DNA from: an uncultured Candidatus Saccharibacteria bacterium
GTDB taxonomy: Bacteria; Patescibacteriota; Minisyncoccia; Phycocordibacterales; UBA918
Direction: 5' to 3'
DNA length: 64,000 bases
NCBI GenBank assembly: GCA_964350985.1
Contig: CAYGLK010000001.1
Coordinates: 228,528-292,527, forward strand
Shown: piece by piece, positions 1 through 64,000 of the stretch
Position numbering within the stretch: position 1 is the first letter of the stretch
Layout of the letters: each line of letters starts with the position of its first letter
Position numbers and translations under genes: made by a program
Notes under the pieces: generated by a model
The model's database searches: none
The model's input: only the letters and a program-made list of their open reading frames with translations
What the model was told of the DNA's origin: nothing

Positions 1-33
1 TGGCTCAGATTTCATTATCCAGTATTTCATATA

Positions 34-654
34 TTAAATTTTTCTTACAATAAAGCTAAGTAAATGCCAGTGTAATTCAGTGCCGTCAGCAAGTTCATTA
101 CTTTTTTCAATTTCCTTAAAATATAATTCTTCAAACCCACTTAAAAGTTTTTCTGCTTCTTCACTAGTATGAAAGGTCATTCCAGGTTCATTAGACCAAG
201 CGTGTCTATCTCCAAAAAATTGTCCTGTAAAAACACCACCATTCTTTAACGCGTTTGAGATATTAGAAAAAACTCTATTAAACTCACTTGGTGCTATAAA
301 AGGTAATGATAGTTGGGCACTAATCAAGTCGTAGGAATTTTCCGGAAATTCAAGTTCCTCAAAGGAAGAAATCTTATATTGAAAATTAGCAGATGGTAAT
401 TTATTAGCTTTGTCGACGGCTACTGGAGCAATGTCGACAGCTGTTACCATTTTAAAACCATGTTCCAGAAGGTAGCTACACTCGACTAGTGCTCCAGACC
501 CTAGATCCAATGCACTATCAAGATTGCCTACATGTTCAAGAGCTTTAACCAGCAACCTTCCAGGAGGATCGTTTTCTGTGTCACTACAGTACTTCTCCCA
601 ATCATATGTAGGTGTGGCATTTTTTCTAGGTAGAAATTTATTTTCAGCTTCCAT
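34..654 (-). CDS. class I SAM-dependent methyltransferase
   Basis: Gly-rich SAM-binding motif LDLGSGAL followed by acidic residue spacing typical of Rossmann-fold MTases; 206 aa. Confidence 0.6.
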   Translation of the reverse strand: MEAENKFLPRKNATPTYDWEKYCSDTENDPPGRLLVKALEHVGNLDSALDLGSGALVECSYLLEHGFKMVTAVDIAPVAVDKANKLPSANFQYKISSFEELEFPENSYDLISAQLSLPFIAPSEFNRVFSNISNALKNGGVFTGQFFGDRHAWSNEPGMTFHTSEEAEKLLSGFEELYFKEIEKSNELADGTELHWHLLSFIVRKI

Positions 655-732
655 AGTAGTTTGATTATAACAAAATTATTGTTTGTGAAGTATCTGAAGG
701 TGTTTGGTTAATAGATAAAAAATACAATTATT

Positions 733-1992
733 TTACAACAAAGCTCTAATCTGGCTTAAAAAATAGAAGGAACCAGTTATCACCAAAAGATCCTCGGAAC
801 TTTTTAATAGCTGACCAACTGCCTCTTTAGGGTCAGTAATAATTTCTAAGTTTTGGAAATTATTATCAAAACAATATTGAGATATGTCTTTCGGGTTCAT
901 AGAGTTTGAAATCATGTCTTGGGTGGTTGAAAATGCTGTGATAATAAGTCGGTCTACTATAGGTAGCAGCTCATTCATAAAACTCTTGTATTCTTTGTCT
1001 TGCTTTAGGCTAAGTAAAACAACTGCTTTTTTATCTGGATACTTAGACTTAAAGCTTTGGACAAAGGCCCGTATTTTTTGTTGATTGTGTGCCCCATCCA
1101 TTACGATAGTTTTGTTGCCAATATTACGTGTTTCCATTCTGCCTGGGACTTGGATGGTTCGCGAGTTCAAGTATTGTTCTCTGCTCAGATTTGGTAAATT
1201 ATCCCTAACACGTAGGTGTTCGAAAACCTGCTTTGCTAATAGCCAATTACGTTGTTGGAAAAGCGGTATTGTTTCAGAAAATTTTTCAGTTTCACTTTTA
1301 AGTTCAGATTCTTTTAAGACATGTAGAGGGGCGTTAGAGCTACGACACTGCGTTTTAACTACCCGCATTACTTCTTTCGATTGCTCGTATATAAAAGTTT
1401 TGTTCTTCTCATGAATGATCCCTGCTTTTTGGGTAGCTATCTCTGATAAGGTGCTGCCGAGAATATTCATATGGTCGTACCCAATGTCAGTTATAACGCA
1501 TACTTTATCCTTACGTCTGGCAGCATTCGTACTATCGTGTAAGCCGCCTAGGCCTGTTTCGAGTACCACATAGTCAACATTAAGTTTGGCAAAAACCCAA
1601 AATGAAAAAGCTATCATTAGTTCAAAATAGGTAGGCTCAATGCCGTCAATTTTTCCTAAAAATTCAGTTAGATATTTACAAAAATCATCTTCACTAAGTT
1701 GGATAGAGTTTATTTGGACTCTTTCTGTAACGCTATCAATATGTGGAGAGACAGTCAGTCCAACTTTGAGTCCAGCTTCGGTTAACATCTTAGAAATATA
1801 ATAGGCTGTAGATGTCTTTCCACTAGTGCCTGCGATATGAACTACCTTTAAAGATTCATGAGGATTGCCAACTTTATTTAAAAGCGGAAGCATTCGCTCG
1901 ACAGTCATATTTTTACCCGTTGTAAGCTTCGATTGCAAGACATATTTGGCGAGTTCCCTGTTTGCTTCCGAGATAGTATTAATTCTCTGCAT
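733..1992 (-). CDS. folC: Mur ligase family protein, folylpolyglutamate/dihydrofolate synthase-like
   Basis: P-loop HIAGTSGKTST, DGAHN motif, about 420 aa Mur-ligase architecture. Confidence 0.65.
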   Translation of the reverse strand: MQRINTISEANRELAKYVLQSKLTTGKNMTVERMLPLLNKVGNPHESLKVVHIAGTSGKTSTAYYISKMLTEAGLKVGLTVSPHIDSVTERVQINSIQLSEDDFCKYLTEFLGKIDGIEPTYFELMIAFSFWVFAKLNVDYVVLETGLGGLHDSTNAARRKDKVCVITDIGYDHMNILGSTLSEIATQKAGIIHEKNKTFIYEQSKEVMRVVKTQCRSSNAPLHVLKESELKSETEKFSETIPLFQQRNWLLAKQVFEHLRVRDNLPNLSREQYLNSRTIQVPGRMETRNIGNKTIVMDGAHNQQKIRAFVQSFKSKYPDKKAVVLLSLKQDKEYKSFMNELLPIVDRLIITAFSTTQDMISNSMNPKDISQYCFDNNFQNLEIITDPKEAVGQLLKSSEDLLVITGSFYFLSQIRALL

Positions 1993-1995
1993 ATA

Positions 1996-2568
1996 TTATT
2001 TACTTTCCCATTTTTGCTTAAGTTCCTCAATTCTCTGTAGTAATACAGGGTGACTAATAAAATTAATTGAGTATTTAAGAAATTCATCAAACAAAGCAAT
2101 TCCTTGAGATTGTTCGTATTCTAAGGCCTTCTCAACAGCTTGATACTTATCTAGCTGCCGCCCAAAATTAGCCGCAGGGTCATCCGAGGTTTCAAATCTA
2201 AGCCATAGATTCATTATCTCTTCCCCATTAGGTAGGTCAGCGCAGATATGCTCCAAGGCTTTTTTTTCGTTTTCAAACTTTATCTTTTTTAGGGCTTTCC
2301 GGTCATCCGGGTTTAGTTCTAGAATTACTTCATCTCCATGAATTGCTTCTGGCCAATCATGTACTTCTAACATATCTGTTAAGTTGCCGTTTTCTTCTTC
2401 GGTTAAATATGATGCTAATTCTCTGGCTAAGATAATTAATGATTCAATATGTTCCTTAACTGATTCTGGATTTTTAACTCCATGATTAACCCAGCCAGTC
2501 CGCTTTAGTTTTTGCAATGAGTCATAGACCGTTGGGGCAATTTTTTCAAATTTTAGTACAGACTCCAT
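1996..2568 (-). CDS. HD-domain phosphohydrolase (YfbR-like 5'-nucleotidase family)
   Basis: H...HD...D metal-binding pattern (EHIESL ... VHDWPEAIHGD). Confidence 0.5.
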   Translation of the reverse strand: MESVLKFEKIAPTVYDSLQKLKRTGWVNHGVKNPESVKEHIESLIILARELASYLTEEENGNLTDMLEVHDWPEAIHGDEVILELNPDDRKALKKIKFENEKKALEHICADLPNGEEIMNLWLRFETSDDPAANFGRQLDKYQAVEKALEYEQSQGIALFDEFLKYSINFISHPVLLQRIEELKQKWESK

Positions 2569-2599
2569 AATATTTAATTATAACAAAAATAACCTTGTC

Positions 2600-3058
2600 C
2601 TAGTATCCTTTGGGAGGTATCGCCCTTTTACCTAATTTCTTTAAATTTAATGACTCAATTTGGTCTAGAAGCTGTTTAACATATTCTTCTAGCTTTAATT
2701 TATCTTCTGTATCTATACCTTCTAAAATAAAATTTAGCGCTGCTTCAAAATCATTATTAAATTTTTGATTTATATCTTTCCAAGCGATATCTTTAAGTAG
2801 CATACCCAGGTTCTCTTCGTATCTAAGGACATCTCTCCTTAGAAGAAAAGCGATAGCAGGATAACCTAACTCCCCTTTCCAGTACGAAACATTATCGTTT
2901 GACATAATTGAACTCGAATCAGGATCGTAACTGATGTCGTAATATTTATTTCTGCTTGAAGAGTAGCATTTACCAGCATTGCCAGATATCTCAACCCTAT
3001 CGTCTGCCACAGCTCCGAGAGCTTCGTAAATTTTAGTAACTGAAGGCAGTTTCCACAT
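2600..3058 (-). CDS. hypothetical protein
   Basis: 152-aa ORF in host-like AT-rich composition; no recognisable motif. Confidence 0.3.
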   Translation of the reverse strand: MWKLPSVTKIYEALGAVADDRVEISGNAGKCYSSSRNKYYDISYDPDSSSIMSNDNVSYWKGELGYPAIAFLLRRDVLRYEENLGMLLKDIAWKDINQKFNNDFEAALNFILEGIDTEDKLKLEEYVKQLLDQIESLNLKKLGKRAIPPKGY

Positions 3059-3073
3059 AAAAAAGCCAGATTG

Positions 3074-4309
3074 TTAACTCTTTATATTTCTATCACTCCT
3101 TACTTTCAACAAAGCCAGTAACCCGAAAACTACAAATACTGTAACGGCTAAAGTTGCAAACCTATATCTGTCACTGCCAACAGAGACTAAACTGGTCACT
3201 ACTAGGCCCCAGACAATTGGTCCAACGAACGATGACGCTCTCTCCACTAGTCCAAAATATGCAAAAGCTAGGTTATGACCTTTCGGAGGTGCAAGATAAG
3301 ACATTACAGATCTGGAAACGGCCCAATTAGATCCAAACCAGAACCCCATGATTGTTGTTGTTATCACAAACAAAGTAAAATTTGTTACAAGTCCAACGAG
3401 GGGTAGAATAAATATCCATCCGAAAACAATAAAGACCAAGGTTCTTTTATGTCCAAATTTATCAGCAATCAGACCGGAAACCAGTCCCCCAATTCCCGAC
3501 GTAACTAAAATACCCAATAGGATATAAGTTTTTATTGTATCGGAAACACCCCATACTTGTTCTAGAAAAATTGGGAAGTTATTTGCTGCTGTGAGTACTG
3601 CATCATTAAATAAAAAGTAGGAGAGCAAAAATAGTGCTACTCCAGGAAATAGAAAAAGTTTTTTGGTCTCAGACAAAAGATGTTTGATTTCTGCTTTAAT
3701 CTGAAAAGGAATCTTTTCTTTCTTCGGCTCCTTAAACCAAATCAGCATCGGTAGAGCACAAATCATGAAAGCTACAACTGCCGGTAATAAAGTCTCAGCT
3801 CGGGCAGATGAACCGAATATACTGAGGACTCCAGTTGAAAATGGAAGCACTAATAATAAGCCTGTAAATTGACCAAGATAGTTTGCGGCTATTCCTAGTC
3901 CGGAAATCCTCCCTCTTCTGTTAGTTTGTGAAATGTCATTCAATAGAGGGGTGTAAAAAGTAAAAGTCAAAAGGTATATGTATAAACCTAAAGTAAAAAA
4001 GATTAGTGCCAACATGCTCATGCCAGAGACAGCGAATAGAGCACAACATAAGTAAAATATAAAAGTGCCAACCGTTGTATATCTTAATCCAGTAATCCTT
4101 CTGAAATGTTTATCTAAAACAAAACCTGTAATAGGGGCGGTAAAAAGAAGTAATACGGCGGATATTGTAAAAGTAAGATTGAAGTAAATATCAGGAAAGC
4201 CTTGATCTACTACAATCCATTGAGCAAAGTATAAAAAGAACACAATAGAAACAAGGGAGTTTGCAAAGTCGTAGAGGGCCCACAGAAAGATGTTCTTTTT
4301 TGTATCCAT
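3074..4309 (-). CDS. MFS transporter
   Basis: about 12 predicted TM helices, 411 aa, MFS-like loop motifs (GxxxDKxGRR-like DKFGHKRT). Confidence 0.65.
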   Translation of the reverse strand: MDTKKNIFLWALYDFANSLVSIVFFLYFAQWIVVDQGFPDIYFNLTFTISAVLLLFTAPITGFVLDKHFRRITGLRYTTVGTFIFYLCCALFAVSGMSMLALIFFTLGLYIYLLTFTFYTPLLNDISQTNRRGRISGLGIAANYLGQFTGLLLVLPFSTGVLSIFGSSARAETLLPAVVAFMICALPMLIWFKEPKKEKIPFQIKAEIKHLLSETKKLFLFPGVALFLLSYFLFNDAVLTAANNFPIFLEQVWGVSDTIKTYILLGILVTSGIGGLVSGLIADKFGHKRTLVFIVFGWIFILPLVGLVTNFTLFVITTTIMGFWFGSNWAVSRSVMSYLAPPKGHNLAFAYFGLVERASSFVGPIVWGLVVTSLVSVGSDRYRFATLAVTVFVVFGLLALLKVRSDRNIKS

Positions 4310-4328
4310 TTTAATTATGTTAACTATA

Positions 4329-4922
4329 TCAAAGTTTTGTAGATTTCTTTTTAATAATCTGTAAAACTAGGAGCAGAACTAAACTATCAAAAAGGAATAA
4401 GTAGATTGGATAAGCTACTTCATAAAAAGCTAATGTCTCAATAGCAAATAAGCTTAAGAAACCAGAAACTGTAGCCATAATCCAAGCAAATGGAGTTTCA
4501 CTATCAGGGTCTTTATAACTCTTCATTATGGTTGGAAGTCCAAAAGCAAAGTCAGCCAGAATTGCACAAATTAAAGCCAAAATTGGCATATCTAATGTGA
4601 TCCATAAAATTAAACCAAATATTCCAAGACCAAAGAAAAAACCATCTGACTTAGAAGATTGCCAAACGCCAGAACCTCTAATCAATGAAAATAATACAAT
4701 CAGAAGACAAGCCAAGGTATTGGCTGCAACAATAGTTGCTAACCAAGTACTTCCCTCTGCATACATGGCGGATGCACCTAGTCCTGTTATAAAACTCCAA
4801 CCTAGCCAACTCAGTATGTGAGGCCGGGCTCTTTTAGTGTAAATATCTCTGATGTAAGGAACTACACCAATTAAGATAGCCAAAGACGAAAGTACTCCAA
4901 AAATTGCCGAATCAATAATCAC
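4329..4922 (-). CDS. polytopic membrane protein, unknown function
   Basis: 197 aa, about 6 hydrophobic segments. Confidence 0.4.
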   Translation of the reverse strand: MIIDSAIFGVLSSLAILIGVVPYIRDIYTKRARPHILSWLGWSFITGLGASAMYAEGSTWLATIVAANTLACLLIVLFSLIRGSGVWQSSKSDGFFFGLGIFGLILWITLDMPILALICAILADFAFGLPTIMKSYKDPDSETPFAWIMATVSGFLSLFAIETLAFYEVAYPIYLFLFDSLVLLLVLQIIKKKSTKL

Positions 4923-4950
4923 ATTTGTAAGTATACTCTAACTTTAAAGC

Positions 4951-5030
4951 AAAAGAAAAACGCCCGAAGGCGTTTTTCTTTATGGAGATTAGATGTTAAT
5001 CGCAAGAGTAGGGCTCCAACACGGGGCTGA
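4951..5030. repeat. 80-bp direct repeat copy 1 (contains bidirectional terminator hairpin cgcccgaaggcg + T-run)
   Basis: about 95% identical to 6091-6171; aaaagaaaaacgcccgaaggcgtttttctttatggagattagatgtt..agggctccaacacggggctga. Confidence 0.8.
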
Positions 5031-5102
5031 TACTTGCTGAGGGTATGTTAAGAGTACGATGTTGCCTGCAAACGTACTGTCCGGCTGAAGCCTGGGTTTT
5101 TT

Positions 5103-5135
5103 AGATATAGAAAAACCCCGGTTATTAAGCCGGGG
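5103..5135 (-). terminator. rho-independent terminator for the 5182-5892 gene
   Basis: ccccggcttaataaccgggg hairpin followed by T-run on the minus strand. Confidence 0.5.
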
Positions 5136-5181
5136 GTTACAATCGTAGTATTGGAGTAGATACCAGACTACCTGGTGCTAC

Positions 5182-5892
5182 TTAAGGACCTACGTTCTCC
5201 TTATTTTCAAAAATTGCTTCCGCGGACCACCCTCTATCCCAGAAGTTCATGGGGTAGTTGTCTCCTGTCTCCTCGAGGAGTTTTTGGCAAACCCGAGGAT
5301 CAGGGTTGGTGAGACGTTCCCTTATAACCACGAGCGCATCAAGCAGCACTGAATCATGCTGCGCGATGATTGCCAGTTCCCACACTTCATGGGAATGCTT
5401 GACCCTTGTTATAAGGGTTGGGATGAAAGGGTCACCTGTAGTGTCCCAAGGGTGCTTTGCCTCCGTCTCGAGTAAAATCTCTGACGCTTGGCGATGGTGC
5501 CAAAAGTGACGACCGATGTCCCCTGTGTTGTTCACGGCGAATGATGTTCGTGCCCCTTCGGCACTTACCTCAAACTCTCCCCACTCCGCCATTTTTTTTA
5601 TTGTTATGCAAGAGTTCAGAACCCAAACAACAAGGGTATCTCCCTTGAAGGAGATGCCGTCCGTGCCGAAGCTGTCCGTGTGACTGCGGCTGAACTCGAT
5701 GGGTGTATCATCGATCCATGCCTGTAAGGCTCTTCGGCATTCGGTGACATCCTCCTCACTTTCAAGTGGGGCAGTCGCGCACACACTGCCCGAAATCGCT
5801 TTGAAGAGATTTCGGGGGTCCGGCTTGCTTTTGAAAAAAACTTTCATTTGTTCCTCCCCACCCATCACTCGCATCAGAATTGATGCTGTCAA
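5182..5892 (-). CDS. hypothetical protein, GC-rich cargo gene
   Basis: 236 aa, about 50% GC versus about 38% flanks; Trp/His-rich; no family recognised; bracketed by 80-bp direct repeats. Confidence 0.5.
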   Translation of the reverse strand: MTASILMRVMGGEEQMKVFFKSKPDPRNLFKAISGSVCATAPLESEEDVTECRRALQAWIDDTPIEFSRSHTDSFGTDGISFKGDTLVVWVLNSCITIKKMAEWGEFEVSAEGARTSFAVNNTGDIGRHFWHHRQASEILLETEAKHPWDTTGDPFIPTLITRVKHSHEVWELAIIAQHDSVLLDALVVIRERLTNPDPRVCQKLLEETGDNYPMNFWDRGWSAEAIFENKENVGP

Positions 5893-6090
5893 TGTAGGTG
5901 TCCTGTATTCAGGACTTTATCTTATATAGACACATATAAAACAAAGTCCCAAATACAGAATTATAGAGAACACTGGTCAGAATTTTTTTAGCGTTTATAT
6001 AAAGAACGCTATATATATTGTATCATAAATATAGTCTCATGTCAAACATCGCGGCGCTAGATTCAACATTTAATGTCAATATTTAAACCA

Positions 6091-6171
6091 AAAGAAAAAA
6101 CGCCCGAAGGCGTTTTTTCTTTATGGAGATTAGATGTTCATCGCTAGAGTAGGGCTCCAACACGGGGCTGA
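6091..6171. repeat. 80-bp direct repeat copy 2
   Basis: copy of 4951-5030; overlaps the 3' end (last about 14 codons) of the 6130-6543 ORF. Confidence 0.8.
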
Positions 6172-6543
6172 GGCACTCCACGGCTGTGTTCCCTGCTTCT
6201 CATAGAGATGTCGGGCGTAGGCCATGTTCTCTTCGATCTTGTCTAAGTTGAGGTTCATAGAAATCGCTGTCTTCTCGTGGTAACGCTTGTTGATTTGCAT
6301 TACCCCAGTATCTGCTGGGTCAACCACGCCTTTCAGCACACTTCCATCCTCTAGTGTATGTCGAAACGTCGATTCACATCGAGCGATCTGGATCATCACT
6401 GGAATATCCTTGAAGTATGAACGAACAACTTGTTCGGTATCTACTACTGTTCTTGAAGTTTCCTCCACTAACGTACCGGTATTCTTGATCTGACCATAGG
6501 CCGCGTCTACGGGAATCGTTGATGAGATTGATGTCATCGACAA
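6130..6543 (-). CDS. small lytic transglycosylase-like (SLT domain) protein with N-terminal signal/TM
   Basis: catalytic-looking ARCES(T) plus GVMQIN motif typical of SLT/goose-type lysozyme fold; 137 aa. Confidence 0.45.
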   Translation of the reverse strand: MSMTSISSTIPVDAAYGQIKNTGTLVEETSRTVVDTEQVVRSYFKDIPVMIQIARCESTFRHTLEDGSVLKGVVDPADTGVMQINKRYHEKTAISMNLNLDKIEENMAYARHLYEKQGTQPWSASAPCWSPTLAMNI

Positions 6544-6692
6544 AACCGCAATGATTACGGTCGATAAAATAAGCCAATTGTCTTAACTAACAAATGTCAG
6601 CACCTAAGCTGACAACCGCAAAATGATATCACACATTACGGATATTTATGAGTATAGCATACTTTTGACTTACTGTCAATGTAGTACTGTAT

Positions 6693-7541
6693 CTATTTGC
6701 CTAATTTATCCTTAATATAAGCCATTCCACCGTATAATCCACCTTCATCTCTAAAGGCTGCTTTGGTAATAAATGGACTCTCAACAAACTCCCCAAGGGC
6801 TTCAACAGTGTATTTTCGGATTGCGTCAATTGGGATATTTGGGTCACCCATTATCATAGATCCGCCAAGTACAATCGCTTCAGGAGACCAATATAGGATA
6901 CTGTTACGCAGACCTTGAGCTAAGTAGCCTGCTAGTTCGTCCCAAACCAGATCTTCTTGAGGAATTTCGTATGGCTTCATACCTACTCTCGCCTCCAGTC
7001 CAGCGCCTGATACTAAGTTCTCCAAAGTAGGGTTAACATCTTCTCCTAAGATAGTACGGTCAATATCTAGTATCTGGTGTCCTGGCTCAAAGCCTGAAGT
7101 GGAGACGTCAATTTTACCGCACTCAATTTTTACTCCACCTACCCCAGTGCTAATGGTGTGATAAACAACGATGTCCATTCCCTTCCCGGCACCATAGACA
7201 GCTTCTCCAAGTCCAGCCAAAGCTGCATCGTTTTCCAAGTAAACAGGTACTTTAAAATGTTTATTCAATCTACCAGTGATAGATTTTTGTATCCAGTCTC
7301 TCAAGGTCGGGTCGTTTTCTGTACCAGTACCCTCTTCGTTTAGTCGTCCTCTAACACCTCCAGCAATAGTTTCGATTTTGGTTTCTGTCTTTAAGCCCTC
7401 TATATGTTTAATGATGGCTTCAATACCCTTATCAAAAGATTTAGGTGTTGGAAAAGAAGTATGGTCAGTAAAAACCTGTAAGTCTTCAGTTACTGCTACT
7501 CGGGTTTTTGTTCCACCAATATCAAAGACTGCGTAACTCAT
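6693..7541 (-). CDS. ROK family sugar kinase (glucokinase-like)
   Basis: N-terminal DIGGTKTR ATPase motif, ASKHA sugar-kinase length. Confidence 0.65.
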   Translation of the reverse strand: MSYAVFDIGGTKTRVAVTEDLQVFTDHTSFPTPKSFDKGIEAIIKHIEGLKTETKIETIAGGVRGRLNEEGTGTENDPTLRDWIQKSITGRLNKHFKVPVYLENDAALAGLGEAVYGAGKGMDIVVYHTISTGVGGVKIECGKIDVSTSGFEPGHQILDIDRTILGEDVNPTLENLVSGAGLEARVGMKPYEIPQEDLVWDELAGYLAQGLRNSILYWSPEAIVLGGSMIMGDPNIPIDAIRKYTVEALGEFVESPFITKAAFRDEGGLYGGMAYIKDKLGK

Positions 7542-8794
7542 ATGTTTAATATTTCTTTAGTCTTGTCCTTATAGAGTTCTACATTGGGTTGGTCAAAAGC
7601 ATTTACCCCTAGTAAGTGAGCGGTATACATTATTTCTCGTAGTCTCATTGCCATAAAGACACCTAAAGAGTACGGAAGAGCCTCTTCAAAAATCGTCGCT
7701 CGGTAAGGTAAGTTCTTTTCCTGATAGGCTGCTATCACTCCACCATATAAAGCAGTTGATATTTCTTCGATCGAATAGCCTTTAAGATTTTTTGCTAGTC
7801 GGTTACTGCGAGCTATTTTTATATCAACAACAGCATCATCAAAAGTAACAAAGTCAGTCAGAGTGTCCGGAACTCCACTCATATATAGCTGTCCAACTGA
7901 ATGTAACTCTACAGGAGTTGAGATAGTTGGGACCATGGCGGTCTTTAAAGCTTGGCCTTTGAGGTTTTTTTCTTTACCAAGGCTTTCAGCAAATAGCTGA
8001 CGGTACCAACGTCCTAGTTTTTCTAGTCGTGGTTCAAAAGCAAAGAAGTTGTAGTGTGGGTATTTTAGTTGATGGTAAATAGCAAGACGAGACGCACTTT
8101 CAGCTACCAAGGTCTCATACTGCTCTTCTGAGGCTTCTAGGTAGCCGCTGATGAAGTCATCTACGTCATGGCCAAGAAGTGTCAGTGGTACCAATCCAAC
8201 TGCTGTTGCGACGGAGTAACGTCCACCAATTACTTCTGGCATTGAGATCTCAAGTACCCCTTTCTTCTTTCCGTAAGTCATCAGATCTGTCTTTGGGTTC
8301 CCAATAAAAATCGTTTGTTTGTAGATGTCAGCTTTAAAACGTTCTTCTAGAGCATCTAGAAAGACAGCTGCATTAGCTAATGTCTCTGTCGTCTGTCCAG
8401 ACTTACTAATGACGCAGACTGCTAAATCTTTAACTTTCTTTACACTGTGTAGTTCTTTCAATAGTTGATCAATCTTATATGAAGAGACAGTGTCAAGAAT
8501 AGAAAGTTTGACCTTACCGGTATCTAAAACTGAATGGATCGCTTCAACACCCAAACTAGATCCTCCAATTCCAATTAGGACTAGGTGTTTAATATTTTTA
8601 AACTGATTTTTGATCTTATTTAATTCTTCATGTACAGCAAAATCCCGACAGTGATAGAGAGAGTACTCAGGGACTTTTTTGTCATCATTCTTCTTAGCTA
8701 ACTCTATTTCTGTTCGGTAATTTTTTAGTTTATTCTGATTTGTCTTCAGTAATTTTTCAGAGACTCGTTTGTCATCAAAATAAGTAATAAACAT
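7538..8794 (-). CDS. pgi: glucose-6-phosphate isomerase
   Basis: LIGIGGSSLG and GGRYSVATAVG signatures. Confidence 0.75.
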   Translation of the reverse strand: MFITYFDDKRVSEKLLKTNQNKLKNYRTEIELAKKNDDKKVPEYSLYHCRDFAVHEELNKIKNQFKNIKHLVLIGIGGSSLGVEAIHSVLDTGKVKLSILDTVSSYKIDQLLKELHSVKKVKDLAVCVISKSGQTTETLANAAVFLDALEERFKADIYKQTIFIGNPKTDLMTYGKKKGVLEISMPEVIGGRYSVATAVGLVPLTLLGHDVDDFISGYLEASEEQYETLVAESASRLAIYHQLKYPHYNFFAFEPRLEKLGRWYRQLFAESLGKEKNLKGQALKTAMVPTISTPVELHSVGQLYMSGVPDTLTDFVTFDDAVVDIKIARSNRLAKNLKGYSIEEISTALYGGVIAAYQEKNLPYRATIFEEALPYSLGVFMAMRLREIMYTAHLLGVNAFDQPNVELYKDKTKEILNI

Positions 8795-8803
8795 AAGTGG
8801 AAA

Positions 8804-9550
8804 TTAAACTTGTCTGGTATTACGGCAGTCAACGTTCTTTAAGATGTATTTCAAAGCTTCGTCAACATTGTCGACAATTTTGAAGAGATCAAGATCCTCT
8901 TTACTAATTGTCTTGTGTTTCTTCAGTAGTTCCTTCTCAAAGAATTTTACCAGCGGTTCCCAGAACTCTCGTCCGTAAAGTACAACTGGAATTTTTTCAA
9001 TCTTTTTGGTTTGGATCAAGGTGATGATCTCAAAGAATTCATCTAAGGTTCCAAATCCTCCGGGGAAATAAACGTAAACTTCAGAAGAGAAAGTAAGCAT
9101 TACTTTTCTTGAAAAGAAGAAGTCGAAGTTGAGTGATTCGGTGGTGTAGGGATTGAGCTTTTGTTCAAACGGAAGTTTGATGTTTAGACCGATTGAATTC
9201 CCTCCTACCTTAAAGGATCCAACGTTTGAAGCTTCCATAATACCCGGACCTCCACCAGAGATGATAGTGAAGCCTTTTTTGGCCATTTTAGAAGCTAGTT
9301 CTTCAGCTGCCTTGTAATACGGCTCAGTTGGATCAGTTCGAGCACTTCCCCAAAAAGTAGCCGCTAGGCCATAGCTTCTAAGTAGTTCAAAACCTTGGAC
9401 AAACTCAGACATTATTCTGAATACTCTCCAAGACTGGACTGCTCCATCATGACCTTGCGGATCAAGTAATTCATTTACTACCCTGCAGTGTGGTGCTTCG
9501 TTTTTTGCTTTCTTCTTAGCACCAAATAATTTATTTACCATATCAAACAT
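8804..9550 (-). CDS. LOG family protein (cytokinin riboside 5'-monophosphate phosphoribohydrolase / TIGR00730)
   Basis: GGGPGIMEA and PGGFGTLDE motifs. Confidence 0.75.
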   Translation of the reverse strand: MFDMVNKLFGAKKKAKNEAPHCRVVNELLDPQGHDGAVQSWRVFRIMSEFVQGFELLRSYGLAATFWGSARTDPTEPYYKAAEELASKMAKKGFTIISGGGPGIMEASNVGSFKVGGNSIGLNIKLPFEQKLNPYTTESLNFDFFFSRKVMLTFSSEVYVYFPGGFGTLDEFFEIITLIQTKKIEKIPVVLYGREFWEPLVKFFEKELLKKHKTISKEDLDLFKIVDNVDEALKYILKNVDCRNTRQV

Positions 9551-9567
9551 ATTGTAACATTAGTGAT

Positions 9568-10158
9568 TTACCAAGGCAGTTCGAAATTTGAAAATTCGGG
9601 GAGAAGCTTTGTATTATTTAATAGTCTTGAAGCAACTTCGGCGTGTGAGAGCGCACCTGTCAGTGCGTTGTGTGGTTCTGGTTCGTCTGGGATACCGCAG
9701 TAGTTGAGTACTACGTCTAAGTTAAGTGCGCTGCGACGGTGTTGTGGGTCTATTGGTGGAGTCAGTCCCCTTTTAACCATATGCATCCAACAGAGAGTGT
9801 GAGTGTCTATTGTTCGATAAGCTAAATCCCAAGAGATTCCTGCTCGTTCGCAAGCGGCTCTAGCCATATCACGATCAAAAGAAATATTTTGACCTAGAAG
9901 AGTCCTGTCTTCCATATGTTGAGACCATTCTAAGAAAGACTGGATTAGCTCAGCTTCAGTCTGTTTATTGGGATCATTAATTTCTGCTTCAGTATAACCA
10001 TTTACTTCCATGGCACCATCCATAATATGTGCTCCATCCCAGATACGGCATTCGCCATAAAAACGATTTTCCGGATTAGAAAAATCTAAAGCTCCAATCG
10101 AGACAATAGAATGTTTTTCATAGTTTGTACCCGAAGCTTCTATGTCGATGACGATCAT
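9568..10158 (-). CDS. DEDD-family 3'-5' exonuclease
   Basis: Exo I motif VIDIEASG; Exo III-like H..A..D near the C-terminus. Confidence 0.55.
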   Translation of the reverse strand: MIVIDIEASGTNYEKHSIVSIGALDFSNPENRFYGECRIWDGAHIMDGAMEVNGYTEAEINDPNKQTEAELIQSFLEWSQHMEDRTLLGQNISFDRDMARAACERAGISWDLAYRTIDTHTLCWMHMVKRGLTPPIDPQHRRSALNLDVVLNYCGIPDEPEPHNALTGALSHAEVASRLLNNTKLLPEFSNFELPW

Positions 10159-11012
10159 ATTTTTGTAAGAGAATTATTTTTTGCTAGTAGTCTTTCATTA
10201 CTCATTTTATCATAGAGGCCAGCTAAAGCCGCTCCGTAAAAAATGATGGCTGACAAAACATACACCCAGATCAATAAGACTAAGATTAATCCAGCTCCAC
10301 CGTAGAAGTTGAGTAATGGAGTACTTACTACATAAACATAGACTAGATATTTTGCAGCCATAAATAATGTAGCTGCCACTAACGCACCGATAAGACTACT
10401 TTTCAGATTGGGACTTCGTCTGTATAGAAAGCGATATAGAAAAGTGAATAATGCAGTAGTTGAGAGGAATAATAGAATTGAATAAAAAATGGAATCATCA
10501 TTCAAGTTAAAACGGCTTAAAACAACCTGAAGTCCAATGATAGTAATAAGATAGAGTTGTAGGACAAAGATAAAACCAATTGAACGTAGGCTGCGGAAGA
10601 TCCAGCTTATTATTCCTTGGTCTTCTATGCCCCACAGTCTTTGGAAGCCAGAACTAATTACATTTAAGGCTACAACAGAGATACTGGAGAAAATAATAAT
10701 ACCGATAATTGGGATAGTAAAAGAATTTGTCTGGATCGTCAGGTTGTCGACAGCTAGACCGAGGATCTTAGCTAGATCAGGACTGAGGACTTCTCCCCAG
10801 TTAAAGAATACCTGTGCTGTAAACTCTACTCCATATATTAGACCAACTAAAGTTAGCGAGATTAGGATCAGGGGAATAATCGCCAGTGGCGCGTAGTATG
10901 AAAAAGCGGCGGCGTAGTAAACCATCTCGTGATCAATCCAAAGAAGTGCGGCTTTATATAAATTATTTAGAAATCGAAACATGCCAGTACATTCTATTGT
11001 AAACCAGGACAA
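10155..11012 (-). CDS. YihY/BrkB family membrane protein
   Basis: 285 aa, 6 TM, typical YihY topology; overlaps neighbours by 4 and 19 nt (operon). Confidence 0.55.
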   Translation of the reverse strand: MSWFTIECTGMFRFLNNLYKAALLWIDHEMVYYAAAFSYYAPLAIIPLILISLTLVGLIYGVEFTAQVFFNWGEVLSPDLAKILGLAVDNLTIQTNSFTIPIIGIIIFSSISVVALNVISSGFQRLWGIEDQGIISWIFRSLRSIGFIFVLQLYLITIIGLQVVLSRFNLNDDSIFYSILLFLSTTALFTFLYRFLYRRSPNLKSSLIGALVAATLFMAAKYLVYVYVVSTPLLNFYGGAGLILVLLIWVYVLSAIIFYGAALAGLYDKMSNERLLAKNNSLTKI

Positions 11013-11362
11013 TTTGCTGCTGGTTTATACCCGGCTGCTTCAGCTTCGGATATTGAGGTAAAAGTAATTTTGTTTTCCTGCTTGATTTGTTTAGCTCCAG
11101 GACAGGTGCTGAGGTGATACTTGGTGCCAGATTTTGAGGCTATCAGGAGAGCACTCTGAGTGTCTGCAGACCTGGTATCCGCTGTGTTGCTCGGCTGAGG
11201 CACTACTCTTGTTTCAGTTACTTGAACCAAAGGCTTCTCTGTTACAGTCTCAGGAGCCGCTGTTAGCCTACCAAGACCAAAGGCTATAAGCCCAACGATG
11301 ATTATAAGACAGCTGTAAAAGAATTGGTCATTCCTTATTAGGGCCTTGAGTTTTTCTGACAT
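10994..11362 (-). CDS. small secreted protein with C-terminal Cys-rich (Ada-like metal-binding) motif
   Basis: N-terminal TM/signal; C-terminal YHLSTCPG...ANCPG pattern. Confidence 0.35.
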
Positions 11363-11408
11363 ATATCGTATACTCCACCAGTTATATTTCGTTTATTTAT
11401 TATATACT

Positions 11409-11690
11409 ATGGCAACCAAGAAAGCTGGCGGAACAGCTAAAAACCTCCGAGATTCACAACCTAAATATCTAGGTATCAAAAAAACTGCTGGTCAAGCGGT
11501 AAATCCAGGTAATATCATTGTTCGACAACGTGGGACAAAGATTGAAGCTGGTAAAGGCGTCTTGATTGGTAAGGACCATACTCTCTTTGCAGCTATTGCT
11601 GGTATTGTTTCTTTCCGGAACATGCGAAAGACTCGTTTCAATGGAGAAAAGGTAGTGAAGAAAGCAGTTGATGTAATCGCTGCAGCTTAA
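11409..11690 (+). CDS. rpmA: 50S ribosomal protein L27
   Basis: MATKKAGG...GKDHTLFA signature; the track ORF (11346) has a spurious 21-aa N-terminal extension; about 15-aa C-terminal extension relative to typical L27. Confidence 0.9.
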
Positions 11691-11704
11691 CCCAAAAAGT
11701 TTAA

Positions 11705-11743
11705 GCACAAAAAACGCCAGGCTTTGCCTGGCGTTTTTTGTGC
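11705..11743. terminator. perfect 17-bp-stem palindromic bidirectional terminator, copy 1
   Basis: gcacaaaaaacgccagg-ctttg-cctggcgttttttgtgc; identical 41-mer recurs at 13788-13828. Confidence 0.8.
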
Positions 11744-11752
11744 TCTAAATAA

Positions 11753-13738
11753 CTACCACCAAATTCTGTTCCCTAACGTCTTTTTCATCTCAGCTCTGGT
11801 CATTTCTCCGAAGTAGCCGGTTGCTGGAGTGATTCCATGAATTATCTGATAGTTTGATAACGCTTTAGCTGTCTCTGGACCAAAGTAACCAGTTGCTCCA
11901 GCAGGAATAGAATAGCTTAGCGAAATTAGTAGTTCTTGTAAGGCAGTGACATCAGGACCTTCATCTTCTAGGGTTAAGTCTCGGATAGGCAAAGGTACTG
12001 GAGTGAGGTCAATGCCGGTCAGGTCTCTATATCTAGCTATAATAAGAGCAAGATCTTGTCTGAGTCGATCAAGTGTAATACTAAGTGAGATCGGGGTTGC
12101 TGGAATATTAAATTTTTCTTCAAGTTCAACGGCCGCTTCGATGTTTCCGTTGTCTCTGAGATTTTTTGCTCTGCCTTTAGCTGAAGTGCCACTGCTGCCA
12201 CTTGACTCTTTAGCTTCACGAGTGACTGTTCTGGTGGTTGTCACTGTACTAGAAGCTGCGACAACTGGACTGCCATTAAAATCAACTACTGTCCCTGAGT
12301 CAGTGACACTATAGAGTAGTTCATAGACTCCTGGATCTTCTAATACTTCTCCTGTGACTTCAATATCGTCATTGAGGTTACCGTCTTTGATGTCATTTGC
12401 TGAGACTGTGCCGAAGTCAATGGTAAAGCTGTCATTAAAATCTATTTCTACATCAAGTGGAGTCACTGTGAGATTTGGGGGGTTGTCGATGAGGGTAAGT
12501 TCGTTACCACTGACATAGCCAGAAATATTTGAGTCGGTGATGAAGACATTGCCTTCGGTTCCGGAGTTTGTTGAAGCGGTAACCCCTCTAGAATAAGAGT
12601 TTGCAAAGACCGTTGAATTTATGACCGTAACGTCTCCAGAAGCACCAGAGTAACCGTATGAACTAACGTAATTACCTATTGTTGAGTTGGTTACAATAAC
12701 ATCCCCACCGTCGTTACCGTAGGTAAAAGACGAAACACCTAAGGTCACTTCTGAGTCGGTGACAGTAACATCACCAGCATCTATACCTCCTGCTGAATAT
12801 ATGTAGCCATCTACATACGAATCGTTAACAACAATAGTCCCTCCATTTCCAGAATAACCAACAGATTGTACTTGTCCTCCAATATCAGAGCCGTAGATGC
12901 TCACAGAACCTGAATTAAGTGAACCGTCTGATTCTACATAATCAGTTACGTTAGAGTCAGTGATTTCGATATCTCCAGAGTCACCACCAGTAGCTTCAGA
13001 TTGAACTAACTCAGTTACTTCAGAATCAGAAATATCGATGTCTCCGCTACTTAAAATACCAGACGCTCTTACAGAACCTGTAACAGTTGAATTATTGGAA
13101 ATGGTGATGTTGCCAGAATTGCTAGTATCTGAAACTGAAGCTATGGAACTATTAATTATTGAGTTTTCAATTACTACATTACCAGAATCATCGCTACCTA
13201 ATGATGAAACGTTGGAAACTACACTAGAAGATACACTGGAATCAATAACAGTAATATCACCAGCTGTACCAGCACTTGCTCCAACAATTGAGTATACCCC
13301 ACCTCCAATATTTGAATTTTGAATATATATCTCTCCAGCATTACTGTCATAAGAGTATGAACTAACATAAGCCCCAACTTCTGTATTTATCACCTCAATG
13401 TCTCCAGAATTTCCTGTAGCGTTATATGATTGTACAAAACCACTAATATTCACAACATCAGTGACTACTATATTATGTCCTCCAGTACTTTGAACATTTC
13501 CATTAATACTATAAAGTCCTTGTCCATCAATAGTGATATTATTGGCAGTAATAATACAGTTACCGGCAGTGGTGGTAGATAGTTGGTAGATGGTATCTGC
13601 TTGGTCTAAATCAGTACTACAGTCTGTGACAGCAGCCACAGCTTTAGGTAGTTCCCTGTTCCAGATAAGTGCGTAGACAAATATAACTATGATAGTTGAA
13701 CTACCTAATCGAAGAATAGTCTTTTTCATATTTATCAT
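11753..13738 (-). CDS. secreted parallel-beta-helix repeat surface protein with C-terminal peptidoglycan-binding (PG_binding_1-like) repeats
   Basis: N-terminal signal/TM; more than 15 degenerate repeats of the GDI/VTVxDSxV type; C-terminus has two ...TGYFGxxTxxA... motifs. Confidence 0.6.
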   Translation of the reverse strand: MINMKKTILRLGSSTIIVIFVYALIWNRELPKAVAAVTDCSTDLDQADTIYQLSTTTAGNCIITANNITIDGQGLYSINGNVQSTGGHNIVVTDVVNISGFVQSYNATGNSGDIEVINTEVGAYVSSYSYDSNAGEIYIQNSNIGGGVYSIVGASAGTAGDITVIDSSVSSSVVSNVSSLGSDDSGNVVIENSIINSSIASVSDTSNSGNITISNNSTVTGSVRASGILSSGDIDISDSEVTELVQSEATGGDSGDIEITDSNVTDYVESDGSLNSGSVSIYGSDIGGQVQSVGYSGNGGTIVVNDSYVDGYIYSAGGIDAGDVTVTDSEVTLGVSSFTYGNDGGDVIVTNSTIGNYVSSYGYSGASGDVTVINSTVFANSYSRGVTASTNSGTEGNVFITDSNISGYVSGNELTLIDNPPNLTVTPLDVEIDFNDSFTIDFGTVSANDIKDGNLNDDIEVTGEVLEDPGVYELLYSVTDSGTVVDFNGSPVVAASSTVTTTRTVTREAKESSGSSGTSAKGRAKNLRDNGNIEAAVELEEKFNIPATPISLSITLDRLRQDLALIIARYRDLTGIDLTPVPLPIRDLTLEDEGPDVTALQELLISLSYSIPAGATGYFGPETAKALSNYQIIHGITPATGYFGEMTRAEMKKTLGNRIWW

Positions 13739-13787
13739 TATAACTTTTTTTCTAGTTTTTCTAACAACTTTTCACCAAAATTAAAAT

Positions 13788-13828
13788 ACAAAAAACGCCA
13801 GGCTTTGCCTGGCGTTTTTTGTGCTCTA
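13788..13828. terminator. palindromic terminator, copy 2
   Basis: 41 nt identical to 11705-11745. Confidence 0.8.
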
Positions 13829-13837
13829 CTTCCCTAC

Positions 13838-14563
13838 TTATTTAACAATAGTAACTGATTCCATCACTACTGGTTCAACTGGAAGGTCTCGTTCGTTTCT
13901 TTCTACTTGAGCTATCTTGTCGACCACATCCATGCCAGAAACAATCTTACCAAAAACTGGGTGTTTTGATGATAGTGGTTGCTTATCAAAGTCTAGGTTA
14001 GCGTTGTCAGCTACATTGATAAAGAATTGACTACCGCCTGAGTTTGGACCGCTGTTAGCCATTGAGATAGTACCGCGAACGTTAGTTAGGTATTCCCCGG
14101 CTACGTGTTCGTCTGGAATAGCATATCCTGGACCACCAGTTCCATAACGACCAGTATCGGCTTCTTTAGTTAACGGGTCTCCTCCTTGAATCATAAACCC
14201 TGGGATCACACGATGGAATAGTACTCCGTCGTAGTAGCCAGATTCAGCTAGTTCAATGAAGTTTCCAGCAGTTACCGGCATTGTGTCTGCAAATAGTTCT
14301 AGTTCAAATGTTCCTAGGTTTGTTTTTACCTCTGCTACTGGGTTTGATTCGTTTGTCATATTTTCTTGATAAGCTGCTAATTCGTCTATATTAAGTGGTG
14401 CAACGAAAGGTTGTTCATCTTCTTCTGTTTCGCTAGAAAGCTCATTATTTATTGCAACATCAGTTGAGGCTTTTTCAGGTCCCAACCAGACACTTAAAGC
14501 AGCTACTAGTAACCCACAGACTACTAAGTAAACAAAAATTGTTAATAGATTCTTTTTATCCAT
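13838..14563 (-). CDS. ppiB: peptidyl-prolyl cis-trans isomerase, cyclophilin type, membrane-anchored
   Basis: HRVIPGFMIQGGDP and FFI motif; N-terminal TM. Confidence 0.85.
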   Translation of the reverse strand: MDKKNLLTIFVYLVVCGLLVAALSVWLGPEKASTDVAINNELSSETEEDEQPFVAPLNIDELAAYQENMTNESNPVAEVKTNLGTFELELFADTMPVTAGNFIELAESGYYDGVLFHRVIPGFMIQGGDPLTKEADTGRYGTGGPGYAIPDEHVAGEYLTNVRGTISMANSGPNSGGSQFFINVADNANLDFDKQPLSSKHPVFGKIVSGMDVVDKIAQVERNERDLPVEPVVMESVTIVK

Positions 14564-14564
14564 G

Positions 14565-15005
14565 TTATTTAGCTACTACATTAGTTATTAATTCAAATTT
14601 CTTCCCCTGATACTGCAAGGTAATTTTATGCGTACCGACATCTTTTATCGGTGACTCCATTACTAAATATTCCTTATGAATATTTAAACCTACTTTTTTA
14701 CCAGCGCCCATTATATCTTCGGCGTGGACACTTTGGAAAAGATGTCCTTGTTCGTTTGCTTGCATTGGTACTACAAGCGGAGTTTCTTCAGTCTTAGTAG
14801 CAATTTCTTTTAATGTTTCCAGTACTTGAGCCTGGCTATTCTCATTGACCACATTCAAGTGGGTAATTTTCTTTAAGTTGGCTGCAGTTGCTGGTTCAGC
14901 GTCTTTCTTTGGAATCAGCTTATTTAAAGCAAATCCATCAGGTACTTCAACTATTTGGTTTCGACGACCAATTTTGGCCACGTCGCGTAACAGGATTACT
15001 TTCAT
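14565..15005 (-). CDS. rplI: 50S ribosomal protein L9
   Basis: MKVILLRDVAKIG...VEV L9 N-terminal domain. Confidence 0.85.
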   Translation of the reverse strand: MKVILLRDVAKIGRRNQIVEVPDGFALNKLIPKKDAEPATAANLKKITHLNVVNENSQAQVLETLKEIATKTEETPLVVPMQANEQGHLFQSVHAEDIMGAGKKVGLNIHKEYLVMESPIKDVGTHKITLQYQGKKFELITNVVAK

Positions 15006-15064
15006 ATTTCTTTTAATTAAGTCTTAACAAAGGAATTTTAACAAAAGAGCAAGGTAAACACCAC

Positions 15065-16369
15065 TTACTCAGATACTACTTCTTCACCTCTAAGAAGTTT
15101 TAAAGCTGCATCTTGTTGAGGGTCTACTTCATTGATTCTGTCTTCTGGAGTTCGGCTGATCAAAATATCAGGAGTTAGACCACCATTTGAAATCGAAGTA
15201 CCGTTTGGTGTTAGCCACCTTGCGATAGTGATTTTAACTGATGAAGAGTTATCTAGTTGAACAAGCTCTTGAACAGAACCTTTACCAAAAGTGTTTACAC
15301 CGATAATAGTAGCTACATCATGTTCACCTAGTGCTCCAGCTAAAATTTCTGAGGCTGAAGCTGAACCTCCGTCAACTAATACTACTAAGTTTTCAGGTGT
15401 AAAGTCTCGCACCTTTCGTCCCTGGCTTCGGTAGAGCTTTTCTTCGTCGTTATCTCTAAAGCTTTCTCGGACAACCACCTTCCCTGTTGGTAGGAAGTAA
15501 CCAGCGATAGAAACAGCACTTTGTAGATAACCTCCTGGGTTGCCACGTAGATCAAGAATAAGAGATTTAGAATCACTTGCTAGGAATTCACGAAGAGCGT
15601 CCTGCATTTTTTCTTCTGAGATAGCGTTGAAGCTAAATAATCTAATGACAAAAGTATCACCAATTTTTTCAGTAGCTATAGTTGGAATATCAATCGTGTC
15701 TCTAGTGACTACAAGATCTTGAAATTCTAGATCTCCTTCACGATAGATAGATAGTCGTACGTCAGTCCCCTTTTCACCTCGGATGAGACGGACAGCTTCG
15801 TCTACACGCATTCCGTCTGTTGAAGTATCATCAATCTTAACAATCTTGTCTCCAGCCATCAGACCCGCTTTTTCAGCTGGGGTACCCGGTAGTGGTGCGA
15901 TCACTGTCACGATATCGTCTCGCATTCCAATCTCCATACCGACACCACTAAAGTTGCCAGAGATGTCTTCTGTAAAAGCAGCATTTTCTGCTGGTGGGAA
16001 GAAAGTTGTGTATGGGTCACCATAAGCACCAACCATGCCTTCAATAGCGCCATTTATCTTATCTTGAGGTGAAATAACTTGGGTTGAACTAGCGCTTACG
16101 AATTTTTCATCCATTAGGTTCCAGACATGCCAAAACTGCTCTAACTCAACATCCTCAGCTGCTTTAGGAGCATTGAATTTAGTAAAGAAGGAGAAGATAC
16201 TAGCTTCTTGGTTTTCGACATTGTTTAGCTTATTAACTTCTAAACCAGAAATAAATGAACCGGCGGCCAATAATAAAGCTAGGGTTATTCCTAAAAAATT
16301 ATTCTTTTTTACTTTTCTCGGTCTGTTAACAGATGTGTGTTCTGCCGCTTGTGGTTCTTGCATGAGCAT
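15065..16369 (-). CDS. ctpA: S41 family carboxyl-terminal processing protease with PDZ domain
   Basis: PDZ (GLMAGDKIVKID) plus catalytic-region GASASASEI and TFGKGSVQ. Confidence 0.8.
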   Translation of the reverse strand: MLMQEPQAAEHTSVNRPRKVKKNNFLGITLALLLAAGSFISGLEVNKLNNVENQEASIFSFFTKFNAPKAAEDVELEQFWHVWNLMDEKFVSASSTQVISPQDKINGAIEGMVGAYGDPYTTFFPPAENAAFTEDISGNFSGVGMEIGMRDDIVTVIAPLPGTPAEKAGLMAGDKIVKIDDTSTDGMRVDEAVRLIRGEKGTDVRLSIYREGDLEFQDLVVTRDTIDIPTIATEKIGDTFVIRLFSFNAISEEKMQDALREFLASDSKSLILDLRGNPGGYLQSAVSIAGYFLPTGKVVVRESFRDNDEEKLYRSQGRKVRDFTPENLVVLVDGGSASASEILAGALGEHDVATIIGVNTFGKGSVQELVQLDNSSSVKITIARWLTPNGTSISNGGLTPDILISRTPEDRINEVDPQQDAALKLLRGEEVVSE

Positions 16370-16450
16370 TATTATCGCACAGTCTTAAAAGATAGCCAAA
16401 AGACAATAGTGGCTTTCTGTTTTGAGTTCCCTTTGCTACACTGTCCCTAT

Positions 16451-17905
16451 ATGTTTATGGATTTATTTAAGAGTAAAAAGGAGCCTGTTAAGTTGCCGCA
16501 AATCAACCTCTACAACACTGAAAGTAGGTCAATGGAGCTGTTTAAACCAATCTCAGGCAAGGTAGTAACTATGTACTCTTGCGGACCAACTGTTTACGAC
16601 TATATCCATATTGGTAATCTCCGACCTTACGTTTTCTCTGATATTCTTAAGCGCACTTTGATGCTCCATGGTTATGAAGTAAAACACACCATTAATCTAA
16701 CTGACTTTGGTCATCTAACAGATGATGGTGATATTGGTGAAGATAAAATGATGAAGGGCTTAAAACGTGAAGGATTACCTGTCACCTTGGCAGCGATGCG
16801 CCAATTGTCTGATACGTATATCAGTGCCTTTTATGATGATATGGATTCTCTCCGAGTGATGTCTGCCACTACTTGGTCTAGAGCCAGTGATTATGTGGCC
16901 GAGCAGATTCGCTTAGTTGAGAGTTTGAGCGAAAAAGGTTTTACCTACGAAACCAGCGATGGAGTTTATTTTGATATTCAGAAGTTTCCTAAGTATGGAA
17001 GATTGGGCAATATTGATTTGGAACAACTAAAAAGTGGTGCTCGGGTTGAGGTAAACAGTGAAAAGAAACACCCAGCGGACTTTGCTGTTTGGAAAAAAGG
17101 CCTACTTGGTTGGGAAAGTCGCTGGGGTAAAGGCTTTCCTGGGTGGCATATAGAATGTTCTGCTATGGCGATGGCTACTCTAGGTAAAGAGATTGATATC
17201 CATACTGGCGGTATCGATCATATTCCAGTACATCATAACGCTGAGATCGCTCAATCTGAGTGTGCTACGGGTAAACAGTTTGTTCGCTATTGGCTTCACA
17301 ACGCTTTTATTACCATTGATGCTCAGAAGATCGGCAAGTCTCTTGGTAACTCTATTACTTTGCGTCAATTAGTCGACCGTGGCTTTTCCGGTGAAGACTA
17401 CCGCTACTGGCTTTTGACCGCTCACTATCGTTCAACCGTTAATTTTACTTGGGAAGCACTAACGGCAGCTAAACAAGCTCTCTACCGTCTGAAAAGATTT
17501 GTCTATGAAGACTACAAGCAAATAGCTGGTGAGCCTGACGCTGTTTACCAAGAAAAGTTTAGAAATTTTATTGCCGACGACTTAGATACTCCAGGAGCTT
17601 TGGCTTTGTTGTGGGAAGTTACCAAAGATGAAACTTTAGATAACAAAACCAAGTGCGCCACAATTCACTATATGGACAGCGTGCTTGAGATTGGACTTAG
17701 TGATGATGTTGATGAAGGAAAAAAGAATCTAGGAATTCTTACCAGCGAAGAGGTTCCAGAAGAGATAAAAGAGTTAGTTTCAAAACGTGAAGCTGCTAGA
17801 GTGGCTCGCAACTGGCTAGAGGCTGACCACTTCCGCGAAGCTTTGAACCTAAAGGGTTATACTGTTGAAGATACTCCACATGGTCCGAAGGTGGTGAAGG
17901 TGTAA
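16451..17905 (+). CDS. cysS: cysteinyl-tRNA synthetase
   Basis: HIGN and KIGKSLGN class-I motifs; start taken at an internal ATG (the track ORF starts at 16337, overlapping the divergent ctpA start). Confidence 0.9.
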   Translation: MFMDLFKSKKEPVKLPQINLYNTESRSMELFKPISGKVVTMYSCGPTVYDYIHIGNLRPYVFSDILKRTLMLHGYEVKHTINLTDFGHLTDDGDIGEDKMMKGLKREGLPVTLAAMRQLSDTYISAFYDDMDSLRVMSATTWSRASDYVAEQIRLVESLSEKGFTYETSDGVYFDIQKFPKYGRLGNIDLEQLKSGARVEVNSEKKHPADFAVWKKGLLGWESRWGKGFPGWHIECSAMAMATLGKEIDIHTGGIDHIPVHHNAEIAQSECATGKQFVRYWLHNAFITIDAQKIGKSLGNSITLRQLVDRGFSGEDYRYWLLTAHYRSTVNFTWEALTAAKQALYRLKRFVYEDYKQIAGEPDAVYQEKFRNFIADDLDTPGALALLWEVTKDETLDNKTKCATIHYMDSVLEIGLSDDVDEGKKNLGILTSEEVPEEIKELVSKREAARVARNWLEADHFREALNLKGYTVEDTPHGPKVVKV

Positions 17906-17989
17906 CTACCTCCCTATTTAATACTAGCCTTATTTATCAAGGAGTAATTTAAACTTGTACCACTAGGACTTGACAAGAATTGTATAGTA

Positions 17990-18445
17990 TGCAATACTAT
18001 ATGAGTAACACGTTCCATTCTTTCTGTTTTGTTCTGTGTGGTTTGAGCGTTACATGTTCCTTGTTTGTCGCTGCTACAAAGTTGTTTAGAGGCGGATAGC
18101 TCTCGACAGATTTCAACCGGTATTTGGTAAAATTGTGGTCCGTGCCGGTCCGCAAACCAATCATACTGGTTTTTGATCCAGTCGTTAAAAAGATTTGTAT
18201 GTTGCTGGCGTTCGTGAAATCACGTCTGCAGCCTCTGCAAGTTGCGATTCCCTGTCTTGATTCCATGGGATTCCACTAGATTGCAGCCTTTGGTCGCAAG
18301 CTGCTAATCGAAATTTGTTTTTAAGCCGACGCTTTCAAAAACTGAAAGTAACACCTGGCAAACGCCAGTCGAGTTTGTACGATACACCCTCCGCGCACAC
18401 GAACCCCCGGTTCGGCACGCCGGGGGTTTTCTTTTTGCCAAATTT
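17990..18445 (+). ncRNA. candidate noncoding RNA (unclassified)
   Basis: strong sigma70-like TTGACA -35 at about 17971 and GC hairpin cccccgg..ccggggg + T-run at about 18405-18445 in a 630-bp convergent intergenic gap; no RNase P, tmRNA or SRP consensus found by eye. Confidence 0.3.
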
Positions 18446-18534
18446 TTTATTAGAACTGTTATTAATCTCTAAGTGCTGGTAAATAAAATTGACCATCAGT
18501 TGTCTGATATTTGCTCCATGATGAAGTCCATTTT

Positions 18535-19806
18535 TTAAATTGATGTTTTATACGTAAGTATATTCTGAAAACCTAGATCGTCGATAAATACGAGGACACC
18601 ACGACGAACAATTAATTCTTGTGCTGTAAGAGTATAACCACGTAACTCTCCAGTTTTTTCATCGTATTCAACAAAGGTATTAGGCTCTTTTCCCGTAACT
18701 CTCGTAATCAGGGGGTGTTCTGGGCTGATTAGATTGTAAATTTTCCTTCCATTACTGGTTTTGCCGACCACTTCTAGATCTGATTGAGGTATGTCCTTAA
18801 GAGAGATTTCTTGTCCTGAGGTATGAAAGCCTGTCGAATATTCCTTCGTGTTTTTGCTACCGTCGTTCCAGGTTATATCAGGAACAGGATAAGACTCTGC
18901 TGAGAATAGTTTTTTCGGTAGGTCTAATTCAAATGGTACTAAAAGGCCACCTACAGTCCTAACTGCATACATAAATATTGCTGTACCTTCTTCTGAAATG
19001 TTATAGCCTCGAAATAATGGTCCGAATTCAGTGTCTTCAATAAACTCAATAAATTCATAAGGTTCACGCTCTCCTTCAACATTAGGATTGAAACTTGAAT
19101 TAGCAAAAATTTCTGGATGCTCGAGTCTAAAAAATCTTGAACCAACAGTAAAGGTTGCTTGACCTAATGATATTTCATTTAATCTCAATGCATCAAAAGA
19201 TAAATTTTCATCTATAGATACACCTTCATGAAGTTTGTAAAAGTTAGTATTTTCGTCGAATTGGGAATGTGTCTTAATTAAACTAACATCACTTGTAGTC
19301 GTCCCTAGAAAAAACAAGTCCTCACCTATACACACAGATTCAGAGCAATCAGCGTTAACATAAACTATCGGTTTGTCATTGAAATTTCCGATTTGAAAAT
19401 AATAGGATATCTGATCAATATAATCGCCATCTGCGTCTATGTATTTGTTTTCAGTTATTAAACCTAAATCACCAAGAGGTACTGGATTTAAAAACCATTC
19501 AATGCCGGGTTCCCTATTTATATTTTTATAGTAAATAGAATAGTCAGTGTTATCTGGGTAAATATATCTAGTCACTTCAGTCGCAGCTGTGTCGTTGCTG
19601 TCTCTAAGTGACGATCTCCATGATTCAGAATTCTCAGTATTAATACCAGTATCTCTTGTTGTGATTACAAGAAAAGCTAAAATCGCAATAACACATACAG
19701 TTCCAACGACAACTAAAGTAGACAAAGATTTTTTTGGCTTGAAAGATGAAGCGGACTCTTCTGTTGCGGTTTCTGGAGCGTGTTGTTCTTGCATGTAATT
19801 TAACAA
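18535..19806 (-). CDS. membrane-anchored extracellular protein, unknown function
   Basis: N-terminal single TM then about 370-aa Asn/Tyr-rich ectodomain. Confidence 0.4.
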   Translation of the reverse strand: MLNYMQEQHAPETATEESASSFKPKKSLSTLVVVGTVCVIAILAFLVITTRDTGINTENSESWRSSLRDSNDTAATEVTRYIYPDNTDYSIYYKNINREPGIEWFLNPVPLGDLGLITENKYIDADGDYIDQISYYFQIGNFNDKPIVYVNADCSESVCIGEDLFFLGTTTSDVSLIKTHSQFDENTNFYKLHEGVSIDENLSFDALRLNEISLGQATFTVGSRFFRLEHPEIFANSSFNPNVEGEREPYEFIEFIEDTEFGPLFRGYNISEEGTAIFMYAVRTVGGLLVPFELDLPKKLFSAESYPVPDITWNDGSKNTKEYSTGFHTSGQEISLKDIPQSDLEVVGKTSNGRKIYNLISPEHPLITRVTGKEPNTFVEYDEKTGELRGYTLTAQELIVRRGVLVFIDDLGFQNILTYKTSI

Positions 19807-19951
19807 TAATTTTTAATATAGCTAATCATATATTGTAAATGGTACAAAAACCACACTGATAAAAATAGGTCACAAAAGTTTAAAACTTGACTAACTCTAA
19901 TTTTAATAGTAAAGTTTTGTCAGCTGTTCCCTACCTACATGGAGATATCTC

Positions 19952-20257
19952 ATGCAAAACAGCAAGGTGTCCTTGCTCAAAAAGTTTCTTGCTGACTACA
20001 GTCTGCCGATTGCGGCAGCCTTCGTCATCGCGGTGGTTAGCATGATCGCCGCCTGTACCGTCTCCGGCACGAAAGAGTGTGGCTATGAACTCGTTGTCAC
20101 AAGAGTTCAGACAAGCAGCGCTCTGGGACATCAATTGCCGGAGCAGGCCTACCTCGTTCTTGAGCGACCAATTATCGTTCAGATGGAGGGCACTTCGGAG
20201 GGTCAGAGGTTCGTCCTGAATGGCTGCAATGTTCTGCCGCTGCCTGAAGAGCGCTGA
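19952..20257 (+). CDS. small putative lipoprotein/secreted protein (GC-rich islet)
   Basis: signal-like N-terminus with Cys (IAACTVSG); about 52% GC; antisense ORF 19931-20134 judged spurious. Confidence 0.35.
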   Translation: MQNSKVSLLKKFLADYSLPIAAAFVIAVVSMIAACTVSGTKECGYELVVTRVQTSSALGHQLPEQAYLVLERPIIVQMEGTSEGQRFVLNGCNVLPLPEER

Positions 20258-20431
20258 TTTAATCTTTTAGCATGGTCCACTGCCCAAGCCGTCTGAGTTC
20301 ATACTCGGCGGCTATTGTTTTATCTAAATTTCAATATAAATAAAGCTATTTCACTATGCACACTTTGCACAGGGCTGTGTAAAAACTGCAAAAACTGACT
20401 AGTCTCTATTCGTGATACAATCTACCTACTT

Positions 20432-21814
20432 ATGGCAGACAAACTCGTCACAAACCGAAATCTTCGTACTCCACCGCATAACGTTGATGCTGAAAGAGCA
20501 TTACTTGGAGCTATTATTTTGAAACCTGACGTCATGCACGACGTTTCAGTTTCTGTTTACCCTGAGAGTTTTTATGCTGACAAACACCGAGCTATTTATG
20601 AAGCAATTTTATCTATTTTCTCCAAAGGAGATCCAATTGACGTTGTCTCTTTAGTATCAAAGCTTAAGAGTAACAACACCCATGATCGAGTTGGTGGCGC
20701 TAGTTATATAACTGAACTTATCGAGACTGTTCCCGCAGCTGGTAACGCTAACTACTACGCAGAATTGGTTCAAGGAAAATCTGCGCTTAGAAACCTGATC
20801 TACGCTGCTGATGATATTGCTGAGATCGGTTACTCAGATCCAGACAGTGTTGACGAGGCTTTGGATCAAGCTGAGAAAAAGATTTTTCATGCAACCCAGT
20901 CGCCAACTGCCCAGAAGTTTAAGACTATTGGTAATTCCCTTTCTGAAGCTTGGGAGCGTTTTGAATATCTAAGTGCTAACCAAGAAGAAAGACGTGGTGT
21001 TCCTTCTGGCTTTACCGCTCTAGATAACCTCTTGGCTGGATTCCAAAAATCTGACCTGATCATTTTGGCTGCTCGTCCTTCTATGGGAAAGACTACTTTT
21101 GCGCTTGATGTGGCTCGAAATGCTGCTTTGAAGTTCGGTGCATCAGTGGGTATCTTTTCTCTGGAAATGAGTGATCAACAGTTAGTTGATCGTATGTTGG
21201 CAGCGGAAGCTGGAGTGGACTCATGGAAACTGCGTACTGGTAAGTTATCAAACGACCAAGAGTTTGAAGCGGTGCAAAAAGCGATGGCTAAGCTTTCTGA
21301 TGCTCAGATCCATATCGATGACCAAGCCGGAAATAATATTTTAAAAATGCGTTCCGCTGCTCGTCGTCTTAAGAACGAACATGGACTAGATCTACTTATT
21401 GTCGACTATCTTCAGCTTATGTCCCCTACTGCGACTAAGTCTAGTGATTCAATGGTACAACAAGTAACTGAAATCTCTCGTTCACTTAAGATTCTGGCGC
21501 GGGACTTGGAAGTACCAGTTATTGCTTTGTCACAGCTTTCGCGTGCTGTAGAACAACGAGGTGGTAAGCCACGCCTTTCTGACCTTCGTGACTCAGGTTC
21601 TATTGAACAGGATGCTGACGTGGTGATGTTTATTCACCGTGAAGATAAAATAAATAAAGAATCAGAAAGACCAAACATTGCTGAGATTTTGGTAGAAAAA
21701 CACCGTAACGGTCCAGTTGGATCTTGTGAGTTATACTTCGATGGAACACATGTTCGCTTCCTTAACCTGGATACCAAACACCATAGTGTGGCTGGTGGAG
21801 GTGATGACTTCTAA
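20432..21814 (+). CDS. dnaB: replicative DNA helicase
   Basis: Walker A ARPSMGKTTFALD, DnaB N-terminal domain, RecA-like C-terminal domain. Confidence 0.9.
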   Translation: MADKLVTNRNLRTPPHNVDAERALLGAIILKPDVMHDVSVSVYPESFYADKHRAIYEAILSIFSKGDPIDVVSLVSKLKSNNTHDRVGGASYITELIETVPAAGNANYYAELVQGKSALRNLIYAADDIAEIGYSDPDSVDEALDQAEKKIFHATQSPTAQKFKTIGNSLSEAWERFEYLSANQEERRGVPSGFTALDNLLAGFQKSDLIILAARPSMGKTTFALDVARNAALKFGASVGIFSLEMSDQQLVDRMLAAEAGVDSWKLRTGKLSNDQEFEAVQKAMAKLSDAQIHIDDQAGNNILKMRSAARRLKNEHGLDLLIVDYLQLMSPTATKSSDSMVQQVTEISRSLKILARDLEVPVIALSQLSRAVEQRGGKPRLSDLRDSGSIEQDADVVMFIHREDKINKESERPNIAEILVEKHRNGPVGSCELYFDGTHVRFLNLDTKHHSVAGGGDDF

Positions 21815-21836
21815 TCGTTGTAGTTGTAAATAGGTC

Positions 21837-21877
21837 GTATCATACATGATATGACTTTCGTATCATGTATGATACGA
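21837..21877. promoter_or_regulatory. perfect 16-bp inverted repeat (cgtatcatacatgata / tatcatgtatgatacg) between dnaB and recR
   Basis: seen directly; no T-run, so more likely a protein-binding site than a terminator. Confidence 0.4.
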
Positions 21878-21908
21878 AAACATAATTTAAAATCAGAAAA
21901 ATTTAAAC

Positions 21909-22532
21909 ATGACCCCGCTCGATAAACTTATAGCTTATTTTGAAAAATTTCCTGGTATTGGTGCTCGCCAAGCTAAGCGTTTTGCTTTTCATATTTTAAC
22001 TCTCAAACGTGAACAGGTTGATGAACTTGCTTCCCTTATTACTTCCCTACCAAGCTCAGTTTCAGAATGTTTTGATTGTCATCGGTTTTTCTCCTCTTCA
22101 TATAACTCAAACAATAACCTCTGTAATATCTGTGATAGTACTTCAAGAGACAAGAGTAAGTTGATGGTTGTGTCTCGGGACAGTGATATTCAAGCTATCG
22201 AGAGGAGTAATGTATATAACGGACTTTACTTTGTCTTAGGCGGCACTATATCGCTTCTCAATGGGCCTGAAACGAATTCTAAGCTACGTAGCGGTGCCTT
22301 TCGTGCCTTATTAGATAAAAGACTAAAAGAAAGTCTTAATGAAGTTATTTTAGCCTTTTCAATCAATCCTGACGGAGAAAATACTAGTCGTTACATTGAG
22401 ACTGTTTTGCAAGAAATTCCTGAAGCCAGCAAGTTAAAAATTACCCACCTTGGTCGCGGCCTTTCAACCGGTAGTGAGCTTGAATATGCTGATCCTGAAA
22501 CTATCAAAAGTGCTTTGAGTAATCGAAACTAA
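21909..22532 (+). CDS. recR: recombination protein RecR
   Basis: HhH N-terminus (FPGIGARQAKRFAFH), C4 zinc finger, Toprim domain. Confidence 0.9.
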   Translation: MTPLDKLIAYFEKFPGIGARQAKRFAFHILTLKREQVDELASLITSLPSSVSECFDCHRFFSSSYNSNNNLCNICDSTSRDKSKLMVVSRDSDIQAIERSNVYNGLYFVLGGTISLLNGPETNSKLRSGAFRALLDKRLKESLNEVILAFSINPDGENTSRYIETVLQEIPEASKLKITHLGRGLSTGSELEYADPETIKSALSNRN

Positions 22533-22539
22533 GCTAATC

Positions 22540-22572
22540 AAAAAGAACGGCGCCCATGGGCGCCGTTCTTTT
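22540..22572. terminator. palindromic bidirectional terminator
   Basis: aaagaacggcgcccatgggcgccgttcttttt. Confidence 0.75.
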
Positions 22573-22581
22573 TGATTTGTA

Positions 22582-22914
22582 TTAGATAGACTTGATTTCG
22601 ATCTCAGCGTAGTGCTGTCTGTGACCAATTCTTCGGTCTCGGTTACTCTTAGCTTTGTAGCGAACAATAGTAAGCTTTGGACCCTTCTTCTCTCCTAAGT
22701 AAGTTGCCTTAACCTTTGAGCCTGTGTGAGGTGTGCCGATTTTAGCCGCTTTACCATCATCAGTCATTAGGACAGTATCAAACTCGATAGTATCTCCTTC
22801 TTTGTATTCACCAAGAAGTTCAACTAGGATTTTGTCGCCCACTGAAACCACGTATTGCTTGCCGCCAGTTGCGATAACTGCGAAGGCGTCTTTGTTAGCT
22901 GTTTTTGTTGCCAT
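22582..22914 (-). CDS. rplU: 50S ribosomal protein L21
   Basis: FAVIATGGKQYVVSVGD ... GHRQHYAEIEI. Confidence 0.85.
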   Translation of the reverse strand: MATKTANKDAFAVIATGGKQYVVSVGDKILVELLGEYKEGDTIEFDTVLMTDDGKAAKIGTPHTGSKVKATYLGEKKGPKLTIVRYKAKSNRDRRIGHRQHYAEIEIKSI

Positions 22915-23118
22915 AGTGCGGGCTATAGTACAAGAAAACCCCTAAAATTGCAAGGGAATCTAGCTTCTCCATTTTTTAACATTATCTTCAGGTTCGTTGA
23001 TGTATGGTTCTAATGCGTTCAGTCATTTTTTGAATATTTACATTGTAAAACACCGCCTCTGGAGAAGCGGCGTTTTTTTTGGGTGTGGCATTCCCAACAT
23101 TTAATATCACACCCCTTG

Positions 23119-23403
23119 CTAATCTGCCGACCAAGTTCCTAACGCGAGGCTGAAAATGCACAGCAAGGTGATGTAGGAGTTGATAATGAAGACAACTACC
23201 CCAATAGCCGCAAGAATCCCCTCTCCAAAGAACATCACGATGAAGTAGACAGACAGAGCAGCGATGGACATTCCCAGACCGGTCCATACTTTTTTTTGAT
23301 CCCTCAAGGGAGGGATCAACTCGTCCCATTTTTGGTCGACTACTGAGTACATGAATCCTGGGAATGTCACCCAGGCCACAATTTTCCAGAAACGTTGTGC
23401 CAC
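23119..23403 (-). CDS. small 2-TM membrane protein (GC-rich islet)
   Basis: 94 aa; own terminator (gccgcttctccagaggcggtgtttt at about 23045-23085); the overlapping 22988-23329 ORF is judged spurious. Confidence 0.4.
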   Translation of the reverse strand: MAQRFWKIVAWVTFPGFMYSVVDQKWDELIPPLRDQKKVWTGLGMSIAALSVYFIVMFFGEGILAAIGVVVFIINSYITLLCIFSLALGTWSAD

Positions 23404-23504
23404 GTCGCTCTCCTCGTTACTCCGCGAAAACGAAGTATTCTATAATTACAATGTCACATGAATACCTAAAAGTCAATAAAACTGATTACGCTGTAGGGCT
23501 AATT

Positions 23505-24620
23505 TTACTCCTTTGTAGGCTTGTCCAAAACCAAGGTCTCATGTCCGGTACTTTCTCCAGAGATACGCACTACATCCTTATCTACCTTGGCTAATTCCTT
23601 GCTGGCAGCGTTGTAGTGATTGACGGTAGTACCAAGACTGTTCCCTACTTTTTCAAAATATTCATTATAAGCACTCAGATGTCGCGAGAGTTTTTCGACA
23701 TTAGCTTGTATCTCTTTTGCCCCCTCTTCTACCTTAAAGGCTCTAAAGCCGTAGAGGACTGACTGGAGATAAGCGGCAAAAGTAGTTGGTGACACAATAA
23801 TGACGTTCTTGTCTCTGTAGGCGTAGTCAATTAGTGAACGAGTGTTTACTTTAATAGAACCTACTTCATTTACAAGTAAGTCGTAATAGATCGCTTCAGC
23901 TGGGATATACATAAAGGCAAATGGTAAAGTACCATCCTTTGGTCGGATATATTTTGCTGTTTCATCAATTCTTTTCTTGAGGTCGTTTTTAAATTCTTTT
24001 TCTAACTCCAAACGACGCTGATCATCAGTTTCATCTACCAGACGACGATAATTATCTAGTGAAAACTTAGCATCAACCGGGATCATTCCGTCTTTGGTGA
24101 TAATGACAGCATCAACAGTTTCCCCTCCTTCAAAAAGGTATTGAAATTTATAAGCGCCAACCGGAAGGATATTCTCTAGAGCTAACTGCAGACTGGCTTC
24201 ACCGAGGTTCCCTCTTTGTTTTTGGTGCTTGAGTACCTTCTCAAGATTTTGTAGTTGCTCGGCGATGGTAAATACCTGCTTCGAACTCTCACTTACTTCT
24301 GACACGTGTTTCTGTACACCAAGTAGTTTTTCATTGATACTTTCTTGAATAGCACGAATTTGTTCGTTAACGTCTTTGTTGATCTCTTGCATCAGTTCCT
24401 TACTGTCTCTAAATTGCTGACGACTCCCTTCTTGCGCTAGACGATTACTCTCGCCCATCTGCTCACGCATACCACGAGAAAGTTCTTGAATCTGTTGCTG
24501 CATCAAAAGCAGGCTATCGTTATCAGTCGCTTTTTTCTCCGGACGGAAGAAAAAAACGTAAACTAGTAAGCCGAGAATTGCTACTAAGAGTAGCAAAAGA
24601 ATAATAATGATAGTGTCCAT
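23505..24620 (-). CDS. rmuC: DNA recombination protein RmuC
   Basis: N-terminal TM, long coiled coil, C-terminal RmuC nuclease-like domain. Confidence 0.75.
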   Translation of the reverse strand: MDTIIIILLLLLVAILGLLVYVFFFRPEKKATDNDSLLLMQQQIQELSRGMREQMGESNRLAQEGSRQQFRDSKELMQEINKDVNEQIRAIQESINEKLLGVQKHVSEVSESSKQVFTIAEQLQNLEKVLKHQKQRGNLGEASLQLALENILPVGAYKFQYLFEGGETVDAVIITKDGMIPVDAKFSLDNYRRLVDETDDQRRLELEKEFKNDLKKRIDETAKYIRPKDGTLPFAFMYIPAEAIYYDLLVNEVGSIKVNTRSLIDYAYRDKNVIIVSPTTFAAYLQSVLYGFRAFKVEEGAKEIQANVEKLSRHLSAYNEYFEKVGNSLGTTVNHYNAASKELAKVDKDVVRISGESTGHETLVLDKPTKE

Positions 24621-24772
24621 GCCGACTATTTTACCATGATAGCAAGCGAAGCTTGCTGTCCACTCTACATTGACAATAATGATATTTTCTTATTTAATTA
24701 AAAAAGAATCGCTAGGGATCGACTACAACACTCCTAAGATCTTTTTCACCCACCTGACAAGAGGGGTTTGTC

Positions 24773-25024
24773 ATGAAAAATGTGTTGGCCAAGATGGTCA
24801 AGTTCTTCGCTTTTCTGCTTTACCGCGGAGGAGTCTTTCTCTTCGTGGCAAGTCTGCCTATTTACTTCTCCAGGCAGTTTCCAGCCTTCGAACTGTCTTT
24901 CTTCGCTTTTTGCGGCCTCTCTGCTGTTGCTGGGGAGGTTTTGCGGGAAGTATACGAATACTATACCGCAGAGGAGTTGGACTGGAGACTTTTTCCAAAA
25001 AGGAAACGAGCGACCAGCCAATGA
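24773..25024 (+). CDS. small membrane protein, first gene of the GC-rich cassette array
   Basis: RBS gagggg 7 nt upstream; 83 aa with 2-3 hydrophobic helices; overlapping ORFs in other frames judged spurious. Confidence 0.4.
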   Translation: MKNVLAKMVKFFAFLLYRGGVFLFVASLPIYFSRQFPAFELSFFAFCGLSAVAGEVLREVYEYYTAEELDWRLFPKRKRATSQ

Positions 25025-25061
25025 TTTTACCGGTTTTGGCTGTGTCGACCAACCAGCCCAC

Positions 25062-25145
25062 GATCGCCGCTCTCCACGAGCGGCGGTCTTTCTTTTTTTC
25101 TTTTAAATATTAGTCACAAATATTGACTTTAGGTATAATTTATGT
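25062..25145 (+). promoter_or_regulatory. cassette junction module R1: terminator hairpin (cgccgctc-tccac-gagcggcg + T-run) fused to promoter-like ttgact..tataat
   Basis: near-identical copies at 26115-26197 and a degenerate copy at 27106-27185. Confidence 0.7.
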
Positions 25146-25222
25146 TATTATCTCAAAAGATCTGTATCTAACAACAGCTATGCTTATCTCATTCTATCTC
25201 TGCACTTTGACAAGGAATAAAG

Positions 25223-26086
25223 ATGAAAAATATAAATTGGAACGTTCTTTGGGACATTCTCTGCGAAGACATCAGTAGCAAGAATCTGAGGGGTCCAGAA
25301 ATTGTCAATTGGCAAAAGGTCTGCTTGTTTCACGCGTCTCTCCAGGCCATCGGAGTAATGTTTCTCTTTGCTTTAGGGGAAGCAAGCTATATCCCGGTAA
25401 TTGCAGGCCTGTTGTTTCTCTTAGCTGGCATAGCACCTACTGTGCTGGCATTTGCTTTGGATCTTTCGACAGTCGTGTCGGAGAGAGTACCTTCTTTTTT
25501 GGCACGAGCCAAAATGACTATCGGTCAATGGCGTCAGCAAAAGCGAACAGCTAAACATTTTGAGACACTCGGACAAAGAAAAATCAGTCCATATGTCTCA
25601 ATGGAGGGATCAATTGATCTGACGTCCATGTCGCAGTTGTTGGCAATTTGTCGCTCAGTTGTCCAGCAGCATTTCCGGTCACTTACTCTGGAGGAGCAGA
25701 TTTCCCTGATCGAAGTCTCGCACAAGTTTAAGGAAGGAAAGAAAGAAGTGATTTCGGTCACTGTCACCTTCCTTTATGAACGCAGTTTGAAAGTCCGTCG
25801 TGACGGCGTCGATCGTGATGTGCTAGTGCACTCCGGTCACACTATTCAGCTTTTTCCAGACGGGACAAGGATCGTTGACATTGAGCACGTGCTCTCGCAA
25901 GGCACCAGGATGCTGAGCGGTTTAGACGATGTACGAGCGCACGTCTTGAACGTAGCTCACCGACTGCTGGATAATGACATCGACGTCGGTTCGGCCGAAA
26001 AAGATGCGTCGTCCGTGGTGATGTTGGCTTCAATGCCAACTGGCCAAAGTCGGAAGAGCTCATCTTCAGATTCTGTTCTTGAGTAG
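25223..26086 (+). CDS. 2-TM protein with about 190-aa soluble C-terminal domain, paralog A
   Basis: about 52% GC; shares a block (VTVTFLYERSLKVRRDGVDRDVLVHSGH) with paralog B (VTVVTFVYRRCEQTVEDGVSHDRLVASAH). Confidence 0.5.
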   Translation: MKNINWNVLWDILCEDISSKNLRGPEIVNWQKVCLFHASLQAIGVMFLFALGEASYIPVIAGLLFLLAGIAPTVLAFALDLSTVVSERVPSFLARAKMTIGQWRQQKRTAKHFETLGQRKISPYVSMEGSIDLTSMSQLLAICRSVVQQHFRSLTLEEQISLIEVSHKFKEGKKEVISVTVTFLYERSLKVRRDGVDRDVLVHSGHTIQLFPDGTRIVDIEHVLSQGTRMLSGLDDVRAHVLNVAHRLLDNDIDVGSAEKDASSVVMLASMPTGQSRKSSSSDSVLE

Positions 26087-26114
26087 CCGGCACCGCTGGC
26101 TACTCACCACCATT

Positions 26115-26197
26115 GATCGCCGCTCTCCACGAGCGGCGGTCTTTCTTTTTTTCTTTTAAATATTAGTCGCAAATATTGACTTTAGGTATAATTTATG
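26115..26197 (+). promoter_or_regulatory. cassette junction module R2
   Basis: about 97% identical to R1. Confidence 0.7.
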
Positions 26198-26281
26198 CTA
26201 TAAACTAAATAGCAATTGTATTAAACCAGCACCCCGCTGTTTTTTGAATCGATCTTTAACAACAAACCTAGGAGGTGTCAG

Positions 26282-27070
26282 ATGAGTATCACTGGCGATT
26301 TTTATGAGGAGAGGTCAGACGACCTGGACACAAAGGAAGGAGGGCTGTTGTTATCGGTTCTTATTCTTTGGTTTGGCGCTGGAGTTGCTGCATGGCTAAG
26401 CTCTGATCCTGTGACTGGGTTTCAGACGGTCCTTCATGTTGTGAGCAGTTTCCTCTTCTTTCTCCCGTTCATCCCACTCATTGTTACTATACCGGCCGAT
26501 TTCTTGGTCGGTGTGCGTAATCATATCGACGGATGGTGGAATGACATCCAAGGATTCCTTGGGTCACGTCGGAGAAAAAAAATGGAATCTAGTACGCTTG
26601 AGCGGCTTGATCCAAGCAAGATTGAGCCGCACATTTCGAGTCCCTTGCCGGACCTGGGCAACGCTACTCACCTCAAGGAGATCTGTGTTGAGATTGTCCT
26701 GGATCAGTTGGGACGTAAGCTGGTCAGGGATGAGGAGGTTTATGTCCTCAGTTCTGAGCCGAAACCAGGTGGCAAAGTGACTGTTGTCACTTTTGTCTAC
26801 CGTCGGTGCGAACAGACGGTAGAGGACGGCGTCAGTCACGACCGTTTGGTTGCGTCGGCACATGTGGTCAGGCTTTTGCTCAACAGCTTGGCTAAGTGTG
26901 TCGACATATCTTGGGTCACTTCACTCACTCATAAGGAATTGGGTGATCTGGAGGATCCGGAGAGCTTTGTGACCAACGTCACCCAGAGGCTGGAAGGAGA
27001 CTTGCTGCCATGTTCGGCTGTACCAGCTACAGTCAGAAGCATGACTTCCAGGATTCCTCTCTCTGAGTGA
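26282..27070 (+). CDS. 2-TM protein, paralog B
   Basis: RBS ggaggtg; same architecture as paralog A and a homologous C-terminal domain. Confidence 0.5.
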   Translation: MSITGDFYEERSDDLDTKEGGLLLSVLILWFGAGVAAWLSSDPVTGFQTVLHVVSSFLFFLPFIPLIVTIPADFLVGVRNHIDGWWNDIQGFLGSRRRKKMESSTLERLDPSKIEPHISSPLPDLGNATHLKEICVEIVLDQLGRKLVRDEEVYVLSSEPKPGGKVTVVTFVYRRCEQTVEDGVSHDRLVASAHVVRLLLNSLAKCVDISWVTSLTHKELGDLEDPESFVTNVTQRLEGDLLPCSAVPATVRSMTSRIPLSE

Positions 27071-27105
27071 TTGCTCTCGTCTTGCGATGCTCGCGCACCG
27101 CCCCC

Positions 27106-27185
27106 GATCGCCGCTCTCCTCGAGCGGCGATTTTCTTTATTTAAATATTGGATGCAAACATTGACTAAATACATATTTTATAATA
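27106..27185 (+). promoter_or_regulatory. cassette junction module R3 (degenerate)
   Basis: gatcgccgctctcctcgagcggcga + T-run + ttgact, diverged from R1/R2. Confidence 0.55.
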
Positions 27186-27213
27186 TAAAATATCAAGTTC
27201 CTTAATTTTCAAT

Positions 27214-27267
27214 GATGAGACGAGCGAATTGCGGCTTATTTTATAGGCCTTAGCTCGCTCGTCTCAT
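27214..27267. other. long hairpin (11-bp stem gagacgagcga / tcgctcgtctc, about 29-nt loop) upstream of the repeat-peptide gene
   Basis: seen directly. Confidence 0.5.
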
Positions 27268-27314
27268 TCTGGACAAGTCGTTGCCGAACGGTTTTCGGTA
27301 TTGAGGACCATCAC

Positions 27315-27518
27315 ATGAACCAAAGCTTAAACCACCAACCGACGCTGGATCAGCTGGTTGCAAACGGTGAGCCTTTCCATGGCTTCTACCCGAAGCCGGC
27401 ACCTCAACCGCTGGTTGCAAACGGTGAGCCTTTCCATGGCTTCTACCCGAAGCCAGCGGCTCCGCCACCGGGACAGGATTGCTTCGACTACGTGACCCGC
27501 CCGATATTTGACGAATAG
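27315..27518 (+). CDS. small Pro/Gly-rich peptide with internal 19-aa tandem duplication (LVANGEPFHGFYPKPAxxP x2)
   Basis: 57-bp DNA tandem repeat at 27353-27397 and 27410-27455; GC-rich. Confidence 0.3.
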   Translation: MNQSLNHQPTLDQLVANGEPFHGFYPKPAPQPLVANGEPFHGFYPKPAAPPPGQDCFDYVTRPIFDE

Positions 27519-27642
27519 CGGCGTTCTTGCTATTCGAAATCGGACTGCTTTCATCTCATTCATTTGGGGTGGGCAGTCCATTTTTTATATTTCAATCAAA
27601 ATCTCCCTCTGTGATATAATTTCAATATTAAATTTGTTTTAT

Positions 27643-28095
27643 ATGTCAATTCACACTGATCTTAGAGTTAGCCTTAAAGAAGCGATGAAAGCTAAGGATG
27701 ATGTTACTTTGCGTACTGTTAGAGGTATTATGACTGCTTGTACTAACGAACTAGTCGCTACTGGAAGAACTCCACAAGACGAACTTAAAGACGAAGAAGT
27801 CCTAGCTGTTATTAAGCGTCTAGCTAAGCAGCGAAAAGAATCAATCGTTCAATACGAAGCAGCTAACCGTCCTGAACTAGCAGTACCAGAAAAAGAAGAG
27901 CTAGCTGTTTTGGAAGCATACTTACCTACTTTAATGTCTCAAGAAGAAATCAGACCAGTAGCAGAAGCACTTAAAGCTGAGCTTGGTATTGAGGACAAAG
28001 CGAAAATGGGAATGCTCATGGGAGCTGTTATCAAGAAGCTGGCTGGCCAAGCTGATGGAGCTGATGTTAAGGCTGTTGTTGAAAGTCTATTCTAG
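27643..28095 (+). CDS. GatB/YqeY domain protein
   Basis: YqeY-like sequence; extended -10 TGaTATAAT at about 27611; the track ORF N-terminal extension is judged spurious. Confidence 0.75.
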   Translation: MSIHTDLRVSLKEAMKAKDDVTLRTVRGIMTACTNELVATGRTPQDELKDEEVLAVIKRLAKQRKESIVQYEAANRPELAVPEKEELAVLEAYLPTLMSQEEIRPVAEALKAELGIEDKAKMGMLMGAVIKKLAGQADGADVKAVVESLF

Positions 28096-28237
28096 ATAGA
28101 ACCGTCGCAAACGGAAAATTTCTTTGTTGTCCTACGTAAAATATCCCTCACCGTACAATTAGTACAGCTCGTCATATTTTCCTTGTCCGCCGCGAACTTT
28201 CCTCGCTTACAGCGATTCTGGAAGATGGAAAATGAAA

Positions 28238-28272
28238 AAACCCTCGGACTCAAAGTCCGAGGGTTTTTATTT
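28238..28272 (+). terminator. rho-independent terminator
   Basis: aaaaaaccctcggactcaaagtccgagggttttta. Confidence 0.7.
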
Positions 28273-28374
28273 GTTCACTAAACTAGCGCTATTGACAACA
28301 CCTATAAAAATCGGTACTTTATGGAAGAAAAAGTTCCAATCCGTCCCAGTAGGGACTTTGAACGGAGTCAGGCC

Positions 28375-28980
28375 ATGAAAGCCAATAGTTATTTGATAGC
28401 GTTATTTCTCCTCGGGCTGATGTTTGGGCACGAGGCCTTCGCCGCTGAAGTGGAGTCAAAACCACAGGACGAGGTTGTGACTAGTACTGGCGAAAGATTT
28501 CAGTACTGCTCTGCCGACCGATGTTTGAGTGAGGGAGAAAAAGTAATTGTCTTACCCTCACGGTGCGAGTACGTCAGGCAGTCACTCTTCTTCCAGCAGA
28601 AGAACTGCTACTCGGCTGAAGTGGTGTATGTCACAGAAGCAGATCTGGTACGTGAAACTTCTGTTGCAGAAAAGCCAGAACACGTAATTCGAGTCCCTAT
28701 AGTGGTGGTGATGTTATCAATGATGCTGATGGTAGCAACGATGTTATTGATACGGTTTGAGCCAAGGGCCGAATCTCTCTCCTTCATCGCCTTTATGGCC
28801 ACCAGCGCTGCTCTCCTATTCACTTTAACTGAACCCACATCTCCTGTATTTGCTGTCTTAGGCGGCTGCATTGCCTCCGTCGCCGCCACCGCCACCGCCG
28901 ATCTAACAAAATTAAGATCGTTCTATACTTTCGCGACCATACACTTGGTCTCGATGACGAGTTATCTGTATTTGGCTTAG
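28375..28980 (+). CDS. secreted/membrane protein, unknown (GC-rich islet)
   Basis: signal peptide MKANSYLIALFLLGLMFGHEAFA, Cys-containing ectodomain, 2-3 C-terminal TM helices; about 50% GC. Confidence 0.4.
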   Translation: MKANSYLIALFLLGLMFGHEAFAAEVESKPQDEVVTSTGERFQYCSADRCLSEGEKVIVLPSRCEYVRQSLFFQQKNCYSAEVVYVTEADLVRETSVAEKPEHVIRVPIVVVMLSMMLMVATMLLIRFEPRAESLSFIAFMATSAALLFTLTEPTSPVFAVLGGCIASVAATATADLTKLRSFYTFATIHLVSMTSYLYLA

Positions 28981-29038
28981 TAAGATCCACCAAATCAAGA
29001 TCGCTTTCGCCGTCCTGCTCATGCAGGGCGGTTTTCTT

Positions 29039-29764
29039 TTATTCGCTTGATTTTAAATCTTCCAAAGTAAAATCGTCGAGCAAAAATGCCTCGGCGATTC
29101 TGTATTCTCCGATACTGGTGCGGCATAGGTCGGACATCACTGCTGGGTAGTTTAGTTTGCGTCCGATCTCTTCAGCTAGTGAGCGAATATAAGTACCGCT
29201 TCCGACGAAGAAATCAACCTCAAGCTCCAAGCGCTTTTTACCGTCTTGTGACACTTCTTTTACATCAAGTAACTTTGCACTATAAACTTTCATTTTTCTA
29301 AGTGGAATATCTGCCACAAACTCCCCTACTCTTTCAGCGGCTCTAGCACGTTTATACATCGGTACTCCATCTTTCTTAATGGCACTATAAGCTGAGACTG
29401 GAAGTTCTATCTCACCTATTAGACTAGTGAGTGCATTCTCAACTTCCTCTTTACTAATATCATTTTGATATTCTTTCTCATCTAGAATCTCCCCTTCCAT
29501 ATCACCAGTGGATCTTTTTTCTCCGATGAGAATTTTGGCAACATAGGTTTTATCTAGTCCGACCAAGTCAGCTAGTAGTTTTGTTCCCTTTTCGACACCA
29601 ATCAACATTAGTCCTGAAGCTAGTGGATCTAGAGTGCCGGCATGGCCAAACTTTCTTATTCCTGTTTTTCGTCTGAGTACACGAATAACTGTAAAAGAGC
29701 TAATCCCTTTAGGTTTGTCTATTAAAAGTAGGGTTTTATTTTGTTGTTGGTTGTCTGAGGGCAT
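29039..29764 (-). CDS. truB: tRNA pseudouridine(55) synthase
   Basis: catalytic GHAGTLDPLASG motif. Confidence 0.85.
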   Translation of the reverse strand: MPSDNQQQNKTLLLIDKPKGISSFTVIRVLRRKTGIRKFGHAGTLDPLASGLMLIGVEKGTKLLADLVGLDKTYVAKILIGEKRSTGDMEGEILDEKEYQNDISKEEVENALTSLIGEIELPVSAYSAIKKDGVPMYKRARAAERVGEFVADIPLRKMKVYSAKLLDVKEVSQDGKKRLELEVDFFVGSGTYIRSLAEEIGRKLNYPAVMSDLCRTSIGEYRIAEAFLLDDFTLEDLKSSE

Positions 29765-30197
29765 AATATGAATCTGCGTCTGGTTCTATTACCTTACTCT
29801 GTCCAAGTATTTTCTCAAGTTTTCGAAGCGTAGTTATATTTTCATGATACTGCGGTAACACCTTAGCAACCTCGGCCCAGAAGTTTGGTCCGTGATTCAT
29901 TTCTTTTAGATGACACAGTTCATGAACAACAACATAGTCACAGAGCTCTTGAGGTAAGAAAACCAAACGATAACTAAAGTTTAGATTTCCTTTTGAAGAA
30001 CAACTACCCCAACGACGTCGCTGGTTGCGTATCGCCACTCTTTTAAAAGTGACCTCACAAAGCGGTTGCCAAAAAGCTAAGCGTTCTTTGATAATAATAC
30101 GAGCTATCTCTTTGTGGTCCTCGTAATGTTTATCTGGCTTAGCTTTTTTCCTAACTCTTCTTTTTTGAAGCCTAACTAAAAACTTTCGCAGTCGCAT
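29736..30197 (-). CDS. DUF45/YgjP-like M48-type metal-dependent hydrolase
   Basis: HELCH...NHGPNFW motif. Confidence 0.6.
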   Translation of the reverse strand: MRLRKFLVRLQKRRVRKKAKPDKHYEDHKEIARIIIKERLAFWQPLCEVTFKRVAIRNQRRRWGSCSSKGNLNFSYRLVFLPQELCDYVVVHELCHLKEMNHGPNFWAEVAKVLPQYHENITTLRKLEKILGQSKVIEPDADSYYALRQPTTK

Positions 30198-30217
30198 GGT
30201 AAATCTAGTTTGAAATA

Positions 30218-31912
30218 TTATTGCTTCATTTGTTCCATCGCTCTAACCAGTCGAATTATATTGTAGTCGTACTTCCCTTTAGTTTCTTCAAACAGTGGCT
30301 TTAGAATCTCACTACCCTTCTTGGCTATCGCCGCTTCAATATCTTTTTTTGCTTTTGTACTCCAACCGGGTTCATTTTCAGCAATTGTCTTAAGTTCAGC
30401 TAAGGTCAAGTCTCCGTTTTGCGCTAGAGTTTCTACATGGCTGATGATAGTAGAGACGGTAAACTTCCTTGCTTCAGCTACTTTTTTAATACTCTTTAGT
30501 TTTTGGAGTAGTTGCTTTGTTTCCACTTGAGTACTCTCCTTTCGAATCCTTTCAACTGGATTTTTTGCTGCTACTAAGTCAGCTTTGGTTGGGATTCTTC
30601 CGCCATTAGCTAATACAAATCTTTCGTGCATTTTAGCTAACTCAGCTTGTTCTATTTCGGCAAAAGTTTCTTCAGCGTCTTCAGATTCACTATTAAAACG
30701 TTTATCTTGATTTAGAACTTTTGGATCTACCATCAGGGCGTTGGCGTTCATTCCTAGTACCTTAAGGCCAGCTAGTGAACGGACACGAGAAAGAGCTACA
30801 TAGCCTTGTCCGTAGACAAATGACTTAGATAAGTCTACTTCAGCAGCATCTAGCGACATTCCTTGACTTTTGTGGACGGTAATGGCCCAAGCAAGTCTAA
30901 GTGGCAGCTGCTCAATTGAAGCTAGGATTTTTCCTTCTTCGGCCAATTCCCAACTAGCTGGTTCAATTGTAATTTTTCTTTTGTCAGCCGTCTCAATGAT
31001 CGGATGTCCGGCATAGCTATCAAATCCGACAACTCGAGCTAAAGTCCCGTTTACATACCCGGCTTCAAAGTTATTTTTGGTACACATCACCATGGCGTTT
31101 TCTTTGAGGAAAAGAGTTTCTGGAGAAAGACAGTTACGAGCTAAAGATTCATGGTACACCTTACTTCCTCTGGTAGTCATCTTATATGACTTACTACTAG
31201 TAGTTAATTCTGCTAGTTTGGCAGAATTAACAGCATCAACGTCAGCGTTGTGAGTATATAGACGAGTTGGTTCAATTTCTTCGTATTCGATGGCAGTTTG
31301 TTCATTAAGTAGAGTGTAGTGTTCTTCTTCAATCTCTCCTCTACGGATAGAACCAAGCAGACTCAAAAGAAGTTCATCCTCTTGTCGGTATTGTTCAGTG
31401 ATGTAGCACACTAGAGGTCGTAGGTGTTCCCAGGCACGAGATTCAAAAGCGTAACGCATCATATCGCCTTGTCTAGCGATCGGTGGAAGTTGGAAAAAGT
31501 CACCCACGCAGATGACCTGCATACCGCCAAAAGCTTCTTGTGAGTCACGGATCGTGCGACAGATAATGTCGACCATATCAAGGAGCTTGCCATCAAGCAT
31601 TGAAATCTCGTCGATGATCAGAACTTTATTTTTCTTAACTCGCTTCACTAGTTTTTCACGAGAGACAATCTGATCAAGATCATAGGCAGTGAGAGTGTCT
31701 CGTGCTCCTACTCCACTCCAAGAATGAATCGTCATTCCCCCAATGTGAGTAGCTGCAATTCCGGTTGAAGCTGTGACAGCGACTGATACCTGAGCGGCAT
31801 CTAGCCACTCAATGTACTTATTGATGACGTAAGTTTTTCCAGCTCCAGGTTCTCCAGTAAGAAAAACGTTAGCACCAGTTTTTAGAATTGATAAAGCAGT
31901 CTCTTGTGTCAT
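30218..31912 (-). CDS. PIF1/RecD-family ATP-dependent DNA helicase
   Basis: Walker A GEPGAGKT, Walker B LIIDEISM, SF1 motifs, C-terminal helical extension. Confidence 0.7.
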   Translation of the reverse strand: MTQETALSILKTGANVFLTGEPGAGKTYVINKYIEWLDAAQVSVAVTASTGIAATHIGGMTIHSWSGVGARDTLTAYDLDQIVSREKLVKRVKKNKVLIIDEISMLDGKLLDMVDIICRTIRDSQEAFGGMQVICVGDFFQLPPIARQGDMMRYAFESRAWEHLRPLVCYITEQYRQEDELLLSLLGSIRRGEIEEEHYTLLNEQTAIEYEEIEPTRLYTHNADVDAVNSAKLAELTTSSKSYKMTTRGSKVYHESLARNCLSPETLFLKENAMVMCTKNNFEAGYVNGTLARVVGFDSYAGHPIIETADKRKITIEPASWELAEEGKILASIEQLPLRLAWAITVHKSQGMSLDAAEVDLSKSFVYGQGYVALSRVRSLAGLKVLGMNANALMVDPKVLNQDKRFNSESEDAEETFAEIEQAELAKMHERFVLANGGRIPTKADLVAAKNPVERIRKESTQVETKQLLQKLKSIKKVAEARKFTVSTIISHVETLAQNGDLTLAELKTIAENEPGWSTKAKKDIEAAIAKKGSEILKPLFEETKGKYDYNIIRLVRAMEQMKQ

Positions 31913-31961
31913 GTGGGAATAAGATTAACATATTTTGTCTTGGGTAGGTTAAAATAGAATT

Positions 31962-33881
31962 ATGAAAAACAGTTCTTCTTTTAGTATTCCGATTACTAAC
32001 GCAACAGCTAATAGTACTAAGCCTGTCTTACCTAAAAAGGCACCGGCACCGAAGAAAGTAGCTAAGGCTAAAACAGTACCTAAAGCTCCGGCTACAAAGC
32101 CCAAAGCAGTTAAGGCGGAAAAACAAAGTAGTAAAACTAATGCTACTAAAAAAGCTAGTTTAGATATATCTAAGCAGCCTATTATTAAGCGAAACCCACT
32201 CGGCCACCTCTTGATTGAAAAAATGTTCCGTGAAGCCGGCTTTCGTGGTGGCATTTCTAGTGATAAAAAGATTTTAGATAAGTACAGTACTGACGAAAGT
32301 ATCTTCTCTATTCGACCACAGGTAGTAATTCAACCTAAGAATAAAAAAGATGTTGAGGTGGCTGTAGAAGTTATTGCTAGAGAAACTAAACGCTTCTCTT
32401 CCCTGTCTCTGACTCCGCGAGCTGCTGGTACTGGTCTCAGTGGAGGCTCACTAACTGACTCTATTGTAATGGACGTCTGTGCCCACCTACATAAAATTGG
32501 AGAAGTAATCGAGAAAAAAGACGAAGTCTATTTTAGTTGCGAACCAGGAGCGATGTGGCGTGATGTTGAGAAGAAATTAAAAGCTCATGGAGTTTATTTA
32601 CCCTCTTATACTTCCTCAAAAGATATTTGTAGTATCGGCGGTTCTATTGGTAACAACGCAGCTGGTCCTGATTCACTACGTTATGGTCACTGTGCTGATT
32701 GGGTGAAGTCACTTGACGTTGTCTTAGCAGATGGAAAGACATATACGATTGAGCCACTTTCATATAAAGAATTTAAAACCTTGACTAAGGGTAAAAACGA
32801 ATACGCGCGTATTGCTCGGGAGGTATTCGCTTTAATAGAGAAAAACGAAAAGGCTATTTTAGCTGGAAAACCTAAGACTAAGAAAAACACTGCCGGGTAT
32901 TCACTGTGGCATGTATTTAGTGACGGAGTCGCTGCTTTTAAGAAAGGAAAAGGTACTTTTGATCTCACTCGTATTGTCTGTGGTAGTCAAGGATCAGTTG
33001 GTATTGTTACCAGTATCACAATGCGTACTATACCAATTCAAAAAGACACCACTCTTTTGGTTGTGCCAATCTTTGATCTTGATGAAGCTGCTAAAGTTGT
33101 TTTGAAGACACTCAAGTACAATCCAATTAATGTCGAATTATTTGACGGTCTTTCGTTCGATTTGGCGTTGAAAAACCCTGACTTCTTTAAGAAGCGTCTT
33201 TCAGGCATGGATTATTACCGAACAATGCTAAATATGTATGCTACTTATCATATTCGCTATGGCCGCAAGACTCCTGAGTTCACCATTTTGATTACTTTAG
33301 ATAAAGAAACGGTTGATAAAACTCCAAAGGCAGAAATTATTAAGAGTATTAGTACACTAAAGACTCGAGCTCGTGTTGTTACAAACAAAATTGAAGCTGA
33401 GATGTTATGGCAAATCCGTCGAGCCAGCTTTACTCTTTCTAAGTTCCAAGATGTCACTAAGCGTCCGGCAGCCTTTCTTGAAGATATGACGGTACCTCCA
33501 GAAAATCTGTCAAAGTTCTTTACAGAAGTTAAACGACTACTTAAGGAATTTAATGTTACAGCGGCCGTGCATGGACATGGTGCTAACGGACACTTCCACT
33601 TCTATCCCCTACTTGATTTCACTAATAAGACTACGCCGCTATTAGTAGAACGTATGGCTGAAAAATTTTATTCAACAGCGGTAAAATTTAAGGGAGACTT
33701 CTGTGGTGAACACAATGACGGTATTATCCGTACTCCTTTTCTAAATAAAATGTTTTCAAAACAAGTTTTAGAACTGTTTGTAAAGACTGAAGATATCTTT
33801 GATCCTGAGGATATATTTAACCCAGGAAAAAAGGTCAATCCACGCTTTGATATCAAGACCACGATGCGTAAGACGAACTAA
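31962..33881 (+). CDS. FAD-linked oxidase (GlcD / D-lactate dehydrogenase family) with Lys/Ala/Pro-rich N-terminal tail
   Basis: FAD-binding PCMH-type motif PRAAGTGLSGGS; about 60-aa KAPAPKK-type low-complexity N-terminus; antisense ORF 31949-32254 judged spurious. Confidence 0.65.
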   Translation: MKNSSSFSIPITNATANSTKPVLPKKAPAPKKVAKAKTVPKAPATKPKAVKAEKQSSKTNATKKASLDISKQPIIKRNPLGHLLIEKMFREAGFRGGISSDKKILDKYSTDESIFSIRPQVVIQPKNKKDVEVAVEVIARETKRFSSLSLTPRAAGTGLSGGSLTDSIVMDVCAHLHKIGEVIEKKDEVYFSCEPGAMWRDVEKKLKAHGVYLPSYTSSKDICSIGGSIGNNAAGPDSLRYGHCADWVKSLDVVLADGKTYTIEPLSYKEFKTLTKGKNEYARIAREVFALIEKNEKAILAGKPKTKKNTAGYSLWHVFSDGVAAFKKGKGTFDLTRIVCGSQGSVGIVTSITMRTIPIQKDTTLLVVPIFDLDEAAKVVLKTLKYNPINVELFDGLSFDLALKNPDFFKKRLSGMDYYRTMLNMYATYHIRYGRKTPEFTILITLDKETVDKTPKAEIIKSISTLKTRARVVTNKIEAEMLWQIRRASFTLSKFQDVTKRPAAFLEDMTVPPENLSKFFTEVKRLLKEFNVTAAVHGHGANGHFHFYPLLDFTNKTTPLLVERMAEKFYSTAVKFKGDFCGEHNDGIIRTPFLNKMFSKQVLELFVKTEDIFDPEDIFNPGKKVNPRFDIKTTMRKTN

Positions 33882-33968
33882 ACACCCTGCCCCTTCACTA
33901 TTTTGGCATTTTCTGCTATAAATATGCCACCTTACAAAAAGCCCAGAGCTTATTGTAATGAGTATTAT

Positions 33969-34040
33969 GGTCCCATCGTCTAACGGTCAGGACATCAGGT
34001 TTTCATCCTGGAAATCGGAGTTCGATTCTCCGTGGGATCA
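33969..34040 (+). tRNA. tRNA-Glu (anticodon UUC)
   Basis: hand-folded cloverleaf: acceptor ggtccca/tgggatc, anticodon loop ttTTCat, T-arm cggag-ttcgatt-ctccg; followed by a terminator hairpin gcaccc-gttt-gggtgc + T-run. Confidence 0.75.
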
Positions 34041-34218
34041 CGAGTACAAAAATGCGCACCCGTTTGGGTGCCATTTTTGTACGTGACCCAAGAGAAAAGT
34101 GCATTTGCACTTTTCGTGAGAATCGAACCGCCGGAGCGATGTGAGCTTGCGAACGAGTGAGGTGTATCCCGCGGCACTTGCTAATTTATGAGTGGAACGA
34201 AATAAACTAGCTTTGTGA

Positions 34219-34244
34219 CCGTCAGGATCATTCTCCGTGGGATC
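34219..34244 (+). repeat. duplicated tRNA-Glu 3'-end fragment (att-like scar)
   Basis: ccgtcagga..attctccgtgggatc reproduces 8 nt of the D-loop plus the last 15 nt of the tRNA. Confidence 0.5.
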
Positions 34245-34303
34245 TAATTTAAAAAAGGACCCAGACCTAAGCCTGGGTACCCTTCACCAACAATGGTGAT
34301 GTT

Positions 34304-35143
34304 TCAACGGTTCGGAGTAACTCGCAAAAGCCGCACTGACACAATTTCGTAGTTGATCACCCCAAGGATTGCACCGGTGACGGCGCCAATGATGGCGCTG
34401 CCAAACGAGTATCCAATGACAGCGCCAATCGTTGCATCAACGAAACAGACTGTACGTCGTTGTGAGTGGATGAAGACAAACACACTAACGGCAAATTGGG
34501 AGGTTGCCCGCCACACTTCGCGCCCTCTTGTGATTACAGTTGGCACCGCGCGTTTGATTGCTGGCGGCGACTCTACTGCAGCCTTCTTCAATCCGCGCAA
34601 GGCTGCAACTGTCACAGCGATTGGATTGAATTTGAGAAACAGGCTCTTTCCTGTCTCAACGATAGAACTAAGTAGCTCGTCACGCCTAGCCGGGCTAGCG
34701 TCCTTCTCGGATTGCAAAATCATAGCTATTACACCCCAGGCGTAGAGAACTGCAAACGCTGAAATCCATAGCACGCAATACAACGTGAACAAAATACCCG
34801 ACATAGGAATGTCGTCATTGAAAAACACAAACACTGGGCAGACAAGAGCTGACAAAGAACAAACTGTCGTGACTGTGCCGCCTGCGAATGTTCCGAAGGC
34901 CTTCCACCAAAGCCGATCAGGGCGCCAGGTGATCGTGCTGTGGTATGAGTGAGCAACTCCGGAGCAGAAGTGCCTAAAGTCGATCGCGACGTATGCCGCG
35001 ATACCGCCAGCTAGTGCACCAATGCCCCACAGACTTGATCCATACTCGAATCTTATCGAGATCTCAAGAGCCGTCAATGTGCCGATGAGAGCGCCGAGAG
35101 CACACGCAAAGGCGATCGAAAGCCAACCACTTGTCATCTTCAT
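34304..35143 (-). CDS. polytopic membrane protein, unknown (GC-rich islet, about 53% GC)
   Basis: 279 aa, 6-8 hydrophobic helices; antisense ORFs judged spurious. Confidence 0.45.
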   Translation of the reverse strand: MKMTSGWLSIAFACALGALIGTLTALEISIRFEYGSSLWGIGALAGGIAAYVAIDFRHFCSGVAHSYHSTITWRPDRLWWKAFGTFAGGTVTTVCSLSALVCPVFVFFNDDIPMSGILFTLYCVLWISAFAVLYAWGVIAMILQSEKDASPARRDELLSSIVETGKSLFLKFNPIAVTVAALRGLKKAAVESPPAIKRAVPTVITRGREVWRATSQFAVSVFVFIHSQRRTVCFVDATIGAVIGYSFGSAIIGAVTGAILGVINYEIVSVRLLRVTPNR

Positions 35144-35357
35144 GGTTTCCTCTACTTTTCTTATCTAGGCACATGCCTAGATTTCTATAATTTTATACCA
35201 CACTTAATCTAACCCTTCAATAGCTACGTAATAGTTCGATATCTAGGTGACCGTCATCACATTGTTGTCATGACGATCTTCTGCGCCACCGACGAATGAA
35301 CTCAACGCCGGTGCGTCACCCCCCGCATATTTGCGGATGTTGTTGTTTATTACATCT

Positions 35358-35812
35358 TTTACAATCCGGTTCCAATTCGTACTACATAGGGTCACAGAGG
35401 TAAGAAAATAACCACAAAGCAAATGCTTTGTGGTTATTTTCTTAGCAAAGCAACTTGAGTCGCTTGCGGCCTCTGTGACAGACGGAGACATGTTTTGACT
35501 ATTCCTAATGTCAAAACAACCGAGTCCGGGTAGGTGAGAAATGGGACTGTCACAATTATTTAAAACGTTAAAATTCCACACTTGTTTTACAATCCAGTTT
35601 CAATTCGTACTACATAGGGCCACACAGGTATAAACAAAGGCACTACTTCTTAAGAAGCAGCGTTTTGTTTAATAGAAAGCAAATGACTTTGCTTTCGTAC
35701 CGATGTGATTAGCGGAGCGATCTTTTCTGCTCTTCCCTAAAGCAGAAAAGGAGTGAGCTGGGTGAGAAATGGGCTTGGACCTATTTCGCAAGACTCATTG
35801 AGGTATATTTTG
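35358..35812. repeat. two tandem about 228-bp noncoding units, each with a conserved 46-mer (ttttacaatccRgtTYcaattcgtactacataggg..cacaSaggta) and different hairpins
   Basis: 46-mers at 35358-35403 and 35585-35630; ggtgagaaatggg at 35533 and 35761; terminator-like hairpins aaccacaaagc-aaat-gctttgtggtt and cttcttaagaag. Confidence 0.6.
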
Positions 35813-36033
35813 AATTTATGAAAAATTACCCAATGAGTGGACAGAATCTGTAAGATTCGAGAACGCTTAGTAGAATCTGCACGAAGTGTAAGATTATACT
35901 TAGTAACTCGTGACCACAATTACACAATAAATTATTGAAATATTGTCTCTGTCCCCTTTTACTCTAAACTGAAAGAGTAAAACAATTTTGTAATCGATTA
36001 AAAAGATCTTTTGATGAAACTTTAATCCTCTTT

Positions 36034-36558
36034 GTGGAGTTAAATTATATACAAGATATGAGAAAAATTATTTTAATTCGAGGAGCGATAGCAGCTGGAA
36101 AATCGAGCCTAGTGAAAGAATTGCAAAGACTTCTTAATGACGTCAGTGTTATTGATATGGATGCTTTTAAGAGAATGATTGATTACAAGTCACCGTCACT
36201 ATGGAGGACAAGTACAGCTTTTAATACAGCACTATTTCTTGCCGAGAAGCTAATGTTACTAGACAGAACTATTGTAGTAGACATACATTCTTCCAAAGAG
36301 TATCAGTTTTTAGAGTACCAAGCATTAGCAAAGAAAAATAATTACGAGATGGTATCTTTTTTATTATACCCTCCCCTGCAAGTATGTTTAGAACGTAATA
36401 GATCCAGGATAATCACGGATGTTATTTACAAAATTACTGATGATACTGTTAAGGAGTATTGGGAAGAGTTATTTAAGGTTGAGGGTGAAAAGGTATATGA
36501 CACAAGTGATTTCACCCCAGAAACTGTAGCTAAAGATATTGTTACTTACTTAACTTAA
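36034..36558 (+). CDS. P-loop NTPase, AAA_33/zeta-toxin-like kinase fold
   Basis: Walker A RGAIAAGKSS; AT-rich. Confidence 0.5.
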   Translation: MELNYIQDMRKIILIRGAIAAGKSSLVKELQRLLNDVSVIDMDAFKRMIDYKSPSLWRTSTAFNTALFLAEKLMLLDRTIVVDIHSSKEYQFLEYQALAKKNNYEMVSFLLYPPLQVCLERNRSRIITDVIYKITDDTVKEYWEELFKVEGEKVYDTSDFTPETVAKDIVTYLT

Positions 36559-36620
36559 CTTTCACTTATATTCATCAGATCCTTAATATTTTATAGAACT
36601 TGGGCCAAATCAGTACTAGA

Positions 36621-37061
36621 TTAGAGCTCGCCAAATAATAATCTATAAATAGCGACTACTAAAGTTGGTTTCTGTTTAAAATTTAAATGATTGTTTTCAT
36701 TATTTGCAAAATTTCGTAAATCTTCTCTGGTCCAACCTCTATACTTTGACATCTGCTCTTGGACTTTTGCCTCCATGGGCTTTGAACTTTTTGCAGTCTG
36801 ATAAATTTTTTCAAAAGCAACATTAGTTCCAGATATGCTCTCTCTCGCCTGTCTAAACACTTCTTCAAAAAAATTCTCCTTGTTTGCAACTGATCCAAGT
36901 ATTGAAGATACTTCTGTGCTAACACTATCTGCTTCACTTTCATCTGTACTCCTTGCCTCAGCTGGAAGGTGTTCTTTTTTAAGCGGTTTTTCTCCCCAAG
37001 GACCTTTTATTACGTTGTTAGGATTATTAAATTTTTCAGACATGATGAATTTTATTAACAT
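36621..37061 (-). CDS. hypothetical protein
   Basis: 146 aa, no recognised motif. Confidence 0.3.
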   Translation of the reverse strand: MLIKFIMSEKFNNPNNVIKGPWGEKPLKKEHLPAEARSTDESEADSVSTEVSSILGSVANKENFFEEVFRQARESISGTNVAFEKIYQTAKSSKPMEAKVQEQMSKYRGWTREDLRNFANNENNHLNFKQKPTLVVAIYRLLFGEL

Positions 37062-37275
37062 TATTATAACATCAAGATGTAGTGTTAATAAATTTATTAT
37101 CTAAATTTTGGTAATAACACTGTTTGAACAACCCAGGAACCCCACGTTATTGCAAATAAATAGAGCTTTTATCCTATTGGTGCAACAACCTCATTTATTA
37201 TTATATCCAAGCATTGGGAAGGTTTCCGATTGATTTATCGTAAAGAAGGTAGGGATCTCACAGTTACACAAAAGA

Positions 37276-37303
37276 TTGACATGATAGCATTTATATGCTA
37301 TCA
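37276..37303 (+). promoter_or_regulatory. promoter with embedded perfect 9-bp inverted repeat operator (TGATAGCAT-ttata-ATGCTATCA)
   Basis: TTGACA-N17-TATCAT with the palindrome filling the spacer, 35 nt upstream of the 37339 ATG. Confidence 0.5.
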
Positions 37304-37338
37304 TTTTAGAGAATCGAACTTCAACAAGGAGAGTTCCG

Positions 37339-37770
37339 ATGAGGTCTTTTACACGATTTGTTGACAAACTCCCCTTTGCTGGGAAAATGTCAATCAAACC
37401 ATTGGTCTTTAGCTTGTATCAGAGCACAACACGATTTGAGAGAAAAAAGAAGTATCGCAATCTCAGTATTTTCTTGTTTCTCTTTGCTTTGCTACACGTC
37501 GTTCAGCTGAATATGGGCATTCAGGCACTGCACTTTACCTCGCCTGTGTGGGCAAAGGTAGTCAGCTTCCTCTACGCAGCTGCGAACTTTGCCGTTGTCG
37601 TCACACAGTTCCATTTGCTTTATCGTGTAACTCGTTTTTACTTCAAGGGTTCATACCCTCGTGGTAAAGTAAGTTATTGTGAGCATACTGGGACCGAGAT
37701 GCTTACAATGTTGGCAGTAACATTGATAGGGCAAATCATTTTTCTCTCACAGTACAATTGGTACAACTGA
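37339..37770 (+). CDS. membrane protein, unknown
   Basis: 143 aa, 3-4 TM; strong GC hairpin terminator at about 37780-37818 (cccggacggcccgcc..ggtgggccgtccgg). Confidence 0.4.
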   Translation: MRSFTRFVDKLPFAGKMSIKPLVFSLYQSTTRFERKKKYRNLSIFLFLFALLHVVQLNMGIQALHFTSPVWAKVVSFLYAAANFAVVVTQFHLLYRVTRFYFKGSYPRGKVSYCEHTGTEMLTMLAVTLIGQIIFLSQYNWYN

Positions 37771-37904
37771 TCCTCACTGTTCCCGGACGGCCCGCCTTTA
37801 AGGTGGGCCGTCCGGAGATTCAAAATTGCTCTACCTTCTAGGTACGAGCGTTTTTTTATATTATCTATATAGACCTTTCTAAGAGCATTAGTTATCTGTC
37901 ATAT

Positions 37905-38483
37905 TCAATCCAAACACTCCTCCAACAATTCTGGAAACTTATCAGTACCCATGTTTTCAAGACAAAAATGGCCATAGTCTTTGAACTCCTTATATTTAAT
38001 ACCGCTTACCTTTTGTTTGAGTATCTGTACTGATTTTTGGACTTGCACATGGTCGTCACTTGAATTAAAAATTGTGACTCCCTTCGTGCGATCTACAAGA
38101 TTAGAGTCAATCTCAAAATGAAAGAAATCAGCCGTGTCGGGCTTTGCTTTATCTTGTGGATTTATCCAGGGTGCCACTAATACAACCTTCCCTACTTTTA
38201 CATTTTTATTTTCACTTAACCAACGCACCAAAAATCCCCCACCGCAGCTATGTCCAACTAATACTGTGTCTGGCCCAATTTCAAATCTCTCTAACTCTTT
38301 TTTCCAGACGTCATATCTTGGCTGCCAAGGTCTAGGTATTTCTAGCGCTACTGCAAAAACTTCATTAATTTGAAGATGTTTTGAAAGCCAAGGAAACCAA
38401 AGGCTATTGCTATTTGTTGGAAAATCTGGAGAATAATATTCTTCTTTATCTGGGCTTCCTGGAACCAATATTGCATTTCTCAT
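37905..38483 (-). CDS. alpha/beta serine hydrolase, YdeN/RBBP9-like
   Basis: GHSCGG nucleophile elbow, about 190 aa, C-terminal DYGHF. Confidence 0.6.
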   Translation of the reverse strand: MRNAILVPGSPDKEEYYSPDFPTNSNSLWFPWLSKHLQINEVFAVALEIPRPWQPRYDVWKKELERFEIGPDTVLVGHSCGGGFLVRWLSENKNVKVGKVVLVAPWINPQDKAKPDTADFFHFEIDSNLVDRTKGVTIFNSSDDHVQVQKSVQILKQKVSGIKYKEFKDYGHFCLENMGTDKFPELLEECLD

Positions 38484-38588
38484 AATATAGATTCTAGCAG
38501 GTTGGCAAGTCGCAAGAAAGCCTTAATTGAAATTAAAAAACCATGGGACACTTTCGCGTCCTCATGGTTGCTGGCCTCATGAACCTTG

Positions 38589-38807
38589 TCAGAGTTGGTG
38601 CAGGAAGCGGTTGATTCGTTCCTGATCCTTCTCTTTCCATTGCTCGTAAGTCAGTCCGCCGGAGCCAACTGGATTTGAGCAGGGTTGTCTACCTTTCTGC
38701 CCCCATCCTCCTGGAGTAGAATCCTCCGCTCCGCAGTTGACACAGACGGCGTCACGAAGTGACGAGTCCGAAAAACGTGTTACGTGGCTTGGGTGTAGCT
38801 CATTCAT
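38589..38807 (-). CDS. small GC-rich ORF, possible zinc-ribbon peptide
   Basis: CVNCG...C; about 55% GC; weak. Confidence 0.2.
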   Translation of the reverse strand: MNELHPSHVTRFSDSSLRDAVCVNCGAEDSTPGGWGQKGRQPCSNPVGSGGLTYEQWKEKDQERINRFLHQL

Positions 38808-38943
38808 GTTGCTCTCCTTGCACGGTAAATAACTGCAAATTTATCGTATATCAACATGTCTTCCGTGTAAAGTTTTTGAGTTTTGACAAAAGACTCTCTG
38901 TTGTTAGTATAAATATATTACTCCTCACTAAATAAATCTAAAT

Positions 38944-39483
38944 ATGCATACAAAATACGATCTAGAAACGGTAAAAGCATTAGTAGTTGTCTCAGCTAAG
39001 GAACACGGAAAGATATACGTCCTTGAAAATGGAGGCCTTAAAGGATTGTCGTACACAGAAGAACATCCGCCTACATACAGTGATAATGAAGGATTCTTAA
39101 CTCGTTCAACTGGAGGTCAACAACTAGGAAGTGGTAACGTGCTAGAAGATGCCGATGAACATAATTTACAGAAGTACATAAAAGCAATTACTACAGAATT
39201 GCGTGAAGTCGTCTTGAAGCATTCGCCGGAAGTTGTTTTTGTGATTGAACCAGAACATCTAAAGGGTCAGATAAAAACAAACTTAGTGGTTGATAATAAG
39301 ACTGCGGTAGAAGAGATTGCTTATGGTAACTATGTAGAAAAAGACACAGAAGTGATTTTTGATCTGGTACGTAAAGCTTTGACTGAAAGTAAAGATCCGA
39401 CTGACCCAGACTCAGTAGCTGCCGGAGAAAACGCTGAAGAAAAAAGAAAAATTCTAGAAGTTGGAAAAGAAGTTTCCGGGTAA
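38944..39483 (+). CDS. hypothetical protein
   Basis: 179 aa, acidic, no recognised motif. Confidence 0.35.
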   Translation: MHTKYDLETVKALVVVSAKEHGKIYVLENGGLKGLSYTEEHPPTYSDNEGFLTRSTGGQQLGSGNVLEDADEHNLQKYIKAITTELREVVLKHSPEVVFVIEPEHLKGQIKTNLVVDNKTAVEEIAYGNYVEKDTEVIFDLVRKALTESKDPTDPDSVAAGENAEEKRKILEVGKEVSG

Positions 39484-39676
39484 TTTGTAACTGAAACAAA
39501 AATAAAAAAACCACGCAACGAGGTTGCGGGCTGTTTCTCTCGAATCCTTTGATTGAGAGACTGCTTTTGAATTGTAAATCAAGTTTAGGTGTTCGGCGGG
39601 AACGGACTTTCGATCCGTCCCGCCGAACATTTGGCTGGCTTAGCTACTCACATGTAGCTTTGCCGACCAGCAGTGG

Positions 39677-40276
39677 TCAGACCAGGTCTGCGTTGGCGCG
39701 AAGCATTGCTTCGGGCGTGTACTTTCCGCCGGTGATCTCGAAGAGATCTCCGCCAGGCTGAAGCCGCGGCATGAGATGCTCGTAGGTCTTGCCGATGATG
39801 TGCGATTCGGTGACCAGATCGTTGGCAGTGATCACGATCCCGTGCATGCCCAGGTACTGCTCGGGCGAGACCAAGAGTCCAGCGTCGGTGAGTGCGTTCT
39901 GCACGCCGAACTTGATGGTCTGCTCGATGCGGTCCTGCGTCGTGGCTGCCACTTCGAGTGCGGCCATCTTCAGCGGATTGTAGGTATCCGCGTCGCGGAA
40001 AACCATGATCTTGACCGGTGGATTGACCATCCGGACCAACTTGTTCATGCCGCCGGAAATGTCGCTCACGATGACCGGACTGATGTTTCCGAAACGCTCG
40101 CTGATCGGGGCTTCAACCGCACCGATGCGTATGCCGTCGTGGTTCTTGAGACCGATCTGCTGGTCGATGTCACAATCGGTGATATTGGTAACCATGAGAT
40201 CGCCGGCGAACGAGGTGGCAGAAACGCCCGAAATCAGAGCGGCCACAATGAATGTGGCCAGGGTATTCTTTTGCAT
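39677..40276 (-). CDS. secreted protein, unknown (GC-rich island, about 58% GC)
   Basis: signal peptide MQKNTLATFIVAALISGVSATSFA; antisense 39776-40282 ORF judged an artefact of the high GC. Confidence 0.45.
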   Translation of the reverse strand: MQKNTLATFIVAALISGVSATSFAGDLMVTNITDCDIDQQIGLKNHDGIRIGAVEAPISERFGNISPVIVSDISGGMNKLVRMVNPPVKIMVFRDADTYNPLKMAALEVAATTQDRIEQTIKFGVQNALTDAGLLVSPEQYLGMHGIVITANDLVTESHIIGKTYEHLMPRLQPGGDLFEITGGKYTPEAMLRANADLV

Positions 40277-40539
40277 GGTTGATTCCTTGAATGATAGTCG
40301 AATGCCCCTGCGACGAAATGAAAGCCTCGTAGCAAGTAGCAGGATAAGTACCTAAAAAGATACACATTCTGCTACTCGCTACTATCTAAACTTGATTTGT
40401 GAAAGAGCTAAACAAAATTGGCTCGCTTGAGCCGACGAGAAATATAGCACGTATTAAATCTATGTCAAGCGGTTTTTACTGTGTTTAAAAAACACCCGGC
40501 CTCTTTCGAGTACCGGGTTAACTTTGGGGTTTTGTACCA

Positions 40540-41214
40540 TCACCGTCTTGCTCGATTTCGTTCTGCTCGTGCCAAGCGTGCGGCACTCGGCTGCCCTCCT
40601 TTTTTCTTTACCCTCTTGTTGTAGGCTTTCCGTTCGTTGCGGAATTTTCGTACAAACGGCATTGCCTCTTCTGGCATACAGTCATCCCACCCGAGGTTTA
40701 CTCGTTTGGCGTGCCTGAAGCAGCGCCAGAAACGCGATCCAATGCCACCACCCCGTACTATTTGCATAAACCTTCCACATTCGGGACATTGTGGACGGTT
40801 TTGTATTCTCACCTGGGCAATGGCTGCGCAGAGGCGTAAGCGGTACAAGAAGTTCTCAGTGCGATTCATTGGGTGGGAAAAATACAGAACTTCATTCCCT
40901 CGCTTGATGAGGACCCAGCCATTGTCACTGTCTCGAGCTTGCTCCATCGATTCGATGTAGCTTGTCCAGACAATTACTGTTAGACCCTTGGTCCTGAATA
41001 TGAAACCGACTTCCCGCTGGTCATGAGTCTCGGGAGGAATATCTGATTCTTTCACACCCTCCTCTCTTGCAACAATGTCCGGCCTCCTTTTCTTGCGGGC
41101 AATCCTCTTAAACCCTCTTTTCAACATTTTCCTTTCAAACTCTTGGAACCTTTCCTTGCCGAATAGGACTAGCGCTGGCATTTGCCTTCTCCACAAAGAG
41201 CACGAACAATACAA
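40540..41214 (-). CDS. Arg/Lys-rich protein with CPECG...C zinc-ribbon, possibly DNA-binding (transposase/phage-like remnant?)
   Basis: CPECGRFMQ...RFWRC; C-terminal KRVKKKGG..RARR tail; GC-rich. Confidence 0.35.
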   Translation of the reverse strand: MYCSCSLWRRQMPALVLFGKERFQEFERKMLKRGFKRIARKKRRPDIVAREEGVKESDIPPETHDQREVGFIFRTKGLTVIVWTSYIESMEQARDSDNGWVLIKRGNEVLYFSHPMNRTENFLYRLRLCAAIAQVRIQNRPQCPECGRFMQIVRGGGIGSRFWRCFRHAKRVNLGWDDCMPEEAMPFVRKFRNERKAYNKRVKKKGGQPSAARLARAERNRARR

Positions 41215-41268
41215 TAATCCTGATTTTCTCTATTGTAAAGATTATTATTGCTTGATAGATAGCTAAAC

Positions 41269-41967
41269 TTATTGATTTAGCTTTTCCAGTACTTCAGTTA
41301 ATGTTGGCACTAAATACAGTTCTACTACCCTGCTGTATCCTAACTTGTTCAAATGGATGCCGTCTGAGAGCTTATTTTCGGCTTTTAAGAAGATTTCTGT
41401 GGTTAGGAAAGGAATCAATAGGGTATTGTTTTTTTGGGCCAAATCAGGGTAAATAGCGTCAAATTCTCTCTTGTAGCTAAGACCTGCATTTAAAGGAGAT
41501 TGCATCTGGAGCAAAGCTACAACCGGAGGATTTGTTCCACTTTGTAATATTTCAATAGTCTCAGAGATATTTTTCTTGGTGTCTTCAAGTGGAAGGCGTC
41601 TAAGGGCGTCATTGCCGCCGATACCAACTAGTATTATGTCTGGGTTTTGACTGCGAATAAACTGAGCGCGCTCTAAGTTACCTCTTGTAGTTTCACCACT
41701 GACACCAGAGTTAATTACTTCCACATCTTGTCCTTGGACTCGAAGCGCTACTTCTAACTGAGCAGGGTAAGACTCACTGGCCGGTAGTCCAAAGCCGGCT
41801 GTTAGACTATCTCCAAAAGCAATAATCTTGATAGCTGCTTCAGCAGCGTTTTCTCTCGGCTTGATATCGGATACAACATTAGAGTTTTGGTTGTTAGGCC
41901 ACAAGAAATAACTCATCAAGATAATGAGTATTAAAGCCGGTAGTCCAAATTTAACGAGAGGAGTCAT
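41269..41967 (-). CDS. SGNH/GDSL hydrolase, TesA-like lysophospholipase/arylesterase
   Basis: IIAFGDSLTAG, GGNDALR, DGIHLN blocks; start chosen at an internal Met (track 42021) to limit overlap with the upstream permease. Confidence 0.7.
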   Translation of the reverse strand: MTPLVKFGLPALILIILMSYFLWPNNQNSNVVSDIKPRENAAEAAIKIIAFGDSLTAGFGLPASESYPAQLEVALRVQGQDVEVINSGVSGETTRGNLERAQFIRSQNPDIILVGIGGNDALRRLPLEDTKKNISETIEILQSGTNPPVVALLQMQSPLNAGLSYKREFDAIYPDLAQKNNTLLIPFLTTEIFLKAENKLSDGIHLNKLGYSRVVELYLVPTLTEVLEKLNQ

Positions 41968-44443
41968 AAGATAATAGTTGGCGAAGTTGCATTGTATCAG
42001 TTTTAAATAAATAAAATCCAATTAGAGCTACAAGTAAGACAATTAAAGCTAAGCCACTAATAAGTTGAAGATCAAAAAAGACAGTGCTGTCTAATTCCAG
42101 ATAATATTTAGTAATGATAAACGTGATAGCTAAGCTGAGAACATATGACACTATTGCTGCCACTAAGGTTAAAGATATTGTTTCGCTTAAGTAGTGTTTT
42201 AAGACCATTAATCTAGTAGCACCAACAGCGCGCATCTTGGCTCCGTCTCTTTTTCGAAGTGAGTATGAAGAAATAACTAAAGTAGTTACTAGCAGAGTTG
42301 CTATCAGAAGTGGTGGTAGGGTCACAATAAAGATGAGTATCAGAAGAGTTTGAATTAGTCCGATCAAAGCTTCACCAATATCACCGGTTTCGATCAAGGT
42401 GACATTCGGCATTGTTTCAGCCAAGAAGTTTCCTAACTCTCTTTGGGTAGCTTCCGGATAGTCTGCGTAACCAAAATAAACACCAGGGAAGAGCTCAAGA
42501 TCAGTTGGAGATAGAATAAAGTAGAAAAATGGTAGACCAGAACGTGATTCTGTTTGCCTAAGGCTGGTTACTTCCCCACTAACTTCAAAACCTTGTATTA
42601 AGAAAGTAATACTAGAACCAAGTTCAACTCCTGCCCTACCAGCTAGTTCTTCATCAACTGAAATTTCACCAGTTCTGCCTTCGTGCCAAGTTCCATTTGT
42701 TATTTGTTCACCATCTTGTAGTTCTGCACTAGAAGTGATGTTAAATTCCCGTCTGAGTTCGCGATCAATTTCAGTATTTCCACTCTCTATTTCTTCTTGG
42801 ATAAGTACACCATCTATTTCAATGATCCGAGCACCAATATTTGAATATAATTCTATTTCATTAAACTCCTCTAGGAGTTGATCTTTCTGTGATGGTTGAA
42901 CATCAAGTACGTATGTTGTCGGAATTGAACCTGAGAGATCGTCGGTTAAGTAACGTTCAAGGGAGATCTGTAGTAGTGCTAAGGTACTAAGTGCTGTTAG
43001 GGCAATAAATAGTGAAGTGAAAGAAACGATACCAAAAAGACCATCAGCTTTCTTTTGACTGATAATACTTTTGATAAAGAATGAAAAACGATTACGACTT
43101 TGATAAAGTCGATATAAAAGATAGCTAAAGGCTAAAGCAATCAAAATATAGACAGCTGCAATAATTGCGATAGTAATAATTCCCTGGGTAATACTCTGTA
43201 GTAGAAAACTAGCCAAGAACATTAGGGGTAGCAGTGAAGAAACTGAGGTCAGAAGTAAAGATTTGGTGTCGGCCTTTTGGTTTGTGTCGACTTCCCCATC
43301 AACCAGTATTTGCTTAGGGTTTAGTGACAAACTTTTTTGAATAGCAGGGATAAATGATGAGATAGAGACAGCGATAATTAGACTAAGACTAATAGCTAAG
43401 TAAATAAAGATATCCGGAGTCGGTAAAGTAATCTGGTAAAGGTTTAAAACCGTGTCACTGATGACGTAAAAAATACCAATACCAAGAATACTTCCAAAAA
43501 TCCCAGCCACTAGCACTGCGTATGCTAGTGTAGTCGCCAAAACAGCCACCAGAACCTTTTTTCTCATACCAAGCGACAACATCACTGCTAAGCTCTTTCT
43601 TTCAGTTGTGATCAAGTACAGAGTGCTTGAGTAGACGTTAACAGCAGCTAGTACCGCCGTAATTAAGACAGCAATAATAAGAAAGTCAGAAACTAGCTTG
43701 AGGCCAAACTGTAAGCCGGTAGATCCTTCTGCAGCTACCCTAACTCGGAGCTCGCGACCATACTCTTCTTCAACTTTATTGATAGTCTCGATATCACTGT
43801 TACTAAGAGAATCAAATCTGGCAGCATACTGATATTCGAGTCTCAAAAAAGCCGGGTCAATTTTTGTATTTGTAAAACCGGTCTGATTAAGAATGGCTTT
43901 TGGTAAAAAGTTAAAGCCACCCAAAAGAGAGGTTGGATCATTTTTTATAATCCCAGCTAAAGTAAACTCACTCTCGCCAAAGACAATTTTGTCTCCGATG
44001 TTTATGTTTAATCTCTCAGCACCGTTTTTGTCTAAAAGGATCTCATTGTCATCGAGTGATTCGTATACTCGATCTTCTAAAACTAACTCACCGTAAAGTG
44101 GGTAGTTTTGATCAACAACCTGAATCGAAAATGAAGCTGTCTCTTCTGTTGATTGAAGAGTTCCGTTTAGAAAAATCTGTTCAGATTCTGTCTGCGGTAT
44201 TAAACTTGTCTCTTCCCAAAAACTCTGAATATCAAAAGGAACACTGCTTTCAACAACAACATCACCACCAAGAATAAACTTAGATTGCTCGCTAAGTAGT
44301 AATGAACTTGAGCTAGTCAGAAGTAGAATCAGTACTAAAACAACCGCTGTTACAGCTAGTGAAGCAAACGGCAAGACAAAGTGTCGCCATTCTCGTTTTA
44401 TCAGTCTTAAGCTGTAGGTAAAGACAAGATTAATTACGTTCAT
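41951..44443 (-). CDS. ABC transporter permease with two FtsX domains (YbbP/MacB-like)
   Basis: 830 aa, two 4-TM FtsX modules separated by large periplasmic domains. Confidence 0.7.
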   Translation of the reverse strand: MNVINLVFTYSLRLIKREWRHFVLPFASLAVTAVVLVLILLLTSSSSLLLSEQSKFILGGDVVVESSVPFDIQSFWEETSLIPQTESEQIFLNGTLQSTEETASFSIQVVDQNYPLYGELVLEDRVYESLDDNEILLDKNGAERLNINIGDKIVFGESEFTLAGIIKNDPTSLLGGFNFLPKAILNQTGFTNTKIDPAFLRLEYQYAARFDSLSNSDIETINKVEEEYGRELRVRVAAEGSTGLQFGLKLVSDFLIIAVLITAVLAAVNVYSSTLYLITTERKSLAVMLSLGMRKKVLVAVLATTLAYAVLVAGIFGSILGIGIFYVISDTVLNLYQITLPTPDIFIYLAISLSLIIAVSISSFIPAIQKSLSLNPKQILVDGEVDTNQKADTKSLLLTSVSSLLPLMFLASFLLQSITQGIITIAIIAAVYILIALAFSYLLYRLYQSRNRFSFFIKSIISQKKADGLFGIVSFTSLFIALTALSTLALLQISLERYLTDDLSGSIPTTYVLDVQPSQKDQLLEEFNEIELYSNIGARIIEIDGVLIQEEIESGNTEIDRELRREFNITSSAELQDGEQITNGTWHEGRTGEISVDEELAGRAGVELGSSITFLIQGFEVSGEVTSLRQTESRSGLPFFYFILSPTDLELFPGVYFGYADYPEATQRELGNFLAETMPNVTLIETGDIGEALIGLIQTLLILIFIVTLPPLLIATLLVTTLVISSYSLRKRDGAKMRAVGATRLMVLKHYLSETISLTLVAAIVSYVLSLAITFIITKYYLELDSTVFFDLQLISGLALIVLLVALIGFYLFKTDTMQLRQLLSYDSSR

Positions 44444-45170
44444 GTAGGGTTAGATTTTTTATTTCAAAGACTCGATCCATGCGAGCTGCAATACTTTCGT
44501 CATGGGTGATGATAACCAAAGTCTTCCCTTTTTGACTCACTGTATCTAGAAGTAGGTTTAGAACCTTCTCTCCAGTTGCCCGATCGAGACTACCGGTTGG
44601 TTCGTCAGCTAGGATTAGGTCTGGTTGGTTAGCTAAAGCTCTTGCAATAGCAACTCGTTGTTTTTCCCCGCCTGATAAAGTAGAAGGTAGTGCATTCTTT
44701 CTTTCTGTGAGTCCAACACTCTCAACTAAGTTTTCAACTAAACTTGGGTCAAATTTTTTGGCCGCAATTTCTAGCGGGACAGCGATATTTTCGGTAACTG
44801 TAAAAGGAGTGATTAATTCAAAAGCTTGGAAAATAAAACCAATCTTTTGATTACGTAGTTTAGCAAGTTCATTTTCATTCAGTGAGTTAGTCAAAGTTCC
44901 GTTTAATACTATCTCCCCGCCAGTTACGTCGTCCAATAAACCAATTAGAGAAAGCAGTGTCGATTTACCAGACCCTGAAGGACCTACTATGGCGACCTTC
45001 TCACCTTGAAAAACCTCGAAGTTAATATCTTTTAGTATTTCTAACTTCCCTTTCTGAGTGTTAAAAGATTTTGAAACTGACTTTAGTTTTATAATTGAGG
45101 TTGGATTATTGTTCATAAGTGCATTATAACATTTATTAATAAAACTCCTGAATCTTGCATCGGGTAACAA
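44430..45170 (-). CDS. ABC transporter ATP-binding protein (LolD/YbbA-like)
   Basis: Walker A GPSGSGKST, signature LSGGEKQRVAIARAL. Confidence 0.85.
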   Translation of the reverse strand: MLPDARFRSFINKCYNALMNNNPTSIIKLKSVSKSFNTQKGKLEILKDINFEVFQGEKVAIVGPSGSGKSTLLSLIGLLDDVTGGEIVLNGTLTNSLNENELAKLRNQKIGFIFQAFELITPFTVTENIAVPLEIAAKKFDPSLVENLVESVGLTERKNALPSTLSGGEKQRVAIARALANQPDLILADEPTGSLDRATGEKVLNLLLDTVSQKGKTLVIITHDESIAARMDRVFEIKNLTLHERN

Positions 45171-45175
45171 AAAAC

Positions 45176-45203
45176 TCCGTGCGAAGCACGGAGTTTTTTT
45201 GGA
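45176..45203. terminator. bidirectional terminator
   Basis: aaaactccgtgcgaagcacggagttttttt. Confidence 0.7.
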
Positions 45204-45614
45204 TTAACGCTTTGACCAAGCTGGTCGCTTTCGAGACTTTCTGAGACCGAACTTCTTTCGTTCAACTGAACGTGGATCTCGCTTAAGGAAACCTTCTCGC
45301 TTAAGTGGAACACGACGATCAGCCTTTTCTTTTACTAGAGCTCGAGCGATTCCAAGACGAATAGCTTCAGCTTGTGAAGAAATACCTCCACCAACTACCT
45401 TTGCAGTAATTGAGTAGGACTCAATACCAGCGTCTTTTGTATCCAAGACAGAGTTAATAACTCCTTGAAGTGAAGCGTGTTGGAAGTACTCTGTATGAGC
45501 TTTGTTATTTACAGTAATTGAAGTTGCTTTCGCAGGTGTGATACGCACTCGAGCAGTAGCTGTCTTTCGACGTCCAATTCCTTCAATGTATACTTCTGAT
45601 TTTGTAGTTGCCAT
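45204..45614 (-). CDS. rpsI: 30S ribosomal protein S9
   Basis: GGGISSQAEAIRLGIARAL ... KSRKRPAWSKR. Confidence 0.9.
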   Translation of the reverse strand: MATTKSEVYIEGIGRRKTATARVRITPAKATSITVNNKAHTEYFQHASLQGVINSVLDTKDAGIESYSITAKVVGGGISSQAEAIRLGIARALVKEKADRRVPLKREGFLKRDPRSVERKKFGLRKSRKRPAWSKR

Positions 45615-45619
45615 AATAA

Positions 45620-45982
45620 TTATTCTGAAATGATTAGACGCTTCAAGAGTTGTTTCTTGAGCTTGTTGTTTGGTAGCATTCCGCCAATAGTACGACGAAC
45701 TACTTCAGCGTAACCACGACGATCAGCTAGGTGACCTAGAGTTTCTGTCTTTCGTCCACCTGGGTAACCTGAGTAAGATTGATAGATCTCAATTTTCTTC
45801 TTTTCTGGGATATCTAGCTTACTCACGTTAGTGATAGTCACAGTTACATCAGCGATTAGATTTCGAGCGAAATCTGCACTGTCTTTACCATTTAGTACCA
45901 TTGCAGCTTCAGTCGCCAAAATACCCAAACGCTTTCCTTTTGCGTCGATTGTGTGGTTTCGAGTTGTTGTTTCAGTAGTCAT
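45620..45982 (-). CDS. rplM: 50S ribosomal protein L13
   Basis: L13 family sequence. Confidence 0.85.
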   Translation of the reverse strand: MTTETTTRNHTIDAKGKRLGILATEAAMVLNGKDSADFARNLIADVTVTITNVSKLDIPEKKKIEIYQSYSGYPGGRKTETLGHLADRRGYAEVVRRTIGGMLPNNKLKKQLLKRLIISE

Positions 45983-45987
45983 AATAT

Positions 45988-46344
45988 TTATTCAACAAAT
46001 TCAATTACCGCTTCATCACGTCCAGAAGGCATACGTCCCATCTTGATGATGCGAGTGTAACCACCGTTTCTTTCAGAAAACTTTGGTGCAATGTCAGTAA
46101 ATAGTTTTTTAATAATAGCGTCAGTTGGTTCACCGAGTCTACTTGCAACAATTCTCCGTGCAGCAACATCGTTTTTCTTAGCTGTAGTAACAAGCTTTTC
46201 AATACGAGGTTGCAACTCCTTAGCTTTAGCTAAAGTAGTAGTGATTTTGTTGTCTCGGATTAGAGATACAGAAAGACCACGTAACAAAGCTGTTCTTTGG
46301 TCTTTGTCTCTTCCTAGGGTTCTGTTTTTATTTGAATGTCTCAT
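45988..46344 (-). CDS. rplQ: 50S ribosomal protein L17
   Basis: MRHSNKNRTLGRDKDQRTALLRGL. Confidence 0.9.
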   Translation of the reverse strand: MRHSNKNRTLGRDKDQRTALLRGLSVSLIRDNKITTTLAKAKELQPRIEKLVTTAKKNDVAARRIVASRLGEPTDAIIKKLFTDIAPKFSERNGGYTRIIKMGRMPSGRDEAVIEFVE

Positions 46345-46346
46345 AC

Positions 46347-47312
46347 TTATTCTGTGAGTGATAGACTCATTTGGTCTAGCATTGCTTCTATTTCTTCTAG
46401 ACCTTTTGGTCCAATCCCGTCAAGCGCTAGAATATCATCTTTTTTCTTTCGCACAAGGCCTCCGAGAGTTCGGATGCTAGCTTCTTCTAGAGACTGCAAA
46501 GTTCGAGATGAAAGATTTAGAGTTTCGATTCGAGTTTTTAGGATGTCTGGATTTGGTTCTGAAGCAGTATCTTCTGCTTTTTCAGGTACGGCTTCTGGTG
46601 CTGATTGTGAAGGGTATTCTTCTTGGAAGCCAATAACTGACTTCAGCTGATGAATCATGATCTCAATAGACTTTTCTAGAGCAACTTTTGGTGTAAAAGT
46701 ACCATCTGTTTCAATAGTAACTCGCAATCGGTTGTAATCTGTTCGATCACCTACACGCATGTTCTCTACTTCGTAGTTTGCTCGTCTGATTGGTGTAAAG
46801 ACTGCATCTAAAGCAATAGTGCCGATTTCAACCTTTTCCTTTTGGTGAATTTCTCGAGGAACATAACCAAGACCTTTTTCAACTAGAAGCTCCATTTCGA
46901 AGTTAGTTGATTTTGCTGTTACTTCAGCGATGTGTTGTTCTGGGTTTAGTACTTCAACTTGTGATGGTGTAACCAAGTCAGCTGCAGTAATGTTACCAGC
47001 GCCACTTTTTTTGATAGTAATCTTCATTGGTTCATCACCATGAAGAGTAAGTCGTACACGACGTAGATTTAGAAGAATAGTGATCACATCTTCTTTAACT
47101 CCAGCTAGAGTTGAGAATTCGTGTTCAGCTCCTTCGATCTTTACTTGTGTAATAGCAGCTCCAGGTAGTGAAGAAAGAATAATTCTTCGTAGTGAGTTAC
47201 CTAGAGTGTGGCCGTAGCCAGGATATAGGTTGTCAATTTCAAATACTCCTCGTAGTCCATCCTCAGATACAACTCGTGGCTTTGAAGGTAGAGTGACGTT
47301 TGTTTCTAACAT
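46347..47312 (-). CDS. rpoA: DNA-directed RNA polymerase subunit alpha
   Basis: NTD motif LYPGYGHTLGNSLRRILLSS; C-terminal HhH CTD. Confidence 0.9.
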   Translation of the reverse strand: MLETNVTLPSKPRVVSEDGLRGVFEIDNLYPGYGHTLGNSLRRIILSSLPGAAITQVKIEGAEHEFSTLAGVKEDVITILLNLRRVRLTLHGDEPMKITIKKSGAGNITAADLVTPSQVEVLNPEQHIAEVTAKSTNFEMELLVEKGLGYVPREIHQKEKVEIGTIALDAVFTPIRRANYEVENMRVGDRTDYNRLRVTIETDGTFTPKVALEKSIEIMIHQLKSVIGFQEEYPSQSAPEAVPEKAEDTASEPNPDILKTRIETLNLSSRTLQSLEEASIRTLGGLVRKKKDDILALDGIGPKGLEEIEAMLDQMSLSLTE

Positions 47313-47346
47313 AGTTTTTACAATTACACTTATTAACTTCCTACCC

Positions 47347-47952
47347 TTATCGACTGTAGTATTCCATCACTTGTTCAGGGTCAAACAAAGTTTCTGCAGG
47401 ATTGTATACAGGGACACCGGTTACAGTAGCTGATAATTTTTTGATATCGAGCGCAAGCCAAGTTGGAACTCCTGCTGCTTCATGTGTATCAGCAAGCTGA
47501 ACAAAGATTCCTGTTTGTTTACTTCCTTCTCGAACTGTGATCACATCACCTACTTTAACTTTGTGAGACGGGATACTTAGTCGCTTTCCATTTACAAAGA
47601 TGTGACCATGAGAAACAACTTGTCGAGCAAAACGTCGAGTTTTAGCTAATCCTAGTCGGTAAATAGTGTTATCTAGTCTTGATTCTAGACGTTCCATTAG
47701 TAGAGAGATTGGTTGGTGACTCTTAGCTAGTGATTCATCAACATATCGTCGCAGTTGCTTTTCGGTAATACCATATGTAAAACGCATCTTCTGCTTTTCG
47801 ATAAGCTGTCGTTTGTAGTCACTTGATTGACCTGGTCGCTTTGGTCGTCGTCCACCACGAGCTTGTGATAGAGCAAACTTTTGCGTTTGTGTTTTTTCGA
47901 AGATTGGAGCACCTAGGCGCTTAGCAATCTTAAATTTAGGACCTATTTTCAT
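47347..47952 (-). CDS. rpsD: 30S ribosomal protein S4
   Basis: S4 N-terminus and S4 RNA-binding domain. Confidence 0.9.
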   Translation of the reverse strand: MKIGPKFKIAKRLGAPIFEKTQTQKFALSQARGGRRPKRPGQSSDYKRQLIEKQKMRFTYGITEKQLRRYVDESLAKSHQPISLLMERLESRLDNTIYRLGLAKTRRFARQVVSHGHIFVNGKRLSIPSHKVKVGDVITVREGSKQTGIFVQLADTHEAAGVPTWLALDIKKLSATVTGVPVYNPAETLFDPEQVMEYYSR

Positions 47953-47966
47953 ATAATATAATAAGA

Positions 47967-48398
47967 TTAAACACGCCGAGGCTTAGGTGGTCGTGGGCCA
48001 TTAAATGGAACTGGTGTTTTATCACTAACTCGAGTGATTCCGATTCCCTTTCCTGTGAAAGCACGCAGTGCAGATTCGCGACCAGCGCCAACTCCACGTA
48101 CTACCACTTCAGCATCCTTCATGCCCATTTGCTGAGCTTTATCGCCGATGATCTCACCTACCTTAGCTGCTGCAAAAGGAGTACTTTTTCGTGAACCTTT
48201 AAAACCAAGAGCTCCACTAGAAGCACTAATAATAGCGTTACCTTTGTTATCACAAAGAGTTAACAAAGTGTTGTTGAAAGTAGCTAGGATGTTTAGTCTT
48301 CCTGAAGCATACTTCTTTTTTGGAATACGATTAAGCGCTCTGGATGTACCAGCAACGTCAGAACCTCCTCCTTTTTTTATGATACGTTTCTTACCCAT
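47967..48398 (-). CDS. rpsK: 30S ribosomal protein S11
   Basis: S11 signature GFKGSRKSTPFAA. Confidence 0.9.
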   Translation of the reverse strand: MGKKRIIKKGGGSDVAGTSRALNRIPKKKYASGRLNILATFNNTLLTLCDNKGNAIISASSGALGFKGSRKSTPFAAAKVGEIIGDKAQQMGMKDAEVVVRGVGAGRESALRAFTGKGIGITRVSDKTPVPFNGPRPPKPRRV

Positions 48399-48429
48399 AT
48401 GTCATTACGTAATTAAATAATAATAAGTT

Positions 48430-48807
48430 TTAAGTCTTTTCTAACTTACGACGTCCACTTCCCATAGTCTTCTTAGCTCCCTTTAGAGTACGAGAGTTAG
48501 TTTTTGTTCGTTGACCACGAGCTGGTAGTCTTTTTGCATGTCGTGAACCGCGGTAAGACTTAATATCCTTTAATCGCTTGACGTTTGAGGCAATTTCTCG
48601 TTTGAGATCTCCTTCAATTGTAAATGATTCAACTTTTTCTCGAATTGAGTTTTCTTGATCAGTAGTAAGAGTGGTTGGCTTAACTGTAGGATCAATTTTT
48701 AGTTCTGCCAAGATTTCTTTAGATCGTGACAGACCTACACCGAAAACAGCAGTAAGGCCGTAAGCGATTTGTTTTTCATCTGGAATTGTTATACCTGAAA
48801 TTCTCAT
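48430..48807 (-). CDS. rpsM: 30S ribosomal protein S13
   Basis: MRISGITIP...YGLTAVFGVG. Confidence 0.9.
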   Translation of the reverse strand: MRISGITIPDEKQIAYGLTAVFGVGLSRSKEILAELKIDPTVKPTTLTTDQENSIREKVESFTIEGDLKREIASNVKRLKDIKSYRGSRHAKRLPARGQRTKTNSRTLKGAKKTMGSGRRKLEKT

Positions 48808-48810
48808 ATT

Positions 48811-48927
48811 TTATCCTTGACGTTGTTTATGGCGGGGCTTCTTCTTGTTGATGACAAATACTGTTCCTCTTCTTTTTACAATAATGTCATCAGGGCTCAT
48901 TTTTTTGACTGATGATCTAACTTTCAT
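48811..48927 (-). CDS. rpmJ: 50S ribosomal protein L36, Cys-less (non-zinc) variant
   Basis: manually translated 38-aa [41 protein letters not shown], absent from the ORF track (below the 60-aa cutoff), exactly between infA and rpsM. Confidence 0.75.
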
Positions 48928-48936
48928 ACTATGTAC

Positions 48937-49164
48937 TTAGAGTCTCTTGGTAATACGCGCTTTTCCTCCGTATGGATCTAGTACCATACCGACTTTGTCA
49001 CCGACGAGAACTCTAATGCGATATTTCCGCATTTTACCCGCCAAGTAAGCAATAACCACTTTTTTAGAATCGTCAAGAATAACACGAAAAAAAGCATTAG
49101 GTAGAGCTTCCTCTACAATCCCGTAGGCTAAGTCTTCTTTTGTGGGTATTTCTTGTTGATCCAT
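48937..49164 (-). CDS. infA: translation initiation factor IF-1
   Basis: S1-like domain GKMRKYRIRVLVGDKV. Confidence 0.9.
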   Translation of the reverse strand: MDQQEIPTKEDLAYGIVEEALPNAFFRVILDDSKKVVIAYLAGKMRKYRIRVLVGDKVGMVLDPYGGKARITKRL

Positions 49165-49227
49165 TAAACGAGGCTGAGTGTAACAAAATTACCTAAACGA
49201 GTCAAGGGTAGTTACTGTTAATTACTA

Positions 49228-50586
49228 TTATTCCTTTTCACCAATTACCTCAATTATGACAATTTCCTCTGGTTCTTCCGGAAATGAGGTTCGCCAGAAT
49301 GGTTTGCTTGATACTCTTGCACTTTTGATACCAGGATGAGCTGTTAGTACAGTACTAATAGAGGTTTTTGACTTACCTGCTAGGTCTTTTTGTAGTTTTT
49401 CTGCATCAAACTCAGATACAATCAAAGGTCGCCCAGTAAGTTTAAACTTTAGTGATGTTAAGTTAGCGATATTTGCTGAGTTAGTACCGATATCAGTGTA
49501 ACTAAAATCAAGGGCCTCAGTGTCTACTATTCTCACTGCTTCACGTCCATAAGTAGAGATGGTTTCTTTTGCAAGGTAAGCGGCAAATTCTTCTTGTTTA
49601 AACAGCGGTAGCTGAAGGACTGCCTGCTCTCGGATAGTTACTAAATTTTCACCATATGAAACAGTTGGTAAGGCAGTGTATGAGATGGCTACCGATTCTT
49701 TGAAGCTTGTGAAGCCGGCTGGTTTTTCACTCTCAATTCTTTCTAGGAGTTTAGTCCTCAGGCTCAGTTGTAGTTCTTGTCTAGCAGTACTAAGCTCAGC
49801 ATCGTTGATTAAGAACTTTTGTCCCTTGTAACCACCAGTCATTGCTTCTTTGTTAGTGGCGTAGATAGAAGTGTAAAGTTCATCTAAGTTACTTTCTTTA
49901 AATCCTGGTACTGAAAAACGAGTGTTGGCAGCTAAGTTATATTCTTGCCCGACAGCGTCAGCAAAGACTTCAGCTCTGATGGTGCCTGGTACAGTTACTC
50001 CAGCGCTATCCTTTAGAGCTCCAGGAACAACAACAGATTCTTGAATTCTGAAAACTATACCATCAGGTGATTCAAAACGAGTATTTTTAATTAGTCTTTC
50101 TGATCCTGGGGTAGTTTTAACTATTTCAATGAATCCTTTAGCTTGTGTCTCAACATATTCTTCTCCAGTAGCAGCTACTTGACGCTCAGCCACTTCATCA
50201 ATAGTGATGATTTCGTAGCTTAGAGACGAATCTCTCCTGTCTGGATAGGCGGTAAATTCTGCATTGACTACCGGTTCACGATATTCTGGAAAAACTGTTA
50301 ATGTTGTCTTTGATAATACGGCACTCATAAAGAGCACCAAAACAATCAATAGTGTGACAACAGAGGTTAAAATCAAGTATTTCTTCTTATTTGATTTGTT
50401 ACCGTCTCTGACTTCTATATTCTCTACCTCATCATCACTACTTTCAGTATTAACGTCTCGTTCTCCCTCCGCTTCTTCAGAGTATTGTTGTGGCCTTTTT
50501 AAGTTTAATGGACGCTCAGAAGAGGTTCTTTTTTTTGATTCAACTGGACGAATGTCCTGCAAGTTCCATTTTTGTGTCATAAGCAA
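49228..50586 (-). CDS. membrane-anchored protein, unknown (charged N-terminus, single TM, large ectodomain)
   Basis: 452 aa. Confidence 0.4.
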   Translation of the reverse strand: MLMTQKWNLQDIRPVESKKRTSSERPLNLKRPQQYSEEAEGERDVNTESSDDEVENIEVRDGNKSNKKKYLILTSVVTLLIVLVLFMSAVLSKTTLTVFPEYREPVVNAEFTAYPDRRDSSLSYEIITIDEVAERQVAATGEEYVETQAKGFIEIVKTTPGSERLIKNTRFESPDGIVFRIQESVVVPGALKDSAGVTVPGTIRAEVFADAVGQEYNLAANTRFSVPGFKESNLDELYTSIYATNKEAMTGGYKGQKFLINDAELSTARQELQLSLRTKLLERIESEKPAGFTSFKESVAISYTALPTVSYGENLVTIREQAVLQLPLFKQEEFAAYLAKETISTYGREAVRIVDTEALDFSYTDIGTNSANIANLTSLKFKLTGRPLIVSEFDAEKLQKDLAGKSKTSISTVLTAHPGIKSARVSSKPFWRTSFPEEPEEIVIIEVIGEKE

Positions 50587-50607
50587 TTGTTTATACAGTA
50601 TAGCTTT

Positions 50608-51837
50608 TTATAAATGATCAAACCGTTCATGCAGGTCCTTCGTGTGGAAAAACTGTGCTGTTATTAATAAAGCAGTGTCCTGGTCTTTTAGGGCTATGTT
50701 TGTATCTTTATCAGCAAAGTTTTTTGTAAGTAGTTCACTGGTTATATTATAAGCGGCGTGGTCTAGGCGCGTAGCTACTTTAGCTGCCCTCTTAACTTGT
50801 ATATTAAAGAATGGTTCGCTTGCTAGGTTTCCATGAATGTAAATCTTTTTTGGTATAGCAAGACTGTCGCCAGTTTCATGAAAAAGTTCGGTCAATTTCT
50901 TTTGATATTTTTCGAGTAAAGCTTCTACTGACTTAATTTGAGTCTCAGTAGCTGATTGCATGAAAGAGAAGATGTCTTCATTTCCAAGATAGCCAAAAGC
51001 TTCGTCTGAAGTAATAGATAAAATATCAGCCATTTCTCTAGCTAAGGTGTATGAACCATACGGGACATGAGTACAGTAGTTTAAGACTCCATTTCTAACA
51101 ATACCGATCTCAGTGCTTTCATAAGTTATATCAACTAAACAGTATTCAGAACTAGTTTCGTTGAGACTATTGATAACATGAAAATACGGCAACATAAATG
51201 AATGTTGAGCCATAGTTGTTTTGGGTAAAATTTTGCCTTTAATTTCAACTATTGCTTCGGTCAGATTCTTTTGAACTACCGAACTAGCCTCTACGATTTT
51301 GAGAACTTTCGCTTTTTGTTTGCCAGTAACGTTAATTATATAATCGTTTGCAGTGATTTGTAGAGTTTTTTTAGCGATAACTGCTAAACCATAATCACTA
51401 ATTTTTTCTTTTTCTTCTAATTCTTCTTGTGCTTTCTTATGAGCCGTTCTTAGTAATTCTTGCACTAGTTCTATTGATACTTCGAAATCGTCTTTGTTTT
51501 CATAAACTATTGTCTTGGTGGTGGTATATGACCAAGGAGCAGCAATTGTTACCTGTAAAAATTCGATGTCATTAGTTTTATGAGTTTCATATAACTTTTG
51601 TCTTCCTTGTGAATCAAGTAGCATCATAACGCCCATCAATGAAGTCAAGATTCCTTTAGTGTTGTTTGGAGAAGCGGTGTCTTTTTTGATCGGAGTATAT
51701 TCACGTTTTGACCAGATTATTTCGGGAGCTTTTTTGCTTGGATCAGAAGCTACAATTGCCGCCAAAACACTACCTGAACCAATATCAAGTAATGCTCCAT
51801 ACCGGACATCTTTTTTTTGAGATACAAAAAAACCCAT
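50608..51837 (-). CDS. actin-like (ASKHA) ATPase, FtsA/PilM/Ppx-like
   Basis: N-terminal phosphate-1 motif ALLDIGSGSV; about 410 aa; the family is uncertain. Confidence 0.4.
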   Translation of the reverse strand: MGFFVSQKKDVRYGALLDIGSGSVLAAIVASDPSKKAPEIIWSKREYTPIKKDTASPNNTKGILTSLMGVMMLLDSQGRQKLYETHKTNDIEFLQVTIAAPWSYTTTKTIVYENKDDFEVSIELVQELLRTAHKKAQEELEEKEKISDYGLAVIAKKTLQITANDYIINVTGKQKAKVLKIVEASSVVQKNLTEAIVEIKGKILPKTTMAQHSFMLPYFHVINSLNETSSEYCLVDITYESTEIGIVRNGVLNYCTHVPYGSYTLAREMADILSITSDEAFGYLGNEDIFSFMQSATETQIKSVEALLEKYQKKLTELFHETGDSLAIPKKIYIHGNLASEPFFNIQVKRAAKVATRLDHAAYNITSELLTKNFADKDTNIALKDQDTALLITAQFFHTKDLHERFDHL

Positions 51838-51899
51838 GTCTTTTAATTATACAGGGTTTTACTGTGGATATTAGTTTTATTTATTTTTGTCGTGGATAG

Positions 51900-53852
51900 T
51901 TATTCTAAAATCGCTTTAATTCGACGAACTCCCGCAGAAGAAGATTCTTCTTTTGTAATTCTAAATTTCTTTTTGATATCTTCTAGTTTTTCTACATGTG
52001 GGCCACCACAAAGCTCTCTTGAAAAGACAGTCCCATTATTGCCAGTCATAGTATAAACTTTCACCTCGTCTGGGTATCTGTCCCAGAAACTAGCTTCAAT
52101 ACTCTTGTCTTCCTGAGCTACTGACTTTGGCATCATTTCAACTGTTACTTTTCCACCGATACTTAAAGCACTATTTACAAAGGTCTCTACCTTATCTAGT
52201 GCTTCTCTTTCAATCTTTTCTCCGTGAGTGAAGTCAAAACGTAGTCGTTCAGCAGTGATGTTTGAACCGGCTTGGTGAATATCCTTACTCACTTCTTGCT
52301 GCAGTCCAGCTAACATTAGGTGTGTAGCTGTGTGAAGTTGAATTACTTGCTCAGAAGTGTCTGCTAAGCCTCCTTTAAACTTTTGTTCTGCTCCAGCTCG
52401 AGATTTTGCCTTATGTTCTTCCATGAGCTGATCAAAACCGCTCCTGGCTACTTCAATTCCCTGTTCCGCAGCTATTTCTTCAGTTAGTTCAATTGGAAAA
52501 CCATAAGTGGTGTAAAGATCAAAAGCTTTTTCAGCGCTAATTACCTTTTTCCCTACTGGTGGGATTGATTTATCAATTACCTTATTGCCCTCAACTTCTT
52601 TAGTCTTAACGTGAATTTGAAGTGAGATTTTATTAAATTGTTTTAGTCCACTTTCTAGTGTCTTTCTGAATTGCTCTTCTTCTTTGGCAATAGTTTCAGT
52701 TATATAGCTCTCTTTTTCCTTTAAATTAGGATAGTGAGCACTATATGTTTCGATAACGCTTTTAGCTAGTTCTGAAAATTGTCCAGGTGGAATGTTTAGT
52801 TTGTCAGCGTAGCGAACTGCCCTTCTGAGTAATCGACGGACAAAGTAATCTTGGTCTGTACTTCCAGGATTCACACCGTCACCAATCATAAACACAGCAC
52901 CACGGATGTGATCTGCAATAATACGAAAAGCTAAAAGCTCGTCATCATATTTTTTATTTGAGAGTCTTTCTATTTGTTTAATAGTCTCAGTAAAAAAATC
53001 AGTTAAAAAGACGTCAGAAAAACCCTTAGTGCTATGCAGGGCAGCAGCCGCCATTCGTTCTAATCCACCACCAAAATCAATATTTTTTTGTTTAAGTTCT
53101 GTAAATTCACGTTCTCCAGTTTTTACATATTGCATGAAGACATTATTTCCAATCTCCATAAAACGACCACAGTCACAGTTTGGATGGCAGTTCTTGCCAT
53201 ATTTAGTATTGTGCGGAGTACCAAAATCATAAAACATCTCTGAATCAGGACCGCCTGGCTCGCCAATAGGCATTTTGGCTGGTGTTCCTGCTCTACTCCA
53301 CCAATTCTTTTTGGATTCGTAGTAAAAAATACGCTCACCAGGATTGATGCCTCGTTCATAGCCTGCTGCTTCACTGCCAATCTCAGCTATCTTTGCCTCT
53401 ATATCTATTTTATTAAATAATTTTTGCCAGATTTGAGGAGCTTCTTCATCCTTCGGTAAATTATTTTCCTTGTCACCGCCGAAGACACTAATATAAAGCC
53501 TCTCAGGATCAATACCAATTTCGCTTGTTAAAAAAGTAAACATCCAAGTAATTTGCTCTTCTTTAAAATAATCACCAAAGGACCAGTTGCCTAACATTTC
53601 AAAAAAAGTTGTATGGCGGTTATCTCCAACTTCTTCTATGTCTTCAGCCCGGAAACAACGTTGACTGTCAGCAACCCGTGTTCCTTTTGGATGTTTTTCT
53701 CCAAGTAGATAAGGAACCATTGGCTGCATGCCACTGCCGGTAAAAAGTGTTGTTGGATCATTCTCGGGCACAAGAGCAGAGCTAGGGATGATGGCGTGTC
53801 CCTTTTGTTCCATAAACTCTAAGTATTTTTTCCGGACTTCGTTGCCGTTCAT
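51900..53852 (-). CDS. alaS: alanyl-tRNA synthetase, short form lacking the C-terminal C-Ala domain
   Basis: AlaRS catalytic N-terminus (HAIIPSSALVPENDPTTLFTGSGM), editing-domain HxxxH motifs; only 650 aa. Confidence 0.8.
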   Translation of the reverse strand: MNGNEVRKKYLEFMEQKGHAIIPSSALVPENDPTTLFTGSGMQPMVPYLLGEKHPKGTRVADSQRCFRAEDIEEVGDNRHTTFFEMLGNWSFGDYFKEEQITWMFTFLTSEIGIDPERLYISVFGGDKENNLPKDEEAPQIWQKLFNKIDIEAKIAEIGSEAAGYERGINPGERIFYYESKKNWWSRAGTPAKMPIGEPGGPDSEMFYDFGTPHNTKYGKNCHPNCDCGRFMEIGNNVFMQYVKTGEREFTELKQKNIDFGGGLERMAAAALHSTKGFSDVFLTDFFTETIKQIERLSNKKYDDELLAFRIIADHIRGAVFMIGDGVNPGSTDQDYFVRRLLRRAVRYADKLNIPPGQFSELAKSVIETYSAHYPNLKEKESYITETIAKEEEQFRKTLESGLKQFNKISLQIHVKTKEVEGNKVIDKSIPPVGKKVISAEKAFDLYTTYGFPIELTEEIAAEQGIEVARSGFDQLMEEHKAKSRAGAEQKFKGGLADTSEQVIQLHTATHLMLAGLQQEVSKDIHQAGSNITAERLRFDFTHGEKIEREALDKVETFVNSALSIGGKVTVEMMPKSVAQEDKSIEASFWDRYPDEVKVYTMTGNNGTVFSRELCGGPHVEKLEDIKKKFRITKEESSSAGVRRIKAILE

Positions 53853-53883
53853 ATTTGTCTAGACACTATAGCAAAAAATAGGA

Positions 53884-54162
53884 TTATTGCGAAAGAAGGC
53901 TTCCAATCCCTAACGCAGCACATTCAGCACCACTGCAGTGAAAAAAGGCGGTTGGTGAGTAGAAATACACCTCCAAGATATAGCCAATAGCAATCAAAAT
54001 CAAACCGATAAAGGTTAGGATCCTTTCTTGTCTGTAAGATAAAATAACCTTTTTATCAATGCGATGCTCTTTTATAAGAGAATGGTGCATATGAAGCACG
54101 GCCAAGATGACCAAAATTTTTCCTAATGCTCCTAAAGTAATTCCCCAAAATAATAAATTCAT
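53884..54162 (-). CDS. small membrane protein
   Basis: 92 aa, 2-3 TM. Confidence 0.3.
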   Translation of the reverse strand: MNLLFWGITLGALGKILVILAVLHMHHSLIKEHRIDKKVILSYRQERILTFIGLILIAIGYILEVYFYSPTAFFHCSGAECAALGIGSLLSQ

Positions 54163-54193
54163 AATTTCCGATTATTATAGCAGATGTTCTAGG

Positions 54194-55501
54194 CTATTTT
54201 TTAAAGGCTAACAATTCTTTTTTTACTTTCTCGATTGGACCAGCTGCGCTAATCAGTATTTTATCTGATCTTAAATATTTCTTTAAAGCTAGGTTTATTT
54301 CTTTCATAGAGCAATTTAGCAGTTTCTGATAAAAAACCAGATACTCATCCCAGGTTACATTTGTGGAAATTTGACCATGAACTAGAGCGGTTGCTTTACT
54401 GAGCGAGTCAAACACTAAAGTATTACTTGTTTTAATAATCTCCTGAAAGCGTGTAAATTCTGATTTGGTGATCCCCTTTTGACTGATTAGGTCTATTTCT
54501 CTTAAGGTTGAAGCGAGGCCTTGTTTAACATCTTTTGGTGAGAAGAAAGTCATAATGCGCCAATATCCTGTATCAGATGAAGAAACTTTTTCTGTTTTAG
54601 CATAGATACCGTAAGTCAGGCCTTCTTTTTCTCTCACAATACTCATTAATCTGCCTGAAAAGCCGCTCCATTTTCCCAAGACAGCCAAGCCAAAAATAAA
54701 AGCTGGTAGTTCTGGGTCGTTAAGCGTCAAAGGCAGTTGTCCGCCAATAGCTATTTCAATATTTTGTTTACTTTTTACTTCTGTCAAAACAACTTCTCTT
54801 TTGGATAGAGATTTTGTTTTAATACCTTTAGGTGAGATTAAAGAGATTGAGTTAATTGGCTTAATCTCTGAAACTTTTTTAAGAAGGTTGGAAACAGTTT
54901 TTTTGTTACCGCTCACTGTTATAGACCAATGGTTTTCTAGAAGTAGTTGATTGTAGTTTTTTAACTGAGCAGTAGATATTAAGTTAGTTTGCTTGATTAA
55001 TTCCTCGGGTAAAAAGCTGTACTGATGATCTGAAGATTGGTAAAAAGAATTTTTTAGTTTTACGTCAGCAAGTAAGCGTGAATTTTCTTTTACTAGTTCT
55101 AATCTATTAGTTAAAGAATTTTTCGCTCGCTTTATTTCTTTGCTTGAAAAAGTGCTGTTTATGAGAATGTCACTTAATATACTTAGCAGTTTATTTTGGT
55201 TTGCCTCTAGACTAGTTGCTGTTAACTTTATTTTTCCGTCCTCTAGACTAACATCAATGTTTGCCCCTATTCTTTTAAGATTATATTGAATATTTTCTCT
55301 TGTTTGGCTTTTTGTGCCAGAGAGTATGAGATCTTTATAAAGTAGACCAAGAGCCGCAGTGCTGGCTGAGTGATGGTTTAGGTAACTAAAACTGAGAAAA
55401 ACTATAGCTGTCCTGGAATCATCTTTGGTGATACTAGAGGTTGATATTTCTAAACTGATGTTTGTTTTGATATTCATACTAAAAGCTTTTATAAAACCCA
55501 A
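54194..55501 (-). CDS. M16 family peptidase, non-catalytic partner subunit
   Basis: M16 fold length and pairing with the upstream active subunit; lacks HxxEH. Confidence 0.55.
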   Translation of the reverse strand: MGFIKAFSMNIKTNISLEISTSSITKDDSRTAIVFLSFSYLNHHSASTAALGLLYKDLILSGTKSQTRENIQYNLKRIGANIDVSLEDGKIKLTATSLEANQNKLLSILSDILINSTFSSKEIKRAKNSLTNRLELVKENSRLLADVKLKNSFYQSSDHQYSFLPEELIKQTNLISTAQLKNYNQLLLENHWSITVSGNKKTVSNLLKKVSEIKPINSISLISPKGIKTKSLSKREVVLTEVKSKQNIEIAIGGQLPLTLNDPELPAFIFGLAVLGKWSGFSGRLMSIVREKEGLTYGIYAKTEKVSSSDTGYWRIMTFFSPKDVKQGLASTLREIDLISQKGITKSEFTRFQEIIKTSNTLVFDSLSKATALVHGQISTNVTWDEYLVFYQKLLNCSMKEINLALKKYLRSDKILISAAGPIEKVKKELLAFKK

Positions 55502-56810
55502 TTGTCATATTGTCCTCTCTAAACAACACATCGATTCTATCTTTTATCTGTTTAACTGAAATGTTTTTCATAGTTTTCTCAGTTCTCGAATAAGCCGTCC
55601 AGTCACCTGCTGCTACAAACTCAGTTAGCTCAGCGGCAATATTTAGACTACTGTCTCGATTAAATATTTCGTCGGTCAATGATTTAGTTACAAGTGTAGG
55701 TAGGTTTCTTTTAATATATCTTTCTTGTGTCTGGCTGACAATTTTTCTAACTAGAGCTTCCATTTTTTCATGAGTAATTTTTTTAGTGAGAGTGATATAG
55801 ATAACAGCAAGATTTGTGTCTCTTGTTGGTTCTTGGCTAACGACAACACTTGTTGCTAGCCCCTTATCAACTAATTCACGATGCAGAATATTGTCCTCTC
55901 CATCTGCCAGTAGCTCTAGACTAAGTGCAGTTTCGTACCAGCCGGCAGACGGTAGACCAGGGTGTTTTAAGCCTATAGCGACGATCTGAGTTGTTCCTGG
56001 ACGCTTTACTTCAACACGTCTAATCCCTTCTTGTTTTGGTTCAATTATTACTGGCTTTGGAATATGTGAGGTGACTTTTAGATGACTAAAGTTTTTAGCT
56101 ATTTCATCCAACGCTTCTTTTTCTTCAATGTCACCGATAATCATCAAAGTAGCATTATTTGGAGCATAGAATTTTTCATAGAAACTTCTCAGTTTTTCTA
56201 CGGTATAAGCCTCAATATCCTCTCTAAAACCAATAGTTTCATGTCCATAAGGATGACTTAAGAAAGCACATGAACACATAGTAACCGAAAGAGCGAATTT
56301 TGGATCGCCATTGTACATATCAAACTCACTCAAAACATTAGTTCGTTCAGGTTGGAATTCTTTATCTGAAAGTACTACGTCTCGCATTCTTTCAGCTTCT
56401 ATTTTAAGAGCTCTAGAAAAATGACTTTTCTCATAAGAAAAATAGTATGTGGTTCGGTCTAGCCAGGTATTTGCATTTAATACAACTCCAACCTCCCTTT
56501 CAAACTGCATAGCTGCAGAGTCAGATTTGTTCTTTAAGTCAAAACTGGTCGGTTTAAACAGCATATGCTCAAGCATGTGTGCTACTCCGGTTTCGCCCGC
56601 TTGTTCATCTCGAGCACCTGCTAAATAAGTAATATTAGTTGTAACTACTTTGGTATCAGGGATGTATTTGTATAAAACTCTCAAGCCATTTGTTTTTAAA
56701 ACAAATTCTGAAATATCGTTTACTTTTTGGATTAGTTTAAAATTTTTAGAGACGGTACTTCTCGTCTTCGCTTTTTTTGACATTATGTAAAAAGTTTTTG
56801 TATTCTTCAA
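55479..56810 (-). CDS. M16 family zinc peptidase (insulinase-like), catalytic subunit
   Basis: inverted zinc-binding motif HMLEHMLFK (HxxEH). Confidence 0.75.
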   Translation of the reverse strand: MKNTKTFYIMSKKAKTRSTVSKNFKLIQKVNDISEFVLKTNGLRVLYKYIPDTKVVTTNITYLAGARDEQAGETGVAHMLEHMLFKPTSFDLKNKSDSAAMQFEREVGVVLNANTWLDRTTYYFSYEKSHFSRALKIEAERMRDVVLSDKEFQPERTNVLSEFDMYNGDPKFALSVTMCSCAFLSHPYGHETIGFREDIEAYTVEKLRSFYEKFYAPNNATLMIIGDIEEKEALDEIAKNFSHLKVTSHIPKPVIIEPKQEGIRRVEVKRPGTTQIVAIGLKHPGLPSAGWYETALSLELLADGEDNILHRELVDKGLATSVVVSQEPTRDTNLAVIYITLTKKITHEKMEALVRKIVSQTQERYIKRNLPTLVTKSLTDEIFNRDSSLNIAAELTEFVAAGDWTAYSRTEKTMKNISVKQIKDRIDVLFREDNMTIGFYKSF

Positions 56811-57366
56811 ATACGTGATTAAACTCAGCTAGGATATTTCCAGAGAGTCGGTTGTTAATGACATTTGCTACTAGCTGGTAAGACTCTAACCTTTCATCAA
56901 AGTTTTTTCCAAAATCTTGTATAAATCTTTCAGAGGCATCAGTATAATCTTCAATAGACGTTCTAAAATTATGCATTTTGTCAGCAGCAGCAACTAGAAC
57001 AGCCTCTTTTGGACCTTTCTTTAGTTGTTCAACATATTTTCGCTTTCTGTCCTTAAAGGAAAGCCTGTCTTCTACTTCCCCTCTTGGTTCAGTCACCGCT
57101 TCTACAATGTCGCGAACTTTACCACCAAAATCTTCTTGTAGCTCATCAACGGTGTAGTCTGTGTCTTCAAGTGTGTCGTGAAGTAGGGCTGCAATTATCA
57201 CGTCCTCATCTTTGGTGTAATCAAGTAAGGTAAAAGCGGTAGCCATTAAGTGGGTCACATATGGAAATGGCATTGAACCTTTTCGTAATTGATCTTTGTG
57301 CAGCACAGCAGCAGCTCTGATGGCTTGTTCAATACGATAGGAGTACATATGGCAATAGTGTATCAC
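56746..57366 (-). CDS. HD-domain (p)ppGpp hydrolase-like protein (SpoT/Mesh1-type HD)
   Basis: HLMATA...LLHDTLEDT motif; the real start is probably an internal Met (about 57348). Confidence 0.55.
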   Translation of the reverse strand: MIHYCHMYSYRIEQAIRAAAVLHKDQLRKGSMPFPYVTHLMATAFTLLDYTKDEDVIIAALLHDTLEDTDYTVDELQEDFGGKVRDIVEAVTEPRGEVEDRLSFKDRKRKYVEQLKKGPKEAVLVAAADKMHNFRTSIEDYTDASERFIQDFGKNFDERLESYQLVANVINNRLSGNILAEFNHVFEEYKNFLHNVKKSEDEKYRL

Positions 57367-57391
57367 CTCATAGCAAGCCTGGAAACAAGTT

Positions 57392-57679
57392 TTAGACTTT
57401 TTGCTTCCAGCCCTCTTCTTTTAATTTTTTGTACTTCTCGCCTGCCCCGCCGCGATTATAGCCACCAAGGGATCCGTCACTTTTAATAACTCGATGGCAA
57501 GGAATGTTTAAATCGAAGTTTTTAGCCATTATTTGTGCTACTGCTCGAGCTGCTAAGGGATTTTTGGCTTTTTGAGCTACTTCCTTATAACTAAGTGTTT
57601 TTCCTTTAGGAATAGCTTTCACAATCTTTTCCACAGCAATTCTAAAAGTGCTTTTGTCAGGGTTATTTTTTGTTGGCAT
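57392..57679 (-). CDS. ogt: methylated-DNA--protein-cysteine methyltransferase
   Basis: active-site PCHRV; start placed at an internal Met; 17-nt overlap with the upstream nuclease gene. Confidence 0.8.
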   Translation of the reverse strand: MPTKNNPDKSTFRIAVEKIVKAIPKGKTLSYKEVAQKAKNPLAARAVAQIMAKNFDLNIPCHRVIKSDGSLGGYNRGGAGEKYKKLKEEGWKQKV

Positions 57680-58451
57680 GGTAGATAGCTTGTAACTTTT
57701 TACCAGCATGTTCACGATAAGGACAGTACTCACAGTTTTCACCAGTTGGAGGTAGGTCATTTTTCTGAAGGCAATCCTTTATCTTTAGTAGAGTCTCGTC
57801 TATCCATTCTGTCTCTCCAGTACAAGGTACTAGTGTTGTTTGGAAACTAAGCATGTCATCGAAAGTTCTTGAGTCTCCAACGATAGCGTTGGCATAGACA
57901 AAGTAACCTGTGTTATCGACTTCAAAGCCATTTTTTCGTAGTAACCATTGATAAACCCCCATCTGTCGCTTGTAAGAGTCCTCCCAACTACTGTCGCTCA
58001 ATGTTTCGATCTTAGATTCCTTAGAAGTAGCTTTGTAATCAATAACGATTAAACTTCCATCAGGTTTTTGCCAGATATCGTCAACCGCCCCAGAAATAGT
58101 AAAACCAGTTTCTTTGTCATTGTAGGTAATACCAACAAAATTTTCTCGCCAATCATCTAGAGATTTGTGCGTAAAAGGAATTGCATCGATATCATATTCC
58201 AACATTATTGGATGTGGCTCTTTTGATTCCCGATAGCTATCAAATTCTCTTTTGAATAGCTCATCCACTGCAATGTTAAGTGTAAAGGAGGGACCTCGAG
58301 GTCGTGCTGTGCCAAGTTTATTGTCTAAATAGAAGCAGCGGGGACATTCTGTAAAAAGCTCTATTTTTGAGCGTGAAAGCTTCCATTTTCCTCCACCATA
58401 GTTCCAGTCTTTGTGTCGATTTGGATTATAATACTTTTTTGTTTCAGCCAT
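57663..58451 (-). CDS. Cas4/RecB-like PD-(D/E)xK nuclease with Fe-S cysteine cluster
   Basis: N-terminal CPRCFY, central VIDYKATSK (D..K of PD-DxK), C-terminal C..CEYCPY cysteines. Confidence 0.6.
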   Translation of the reverse strand: MAETKKYYNPNRHKDWNYGGGKWKLSRSKIELFTECPRCFYLDNKLGTARPRGPSFTLNIAVDELFKREFDSYRESKEPHPIMLEYDIDAIPFTHKSLDDWRENFVGITYNDKETGFTISGAVDDIWQKPDGSLIVIDYKATSKESKIETLSDSSWEDSYKRQMGVYQWLLRKNGFEVDNTGYFVYANAIVGDSRTFDDMLSFQTTLVPCTGETEWIDETLLKIKDCLQKNDLPPTGENCEYCPYREHAGKKLQAIYHANKK

Positions 58452-58496
58452 ATCAACTTAGTATAACATCCCCATCACCGAACCCAACTTACAATA

Positions 58497-58525
58497 AAAC
58501 CGGCACTAAGGCCGGTTTTATTACT
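58497..58525. terminator. terminator
   Basis: aaaaccggcactaaggccggtttta. Confidence 0.6.
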
Positions 58526-58539
58526 TCAATAAGGGTTGA

Positions 58540-59073
58540 TTACTTAGCTGTGAAAGTAGCAAAGATTGAATCTAGTTGAACATCGTCTGCCATACTAAAT
58601 TGTCGATCTCCATTTTCAGTATAGATTACAACAGCGTAAGTCTTTCCTGCTTCAGTTGATCGCTGTAGGAAAACTTCAGTTGGAACAAGTCCTTGTGATT
58701 CACTAAATCGTGATACTCCAAGAAGACCACCCAATTGTCCGTCTGTGTAGTCTCGTACACCAATCCATCCTTCACTGATTGGATAAGTAACACTTTCAAG
58801 AGCAAGAGAACTTCCAGCTTTTGTATCTACAACACTTACGTCACCTTCTCCTACTGATAGCGCTGGTGCAACTTCAACTTCTTCATCCATTTCTTCGTCA
58901 GAGTCATCTTCATCCATTTCAGCTTCCATTTCAGTTTTGTCGTCCATCTCTTTTTCCATATCGTGTTTGTCATCAGCTGGACTTGAGAATGCCCAAACTA
59001 AAAGACCACCGATTAATAGACCAACAACAAATGAAACTATAGTCTTTTGTCCCTCCTGTTTTTCTTCTGTCAT
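58540..59073 (-). CDS. membrane-anchored protein with acidic Met/Glu/Asp-rich linker
   Basis: single N-terminal TM, EMDxxxEME repeats. Confidence 0.4.
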   Translation of the reverse strand: MTEEKQEGQKTIVSFVVGLLIGGLLVWAFSSPADDKHDMEKEMDDKTEMEAEMDEDDSDEEMDEEVEVAPALSVGEGDVSVVDTKAGSSLALESVTYPISEGWIGVRDYTDGQLGGLLGVSRFSESQGLVPTEVFLQRSTEAGKTYAVVIYTENGDRQFSMADDVQLDSIFATFTAK

Positions 59074-59163
59074 AATGCTTATATGAATATCTGAATATAA
59101 TAATAGCGAATTATATCACAAGCAAAATAAGGGCGATATTGACACTATGCCTGTTTCGAGCGG

Positions 59164-60003
59164 TTATTTATTAACGTTACAGACCTGTTTTGCCTCATTT
59201 AACACTCTATTTTGCTTAGTTGCGGAAAGATGAAGGAAGTTTAGGATGTGTGGCTTATCAAGTAGATCTCGACAAATTATGACGTCATGGCTAATTAAAA
59301 CTGTTATTTGACTGGTTGAAAGTGACTGAAGGACTGATATTGGATAGACACGCGCTTTTTGGATCCGGTCATGTAGGTTGTTGTTTTTAGGATAGTCCCA
59401 GCTAAGAAGTTTTAGTCCAACGCATGCACCGTATTTTTCGGCCGTAGAAGTAAATTTTGTGTTGGTTATTAGCCAAAAATCAGTAATGCTGCAGATACTT
59501 TCGTTGCAGATTTTGACTCCCTGTAGGTCAATCAGGCGTGCATATGAATACATTGCCACTTGTAGATCTGTCTTAATACCGGGTCGGGCATGAAATTTAG
59601 CTTCACCAACAAAACTATTAGATTCTTTGTAAGCGGCAATATCAATTTCGTGTGGAGCACACTTCCCTTGTAAGATTATTCCTGTTTGTGTCTCATAACC
59701 TTCACTTTGAAAAAGTTTTGCCAAAAACTTTTCAAACGGAAAGCCAGTCGGACCGAGTCCAAGTAGTGCCCTTCTAAGTGAGTATCGAGTTGCGGCCGGG
59801 GTTTTACTTTGTCTAAGTAAGGTAAAAGCATGACGGTAAATTTCTTGGGTTCTAATGCCGTCATGTAGGATTTTGTTGATTTCAGAAACAATAAAATTAC
59901 TTTCTTCAGGACTAGCCCCAGCTCGTCTGAGTGAACGTCGAAGTTTTTCAACTTTGAAAAACTCTTGCTTCCCATCGGCCTTAGTAATTTTAAAGTGCAT
60001 CAA
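59164..60003 (-). CDS. ATP-cone domain fused to Mrr-like PD-(D/E)xK restriction-endonuclease fold
   Basis: N-terminal ATP-cone-like MMHFKITKADGKQEFFKVEKLRRSLRRAG; central HEIDIAAY...VGEAKF (D-EAK) nuclease motif. Confidence 0.5.
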   Translation of the reverse strand: MMHFKITKADGKQEFFKVEKLRRSLRRAGASPEESNFIVSEINKILHDGIRTQEIYRHAFTLLRQSKTPAATRYSLRRALLGLGPTGFPFEKFLAKLFQSEGYETQTGIILQGKCAPHEIDIAAYKESNSFVGEAKFHARPGIKTDLQVAMYSYARLIDLQGVKICNESICSITDFWLITNTKFTSTAEKYGACVGLKLLSWDYPKNNNLHDRIQKARVYPISVLQSLSTSQITVLISHDVIICRDLLDKPHILNFLHLSATKQNRVLNEAKQVCNVNK

Positions 60004-61058
60004 GTTATGATACCACCACCGACACAGACTTGATCGTTATATAGTACACAGGATTGCCCTACAGCAGCCGCTTCAGTTTCGTCCAATACTTGCAATTCAA
60101 TCTGGTCAAAAGCTACAGATAAAACTCTGACGGAAAATGGAGTTTGCCGATAGCGAGTCTGCGCTAAGTATGTCTCACCAAGTTTTAGTTTATTTCGTAA
60201 AACAGATTTTCTTAAAGTAATAGTCTGGCTCAAGTCCATAGCAGGCTTTTCAGTACTAACAACAATAGTATTAGTGTTGATATTTTTACTTTTTACATAG
60301 TAAGCCAACCTTGAGTCATTTTTTGTCGCGATAGTAAAACCGTGCCTTTGACCAATAGTGTAAATTAAAGCTCCTTCATGCTGACCTATCATTTCACCAT
60401 TCATGTTTAGGACTTCTCCTGGTATTAAGTTTGTATAGTGTGATAAGAAATCTTTAATATCAATGTGTCCCAAAAAACACACCCCTTGGCTATCTTTTTT
60501 TTGAGCTGTCGGTATTCCGGCTTTTTCTGCTTCTTCTCTGATAGTTGATTTTTCAGATGAACCAACTGGTAACAAAGTGTAGTCCAACTGTTCTTTTGAT
60601 AGTGACCATAAAAAATATGACTGGTCTTTGTTCTTGTCTAAGCCTCTAACAAGATTGTCATGATCCCCACTATTAATTTTTTGAGCATAGTGTCCGGTGG
60701 CAATAAAATCAGCTTTGTGTTCACGAGCAAAATCAACAAAGGCTCCAAACTTAACGTGTTTGTTACACATCACATCAGGATTTGGTGTCCGACCAGCTAG
60801 GTACTCTTCGATAAAGTACTTAGCCACTTCGTCGCGGTAAGCTTTTTCTGCGTCGCAAGTTAAAAATGGTATATCAAGATGAGCGGCTACTCGCATGGCA
60901 TCAAGTCTCTCCTCTTCCCAGTTACATACCAAAAAATCAGGGTGCCAGACCTTAATAAAGACTCCAATGACTTCGTAACCCATCTTTTTTAAGCGCAAGG
61001 CCGCTACAGATGAATCAACTCCACCGGAGAGTCCCACAAAAATTTTTTGTTTCTTCAT
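60000..61058 (-). CDS. mnmA: tRNA-specific 2-thiouridylase
   Basis: PP-loop VGLSGGVDSSV. Confidence 0.85.
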   Translation of the reverse strand: MKKQKIFVGLSGGVDSSVAALRLKKMGYEVIGVFIKVWHPDFLVCNWEEERLDAMRVAAHLDIPFLTCDAEKAYRDEVAKYFIEEYLAGRTPNPDVMCNKHVKFGAFVDFAREHKADFIATGHYAQKINSGDHDNLVRGLDKNKDQSYFLWSLSKEQLDYTLLPVGSSEKSTIREEAEKAGIPTAQKKDSQGVCFLGHIDIKDFLSHYTNLIPGEVLNMNGEMIGQHEGALIYTIGQRHGFTIATKNDSRLAYYVKSKNINTNTIVVSTEKPAMDLSQTITLRKSVLRNKLKLGETYLAQTRYRQTPFSVRVLSVAFDQIELQVLDETEAAAVGQSCVLYNDQVCVGGGIIT

Positions 61059-61087
61059 GATTAAAGTCAGGTTACTACTCTTAAAAA

Positions 61088-62110
61088 TTAACGCAAGTAT
61101 CGAGCGATATTCAGGCGATGTTCGTCAAAACTTTTGGCGTAATAAAAAGTACCGTCAGAGTCTGTAATATAGAATAGGTAGTCTGATGGTTCAGGATCTA
61201 ATACAGCCATAATAGCCTCTAGGCCAGGATTTCCGATTGGATGAGGCGGTAATCCAGTGTTGAGGTAGGTATTAAACGGAGAGTTGATTTTTAGGTCTTC
61301 TGGAGTTAGTTCTGAGAGTGGCTTATCTAGCACATATTCAATAGAAGCATCTGCTTGAAGTGGCATGTTTATCTTTAGACGATTTTGTAATATTCCAGAG
61401 ACAAATCTTTTGCTTTCTTTTGTATTGGCTTCTCTTTCAATAATTGACGCTAAAGTGATGATCTCTTCAAGAGTGAGTGGATGAGTATTTATTTGTTCAC
61501 TCAGTTCATTTATTTTTTCACTAAAGGTCAGTTGTAGTAATTCAAGTAAGTCTGTAGCTGTGTATGTCAGTGGAATTAGGTAGGTTTCAGGAAAAAGTTT
61601 ACCCTCATTACCTTTTGCTAAAGTAATGAATTCTTCAATATTAAAATCAGGTAGTTTTTCTGCAGCCCTTTTAGCTAGAAGTTCAATTGGTTCGCCTTCA
61701 ATATGGGTAAACCGAACCAACTCACCTTTTGGGTTTCCTTCTACCAGAGCATCAGCTAGCTCTGAAACATTTACAGGCTCAGTAAATGAATAGCGCCCGG
61801 CTTTGATAGTTTCGTTACTCAAAACTGTACGAAACTTCAAATACAGCGGAATGTCTGAGCGGATGAAATTATTCTCTGCCGCTAGTCTGGCTGCTTCACG
61901 TAAACTTGTCCCAGGTTCTATTACCAGGTCTTGATTGACAGGAAAATCACTTGGTGGGGTTTGTAAAAATTGCCACCAGCCATATAAAAGAATGCTGGTT
62001 ATAAAAAGCAACACTAATCCTAAAGTCAGGTATGACTTTAGTTTTGGTTTGGTTTCAGAATCAAAATCTGACTCTTCTCCATCGATGTCAATAAAATTCT
62101 CCTCAATCAT
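61088..62110 (-). CDS. mltG: endolytic murein transglycosylase MltG (YceG family)
   Basis: N-terminal TM plus YceG domain ending LPPHPIGNPG...HRLN; the track ORF starts at a TTG at 62320 and the real start is probably an internal Met. Confidence 0.7.
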   Translation of the reverse strand: MIEENFIDIDGEESDFDSETKPKLKSYLTLGLVLLFITSILLYGWWQFLQTPPSDFPVNQDLVIEPGTSLREAARLAAENNFIRSDIPLYLKFRTVLSNETIKAGRYSFTEPVNVSELADALVEGNPKGELVRFTHIEGEPIELLAKRAAEKLPDFNIEEFITLAKGNEGKLFPETYLIPLTYTATDLLELLQLTFSEKINELSEQINTHPLTLEEIITLASIIEREANTKESKRFVSGILQNRLKINMPLQADASIEYVLDKPLSELTPEDLKINSPFNTYLNTGLPPHPIGNPGLEAIMAVLDPEPSDYLFYITDSDGTFYYAKSFDEHRLNIARYLR

Positions 62111-62120
62111 GGACAAAATA

Positions 62121-63458
62121 TTAATTAGCAAACGGGATACCAGTTGGTAAGTTTCCTGGGGCTTCTTTTCTGGCTGCTGTGATACGTCCGAGTGAAGGCG
62201 TAACGACTGTACTTCCCGGAATATGATACATAGTCGCCAGTTCTTCAACTGACATGATTTTTGCGGCATCAAGAGAGTCTTTGCGGTCCCGGTAATAATA
62301 ATAACGTGACTTATAATCAAAAAATTCTTCTTTTTTCCACTTCATTATTTTTTTTCCTTTTGGATCAGAAAATACCTTGTAGTTAAAGTCACTTCTCCAT
62401 CTCACTCCAATACCATTTCTTCCAATAACATCGTATTGTGAAAAAGCTCTAATAAATGGTGAAATAATATCGCCATTAAATTTACCCTTTTCTGTAATGT
62501 AATACCATCGTATTCCAACTTCGTAAGCATATTTTGCTGTATTCCTTTCTATTGCTGCTATTGTGTCTCTTTCACCCATGGTCAAGGTAGGAGCTTTTTC
62601 ATAAGTGTCAGGATCAATACTAGCTCTCTCATCCCTTTTCATTATTTTATTTATGTGTTCTTTTCCAGCCGTATCCCAAGTTGGTACATTACGGAAAGGA
62701 CTTCCGTTTTTAAATTCTTTCTTTATGTGTGGTACCGCCAAGAATTGTACCCAAAGTCTCTCATGAGGTTTCAATTGACTTAATTGTTCAAGGATTGGAG
62801 CCATCGGTTCCACCTTTTGCTCCTCTTTTGGAAGTCTGTCCATACCCATGTCAATATAAGTCTTTAGTGGCAGGACATCTGCTTCTTTTTTAGTCATATG
62901 AAAAACCATGTATTCATATTTTTCAGGATTCCATTTAATTTCATCTACATAGTCAAACTCTTCTTCAATTACTTCAATTCCAGGATATTGAGCGTAAAGT
63001 TGAGCTTCCAAAGCATTTTTTACTTTTTTTGTCGGTACATTTATATAAAAACGGACTTCCCCACCGATTGAAACTAATTCAAAACTGTTGGTTAAGGGAC
63101 TTTTTCCGTCAATATATGTTTGAAAAATATTATCAGGAGTTTGTGCGTTATGGATTTGAGCTAATACTACTTCCATTGCTTCCGGGGATTTAAACACTTC
63201 AGGTGGTAATTTTATTCGGAGTGTAGTTCGGCCATTATATGCAGAGTATTCGTTGGTTACGTAGTACATCCATCGATCAAAAGTCACAGTCAGCAACGCT
63301 AGTGGTAACCAGATTGGGGTCAAGGCGATCATTACTGATATTACCGGACCCGCATCAACATTTACTAGATTTAGAATGAAACTAAAAAAGAAAAATCCTA
63401 ATACTAAAAATACCGGTCCACCAAAAGCTCCTAGAATTGTTTTAAATATTTCTACCAT
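62121..63458 (-). CDS. membrane protein, unknown function
   Basis: 445 aa, 2 N-terminal TM, Lys/Tyr-rich soluble domain. Confidence 0.4.
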   Translation of the reverse strand: MVEIFKTILGAFGGPVFLVLGFFFFSFILNLVNVDAGPVISVMIALTPIWLPLALLTVTFDRWMYYVTNEYSAYNGRTTLRIKLPPEVFKSPEAMEVVLAQIHNAQTPDNIFQTYIDGKSPLTNSFELVSIGGEVRFYINVPTKKVKNALEAQLYAQYPGIEVIEEEFDYVDEIKWNPEKYEYMVFHMTKKEADVLPLKTYIDMGMDRLPKEEQKVEPMAPILEQLSQLKPHERLWVQFLAVPHIKKEFKNGSPFRNVPTWDTAGKEHINKIMKRDERASIDPDTYEKAPTLTMGERDTIAAIERNTAKYAYEVGIRWYYITEKGKFNGDIISPFIRAFSQYDVIGRNGIGVRWRSDFNYKVFSDPKGKKIMKWKKEEFFDYKSRYYYYRDRKDSLDAAKIMSVEELATMYHIPGSTVVTPSLGRITAARKEAPGNLPTGIPFAN

Positions 63459-63494
63459 TTTGTTTTTACATTGTACTATATAAAATAACAGCCC

Positions 63495-63527
63495 ACACGG
63501 TTACGTGTGGGCTGTTATTTTATCTGT
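63495..63527. terminator. bidirectional terminator
   Basis: aacagcccacacggttacgtgtgggctgttatttt. Confidence 0.7.
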
Positions 63528-63530
63528 GTA

Positions 63531-64000
63531 TTATTCAGCGAGAGCGTAAGTTCCGTTTCCAAGGCGTTTAAAGATGTTGGCGTCTTGTAGATTAACTATA
63601 ATCGTATTGTCTTTAACGTATCTTTCTTTACGAACTCGATCAATTAATTCTTCTCGAGATAAAGGACCTTCCTTTTCTAGTATTTCTCGTAGAACTTCCT
63701 TAACTACACCAGCTGTGTACCCCCATTCAGTTAGCGCGTATAGTCCACGTCCTACTAGTACAAACCGATCATCCTTGATTAGTTCGTTGTGAGTCGTAGC
63801 AACGTGCGCCTTGTGTTTGAAGAGAGTATTGATAGCTTCAGCTACTTCCTTAAAGTGAAGTGGTGAACCGTGACGCTTAACTGCCAAGTAGGCGTGGTCG
63901 CGGATTCCTTTTACTCGAACATTTGGACTGTCAGCTCTCCCCCAGTCTCCTAGTGGATTACTACCAATTTGTTTTGAGATCTGTAACCATCGCTTTAGGA
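63531..64000 (-). CDS. 3' part of a gene running off the window; C-terminal HARE-HTH-like domain
   Basis: the reading frame stays open upstream of the track start (TTG at 63887) to the window edge; DDRFVLVGRGLYALTEWGY resembles the HARE-HTH motif. Confidence 0.35.
   Translation of the reverse strand, partial: LKRWLQISKQIGSNPLGDWGRADSPNVRVKGIRDHAYLAVKRHGSPLHFKEVAEAINTLFKHKAHVATTHNELIKDDRFVLVGRGLYALTEWGYTAGVVKEVLREILEKEGPLSREELIDRVRKERYVKDNTIIVNLQDANIFKRLGNGTYALAE

Follow-up and report, generated by a model that had tools for sequence, protein, structure and literature searches.

How did a single gene of foreign composition come to lie between two copies of another gene's end? In the 64-kb stretch of DNA analysed here (the window), which belongs to a tiny CPR (Paceibacteria) genome, a 1,052-bp segment, referred to below as the cargo, is bracketed by direct repeats, one of which forms the end of a conserved lysozyme-like (SLT-like) gene. 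The genomes of CPR/Patescibacteria are tiny and contain few mobile elements that can be recognised, and gene gain in these bacteria is poorly documented. If the cargo was inserted, the window would offer a clean sequence-level case of gene gain with no transposase or integrase, in which the gene ends and terminators of the neighbours were preserved. A second example lies 6 kb off and was checked against empty sites in relatives. The features of the locus are listed in Table 1.

The repeat pair and the native gene end

The left copy (87 nt) and the right copy (89 nt) were identical at 84 of 90 columns of a gapped alignment. The initial annotation had put the identity of 4951-5030 and 6091-6171 at about 95%, and the gapped alignment of these intervals agreed (76/81). 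Viewed without gaps, the pair fell into a 58-nt block (97%) and a 27-nt block (93%). The differences were three substitutions and two 1-nt indels, and the indels lengthened both hairpin arms together (A5/T5 in the left copy, A6/T6 in the right). Only two copies of the repeat are present in the 64 kb. Shuffled sequences gave no matches (0/100), and no such pair is expected by chance.

Both copies contain a hairpin of the A-tract/GC-stem/U-tract type, with the loop cUUCGg in the sense of the SLT-like gene. The predicted RNA fold was -21.6 kcal/mol (z -7.1) for the right hairpin and -17.5 kcal/mol (z -6.8) for the left, and both folded strongly on either strand, as expected of the bidirectional terminator that had been proposed. 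The right copy was also said to supply the last codons and the stop of the SLT-like gene; this was the case, with SAPCWSPTLAMNI followed by the stop, although the codons number 13 and not about 14. The left copy reads SAPCWSPTLAINI and a stop, ending in LAINI, and no gene precedes it. A conserved Met has been replaced by Ile in the left copy, and comparison with the two closest relatives assigns the derived state at both coding differences to this copy. The left copy is a decaying orphan of the SLT-like gene end.

These relatives are L001 (82% amino acid identity) and L007 (79%). In each, the SLT-like gene has the same coding end and is directly followed by a homologous hairpin, either the same as that in the window or compensatorily changed, and both are present once. 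Because the gene end and terminator occur there once and at the same place, the repeat is native sequence that was duplicated, consistent with the earlier suggestion that it pre-existed as a gene end plus terminator. A second copy of the gene's own end or terminator was found at none of about 85 related SLT loci, in a scan whose probe was off by up to about 50 nt at some loci (stop codon in the query). As there was no direct second copy at any of these loci, a general att site was ruled out. No second SLT copy or fragment was found among the relatives compared. The identity of L001 to the window collapses at about position 6091, i.e., at the repeat, and the cargo has no counterpart in L001.

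The SLT-like gene has about 2,000 homologs in Paceibacteria. Its earlier assignment to the SLT domain holds only as a sub-threshold resemblance (SLT_3, E = 0.033, below the cut-off). Weak profile matches to SLT_3 and SLT were obtained for 18/20 and 14/20 homologs, respectively, and the family profile matches C-type lysozymes at E 0.02 or weaker. The C-E-S motif is invariant in the family. The family-invariant C-terminal residues C128 and W129 fall inside the repeat, and one intact copy must therefore be kept. The high GC3 of the gene raised the idea of a xenologous replacement of the whole gene. This was ruled out as the source of the repeat, since the gene and its ROK/PGI neighbours have the same closest relative and the codon style is alike in the orphan and live copies.

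Table 1. Features of the repeat-bracketed locus (positions in the window)
Feature	Position	Strand	Basis or remark
197-aa multi-pass membrane protein gene, downstream of left copy	4329..4922	-	Neighbour comparison
Left repeat copy	4944..5030	-	22-29 bp upstream of 197-aa gene start; alignment, fold
Second terminator hairpin, left copy	about 4951-4982	-	Fold
Orphan SLT 3' end, left copy	4989-5030	-	Alignment
Cargo, 1,052-bp unique segment between repeats	5031..6082	-	Predicted to be one autonomous transcription unit
Hairpin facing cargo terminator	5079-5097	+	Sequence reading
Cargo terminator, CCCCGG-loop-CCGGGG and U-run	5106..5135	-	Hairpin 5135-5116; sequence reading
Cargo CDS, 221 aa, ATG at 5847	5182..5847	-	Rare uncharacterised family
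Shine-Dalgarno GGAGG, 5 nt upstream of ATG 5847	5853..5857	-	Read in ggggaggaacaaATG
Imperfect palindrome TAGCGTTTATATAAAGAACGCTA	5989..6011		Directly downstream of -10, spans expected transcription start
Promoter-like site: TTGACA, 17 nt, TACAAT; TG before -10	6017..6045	-	Consensus match, 11/12
Right (functional) repeat copy	6083..6171	-	Alignment, fold, single copy in L001/L007
Bidirectional intrinsic-terminator hairpin, right copy	about 6091-6124	-	Fold
SLT-like gene end in right copy	6130-6171	-	Alignment
Lysozyme-like (SLT-like) gene, 137 aa, conserved; end duplicated	6130..6543	-	Homolog searches

The cargo gene and its protein family

The cargo is compositionally foreign. Its ORF has a GC content of 0.51 and a GC3 of 0.56, compared with window ORF means of 0.41 +/- 0.05 and 0.35 +/- 0.11 (z of about 2). 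The initial annotation had described it as a GC-rich ORF with its own terminator and, upstream, an imperfect palindrome, and all three were recovered. The terminator folds moderately better than shuffles (z -1.7). The palindrome TAGCGTTTATATAAAGAACGCTA folds at -6.4 kcal/mol (z -2.7) and may act as an operator-like site or form a hairpin at the 5' end of the mRNA. With its promoter, RBS, CDS and terminator, the segment is predicted to be a complete, self-sufficient unit. The start given for the gene had to be revised. The mechanical ORF, 5182-5892(-), reaches a TTG at 5892 and encodes 236 aa, but all homologs start with MK(V)xF, aligned to M16, which corresponds to 221 aa from the ATG. At 136 aa, the public gene call falls short of this.

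The protein had been called an ORFan, which proved incorrect. Exhaustive HMMER analysis identified about 10 homologs among 1.8 billion representative proteins, none of them annotated, and these form a very rare but real family comprising P0242 (44% identity, E = 6e-38) and about nine remote members. A 2,632-aa NACHT/CARD protein in the HMMER list (P0245) was rejected as spurious, as it was not matched by the family profile. A word-indexed search with the cargo protein returned the window's own gene alone. No match was found in Pfam, PHROG, PADLOC, NCBIfam or with a PDB sequence profile, nor by tblastn against phage and plasmid sequences, and the family was not found in the IMG/VR and JGI locus searches. 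An AF2 model based on the family alignment gave a pLDDT of 78 and a pTM of 0.74, i.e., a confident predicted fold for a family with no detectable relatives of known function. The ten contigs of about 1.1 kb that carry the closest homolog were inspected for flanking repeats and circularity. They break at polymorphic positions, and their ends share only the 8-nt GGCGGGGA. No cargo homolog adjoined an SLT gene at the SLT loci examined. The cargo gene brings this uncharacterised protein family to notice.

Origin of the arrangement

The initial annotation had argued against a transposase-type target-site duplication, and the evidence agrees. The duplication spans 87-89 bp and includes a gene end, compared with 2-15 bp for a transposon target duplication. 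No terminal inverted repeats join the cargo ends, and no transposase, integrase or defence-system domains were detected in the cargo (Pfam, PHROG, PADLOC, NCBIfam). Six-frame reading of the cargo flanks revealed no coding remnants. No integrase-like ORF was found in the 64 kb by tblastn with one Paceibacterial integrase (L009), a search of low sensitivity. On reading, the repeat contained no attC pair (GTTRRRY/RYYYAAC); its hairpin is a perfect A-tract/GC/U-tract terminator.

An empty site, with the SLT-like gene directly upstream of the 197-aa gene, had been predicted and was present in no relative examined. A scan of genome contigs via the 197-aa gene gave no such site. The closest homologs of this gene (73% identity) have unrelated upstream neighbours, and neither it nor the MFS gene was near the SLT gene at any of 88 SLT loci. 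The downstream neighbour of the SLT gene that is conserved in the clade encodes an EVE domain, and the window lacks this gene. As judged from gene order, the 197-aa gene is not the ancestral neighbour of the SLT-like gene. No strict empty site was found, since every relative has other genes downstream. With the EVE-domain neighbour missing, the downstream synteny of this genome is rearranged in any case, and events at the locus may have come in more than one order. The search of JGI metagenomes with an ultra-conserved 31-mer of the leader returned one 1.3-kb contig, ending inside the SLT gene. No donor with the SLT-repeat-cargo arrangement was found among the genomes and metagenomes searched.

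At the second locus, a 661-aa gene (11753-13738) lies between L27 and PPIase, with a 61-nt copy of the terminator native to L27/PPIase on either side. The empty site was present in 39/42 relatives, in which L27 and PPIase are at most 302 bp apart, with one terminator and no 661-aa homolog. The single L27/PPIase terminator in L053 is homologous to the window's hairpin. The joint contains a 4-nt microhomology, GTAG. This comparison of sequences shows, independently of the SLT locus, that a gene was inserted at the second locus with duplication of a native terminator. A third locus, 25052-27142, has the same architecture, with a terminator-plus-promoter segment in three copies. The repeats of the three loci are three unrelated sequences, which counts against one site-specific recombinase.

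For the SLT locus, the reading we favour, with about an even chance of being right, is a homology-anchored, integrase-independent insertion behind the SLT-like gene, by which the resident gene end was displaced. A transcription unit of one gene, acquired horizontally and composed of promoter, 5' UTR with the palindrome, RBS, 221-aa CDS and terminator, would have landed directly behind the SLT-like gene, with the resident gene end and terminator as the homologous anchor. The unit may have arrived on linear DNA of a close relative, in which the SLT end and terminator were followed by the cargo. The joint would be homologous on the SLT side and illegitimate on the other (homology-facilitated illegitimate recombination, HFIR), and the resident 3' end would be pushed downstream. 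Alternatively, a circularised fragment with one 87-89-bp copy may have been integrated by a single crossover. Either route would leave repeat-cargo-repeat. The gene-attached copy would stay under selection and keep the invariant Cys/Trp and the conserved Met, while the coding part of the displaced copy would decay, with the copy still terminating transcription ahead of the next gene. The conserved homologous anchor on one side and the orphaned former 3' end on the other are as in HFIR. No clear microhomology could be scored flush at the 5030/5031 joint; TCAGC recurs 10 nt away. We infer a homology-mediated capture of the cargo, and with it the recombination route and the donor. Counting against this explanation are the failure to find the exact empty site or a donor and the rearranged downstream gene order; moreover, the copies may have been identical at formation, and an in-situ duplication fits equally well.

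Replicative template switching at the palindromic terminator (break-induced or MMBIR-like) is a mechanism that we consider rather unlikely. A fork or nascent 3' end would stall at the perfect hairpin, the cargo would be copied from another DNA molecule, and re-annealing to the chromosome upstream of the exit would duplicate 60-90 bp around the hairpin. Strong, near-perfect palindromic terminators are central to all three repeat-bracketed units, and re-priming fits the duplicated lengths (61-98 bp) and outer borders that are fuzzy and bear no relation to function. A single identical sequence can account for both copies, with both coding differences derived in the orphan, and the microhomology at the second locus is also consistent with template switching. 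There is no direct evidence for it, however, and microhomology at 5030/5031 is not scorable without a donor sequence. Template switching is known chiefly from amplifications and rearrangements and not, to our knowledge, from the capture of foreign genes in bacteria. Direct repeats that rebuild the 3' end of a target gene are a classic signature of integrative elements. Here, the repeats restore the 3' end of the SLT-like gene and the GC content of the cargo is atypical, so they could be the attL and attR of a remnant or satellite of a site-specific element that brought a replacement 3' end, with its integrase lost or the element mobilised in trans (cis-mobilisable). We regard this as decidedly improbable, given the absence of an integrase from the cargo and, by the weak tblastn test, from the 64 kb, the flanks free of coding remnants and the lack of a second repeat copy at the site in the relatives scanned. 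The three unrelated repeat sequences at loci of like build and the absence of the cargo family from phage, plasmid and IMG/VR collections also argue against it.

That no insertion took place is very unlikely. The arrangement would then be old and vertically inherited, e.g., as the relic of an SLT tandem duplication whose second copy was mostly deleted. The missing strict empty site and the variable SLT downstream region in all relatives would be compatible with this; however, neither a second SLT copy nor a fragment of one was found in the relatives, identity between the repeats is about 94% whereas orthologous gene ends diverge far more between species, and the cargo is foreign in composition with so few, distant homologs. 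An assembly artefact, in which a foreign 1-kb fragment was spliced into the contig at the repeat, seems barely credible. The source is a metagenome-assembled 528-kb contig and the GC content of the cargo is foreign, but 5-6 positions distinguish the copies, a compensatory indel pair among them, whereas a collapsed graph repeat would yield identical copies. Both junctions are unique sequence, and the promoter-RBS-CDS-terminator layout is coherent, with neighbours in the same orientation.

Generality and comparison with known systems

Duplicative insertion at native palindromic terminators could offer this streamlined CPR lineage a general way to gain genes that needs no recombinase, with the hairpin directing the landing and the units spreading as minimal cassettes, but we think this broader proposal unlikely. 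If it were true, terminator duplication would hand the newcomer and its neighbour a terminator each (at 25052-27142 also a promoter), and single-gene units flanked by repeats could then be excised and passed on among closely related bacteria. The cargo would count among these travelling genes, and its protein family would be a new one. If the pattern were genome-wide, recent acquisitions in MAGs could be recognised simply by a duplicated native terminator.

HFIR-type displacement leaves orphaned 3' ends in T6SS/Rhs loci (PMC5361080). As in the Rhs/CDI/T6SS orphan arrays, a conserved upstream gene would be the anchor, with a new module joined to it and its old 3' end orphaned downstream. In contrast to these arrays, the anchor gene here does not encode a polymorphic toxin and its 3' end is unchanged. 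The gene added behind it is unrelated and has a predicted promoter of its own, and the duplicated piece is only 13 codons and a terminator. The likeness to HFIR lies in the sequence arrangement.

Prophages e14 and 21 integrate in the 3' end of icd and bring a substitute gene end. The locus resembles these and CIMEs in its repeats of tens of bp over a gene 3' end, the intact gene and the slightly diverged pseudo-end at the far side of the insert. It differs in having no integrase, excisionase, phage or conjugation genes and an insert of only about 1 kb; moreover, the site is not reused in relatives, and the other loci duplicate unrelated sequences. Integron cassettes and CALIN are similar as small promoter-poor or single-gene units with hairpin-forming repeats of about 60-120 bp between them, the closest likeness being at 25052-27142. 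Unlike theirs, the repeats here are ordinary native-gene terminators with no RYYYAAC/GTTRRRY core sites, no integron integrase was found, and the repeat includes coding sequence of the neighbour.

Phage morons (Hendrix/Juhala) are reportedly autonomous extra transcription units. The host here is a bacterial chromosome, unlike that of morons, and a flanking duplication of host sequence is no defining moron feature. The cargo is moron-like in being a single gene of atypical base composition, with its own promoter and terminator predicted from consensus matches, inserted between genes of conserved order.

A duplicated gene end at the SLT-like gene

The direct repeat described in the initial annotation was recovered by sequence reading, a repeat finder and gapped alignment, with 76/81 positions identical between 4951-5030 and 6091-6171. 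The repeat extended further, to 4944-5030 (87 nt) and 6083-6171 (89 nt), with 84/90 columns identical. A pattern search matched exactly two copies over the 64 kb and had no match in any of 100 shuffled versions. The copies differ at five or six positions, with one substitution at the outer edge and two in the coding part. Two single-base indels extend both hairpin arms together (A5/T5 in the left copy, A6/T6 in the right), and the palindrome of each copy thus stays perfect. Given these differences, the compensatory indel pair included, an assembly artefact is unlikely.

The annotated bidirectional terminator was confirmed by folding. The hairpins of both copies, on either strand, gave -21.6 and -17.5 kcal/mol (z about -7), far better than the shuffled controls. 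Read along the SLT-like gene, the hairpin has a cUUCGg loop flanked by an A-tract and a U-tract, and is a textbook bidirectional intrinsic terminator. A simple terminator scan overlooked it because the A/U pairs were counted as stem. The right copy supplies the end and the stop of the SLT-like gene, as had been proposed, although it contributes 13 codons and not about 14. The two coding differences are both derived in the left copy when compared with the relatives, one being a Met to Ile change where the relatives have Met. The left copy is thus a non-functional orphan, and has accumulated changes after the duplication event.

The proteins of the window map to one public contig of 528 kb. About 2,000 homologs of the SLT-like protein (137 aa) were found, and their names indicate Parcubacteria, Paceibacteria and Kaiserbacteria MAGs. 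Its SLT_3 match is sub-threshold (E = 0.033) and spans 76/89 profile positions. Weak profile matches were present among 20 homologs (SLT_3 in 18, SLT in 14), and the family profile matched C-type lysozymes with E of 0.02 or weaker. The evidence for the label "SLT-like" is therefore coherent but sub-threshold. Among the residues that are invariant in the family are C56-E57-S58 and, within the repeat, C128 and W129; a protein lacking the last 13 codons would very probably be inactive.

The upstream synteny is kept in the relatives (L9-PPIase-L27-122aa-BrkB-RNaseT-LOG-PGI-ROK-SLT). In the closest two, L001 (82% amino acid identity) and L007 (79%), the gene ends in the same way and a homologous hairpin comes directly after it, in a single copy. 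The hairpin stem and loop are identical to the window in L001, and the stem is changed compensatorily in L007. Sliding identity between the window and L001 was 0.6-0.98 across PGI, ROK, the leader and SLT, and collapsed exactly at about 6091. No second copy of a locus's own gene end or terminator was found in about 85 related loci, only self-complementary hairpin hits, and the scenario in which all relatives carry both copies came out negative. The comparison supports the earlier proposal that the repeat pre-existed, and indicates that it is native sequence, the gene end and terminator of the SLT-like gene.

Downstream, the conserved neighbour of SLT in the clade is an EVE-domain gene: it is adjacent in 28/81 loci, and in most of the other 36 loci that have one the distance is 0.5-1.1 kb. 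It is absent from the whole window, and the SLT terminator thus marks a synteny break in this genome. The homologs of the 197-aa membrane protein gene downstream of the left copy (4329-4922(-)) share 73% identity or less and have unrelated upstream neighbours; none lies near an SLT locus of the relatives. The suggested empty site, with SLT directly upstream of this gene, was not found among the relatives, owing to the lack of close ones. In another lineage (L009:1-5900), an island encoding a tyrosine integrase, FtsK-gamma, an HTH protein and a type III restriction-modification methylase stands in front of the 197-aa gene homolog.

The cargo gene and its family

The 1,052-bp segment between the copies is a single minus-strand transcription unit. 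The gene was annotated as GC-rich with its own terminator, and this was upheld: its GC is 0.51 and its GC3 0.56, compared to 0.41 +/- 0.05 and 0.35 +/- 0.11 for 68 window ORFs, and it is followed by a hairpin. The imperfect palindrome upstream was also confirmed. The 236-aa reading of ORF 5182-5892 was revised, as the family N-terminus MK(V)xF aligns to M16 of the mechanical ORF and places the start at 5847, in agreement with the GGAGG site. The public call (P0001) is a 136-aa fragment from an internal ATG.

Features of the SLT-like gene, the cargo and the two further repeat-bracketed loci (window coordinates)
Feature	Position	Strand	Details
Promoter of SLT-like leader	6679-6651	-	
Right repeat copy, coding part		-	last 13 codons and stop of gene 6130-6543(-); SAPCWSPTLAMNI, stop
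Left repeat copy, coding part			reads SAPCWSPTLAINI, stop; nothing homologous in front
Cargo promoter-like site	6045-6017	-	TTGACA-17-TACAAT, upstream TG, 11/12 consensus matches
Palindrome	5989-6011		at expected transcript start
Cargo 5' UTR		-	about 160 nt
Ribosome-binding site		-	GGAGG, 5 nt before ATG at 5847
Cargo CDS	5847 to 5182	-	221 aa
Cargo terminator hairpin	5135-5106	-	CCCCGG/CCGGGG and U-run
Hairpin facing cargo terminator	5079-5097	+	
Locus 2 repeat	11696-11756 and 13777-13837		61 nt, 87% identical; hairpin ACAAAAAACGCCAGGC-AAAG-GCCTGGCGTTTTTTGT at centre
Locus 3	25052-27142		three copies of terminator and promoter segment; 98 nt, 94% identical, third 79%

A word-indexed protein search with the cargo returned only the window's own gene. 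An exhaustive HMMER search of 1.8 billion representatives identified P0242 as the best match (223 aa, 44% identity, E = 6e-38), as well as about nine remote members of 188-273 aa, and the cargo is therefore not strictly the ORFan it was taken for. The invariant positions of the family alignment are W, D, S, G-x-R-x-S, N-x-T-G, D, F and T. A 2,632-aa NACHT/CARD protein in the HMMER list was discarded as spurious, as the family profile does not match it. The family members had no match in Pfam, NCBIfam, PHROGs, PADLOC or PDB sequences, and nothing was found in the phage, plasmid, IMG/VR and JGI collections. AlphaFold with the family alignment gave a confident alpha/beta model (pLDDT 78, pTM 0.74), predicted to comprise one N-terminal strand, helices, a five-strand antiparallel meander, a helix-flanked strand and a helical C-terminal third. 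The leading Foldseek resemblances, S-adenosylmethionine-decarboxylase-like and START-like, had a TM of about 0.2 and led to no assignment.

The remote homologs are lone genes with long upstream spacers on ordinary, GC-richer bacterial contigs; the gene is GC-richer than its surroundings, and no integrase was found nearby. The P0242 gene was present only on ten contigs of 1.0-1.13 kb (L092-L101, SRR254905xx; ten runs from a single study). There, too, it is GC-rich and has a promoter-like site, a structured leader and a terminator, with AT-richer flanks on both sides. The cargo is thus an accessory gene of rare and sporadic occurrence, and its composition and distribution suggest that it was acquired and is not native. 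In all ten contigs the breaks fall at about the same polymorphic positions of the flanks. At the right end there is a CCCCGCC...GGCGGGG hairpin, and the left end has GGCGGGGA again; the contigs may represent the same kind of repeat-flanked unit as the cargo.

Further repeat-bracketed loci and possible routes of insertion

A whole-window repeat search identified the repeat-cargo-repeat architecture twice more. The locus 2 repeat is the native L27/PPIase bidirectional terminator, around a 661-aa gene (11753-13738(-)) that encodes a PG_binding_1 (peptidoglycan-binding) repeat protein and has a 38-nt promoter-bearing upstream piece. PPIase and L27 are convergent and <=302 bp apart in 39/42 relatives, none of which has the 661-aa homolog. 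The aligned spacers of the relatives hold a single terminator, that of L053 being a compensatory variant of the window hairpin. In these relatives, locus 2 is a truly empty site for an insertion that duplicates a terminator, and it lies 6 kb from the SLT repeat. In three relatives, PPIase and L27 are separated by other small genes (L020:3365-4076, L041:3029-3864 and L044:1720-2460), which differ from one another, each with two unrelated terminators and no duplication. The PPIase-L27 intergenic terminator is an insertion hot spot across the clade, with duplication seen only in the window's genome.

At locus 3, the copies are spaced 1053 and 991 bp apart and bracket two GC-rich tandem genes (25223-26086 and 26282-27070) without a Pfam match. 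The two proteins are only 30% identical, and conservation is far higher in the intergenic DNA than in the genes. Three other GC-rich ORFs, 19952-20257(+), 34304-35143(-) and 39677-40276(-), had a GC of 0.52-0.58 and a GC3 of up to 0.77, with no Pfam match and no bracketing repeats; the second lies 260 bp from the window's only tRNA (33969-34040). Also noted were a 64-nt direct repeat (35352-35415 and 35580-35643; 81% identical, with the copies 228 bp apart) and, inside a small ORF, a tandem duplication of 57 nt at 27320-27433 (74% identical).

The three loci have in common a strong palindromic terminator, a duplication of 60-100 bp, and outer borders that ignore functional boundaries; the SLT-repeat border falls 13 codons inside the gene. 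A transposon was discounted: neither a transposase nor terminal inverted repeats are present, and the target duplications made by transposases are far shorter than 87-89 bp. The initial annotation was thus correct in setting aside a transposase-type target-site duplication. The repeat has no attC core sites on sequence reading, which argues against an integron cassette.

The best-supported reading is that insertion was homology-dependent and occurred without a dedicated recombinase. A linear fragment from a close relative would carry the SLT end, terminator and cargo, with the SLT side anchored by homology and the other side joined illegitimately, following the scheme of homology-facilitated illegitimate recombination (HFIR). 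Alternatively, a circularised fragment with one repeat copy would integrate by a single crossover. HFIR was proposed for T6SS and Rhs loci, where it would explain orphaned 3' ends and immunity genes that lie behind conserved 5' regions (PMC5361080). It accounts for the arbitrary position of the border, for the orphan copy and for the functional copy being intact. A replicative template switch in situ, at the hairpin, would explain the same facts, and fits the finding that the two copies may have started out identical. A third and disfavoured option is an integrative element that has decayed or is mobilised in trans: no integrase is encoded within the cargo, tblastn of the window with a Paceibacterial integrase, a test of low sensitivity, returned nothing, and the three loci have repeats of unrelated sequence, which makes one site-specific recombinase unlikely as a common cause. 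Insertions deleting the invariant C-terminus of a conserved gene, or its terminator, would be eliminated by selection, which explains why only end- and terminator-preserving products are seen.

The architecture joins known parts. The cargo resembles phage "morons" in being an autonomous gene, and the orphan 3' end resembles HFIR products. At icd, the direct repeats flanking e14 and phage 21 restore the 3' end of the gene, as do those in the window. Less familiar is the way these parts are combined, with no recombinase, recurrence at native terminators and a CPR genome as the setting. A general terminator-directed mode of gene gain, yielding minimal repeat-flanked cassettes, seems improbable to us.

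Composition and leader of the SLT-like gene

The GC3 of the SLT-like gene (6130-6543) was 0.52, compared to 0.32 in the ROK and PGI neighbours (6693-8794). The corresponding difference in 76 relatives was 0.019 +/- 0.061, placing the window at a z of about 3. The closest relative of the gene is the same as that of its neighbours.

The 5' leader (6544-6660(-)) is 92-98% identical to L001, compared to only 60-85% for the flanking coding DNA, and had no match in Rfam. Its core, UAAGACAAUUGGCUUAUUUUAUC, is kept in nearly all of the 88 related loci. There are two hairpins with clear covariation (for one pair, UA 23, CG 17, UG 10, GU 5 and AU 3), one of which is terminator-like (6614-6595). The leader lies in front of a putative cell-wall hydrolase gene and is a candidate for a new cis-regulatory RNA in Paceibacteria.

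Follow-up and report, generated by a model that had tools for sequence, protein, structure and literature searches.

The GC-rich islets of the DNA analysed here are probably horizontally acquired accessory genes that occupy variable slots between genes of a Paceibacteria-type chromosome, itself conserved and low in GC, and their likeliest sources are other Patescibacteria, on several occasions. The window, by which we mean the whole 64-kb stretch that was analysed, comes from a Paceibacteria/Kaiserbacteria-like Parcubacterium, and in it about a dozen GC-richer genes, mostly with membrane or secreted products, sit among conserved housekeeping genes. The islets would represent ordinary horizontal gene acquisition, a phenomenon already known in Patescibacteria.

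Composition and coding status of the islets

The overall GC of the window is 40.2%, and 300-nt windows have a median of 39.7% (robust sd 4.4%). The eight raised-GC segments listed in an initial annotation of this DNA, numbered here islets 1 to 8, are all reproduced by windowed GC at about +2 to +4.5 robust sd: 5036-5900 (50.2%), 19900-20300 (50.9%), 23100-23400 (47.2%), 24700-27600 (47.5%, a composite segment with peaks of 50-53%), 28300-29000 (47.5%), 34300-35200 (50.6%), 38600-38800 (54.7%) and 39500-41220 (51.0%, with a 400-nt peak of 59.5%). The level of about 50-58% given there was correct in being raised and slightly too high as a range, the measured values being 47-55%. Raised GC that was absent from that list is also found at 6.05-6.6 kb, which holds a 137-aa gene (GC 0.48), at 34.04-34.3 kb and at 37.4-37.8 kb.

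The composition of the islets is foreign relative to the backbone. The islet ORFs have GC3 values of 0.51-0.77, against a median of 0.33 (sd 0.043) in the conserved genes (n = 14); CTG and CTC together make up 48% of their Leu codons compared to 16% in the backbone, and TCG 20% of their Ser codons compared to 4%. The GC-normalised dinucleotide signature separates islets from backbone with a delta* of 99.8, the null being 27 ± 10 with a maximum of 76. Since native membrane proteins (MFS, FtsX and the protein encoded at 10155-11012) have native GC3, the amino-acid content is not the cause of the islet GC.

The possibility that the ORFs are antisense artefacts was tested, and in seven islets the stop-free runs extend over 212-291 codons, a length reached in at most 1 of 1000 shuffles. 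By length alone, none of the four short ORFs (101, 83, 67 and 72 aa) reaches significance individually. The larger islet ORFs are real coding genes, as follows from these lengths, from the 199-aa family of islet 8, whose homologues lie on the same strand and whose dN/dS of 0.25-0.40 indicates purifying selection, and from the further members and the predicted fold of the family of cassettes B and C in islet 4. The description of the products as lacking any recognisable family held for the 10 ORFs concerned, for which Pfam, PHROGs, PADLOC and NCBIfam all gave no match. Signal peptides or TM helices had been ascribed to the products in general and are present in 8 of 12 ORFs; those at 5182-5847, 27315-27518, 38589-38807 and 40540-41214 look soluble. 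The membrane or secreted nature of most products is the sole functional hint. No homologue of an islet ORF occurs in 80 related loci. Four ORFs or families were searched against 5.8e9 proteins; two had no homologue there, and for the other two all homologues lie on Patescibacteria-like contigs.

The private terminators that had been noted are borne out by hairpins with T runs, which follow the first three cassettes of islet 4 (A, B and C) and the ORF in each of islets 5, 6 and 7, and islet 8 has candidate terminators near its two ORFs at 39514-39528 (about 150 nt past the stop) and 40420-40433. Direct reading of the sequence adds hairpins downstream of the islet 1 and islet 2 ORFs, GGAGG ahead of the ATG of islet 1 at 5847, GGAG ahead of 28376 in islet 5 and AAGGAG ahead of the ATG of islet 7, as well as promoter-like motifs TTGACA/TATGAT at about 6020-6075 (islet 1) and, in islet 5, TTGACA at 28292.

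Variable slots in a conserved backbone

The gene order of the window is common to six related loci (L002, L006, L007, L008, L010 and L017), and in the nearest relatives with this order the gaps are short or filled by unrelated ORFs. As the backbone order is kept while the gaps differ, the islets occupy variable slots of a conserved backbone, and they are absent from the syntenic relatives. The genes for CysRS and DnaB, adjacent in relatives (60-96 nt), are 2.5 kb apart in the window, and RmuC and YqeY, neighbours in relatives, are 3.0 kb apart.

The insert separating CysRS from DnaB contains islet 2, with an ORF of 101 aa (19952..20257, +; GC 0.54, GC3 0.64) that has one N-terminal hydrophobic segment (TM-like, residues 11-41), is lipoprotein-like by eye and is preceded by a promoter-like TTGACT-17-TAAAGT at 19887. 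An independent Logan assembly contig reproduces 13799-22565, islet 2 included, at 100% identity. Islet 3, the weakest of the islets, encodes 94 aa with about two TM helices (23119..23403, −; GC 0.48, GC3 0.60), and every relative has unrelated small ORFs in this slot, which lies between L21 and RmuC. In islet 5 the ORF of 219 aa (28321..28980, +; GC3 0.53) has TM-like segments; it likely starts at 28376, and a product begun there would combine a signal-peptide-like N terminus with an ectodomain and 3 TM helices. The terminator of this ORF lies at 29009-29032. The putative coding ORF of islet 7 (38589..38807, −; GC 0.53; terminator 38546-38561) would encode 72 aa of soluble character.

The GC of the related loci ranges from 30 to 56%. 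In about 60 of them the GC3 of most lineage-specific ORFs matches that of the genome around them (median difference about 0). The outliers exceed their surroundings in GC where the genome is low in GC and fall below them where it is high; leaning in this way to intermediate GC, they fit exchange among relatives that differ in GC.

Inserts associated with direct repeats

Among the six longest direct-repeat families of the window (57-98 nt), five flank or punctuate accessory inserts, and the sixth is a tandem repeat within cassette D of islet 4. Islet 1, with an ORF for a soluble 221-aa protein (5182..5847, −; GC 0.51, GC3 0.55-0.56; an upstream TTG would extend it to 5892), is bounded by an 80-nt direct repeat. 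In its right copy (6091..6171, −) the GC-rich 137-aa gene (6130..6543, −; GC3 0.52) has its genuine 3' end and terminator, and its left copy (4951..5030, −) combines a terminator with a duplicate of the final 42 nt of that gene. The two copies are spaced by 1140 nt; over an aligned core of 58 nt the left one is 97% identical to 6114-6171, and blocks of 22, 25 and 26 nt match exactly. The 137-aa gene, the source of the repeat sequence, has homologues in three related loci and no match in Pfam. The islet 1 ORF, whose stop-free run of 238 codons was equalled in 0 of 1000 shuffles, matched only itself among 5.8e9 proteins. The same signature marks an insert of native GC (11704..13825, −), in which the gene of a 661-aa surface protein with a PG_binding_1 domain (11753-13738) is enclosed by a palindromic bidirectional terminator present in two copies (11704-11748 and 13781-13825, 87% identical); this gene is missing from relatives, where the L27 and PPIase genes adjoin. 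Clear flanking repeats of this kind were found at islet 1 only, and none at islets 2, 3, 5, 7 and 8.

Islet 4 is an array of four cassettes over 24.7-27.5 kb, all on the + strand and separated by terminator-plus-promoter junction repeats. Cassette A (24773..25024) encodes a hydrophobic protein of 83 aa and is followed by a terminator at 25062-25088. Junction J1 (25052..25159), to which a promoter and terminator scan assigns a terminator hairpin, a T run and a promoter-like site, is repeated as J2 (26105..26212; 94% identity to the 98-nt core of J1, 25062-25159), and J3 (27096..27192) is a more diverged copy (74-79% identity). Cassette B (25223..26086; 287 aa; GC3 0.51) has 2 TM helices and a C-terminal alpha/beta domain, and cassette C (26282..27070; 262 aa; GC3 0.55) is of the same family, and its AlphaFold2 model gave a confident fold (pLDDT 80.6). 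The putative coding ORF of cassette D (27315..27518; 67 aa; GC3 0.63) is soluble-looking and contains a 19-aa tandem repeat (57 nt, 27320-27433). The J1 and J2 junctions are nearly identical while B and C share only 30% identity, and each of these is nearer a protein from another genome (B 38% to P0009, C 43% to P0008). The family has 13 members, 11 of them beyond cassettes B and C, and in locus L091 it occurs again in tandem with repeated junctions.

The tRNA-Glu slot and islets 6 and 8

The gene of tRNA-Glu (UUC; 33969..34041, +) marks an integration slot in which relatives carry a recombinase: in L002 and L006 a large serine recombinase gene abuts the same tRNA-Glu, and the L006 element has 47-51% GC in a host of 39%. 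By sequence match, an exact 15-nt copy of the tRNA 3' end lies at 34230..34244 (+) as an att-like scar; the 3' end thus has two matches in the window, a number obtained in 0 of 100 shuffles. The adjoining islet 6 ORF (34304..35143, −; GC 0.52, GC3 0.54; terminator 34259-34278) encodes a polytopic membrane protein of 279 aa with TM-like segments, in a stop-free run of 284 codons that none of 1000 shuffles matched in length.

Islet 8 has two ORFs. The first, 8a (39677..40276, −; GC 0.58, GC3 0.77), is the most GC-rich islet ORF; it encodes 199 aa with a signal-peptide-like N terminus, and a promoter-like TTGACA-16-TATATT lies at 40441-40468. Its two homologue clusters (60-62% identity) are GC-rich genes in low-GC Patescibacteria-like contigs, and the family has GC3 of 0.77-0.90 in three backbones of 0.28-0.44. 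The observed third-position identity (0.63 and 0.61) is near that expected from random codon choice (0.59 and 0.52). No GC-rich reservoir genome was found for this family, whose three known members are all in low-GC hosts. Such a pattern, GC-rich with near-saturated synonymous divergence, is not predicted by a simple recent import followed by amelioration. In L082 and L086 the same slot, between MurB and TGT, holds a second GC-rich ORF, of only 30% identity. The 8b ORF (40540..41214, −; GC 0.50) encodes a basic protein of 213-224 aa with a CxxC zinc-ribbon-like motif; it matched only itself in the protein database, scored a sub-threshold 17.9 bits against Zn_ribbon_recom (cut-off 25.3) and had no significant link to the relatives' recombinases.

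Origin of the islets

The initial annotation proposed a repeated acquisition of foreign small genes, and this part is sustained by the position of the islets in gaps of a conserved gene order, by the lack of homologues in the 80 loci and by the deviant codon and dinucleotide usage. It also suggested a high-GC donor and products that could act in host interaction or defence, and on this reading the genes would come from a GC-rich host or neighbour outside the Patescibacteria. Most products are indeed membrane-anchored or exported, islet GC is far above that of the backbone, and the two ORFs or families without any homologue could derive from such a source; every homologue that could be placed, however, is on a Patescibacteria-like contig and none in a GC-rich genome from outside the CPR, searches with PADLOC, Pfam and NCBIfam were negative, and the spread of the islets over 47-58% GC and a wide range of GC3 argues against a single high-GC donor. 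Such a host donor is unlikely. It is also rather unlikely that the islets are long-resident or circulating genes whose high GC3 is maintained by mRNA or codon selection, or by GC-biased gene conversion at recombination hot spots. The composition and third positions of the 199-aa family, the second GC-rich ORF in the MurB-TGT slot, and junctions conserved between diverged ORFs, which suggest frequent recombination, would agree with it; yet most lineage-specific ORFs in the related loci are at native GC3 with outliers toward intermediate GC, the P0008 gene of the B/C family matches its 51% GC genome in composition, the sample is three genomes only, and repeated import into one slot accounts for the same facts.

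The tRNA-Glu scar, the serine recombinase and GC-rich element at that slot in relatives and the weak zinc-ribbon resemblance of the basic 8b protein to recombinases would suit decayed remnants of one prophage or integrative element family, scattered by rearrangement. PHROG matches are absent, however, no relatives were found in IMG/VR or a phage collection, the 8b link is not significant, and at least six separate slots in a collinear backbone are not what rearrangement of one element is expected to give, which makes this very improbable. Finally, the metagenome-assembled source and the four short ORFs could raise the suspicion of assembly chimeras with reads of GC-richer organisms, or of chance ORFs and antisense shadows. 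This is hardly credible given the identical Logan contig across islet 2, islet borders that fall at promoters, ribosome-binding sites and terminators, ORFs longer than in shuffles with homologues under purifying selection, and direct repeats that link islet 1 to local sequence.

The donors of the horizontally acquired islets are probably several moderate-GC relatives and not one high-GC host; these would be other Patescibacteria of about 50% GC or more, contributing on several separate occasions. The P0008 gene (GC 52%, GC3 0.54) lies in a 51% GC Patescibacteria-like contig and so has native composition there; a donor is pointed to for one family only, by composition rather than phylogeny. Most islets are full transcription units of small size, with one ORF placed between an AT-rich promoter and a hairpin terminator, and most encode small membrane-anchored or exported proteins. 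As the window contains no integrase, transposase or phage gene, the insertion mechanism is deduced from repeats only, and two routes are suggested by the scars. One would be site-specific integration into the tRNA-Glu 3' end, of which the 15-nt repeat of part of the tRNA and 7 kb of mosaic cargo, low and high in GC, may be all that remains. The other would be single-crossover (Campbell-type) or junction-mediated recombination, after which the local terminator region would stand as a direct repeat on either side of the cassette, as may have occurred at islet 1, in the islet 4 array and at the 661-aa gene. We infer from these data the group of donors, how recombination took place and any cell-surface role.

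Comparison with known systems

A study of this group (PMC12455944, mSystems 2025) reports genomic islands and gene transfers by the hundreds, most of them between Patescibacteria. As in that study, regions of atypical composition in a streamlined CPR genome are attributed here to horizontal transfer, and the predominance of transfers between Patescibacteria agrees with the location of our homologues. Beside those islands our units are very small (0.3-3 kb, often a single gene) and nearly all ORFans, some of them with direct repeats of the terminator region. Tycheposon-type tRNA-targeting integrative elements and islands are known from streamlined Prochlorococcus (bioRxiv 10.1101/2020.12.28.424599). 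They share with our case the tRNA-adjoining islands, partial tRNA copies as remnants of older integration, large serine recombinases among the integrases and the build-up of cargo in the same slot; in contrast to them, our window has no integrase or replication gene, the recombinase is present in relatives only, and most islets are not tRNA-adjacent.

Islet 4 resembles integron cassette arrays in its tandem single-gene units of one orientation, its repeated hairpin-containing junction and its ORFs that are far more diverged than the junctions. It differs from them in that there is no IntI gene, the junction is an intrinsic terminator with a promoter-like site rather than an attC site, and each cassette has its own promoter. 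Islet 1 may be compared with CIME-like elements, which are cis-mobilisable or integrase-less and bounded by att repeats, and with Campbell-type integration. It resembles them in being a short insert whose flanking direct repeats of 80 nt restore the target gene at its 3' end; it differs in that no recombinase or excised circle has been observed. Alternatively, this repeat could have originated by homologous recombination.

Results

The window has an overall GC content of 40.2% (median 39.7% and robust sd 4.4% in 300-nt windows). A windowed calculation reproduced the elevation of all eight segments which the initial annotation had singled out as GC-rich, namely islet 1 (5036–5900, 50.2%), islet 2 (19900–20300, 50.9%), islet 3 (23100–23400, 47.2%), islet 4 (24700–27600, 47.5%), islet 5 (28300–29000, 47.5%), islet 6 (34300–35200, 50.6%), islet 7 (38600–38800, 54.7%) and islet 8 (39500–41220, 51.0%); the range of 50–58% quoted for them proved slightly high. 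The maximum over 400 nt (59.5%) lies at 39.6–40.0 kb, and the GC content is also raised at 6.05–6.6, 34.04–34.3 and 37.4–37.8 kb, segments that had not been listed. The contrast between the islets and the backbone is sharper in the codons than in plain GC: the GC3 of the islet ORFs is 0.51–0.77 versus a median of 0.33 (sd 0.043) in the conserved genes (n = 14). Synonymous codon choice differs accordingly, with CTG and CTC making up 48% of Leu codons in the islets versus 16% in the backbone, TCG 20% versus 4% of Ser codons, and CGG 15% versus 4% of Arg codons. The GC-normalised dinucleotide signature of the pooled islets is separated from that of the backbone by a delta* of 99.8, size-matched backbone samples giving 27 ± 10 and at most 76. 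Both composition and codon usage are unlike those of the host backbone, as expected of horizontally acquired islets.

In AT-rich genomes, GC peaks are commonly caused by structured non-coding RNA genes. This reading was rejected, since ARAGORN and Rfam (gathering threshold) returned tRNA-Glu at 33969–34041 alone, and Rfam at E up to 1 across all islets added just sub-threshold terminator look-alikes. The possibility, already raised in the initial annotation, that the ORFs are antisense artefacts, or else chance ORFs, was dismissed for the larger ones: their stop-free runs of 212–291 codons were matched by at most 1 in 1000 shuffles (seven islets), the codon-position GC profiles of the islet ORFs are gene-like, and the 199-aa ORF of islet 8 has same-strand homologues with a dN/dS of 0.25–0.40. 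The larger ORFs are real genes; the four short ones (101 aa in islet 2, 83 and 67 aa in islet 4 and 72 aa in islet 7) are backed only by the promoters, terminators and ribosome-binding sites seen in their sequence. The amino-acid content of membrane proteins is excluded as a cause of the high GC because the native membrane proteins of the window (MFS, FtsX and the protein at 10155–11012) show native GC3. An assembly artefact is an unlikely origin of the islets; a Logan contig assembled independently matches 13799–22565 at 100%, islet 2 included, and the islet borders fall on regulatory signals (promoters, ribosome-binding sites, terminators).

Searches of Pfam, PHROGs, PADLOC and NCBIfam gave no match for ten of the ORFs, in line with the earlier statement that they belong to no recognisable family. 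The claim that they encode secreted or membrane proteins holds for 8 of the 12 ORFs, which carry TM helices or an N terminus resembling a signal peptide, and fails for the other four, which look soluble. The suggestion of a defence role gained no match, the PADLOC models of known defence proteins being unmatched by the islet ORFs. Among 5.8e9 proteins the 221-aa (islet 1) and 213-aa (islet 8) ORFs match only themselves. Two clusters of homologues, at 60–62% identity, were found for the 199-aa exported protein, whose structure model is unusable (pLDDT 43). The 287-aa and 262-aa proteins of cassettes B and C in islet 4 belong to one family (13 known members), of which a search of 1.84e9 proteins supplied the other 11. 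Its AlphaFold2 model, built from the 13-sequence alignment, is confident (pLDDT 80.6): two TM helices and one long helix accompany a domain that combines a helix with four strands. The Foldseek matches to the model are all weak and NTF2/SnoaL-like (best E 5e-3). These two small families, B/C with its two TM helices and alpha/beta domain and the 199-aa exported one, appear to be confined to Patescibacteria. A PDB sequence search with two ORFs gave no significant match, metagenome scans with the family pattern and with the islet 4 junction hairpin were both empty, and an exact-sequence look-up of three islet proteins returned no record, probably through differing start-codon calls. The 213-aa zinc-ribbon protein was considered as what remains of a large serine recombinase; BLASTP (E 0.5–1.5), hhalign (E 0.12) and the Pfam recombinase zinc-ribbon score (17.9 bits, cut-off 25.3) are not significant, and the idea remains a lead only.

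A protein scan with RmuC yielded 80 related loci from Paceibacteria, Kaiserbacteria and other Parcubacteria MAGs, the nearest by RmuC identity being L002 (88%) and L006 (Parcubacteria bacterium OLB19, 85%). Gene order is kept in L002, L006, L007, L008, L010 and L017, and the islets are missing from the syntenic positions of these close relatives, again as expected of horizontal acquisition. CysRS and DnaB are 2.5 kb apart in the window versus 60–96 nt in the relatives, the insert comprising islet 2 and a 423-aa gene; RmuC and the YqeY-like gene are 3.0 kb apart versus 41–193 nt, the insert being islet 4. In the slots between L21 and RmuC, between YqeY and TruB, and at tRNA-Glu, each relative has different, unrelated ORFs, and tblastn of the islet ORFs against the 80 loci gave no match. 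The conserved gene order, the differing slot contents and this lack of matches together indicate that the backbone is stable and that the slots taken by the islets are variable. The 423-aa gene (17997–19806), with a hydrophobic N-terminal segment by eye and no family match, has a GC of 0.36 and a GC3 of 0.26, below the backbone GC, and therefore one slot gathers cargo of opposite compositional bias.

In the slot occupied by islet 5 (ORF at 28321–28980), L002 carries at 7732–8397 a protein of equal length and native GC. Its 221-aa product and the 219-aa protein of islet 5 share an architecture of signal peptide, ectodomain of about 100 aa and three TM helices, with undetectable sequence similarity; either an analogue has replaced the original protein or the two have diverged to an extreme degree.

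Accessory inserts are flanked or punctuated by five of the six direct-repeat families that are longest in the window (57–98 nt); four weaker pairs (31–39 nt) have 71–74% identity. Islet 1 lies between 80-nt repeats at 4951–5030 and 6091–6171 (97% identity in the 58-nt aligned core), each made of a terminator and the final 42 nt of the adjacent 137-aa gene, which is the pattern that single-crossover integration of a circle carrying a copy of its target would leave. The gene of a 661-aa surface protein, repeat-rich and with a peptidoglycan-binding domain, has native GC and is flanked by a duplicated palindromic bidirectional terminator (11704–13825); in the relatives this site is a single junction of L27 and PPIase, with the genes convergent. 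Islet 4 consists of four same-strand units, A to D. At each of their junctions, J1–J3, a terminator hairpin and T run accompany a promoter-like site; identity is 94% between J1 and J2 and 74–79% for J3. The terminator-duplication signature is found at three sites in the window. No flanking repeats were found at islets 2, 3, 5, 7 and 8, and no recombinase or integrase domains within the 64 kb.

Cassettes B and C share 30% identity and each is nearer to a protein of another genome, which rules out their recent duplication in place. With B and C so diverged, recombination must have spread the junctions as a shared sequence or homogenised them. On an unrelated contig (L091) the family occurs as a tandem pair, again with repeated junctions; repeats of the junction type are absent from the GC-rich islands of L082 and L056, and L058 has one short pair. 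The sixth of the longest repeat families is a 57-nt tandem repeat (27320–27433) within the 67-aa ORF of cassette D, encoding a duplicated 19-aa peptide (beginning LVANGEPFHGFYPKPA). A 34-nt imperfect inverted repeat (27206–27276) lies just 5' of it.

The 3' end of tRNA-Glu is repeated exactly downstream (15 nt, 34025–34039 and 34230–34244); the repeat encloses about 190 nt only, and a search for further copies found none. In both closest relatives a large serine recombinase, absent from the window, abuts the same tRNA-Glu, the L006 element exceeding its host in GC. The recombinase ORF in both overlaps the 3' half of the tRNA on the opposite strand (L006, 1953–3656 with tRNA-Glu at 3618–3690; L002, 1860–3350 with tRNA-Glu at 3287–3361), and the C-terminal residues PRRIEL of the L006 enzyme are encoded by the tRNA T-arm. 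Between tRNA-Glu and the 15-nt copy, the stretch GAGAATCGAACC (34100–34160) resembles by eye a reverse-complement tRNA T-arm and could represent part of a further attachment site derived from a tRNA. From 34.0 to 41.3 kb the accessory genes are a mixture of low-GC and high-GC ones, without a recombinase.

In the variable region after islet 6, a conserved stretch occurs twice (35352–35444 and 35580–35674; 81% identity over 64 nt), followed by a different hairpin each time; in the first the 21-bp stem is perfect (folding z-score −5.5). An element of about 100 nt (35765–35860) recurs with 70–93% DNA identity at different intergenic positions in four genomes, the other copies being at L036:9872–9985, L021:12985–13095 (minus strand) and about L080:12211–12237 (minus strand). 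RNAalifold predicts two or three hairpins, with 8 of 32 pairs keeping their pairing despite changes on both sides; Rfam has no match, and the element is possibly a Paceibacteria small RNA that has not been described before.

Discussion

The islets are foreign small genes, acquired repeatedly and mostly encoding envelope proteins. Their alien composition and their absence from the syntenic sites of relatives bear out the repeated acquisition proposed in the initial annotation; the single high-GC donor, or host, that it envisaged is disfavoured by the evidence, which points to several moderate-GC Patescibacteria. All homologues that could be placed are on Patescibacteria-like contigs. The clearest example is P0008, which shares 43% identity with cassette C and has 52% GC and a GC3 of 0.54, on a contig of 51% GC whose housekeeping genes match it in composition. 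The related loci range from 30 to 56% GC, and their lineage-specific ORFs are mostly host-like (median GC3 difference of about 0), with 13–16% of them exceeding +0.12 in low-GC genomes and 13–19% falling below −0.12 in high-GC genomes. GC-rich outliers in low-GC genomes together with GC-poor ones in high-GC genomes are what exchange among relatives that differ in GC predicts. Both the placement of homologues and the outlier pattern agree with a published survey, according to which most transfers into Patescibacteria stem from other Patescibacteria (PMC12455944). A phage origin was rejected, with PHROGs, four scans of IMG/VR and a phage collection all without a match, and so was a plasmid origin for the 221-aa ORF, the one compared with PLSDB.

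The islets are another instance of a known phenomenon and leave the current picture of gene transfer in Patescibacteria unchanged. What the window shows, at single-gene resolution, is how a small genome of the episymbiont type gains envelope proteins with its conserved gene order undisturbed, and the insertion scars now have concrete coordinates. The two Patescibacteria families, the terminator-duplication signature and the high GC3 of one family in three low-GC hosts are worth a wider survey.

The persistence of high GC3 in the 199-aa family is a separate matter. All three known copies have a GC3 of 0.77–0.90 in hosts with backbone GC3 of 0.28–0.44, and none of the homologues found is in a GC-rich genome. 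Synonymous-site identity of the window copy to the other two is 0.63 and 0.61, close to the 0.59 and 0.52 that random codon choice is expected to give. L082 and L086 share a second GC-rich ORF in the same slot between MurB and TGT at 30% identity, with the synonymous sites of the backbone saturated. Two readings would fit: repeated filling of the same slots from a GC-rich reservoir not yet sampled, or maintenance of high GC3 in the low-GC hosts, here three genomes. Other Patescibacteria contigs look alike (L082:3579–10730 and 13310–13702; L086:323–910 and 4170–4553), with a 7-kb GC-rich ORFan island after tRNA-Val besides the GC-rich ORFs in the MurB–TGT slot.

A bolder and rather improbable proposal is that some islets come from a Patescibacteria-wide pool of single-gene cassettes, each encoding an envelope protein under its own promoter and terminator. 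These would pass between genomes by recombining at terminator or junction modules that have been duplicated, and their high GC3 would be long kept in low-GC hosts by selection or biased gene conversion. High GC would then characterise the pool itself instead of being an import mark that fades.

Compared with known systems, islet 4 differs from an integron array, in which IntI, attI and Pc are adjacent and promoterless cassettes are separated by attC; islet 4 is instead flanked by RmuC and the YqeY-like gene, in a window devoid of recombinase domains, and its junctions combine terminator hairpin, T run and promoter-like site. With tRNA-targeting integrative elements of the tycheposon or large-serine-recombinase type the window shares the partial tRNA repeat, whereas the recombinase expected at the tRNA end is absent. 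The mosaic at 34.0–41.3 kb resembles the tRNA-linked islands of another streamlined genome, which are degraded, stacked integrations (bioRxiv 10.1101/2020.12.28.424599).

Follow-up and report, generated by a model that had tools for sequence, protein, structure and literature searches.

How does a small, streamlined genome gain genes, and how are such genes expressed once they sit among housekeeping neighbors? The window analyzed here, i.e., the whole 64-kb stretch of DNA, offers a view of gene gain at the resolution of a single slot: between rmuC and yqeY lie four gene units separated by copies of one short repeat, in which a predicted terminator is followed by a predicted promoter. Our preferred reading, which we hold to be probable if far from certain, is that the array consists of insulated, moron-like accessory cassettes expanded by tandem duplication of a unit made of promoter, 5′UTR, family gene, and terminator. 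Cassettes of foreign composition would thus bring along their own promoter and terminator, insert among housekeeping genes, and expand locally.

Layout and composition of the rmuC–yqeY slot

The slot (24621–27645) is a lineage-specific insertion that holds four gene units on the same strand (Table 1). It spans 3025 bp here compared to 61–205 bp in 17 of 17 contigs with an RmuC ≥80% identical, to which we limited the comparison among the 80 related loci fetched using RmuC; the block is therefore an insertion. None of the four cassette genes, S83 and the peptide gene included, has a homolog in these 80 loci. A copy-number comparison, which the preliminary description had proposed for strains, revealed among related loci a variable slot with 0, 1, or 4 genes depending on the relative. 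The wider flanks comprise rmuC, L21, recR, yqeY, and truB (recR, L21, and truB being named from matches in related loci), and the genes scanned against Pfam within about 10 kb were dnaB, rmuC, yqeY, and those of a YgjP-like protein, a Pif1-like helicase, and an FAD oxidase.

Table 1 Features of the slot and its flanking genes, in window coordinates; promoters and terminators are predictions
Feature	Position	Strand	Details
rmuC, left flank	23505–24620	−	Pfam RmuC, E 2e-51
Unit 1 promoter, rmuC-proximal intergenic region	24670–24698	+	TTGACA 24670–24675, 17-nt spacer, TTTAAT 24693–24698
Unit 1 gene, S83	24773–25024	+	83-aa hydrophobic ORFan; from ORF list
Module copy 1, intrinsic terminator and −35 half	25062–25144	+	Stem-loop 25062–25088, T-run to about 25105
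Module copy 1 promoter		+	UP-like AAATATT; −35 TTGACT 25123–25128; −10 TATTAT 25146–25151, just beyond identical tract
Unit 2 gene, paralog A	25223–26086	+	287 aa; two hydrophobic helices, basic linker, conserved ~130-aa alpha+beta domain (predicted)
Module copy 2, terminator and −35 half	26115–26197	+	Hairpin 26115–26141 plus T-run
Module copy 2 promoter		+	−35 box 26176–26181; −10 TATAAA 26199–26204
Unit 3 gene, paralog B	26282–27070	+	262 aa; Shine-Dalgarno AGGAGG in front
Module copy 3 (degenerate)	27106–27189	+	Terminator 27106–27132 plus T-run
Module copy 3 promoter		+	−35 TTGACT 27161–27166; −10 TATAAA 27184–27189
Structured 5′ leader of peptide gene	27190–27314	+	Inverted repeat I1; fold −46.8 kcal/mol, z −6.0
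Unit 4 gene, Pro-rich peptide	27315–27518	+	67 aa; in-frame 57-bp tandem duplication
Closing terminator-like hairpin plus T-run	27536–27590	+	−26 kcal/mol, z −5.6; directly upstream of yqeY promoter
yqeY, right flank	27646–28095	+	Pfam YqeY, E 4e-40; adjoins rmuC in nearest relatives

With 47.8% GC between 24773 and 27518 compared to 40.2% for the window, the block is the highest-GC 2.7-kb stretch of the window, its genes ranging from 48 to 57% and its intergenic regions from 38 to 43%. The GC enrichment first described thus holds, although at lower contrast than the 52% versus 38% then given. GC3 is 51–63% in the cassette genes (56% in S83) compared to 26–38% in the flanking housekeeping genes, so that the composition of the array is foreign.

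The array opens with S83, the small membrane-protein gene announced for its 5′ end, which has no match in Pfam or PADLOC and whose exact sequence is absent from a 15-billion-protein collection. The promoter in front of it has the same layout as the module promoters and aligns with those of the other units. At the opposite end, no homolog was found for the 67-aa peptide, and in the predicted fold of its leader the Shine-Dalgarno region is paired. The 57-bp duplication reported for the peptide gene is indeed in frame and is recent (47 of 48 positions identical between 27353–27400 and 27410–27457), which shows that local duplication is still active. Separately, S83 and the peptide were considered as decayed copies of the A and B family; this was rejected, as BLASTP and the family HMM found no similarity in any frame.

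The terminator–promoter module and the origin of the array

The repeat between units had been described as a module of about 85 bp in three copies, the third degenerate, and this stands, with a length of 83 nt and 74–79% identity for copy 3. It is made of an 11-bp GC hairpin (perfect stem, 5-nt loop), a T-run, and a TTGACT −35 box. The hairpin pattern GATCGCCGCTCTCCWCGAGCGGCG has exactly three matches in the window, at 25062, 26115, and 27106, for 0 expected by chance; the predicted folding energy of the hairpins, all three of which precede a T-run, is −20 to −22 kcal/mol (z −4.6 to −6.7). Copies 1 and 2 are identical at 82 of 83 positions and 94% identical over 98 nt; on the left they begin abruptly with the first stem base, and past TTTATG the identity fades. 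Promoters and terminators were called from consensus matches and folds, by which the proposed layout of one promoter, one gene, and one terminator per unit is borne out. The predicted module promoters read TTGACT, 17 nt, and TATTAT or TATAAA, and are TG-extended in copies 1 and 2. For the promoter cited earlier (TTGACT...TATAAT), the first box was correct; the TATAAT lies 5 nt away, and the plausible −10 box is the hexamer separated from TTGACT by 17 nt.

A single-unit version of the slot occurs in the related locus L004, where the order is rmuC, one family gene (P0005), yqeY, and where the RmuC N-terminus is 63% identical to that of the window (nearest relatives, 60–68%). Promoter and 5′UTR of P0005 align with those of B and A as well as with the rmuC-proximal promoter, the copy 2 promoter and the B 5′UTR being orthologous to their P0005 counterparts, and the unit 1 intergenic region is 77% identical to the region between rmuC and P0005. 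By sequence, the promoter half of the module would correspond to the promoter that natively serves the single-copy gene of L004.

We propose that an ancestral unit of promoter, 5′UTR, family gene, and terminator was tandemly duplicated in the slot, the single-unit state persisting in L004. The 83-nt module would then be the duplication joint, in which the terminator that closes unit n is followed by the −35 half of the unit n+1 promoter. Since modules 1 and 2 differ at one position of 83 while the coding sequences are saturated (background identity), these two copies may have been recently homogenized via gene conversion or unequal crossing-over. Each unit would be transcriptionally self-contained, one gene between a promoter of the sigma-70 type and an intrinsic terminator: at the module, one mRNA would stop in a stable 3′ hairpin and the next would be initiated, and every gene could thus be expressed as a monocistronic message. 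Because S83 and the 67-aa peptide are unlike the family, a pure four-fold tandem duplication would imply that the family genes of units 1 and 4 were replaced or decayed.

The near-identical, sharp-edged repeats around gene A would fit equally well with a cassette recombined in at the module. Under such cassette capture, the module would be a recombination target, the units would have been acquired separately, and the repeats would be insertion footprints, left by Campbell-type or homology-facilitated integration of module-bearing DNA or by some unknown site-specific system encoded in trans. The repeats do bracket gene A exactly, the composition is foreign, and the slot is polymorphic among relatives. 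In addition, a second GC-rich ORFan in the window (5182–5892) is bracketed by a ~95-nt direct duplication, and its promoter has AAATATTGAC in common with the modules. This duplication takes in the final ~40 nt of the upstream coding sequence together with the terminator of that gene and is therefore clearly a by-product of insertion. However, A and B are paralogous to each other, no recombinase or transposase was found among the Pfam-scanned flanking genes, and the module has no further copy in the window. Searching for it in other genomes, another step proposed at the outset, was carried out on one genome per GTDB species (the source genome not included): the module itself was not found, and the only hairpin match was a chance one in Halomonas. 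Finally, with the promoter half of the module orthologous to promoter and 5′UTR of the L004 gene, in situ duplication is the simpler explanation, and we consider capture unlikely.

Tandem single-gene cassettes of foreign composition with a palindrome-bearing repeat between them also recall an integron array, which the preliminary description had rightly set aside. No IntI tyrosine recombinase with attI and Pc promoter was found among the Pfam-scanned genes within about 10 kb, and the stem lacks attC character: attC sites are imperfect palindromes with extrahelical bases, whereas the terminator stem here pairs perfectly over 11 bp and leads into a T-run. Moreover, integron cassettes are promoterless, whereas each gene here has its own predicted TTGAC-17-TAT... 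promoter, and, unlike in integrons, two of the cassettes are paralogs.

Phage morons are autonomous promoter–gene–terminator units located between conserved genes, known from lambdoid phages through the work of Hendrix and colleagues. The units described here resemble them in carrying their own sigma-70-type promoter and factor-independent terminator (both predicted), in their insertion between two genes that adjoin each other in relatives, in a base composition that departs from that of the flanks, and in encoding small, often membrane-bound accessory proteins. Unlike morons, the array sits in a bacterial chromosome amid housekeeping genes and not in a prophage, comprises four tandem units with a duplicated terminator–promoter joint, and encodes proteins for which we found no phage relatives in PHROG (0 matches among 13 family members), viral contigs, or viral structure models. 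The slot might nonetheless hold what is left of a prophage or another mobile element, its units being true phage morons that outlasted the decay, a reading in line with the odd GC of the promoter–gene–terminator units and with the fact that single genes flanked by ribozymes, as predicted for this family elsewhere (see below), are typical of prophages (PMC3088659). Given that no phage gene lies in the slot or adjoins it, and that at L003, L012, and L011 the family is found on the chromosome amid housekeeping genes, we judge such a remnant improbable.

Genes A and B and their protein family

A and B are paralogs with two N-terminal membrane segments each, as first described (BLASTP, 30% identity over 199 aa, E 5e-18; two hydrophobic segments per protein in a hydropathy scan). 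They belong to a very rare, uncharacterized family of 13 clusters among 1.84 billion representatives, in which the closest relative of B is P0004 (43% identity), a gene found at the GC of its own host genome (52%), in line with the foreign composition of the array. Invariant Cys, Glu, Phe-x-Tyr, and Ser residues and a near-invariant His mark the family domain. Structure prediction of the soluble domain, also suggested initially, was poor with two sequences only (pLDDT 51) and confident with a 13-sequence input (AlphaFold, pLDDT >90 over residues 120–250); Foldseek of this model against the PDB and against viral models gave nothing significant. In the predicted architecture of the family, a membrane anchor at the N-terminus and a basic linker precede a ~130-aa NTF2/cystatin-like domain. 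The analysis thereby defines an uncharacterized membrane-anchored protein family with a confident structural model.

Searches with the family in Pfam, PADLOC, PHROG, and PDB sequences returned no match, and the domain does not fall, by Pfam and PDB sequence, into a characterized housekeeping family. Word-index searches for homologs of A, B, and the family profile gave nothing beyond the queries themselves or one short contig. The metagenome search recommended for the paralog domain was equally negative, as profile-driven locus searches in metagenome and viral contigs recovered 0 family members. Elsewhere, the family sits singly between housekeeping genes, apart from a tandem pair in L011, and its loci have no recurrent partner gene in common.

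The modeled domain, with one helix on a long curved antiparallel sheet, appears to resemble NTF2-like/cystatin-like domains (VirB8/TraM/CagV; ARC6/PARC6 intermembrane domain), and the VirB8/TraM/CagV and ARC6/PARC6 forms likewise have an N-terminal membrane anchor, although sequence and Foldseek searches link the family to none of these. Judging from its sequence, the conserved domain is probably cytoplasmic, because a dense Lys/Arg cluster directly follows the last membrane helix (positive-inside rule) and because one family member, P0006, is devoid of any membrane segment. VirB8, in contrast, has a periplasmic NTF2-like domain and a single N-terminal helix. A role as VirB8-like type IV secretion component was rejected in view of the predicted cytoplasmic topology, with no T4SS genes nearby.

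Two functional readings put forward in the preliminary description fare poorly. In the first, the array would hold immunity genes or orphan modules of a polymorphic toxin system, and small, fast-diverging paralogs with membrane anchors, foreign composition, and a copy number that varies among relatives are what one might see in such a system. Yet neither a toxin gene nor an N-terminal domain of the Rhs, CdiA, LXG, or Maf type is present in the slot and flanks, the repeats are intergenic and not coding junctions of the toxin-CT kind, PADLOC, Pfam, and PHROG are negative, and the family elsewhere occurs singly among housekeeping genes, which makes this reading highly improbable. Still less credence can be given to a phase-variable or surface-exposed exclusion gene family, despite the membrane anchors and paralog turnover: all repeats are direct, no invertase or other recombinase was found among the Pfam-scanned flanking genes, the only simple repeat is a T7 run with no long simple-sequence tract, and both the basic cluster and the membrane-free P0006 point to a domain inside the cell. 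As a guess that we would not press, A and B may have a membrane-tethered accessory or conflict function (e.g., phage exclusion) or bind a small molecule in an NTF2-like pocket.

Predicted ribozymes at other loci of the family

Hammerhead ribozymes can flank single genes in multiples and have been proposed to divide long transcripts into mRNAs of one gene each (PMC3088659), while twister and hammerhead ribozymes have unexplained gene associations in common (PMC6765202). Ribozyme matches were detected at 5 of 12 loci of the A and B family, most contigs being short. Type III hammerheads are defined by three helices, a CUGANGA...GAAA core, and a GUH cleavage site. In L011, candidate type III hammerheads lie on both sides of the two tandem paralogs (E 7e-7 to 0.013); they are 98% paired with five compensatory pairs, and the core is intact in four of five copies, the other carrying a core change, CUGAUGU. 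Their Rfam scores of 27–42 bits are below the gathering score of 48.5. Twister-like elements flank or follow the family gene in L008, L009, L010, and L005, with Rfam twister-P1 scores of 32–42 bits, below the gathering score of 67. A twister has stems of the P1, P2, and P4 type, two pseudoknots, and a conserved core. In these elements, the stems are 100% paired with three compensatory pairs, and, compared by eye to the printed consensus, both pseudoknots show compensatory changes (UCCC/GGGA to UGAC/GUCA, and GC/GC to AC/GU). A variant-specific twister model yielded an independent match in L005 (E 4.5e-11) and 0 matches in 683 kb of control loci.

The array itself gave no ribozyme match: no Rfam ribozyme was found between 24500 and 28400 at E ≤ 10 or across the whole window at E ≤ 0.05, ribozyme remnants sought in the intergenic regions of the window were not found, and the variant twister model gave nothing significant, its only match (14 bits, E 0.22, at 56474) lying outside the cassette. 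Genes flanked by ribozymes (PMC3088659, PMC6765202) and the window array are similar in that the same family is flanked by hammerhead or twister candidates elsewhere, on one or both sides, which would insulate it at the RNA level, and in that the array would also yield single-gene transcripts that terminate in a 3′ hairpin. They differ in that the punctuation of the window is a terminator plus promoter acting at the DNA/transcription level, with no ribozyme match. Since predicted ribozymes punctuate the same family elsewhere, the terminator–promoter module looks like their transcriptional equivalent, a tie that we infer from homology of the flanked genes.

It is thus possible, if doubtful, that one rare family is punctuated across genomes by three interchangeable devices, i.e., twister, hammerhead, and the terminator–promoter joint. 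This leads to the testable hypothesis that selection acts on transcript insulation and not on the ribozyme as such. If the devices are equivalent, these loci represent a natural experiment on what bacterial self-cleaving ribozymes do in their long-unexplained gene associations, and bear on why twister and hammerhead cluster near the same bacterial gene sets, a question raised previously (PMC6765202). Ribozymes would then give accessory genes acquired by horizontal transfer insulated, monocistronic messages that end in a hairpin, and thus make them “RNA-level morons”.

A separate observation concerns the sequence directly before the predicted ribozyme cut site, where a conserved element composed of a hairpin and a pseudoknot, with covariation read by eye, is present in six loci. 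The two-hairpin fold of this conserved 3′ element is thermodynamically not distinctive (z −0.5 to −1.2). Should the punctuation devices be equivalents, the element beside the ribozymes would be a candidate new RNA motif with a 3′-end-protecting or regulatory function.

A four-gene insertion between rmuC and yqeY

We evaluated the genomic context of the cassette across 80 related loci (56–89% identity), retrieved from metagenome contigs with flanking RmuC as the query. The gene order recR–L21–rmuC, yqeY…truB was kept across these loci. In 17 of the 17 loci with RmuC ≥80% identical, rmuC and yqeY were divergent neighbours separated by 61–205 bp, compared to 3025 bp in the window. None of the 80 loci held relatives of S83 (the 83-aa hydrophobic protein of unit 1), of the paralogous membrane-anchored proteins A and B, of the 67-aa peptide of unit 4, or of a 219-aa membrane protein encoded downstream. 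Given the short slot in close relatives and the absence of the block genes from all 80 loci, the block was inserted where the nearest relatives have an empty slot. Among more distant relatives, this slot was filled by ordinary host-GC genes on the opposite strand (see table), and the content of the rmuC–yqeY junction thus varies over the wider lineage.

A relative represented by one short contig (L004) holds a single unit in this slot with an orthologous promoter, i.e., the start of rmuC, one family gene (P0005, 38% identical to A), and the start of yqeY. At the N-terminus, its RmuC shares 63% identity with that of the window (60–68% for close relatives), and the rmuC-proximal intergenic region is 77% identical. 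Since the L004 promoter and 5′UTR align with those of B and A, the AACAACAAACCTAGGAGGTGTCAGATG region included, the promoter half of the repeated module would be the native promoter of the gene family in this slot. Overall, slot content over the clade is 0, 1, or 4 genes.

The block is the highest-GC 2.7-kb stretch within the window. The preliminary description was right about the raised GC but overstated its size, the contrast being milder (47.8% vs 40.2% for the window); GC3 is 51–63% in the block vs 26–38% in adjoining housekeeping genes. The paralogy proposed for A (25223–26086) and B (26282–27070) was confirmed (30% identity over 199 aa, E 5e-18), as was the 57-bp duplication in the peptide gene (period 57, 47/48 identical). 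The peptide gene has a 125-nt leader (27190–27314) without Rfam match, which is predicted to form a long imperfect hairpin (−46.8 kcal/mol, z −6); because this fold pairs the Shine-Dalgarno region, it suggests translational control.

The repeated module and proposed growth of the array

Each of the four units carries promoter-like and terminator-like signals. We found the hairpin core GATCGCCGCTCTCCWCGAGCGGCG at three sites of the 64-kb window (25062, 26115, and 27106), with none expected by chance, in agreement with the three module copies originally reported. Repeat finding gave 94% identity over 98 nt between copies 1 and 2 and 74–79% for copy 3; base by base, 25062–25144 and 26115–26197 were identical at 82 of 83 positions. 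The left edge is sharp and coincides with the first stem base, while identity on the right fades past TTTATG. Outside the module, the same comparison found only background identity between these two units, in coding DNA too: the array holds two paralogs of a rare family whose genes are saturated although the module is near-identical between units. Every module hairpin has an 11-bp stem, a 5-nt loop, and a T-run, with folds of −20 to −22 kcal/mol (z −4.6 to −6.7). A promoter layout of TTGAC(T/A)–17 nt–TAT(T/A)A(T/A) was found in 3/3 modules, 5′ of the 83-aa gene, and at L004; copies 1 and 2 are TG-extended. The TTGACT and TATAAT previously read as one promoter are only 5 nt apart, and hence cannot form a single promoter.

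We propose that tandem duplication of a promoter–gene–terminator unit built up the array. The module would be the terminator–promoter joint left by this duplication, probably homogenised afterwards by gene conversion or unequal crossing-over. Alternatively, the module may have served as a recombination target in cassette capture: near-identical, sharp-edged repeats bracket gene A, and a second GC-rich ORFan (5182–5892) is bracketed by a duplicated upstream coding end and terminator and has AAATATTGAC in its promoter in common with the modules. We consider capture improbable. Each module would let one message finish at a stable hairpin and the next begin, insulating the genes from each other, and this may correspond, at the level of transcription, to the ribozyme punctuation found near homologs.

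The array comes closest to the phage “moron” concept: layout, insertion between genes adjacent in relatives, and deviant GC are all present, but residence in a prophage is absent. We describe the array as moron-like cassettes, with their insulation predicted from sequence signals. The feature is real, and its evolutionary context is of more interest than the function first proposed. In membership tests, the defining features of toxin–immunity, prophage-remnant, phase-variation, and surface-family readings were absent.

A rare protein family and ribozyme-like elements at its loci

Word-index searches with family queries returned nothing beyond the queries themselves, and 1.84 billion cluster representatives, searched exhaustively with an HMMER profile, yielded a family of 13 proteins. 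The array carries this very rare, uncharacterised protein family. The alignment comprises a variable hydrophobic N-terminus (zero to two helices), a Lys/Arg-rich linker, and a conserved domain of ~130 aa, with C143, E158, F183, Y185, S204, and L210 invariant and P123, R152, G195, H206, and S225 near-invariant (A numbering). A basic cluster directly past the last hydrophobic helix, together with a member without any hydrophobic segment (P0006), argues through the positive-inside rule for a probably cytoplasmic domain. Conserved polar residues on a modelled helix-on-sheet fold suggest a pocket for ligand binding or catalysis. On longer contigs, family genes lie among housekeeping genes, at a different site in each genome. 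The family is rare and patchily distributed, with foreign composition and a ribozyme or MGE-style context, and this combination suggests an accessory or conflict role, which we put forward tentatively and regard as doubtful.

Locus L011 (GCA_034680565.1, contig JAXOUH010040890.1, 9875–13485) holds two tandem family paralogs, 46% identical, in ~1650-bp units whose intergenic repeats are conserved. The repeats on either side of each gene match the type III hammerhead of Rfam (E 7e-7, 1e-5, 0.011, and 0.013), all copies scoring under the gathering score. The three upstream copies fit the hammerhead structure with 98% pairing, and five pairs differ at both positions; these compensatory changes fall in helices I and II. 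An altered core, CUGAUGU, is present in the copy at 10885. The layout is that of the literature, in which several hammerheads around single genes presumably cut long transcripts into single-gene mRNAs (PMC3088659).

Twister-P1-like elements were found in four further family loci: directly 5′ and 3′ of the family gene in L008, 3′ of it in L009 and L010 (Rfam E 1e-6 to 1e-3 for these three, under the gathering score), and in L005. Pairing of the stems is 100% and includes three compensatory pairs. With the alignment read by eye, both pseudoknots depart from the printed Rfam consensus through compensatory changes (UCCC/GGGA to UGAC/GUCA and GC/GC to AC/GU), which accounts for the low Rfam scores. 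A covariance model built from three of the copies independently detected L005 (44.5 bits, E 4.5e-11), and found nothing in the window’s cassette, the remaining family loci, or 683 kb of 80 control loci. In L008, the upstream copy begins straight after a TTGACA–17–TATAAT promoter and the downstream copy sits between the family gene and a 165-aa membrane protein gene. The window itself gave no ribozyme match, permissive thresholds included. Twister and hammerhead both occurring at one family is akin to their common gene associations, the reason for which is unknown (PMC6765202). Comparing homologous loci offers a testable idea on what ties bacterial self-cleaving ribozymes to certain genes.

Between the family gene stop codon and the downstream ribozyme-like element, twister or hammerhead alike, there is a conserved ~60-nt element. 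It has a GAAAG…CUUUC hairpin (GAAGG…CCUUC in L013) and an apparent H-type pseudoknot whose loop is A-rich, covariation in both stems being visible by eye. MFE z-scores were weak, Rfam gave no match, and the element was not found in the window.

Coordinates and contents of features in the window and at related loci
Feature	Locus	Position or size	Remarks
Bidirectional terminator copies	window	11696-11756, 13777-13837	87% identical; AAAAAACGCCAGGCTTTGCCTGGCGTTTTTT + flanks
Terminator, perfect 15-bp, bidirectional	window	28236-28268	5′ of 219-aa protein gene
Terminator	window	29009-29032	3′ of 219-aa protein gene
64-nt direct repeat	window	35352-35415, 35580-35643	81% identical, 228 nt apart
Further GC-rich ORFs	window	38944-39483 (+), 39677-40276 (-), 40540-41214 (-)	local GC 47-49%
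rmuC-yqeY gap	L030, L033, L038, L042, L044, L050, L052 and others	2.8-4 kb	
rmuC-yqeY gap	L077, L083, L089	0.8-1.7 kb	
Slot contents	distant relatives		P-type ATPase (~900-aa), DnaQ-like exonuclease or GGDEF protein; host GC
Family gene	L003		between Na/H exchanger and UvrD/PDDEXK helicase; gene GC = 52% host GC
Family gene	L012		between greA and PBP2/mreCB
Family paralogs	L011	10001-10819, 11654-12385	tandem
Hammerhead-like elements	L011	9907-9975, 10885-10938, 11558-11628, 12451-12504	flank paralogs
Hammerhead-like element, fifth copy	L011	~13400-13470	5′ of unrelated 74-aa membrane ORF
Twister-P1 variant	L008	287-346, 1055-1114	
Twister-P1 variant	L009	864-923	
Twister-P1 variant	L010	823-882	
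Twister-P1 variant	L005	928-1009	
~60-nt element	L005	871-929	
~60-nt element	L008	998-1055	
~60-nt element	L009	808-865	
~60-nt element	L011	10830-10888, 12396-12453	
~60-nt element	L013	940-993	cut by contig end

Other GC-rich genes of the window

The ORFan at 5182–5892 (236 aa, within 4973–6171, minus strand) has no Pfam match and has its own promoter, with TTTAAATATTGAC common to the cassette modules, and its own terminator. The ~95-nt direct duplication around it (core 58 nt, 97% identity) consists of the final ~40 coding nt of the 137-aa gene upstream together with the terminator of that gene, and looks like an insertion footprint. Elsewhere, the two bidirectional terminator copies bracket a 661-aa protein with a peptidoglycan-binding domain (11753–13738, minus), and the 64-nt repeat adjoins tRNA-Glu (33969–34041) and a GC-rich ORFan without Pfam match (34304–35143, minus).

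The 219-aa protein (28321–28980, within 28100–29035) is a four-helix membrane protein with a GC3 of 53% and a singleton in the protein collection. Its gene is another self-contained insertion, here separating yqeY from truB; in the relatives L015 and L020 these two are adjacent or almost adjacent. The further GC-rich ORFs, for which no Pfam match was found, may represent additional foreign-composition cassettes of the same class.
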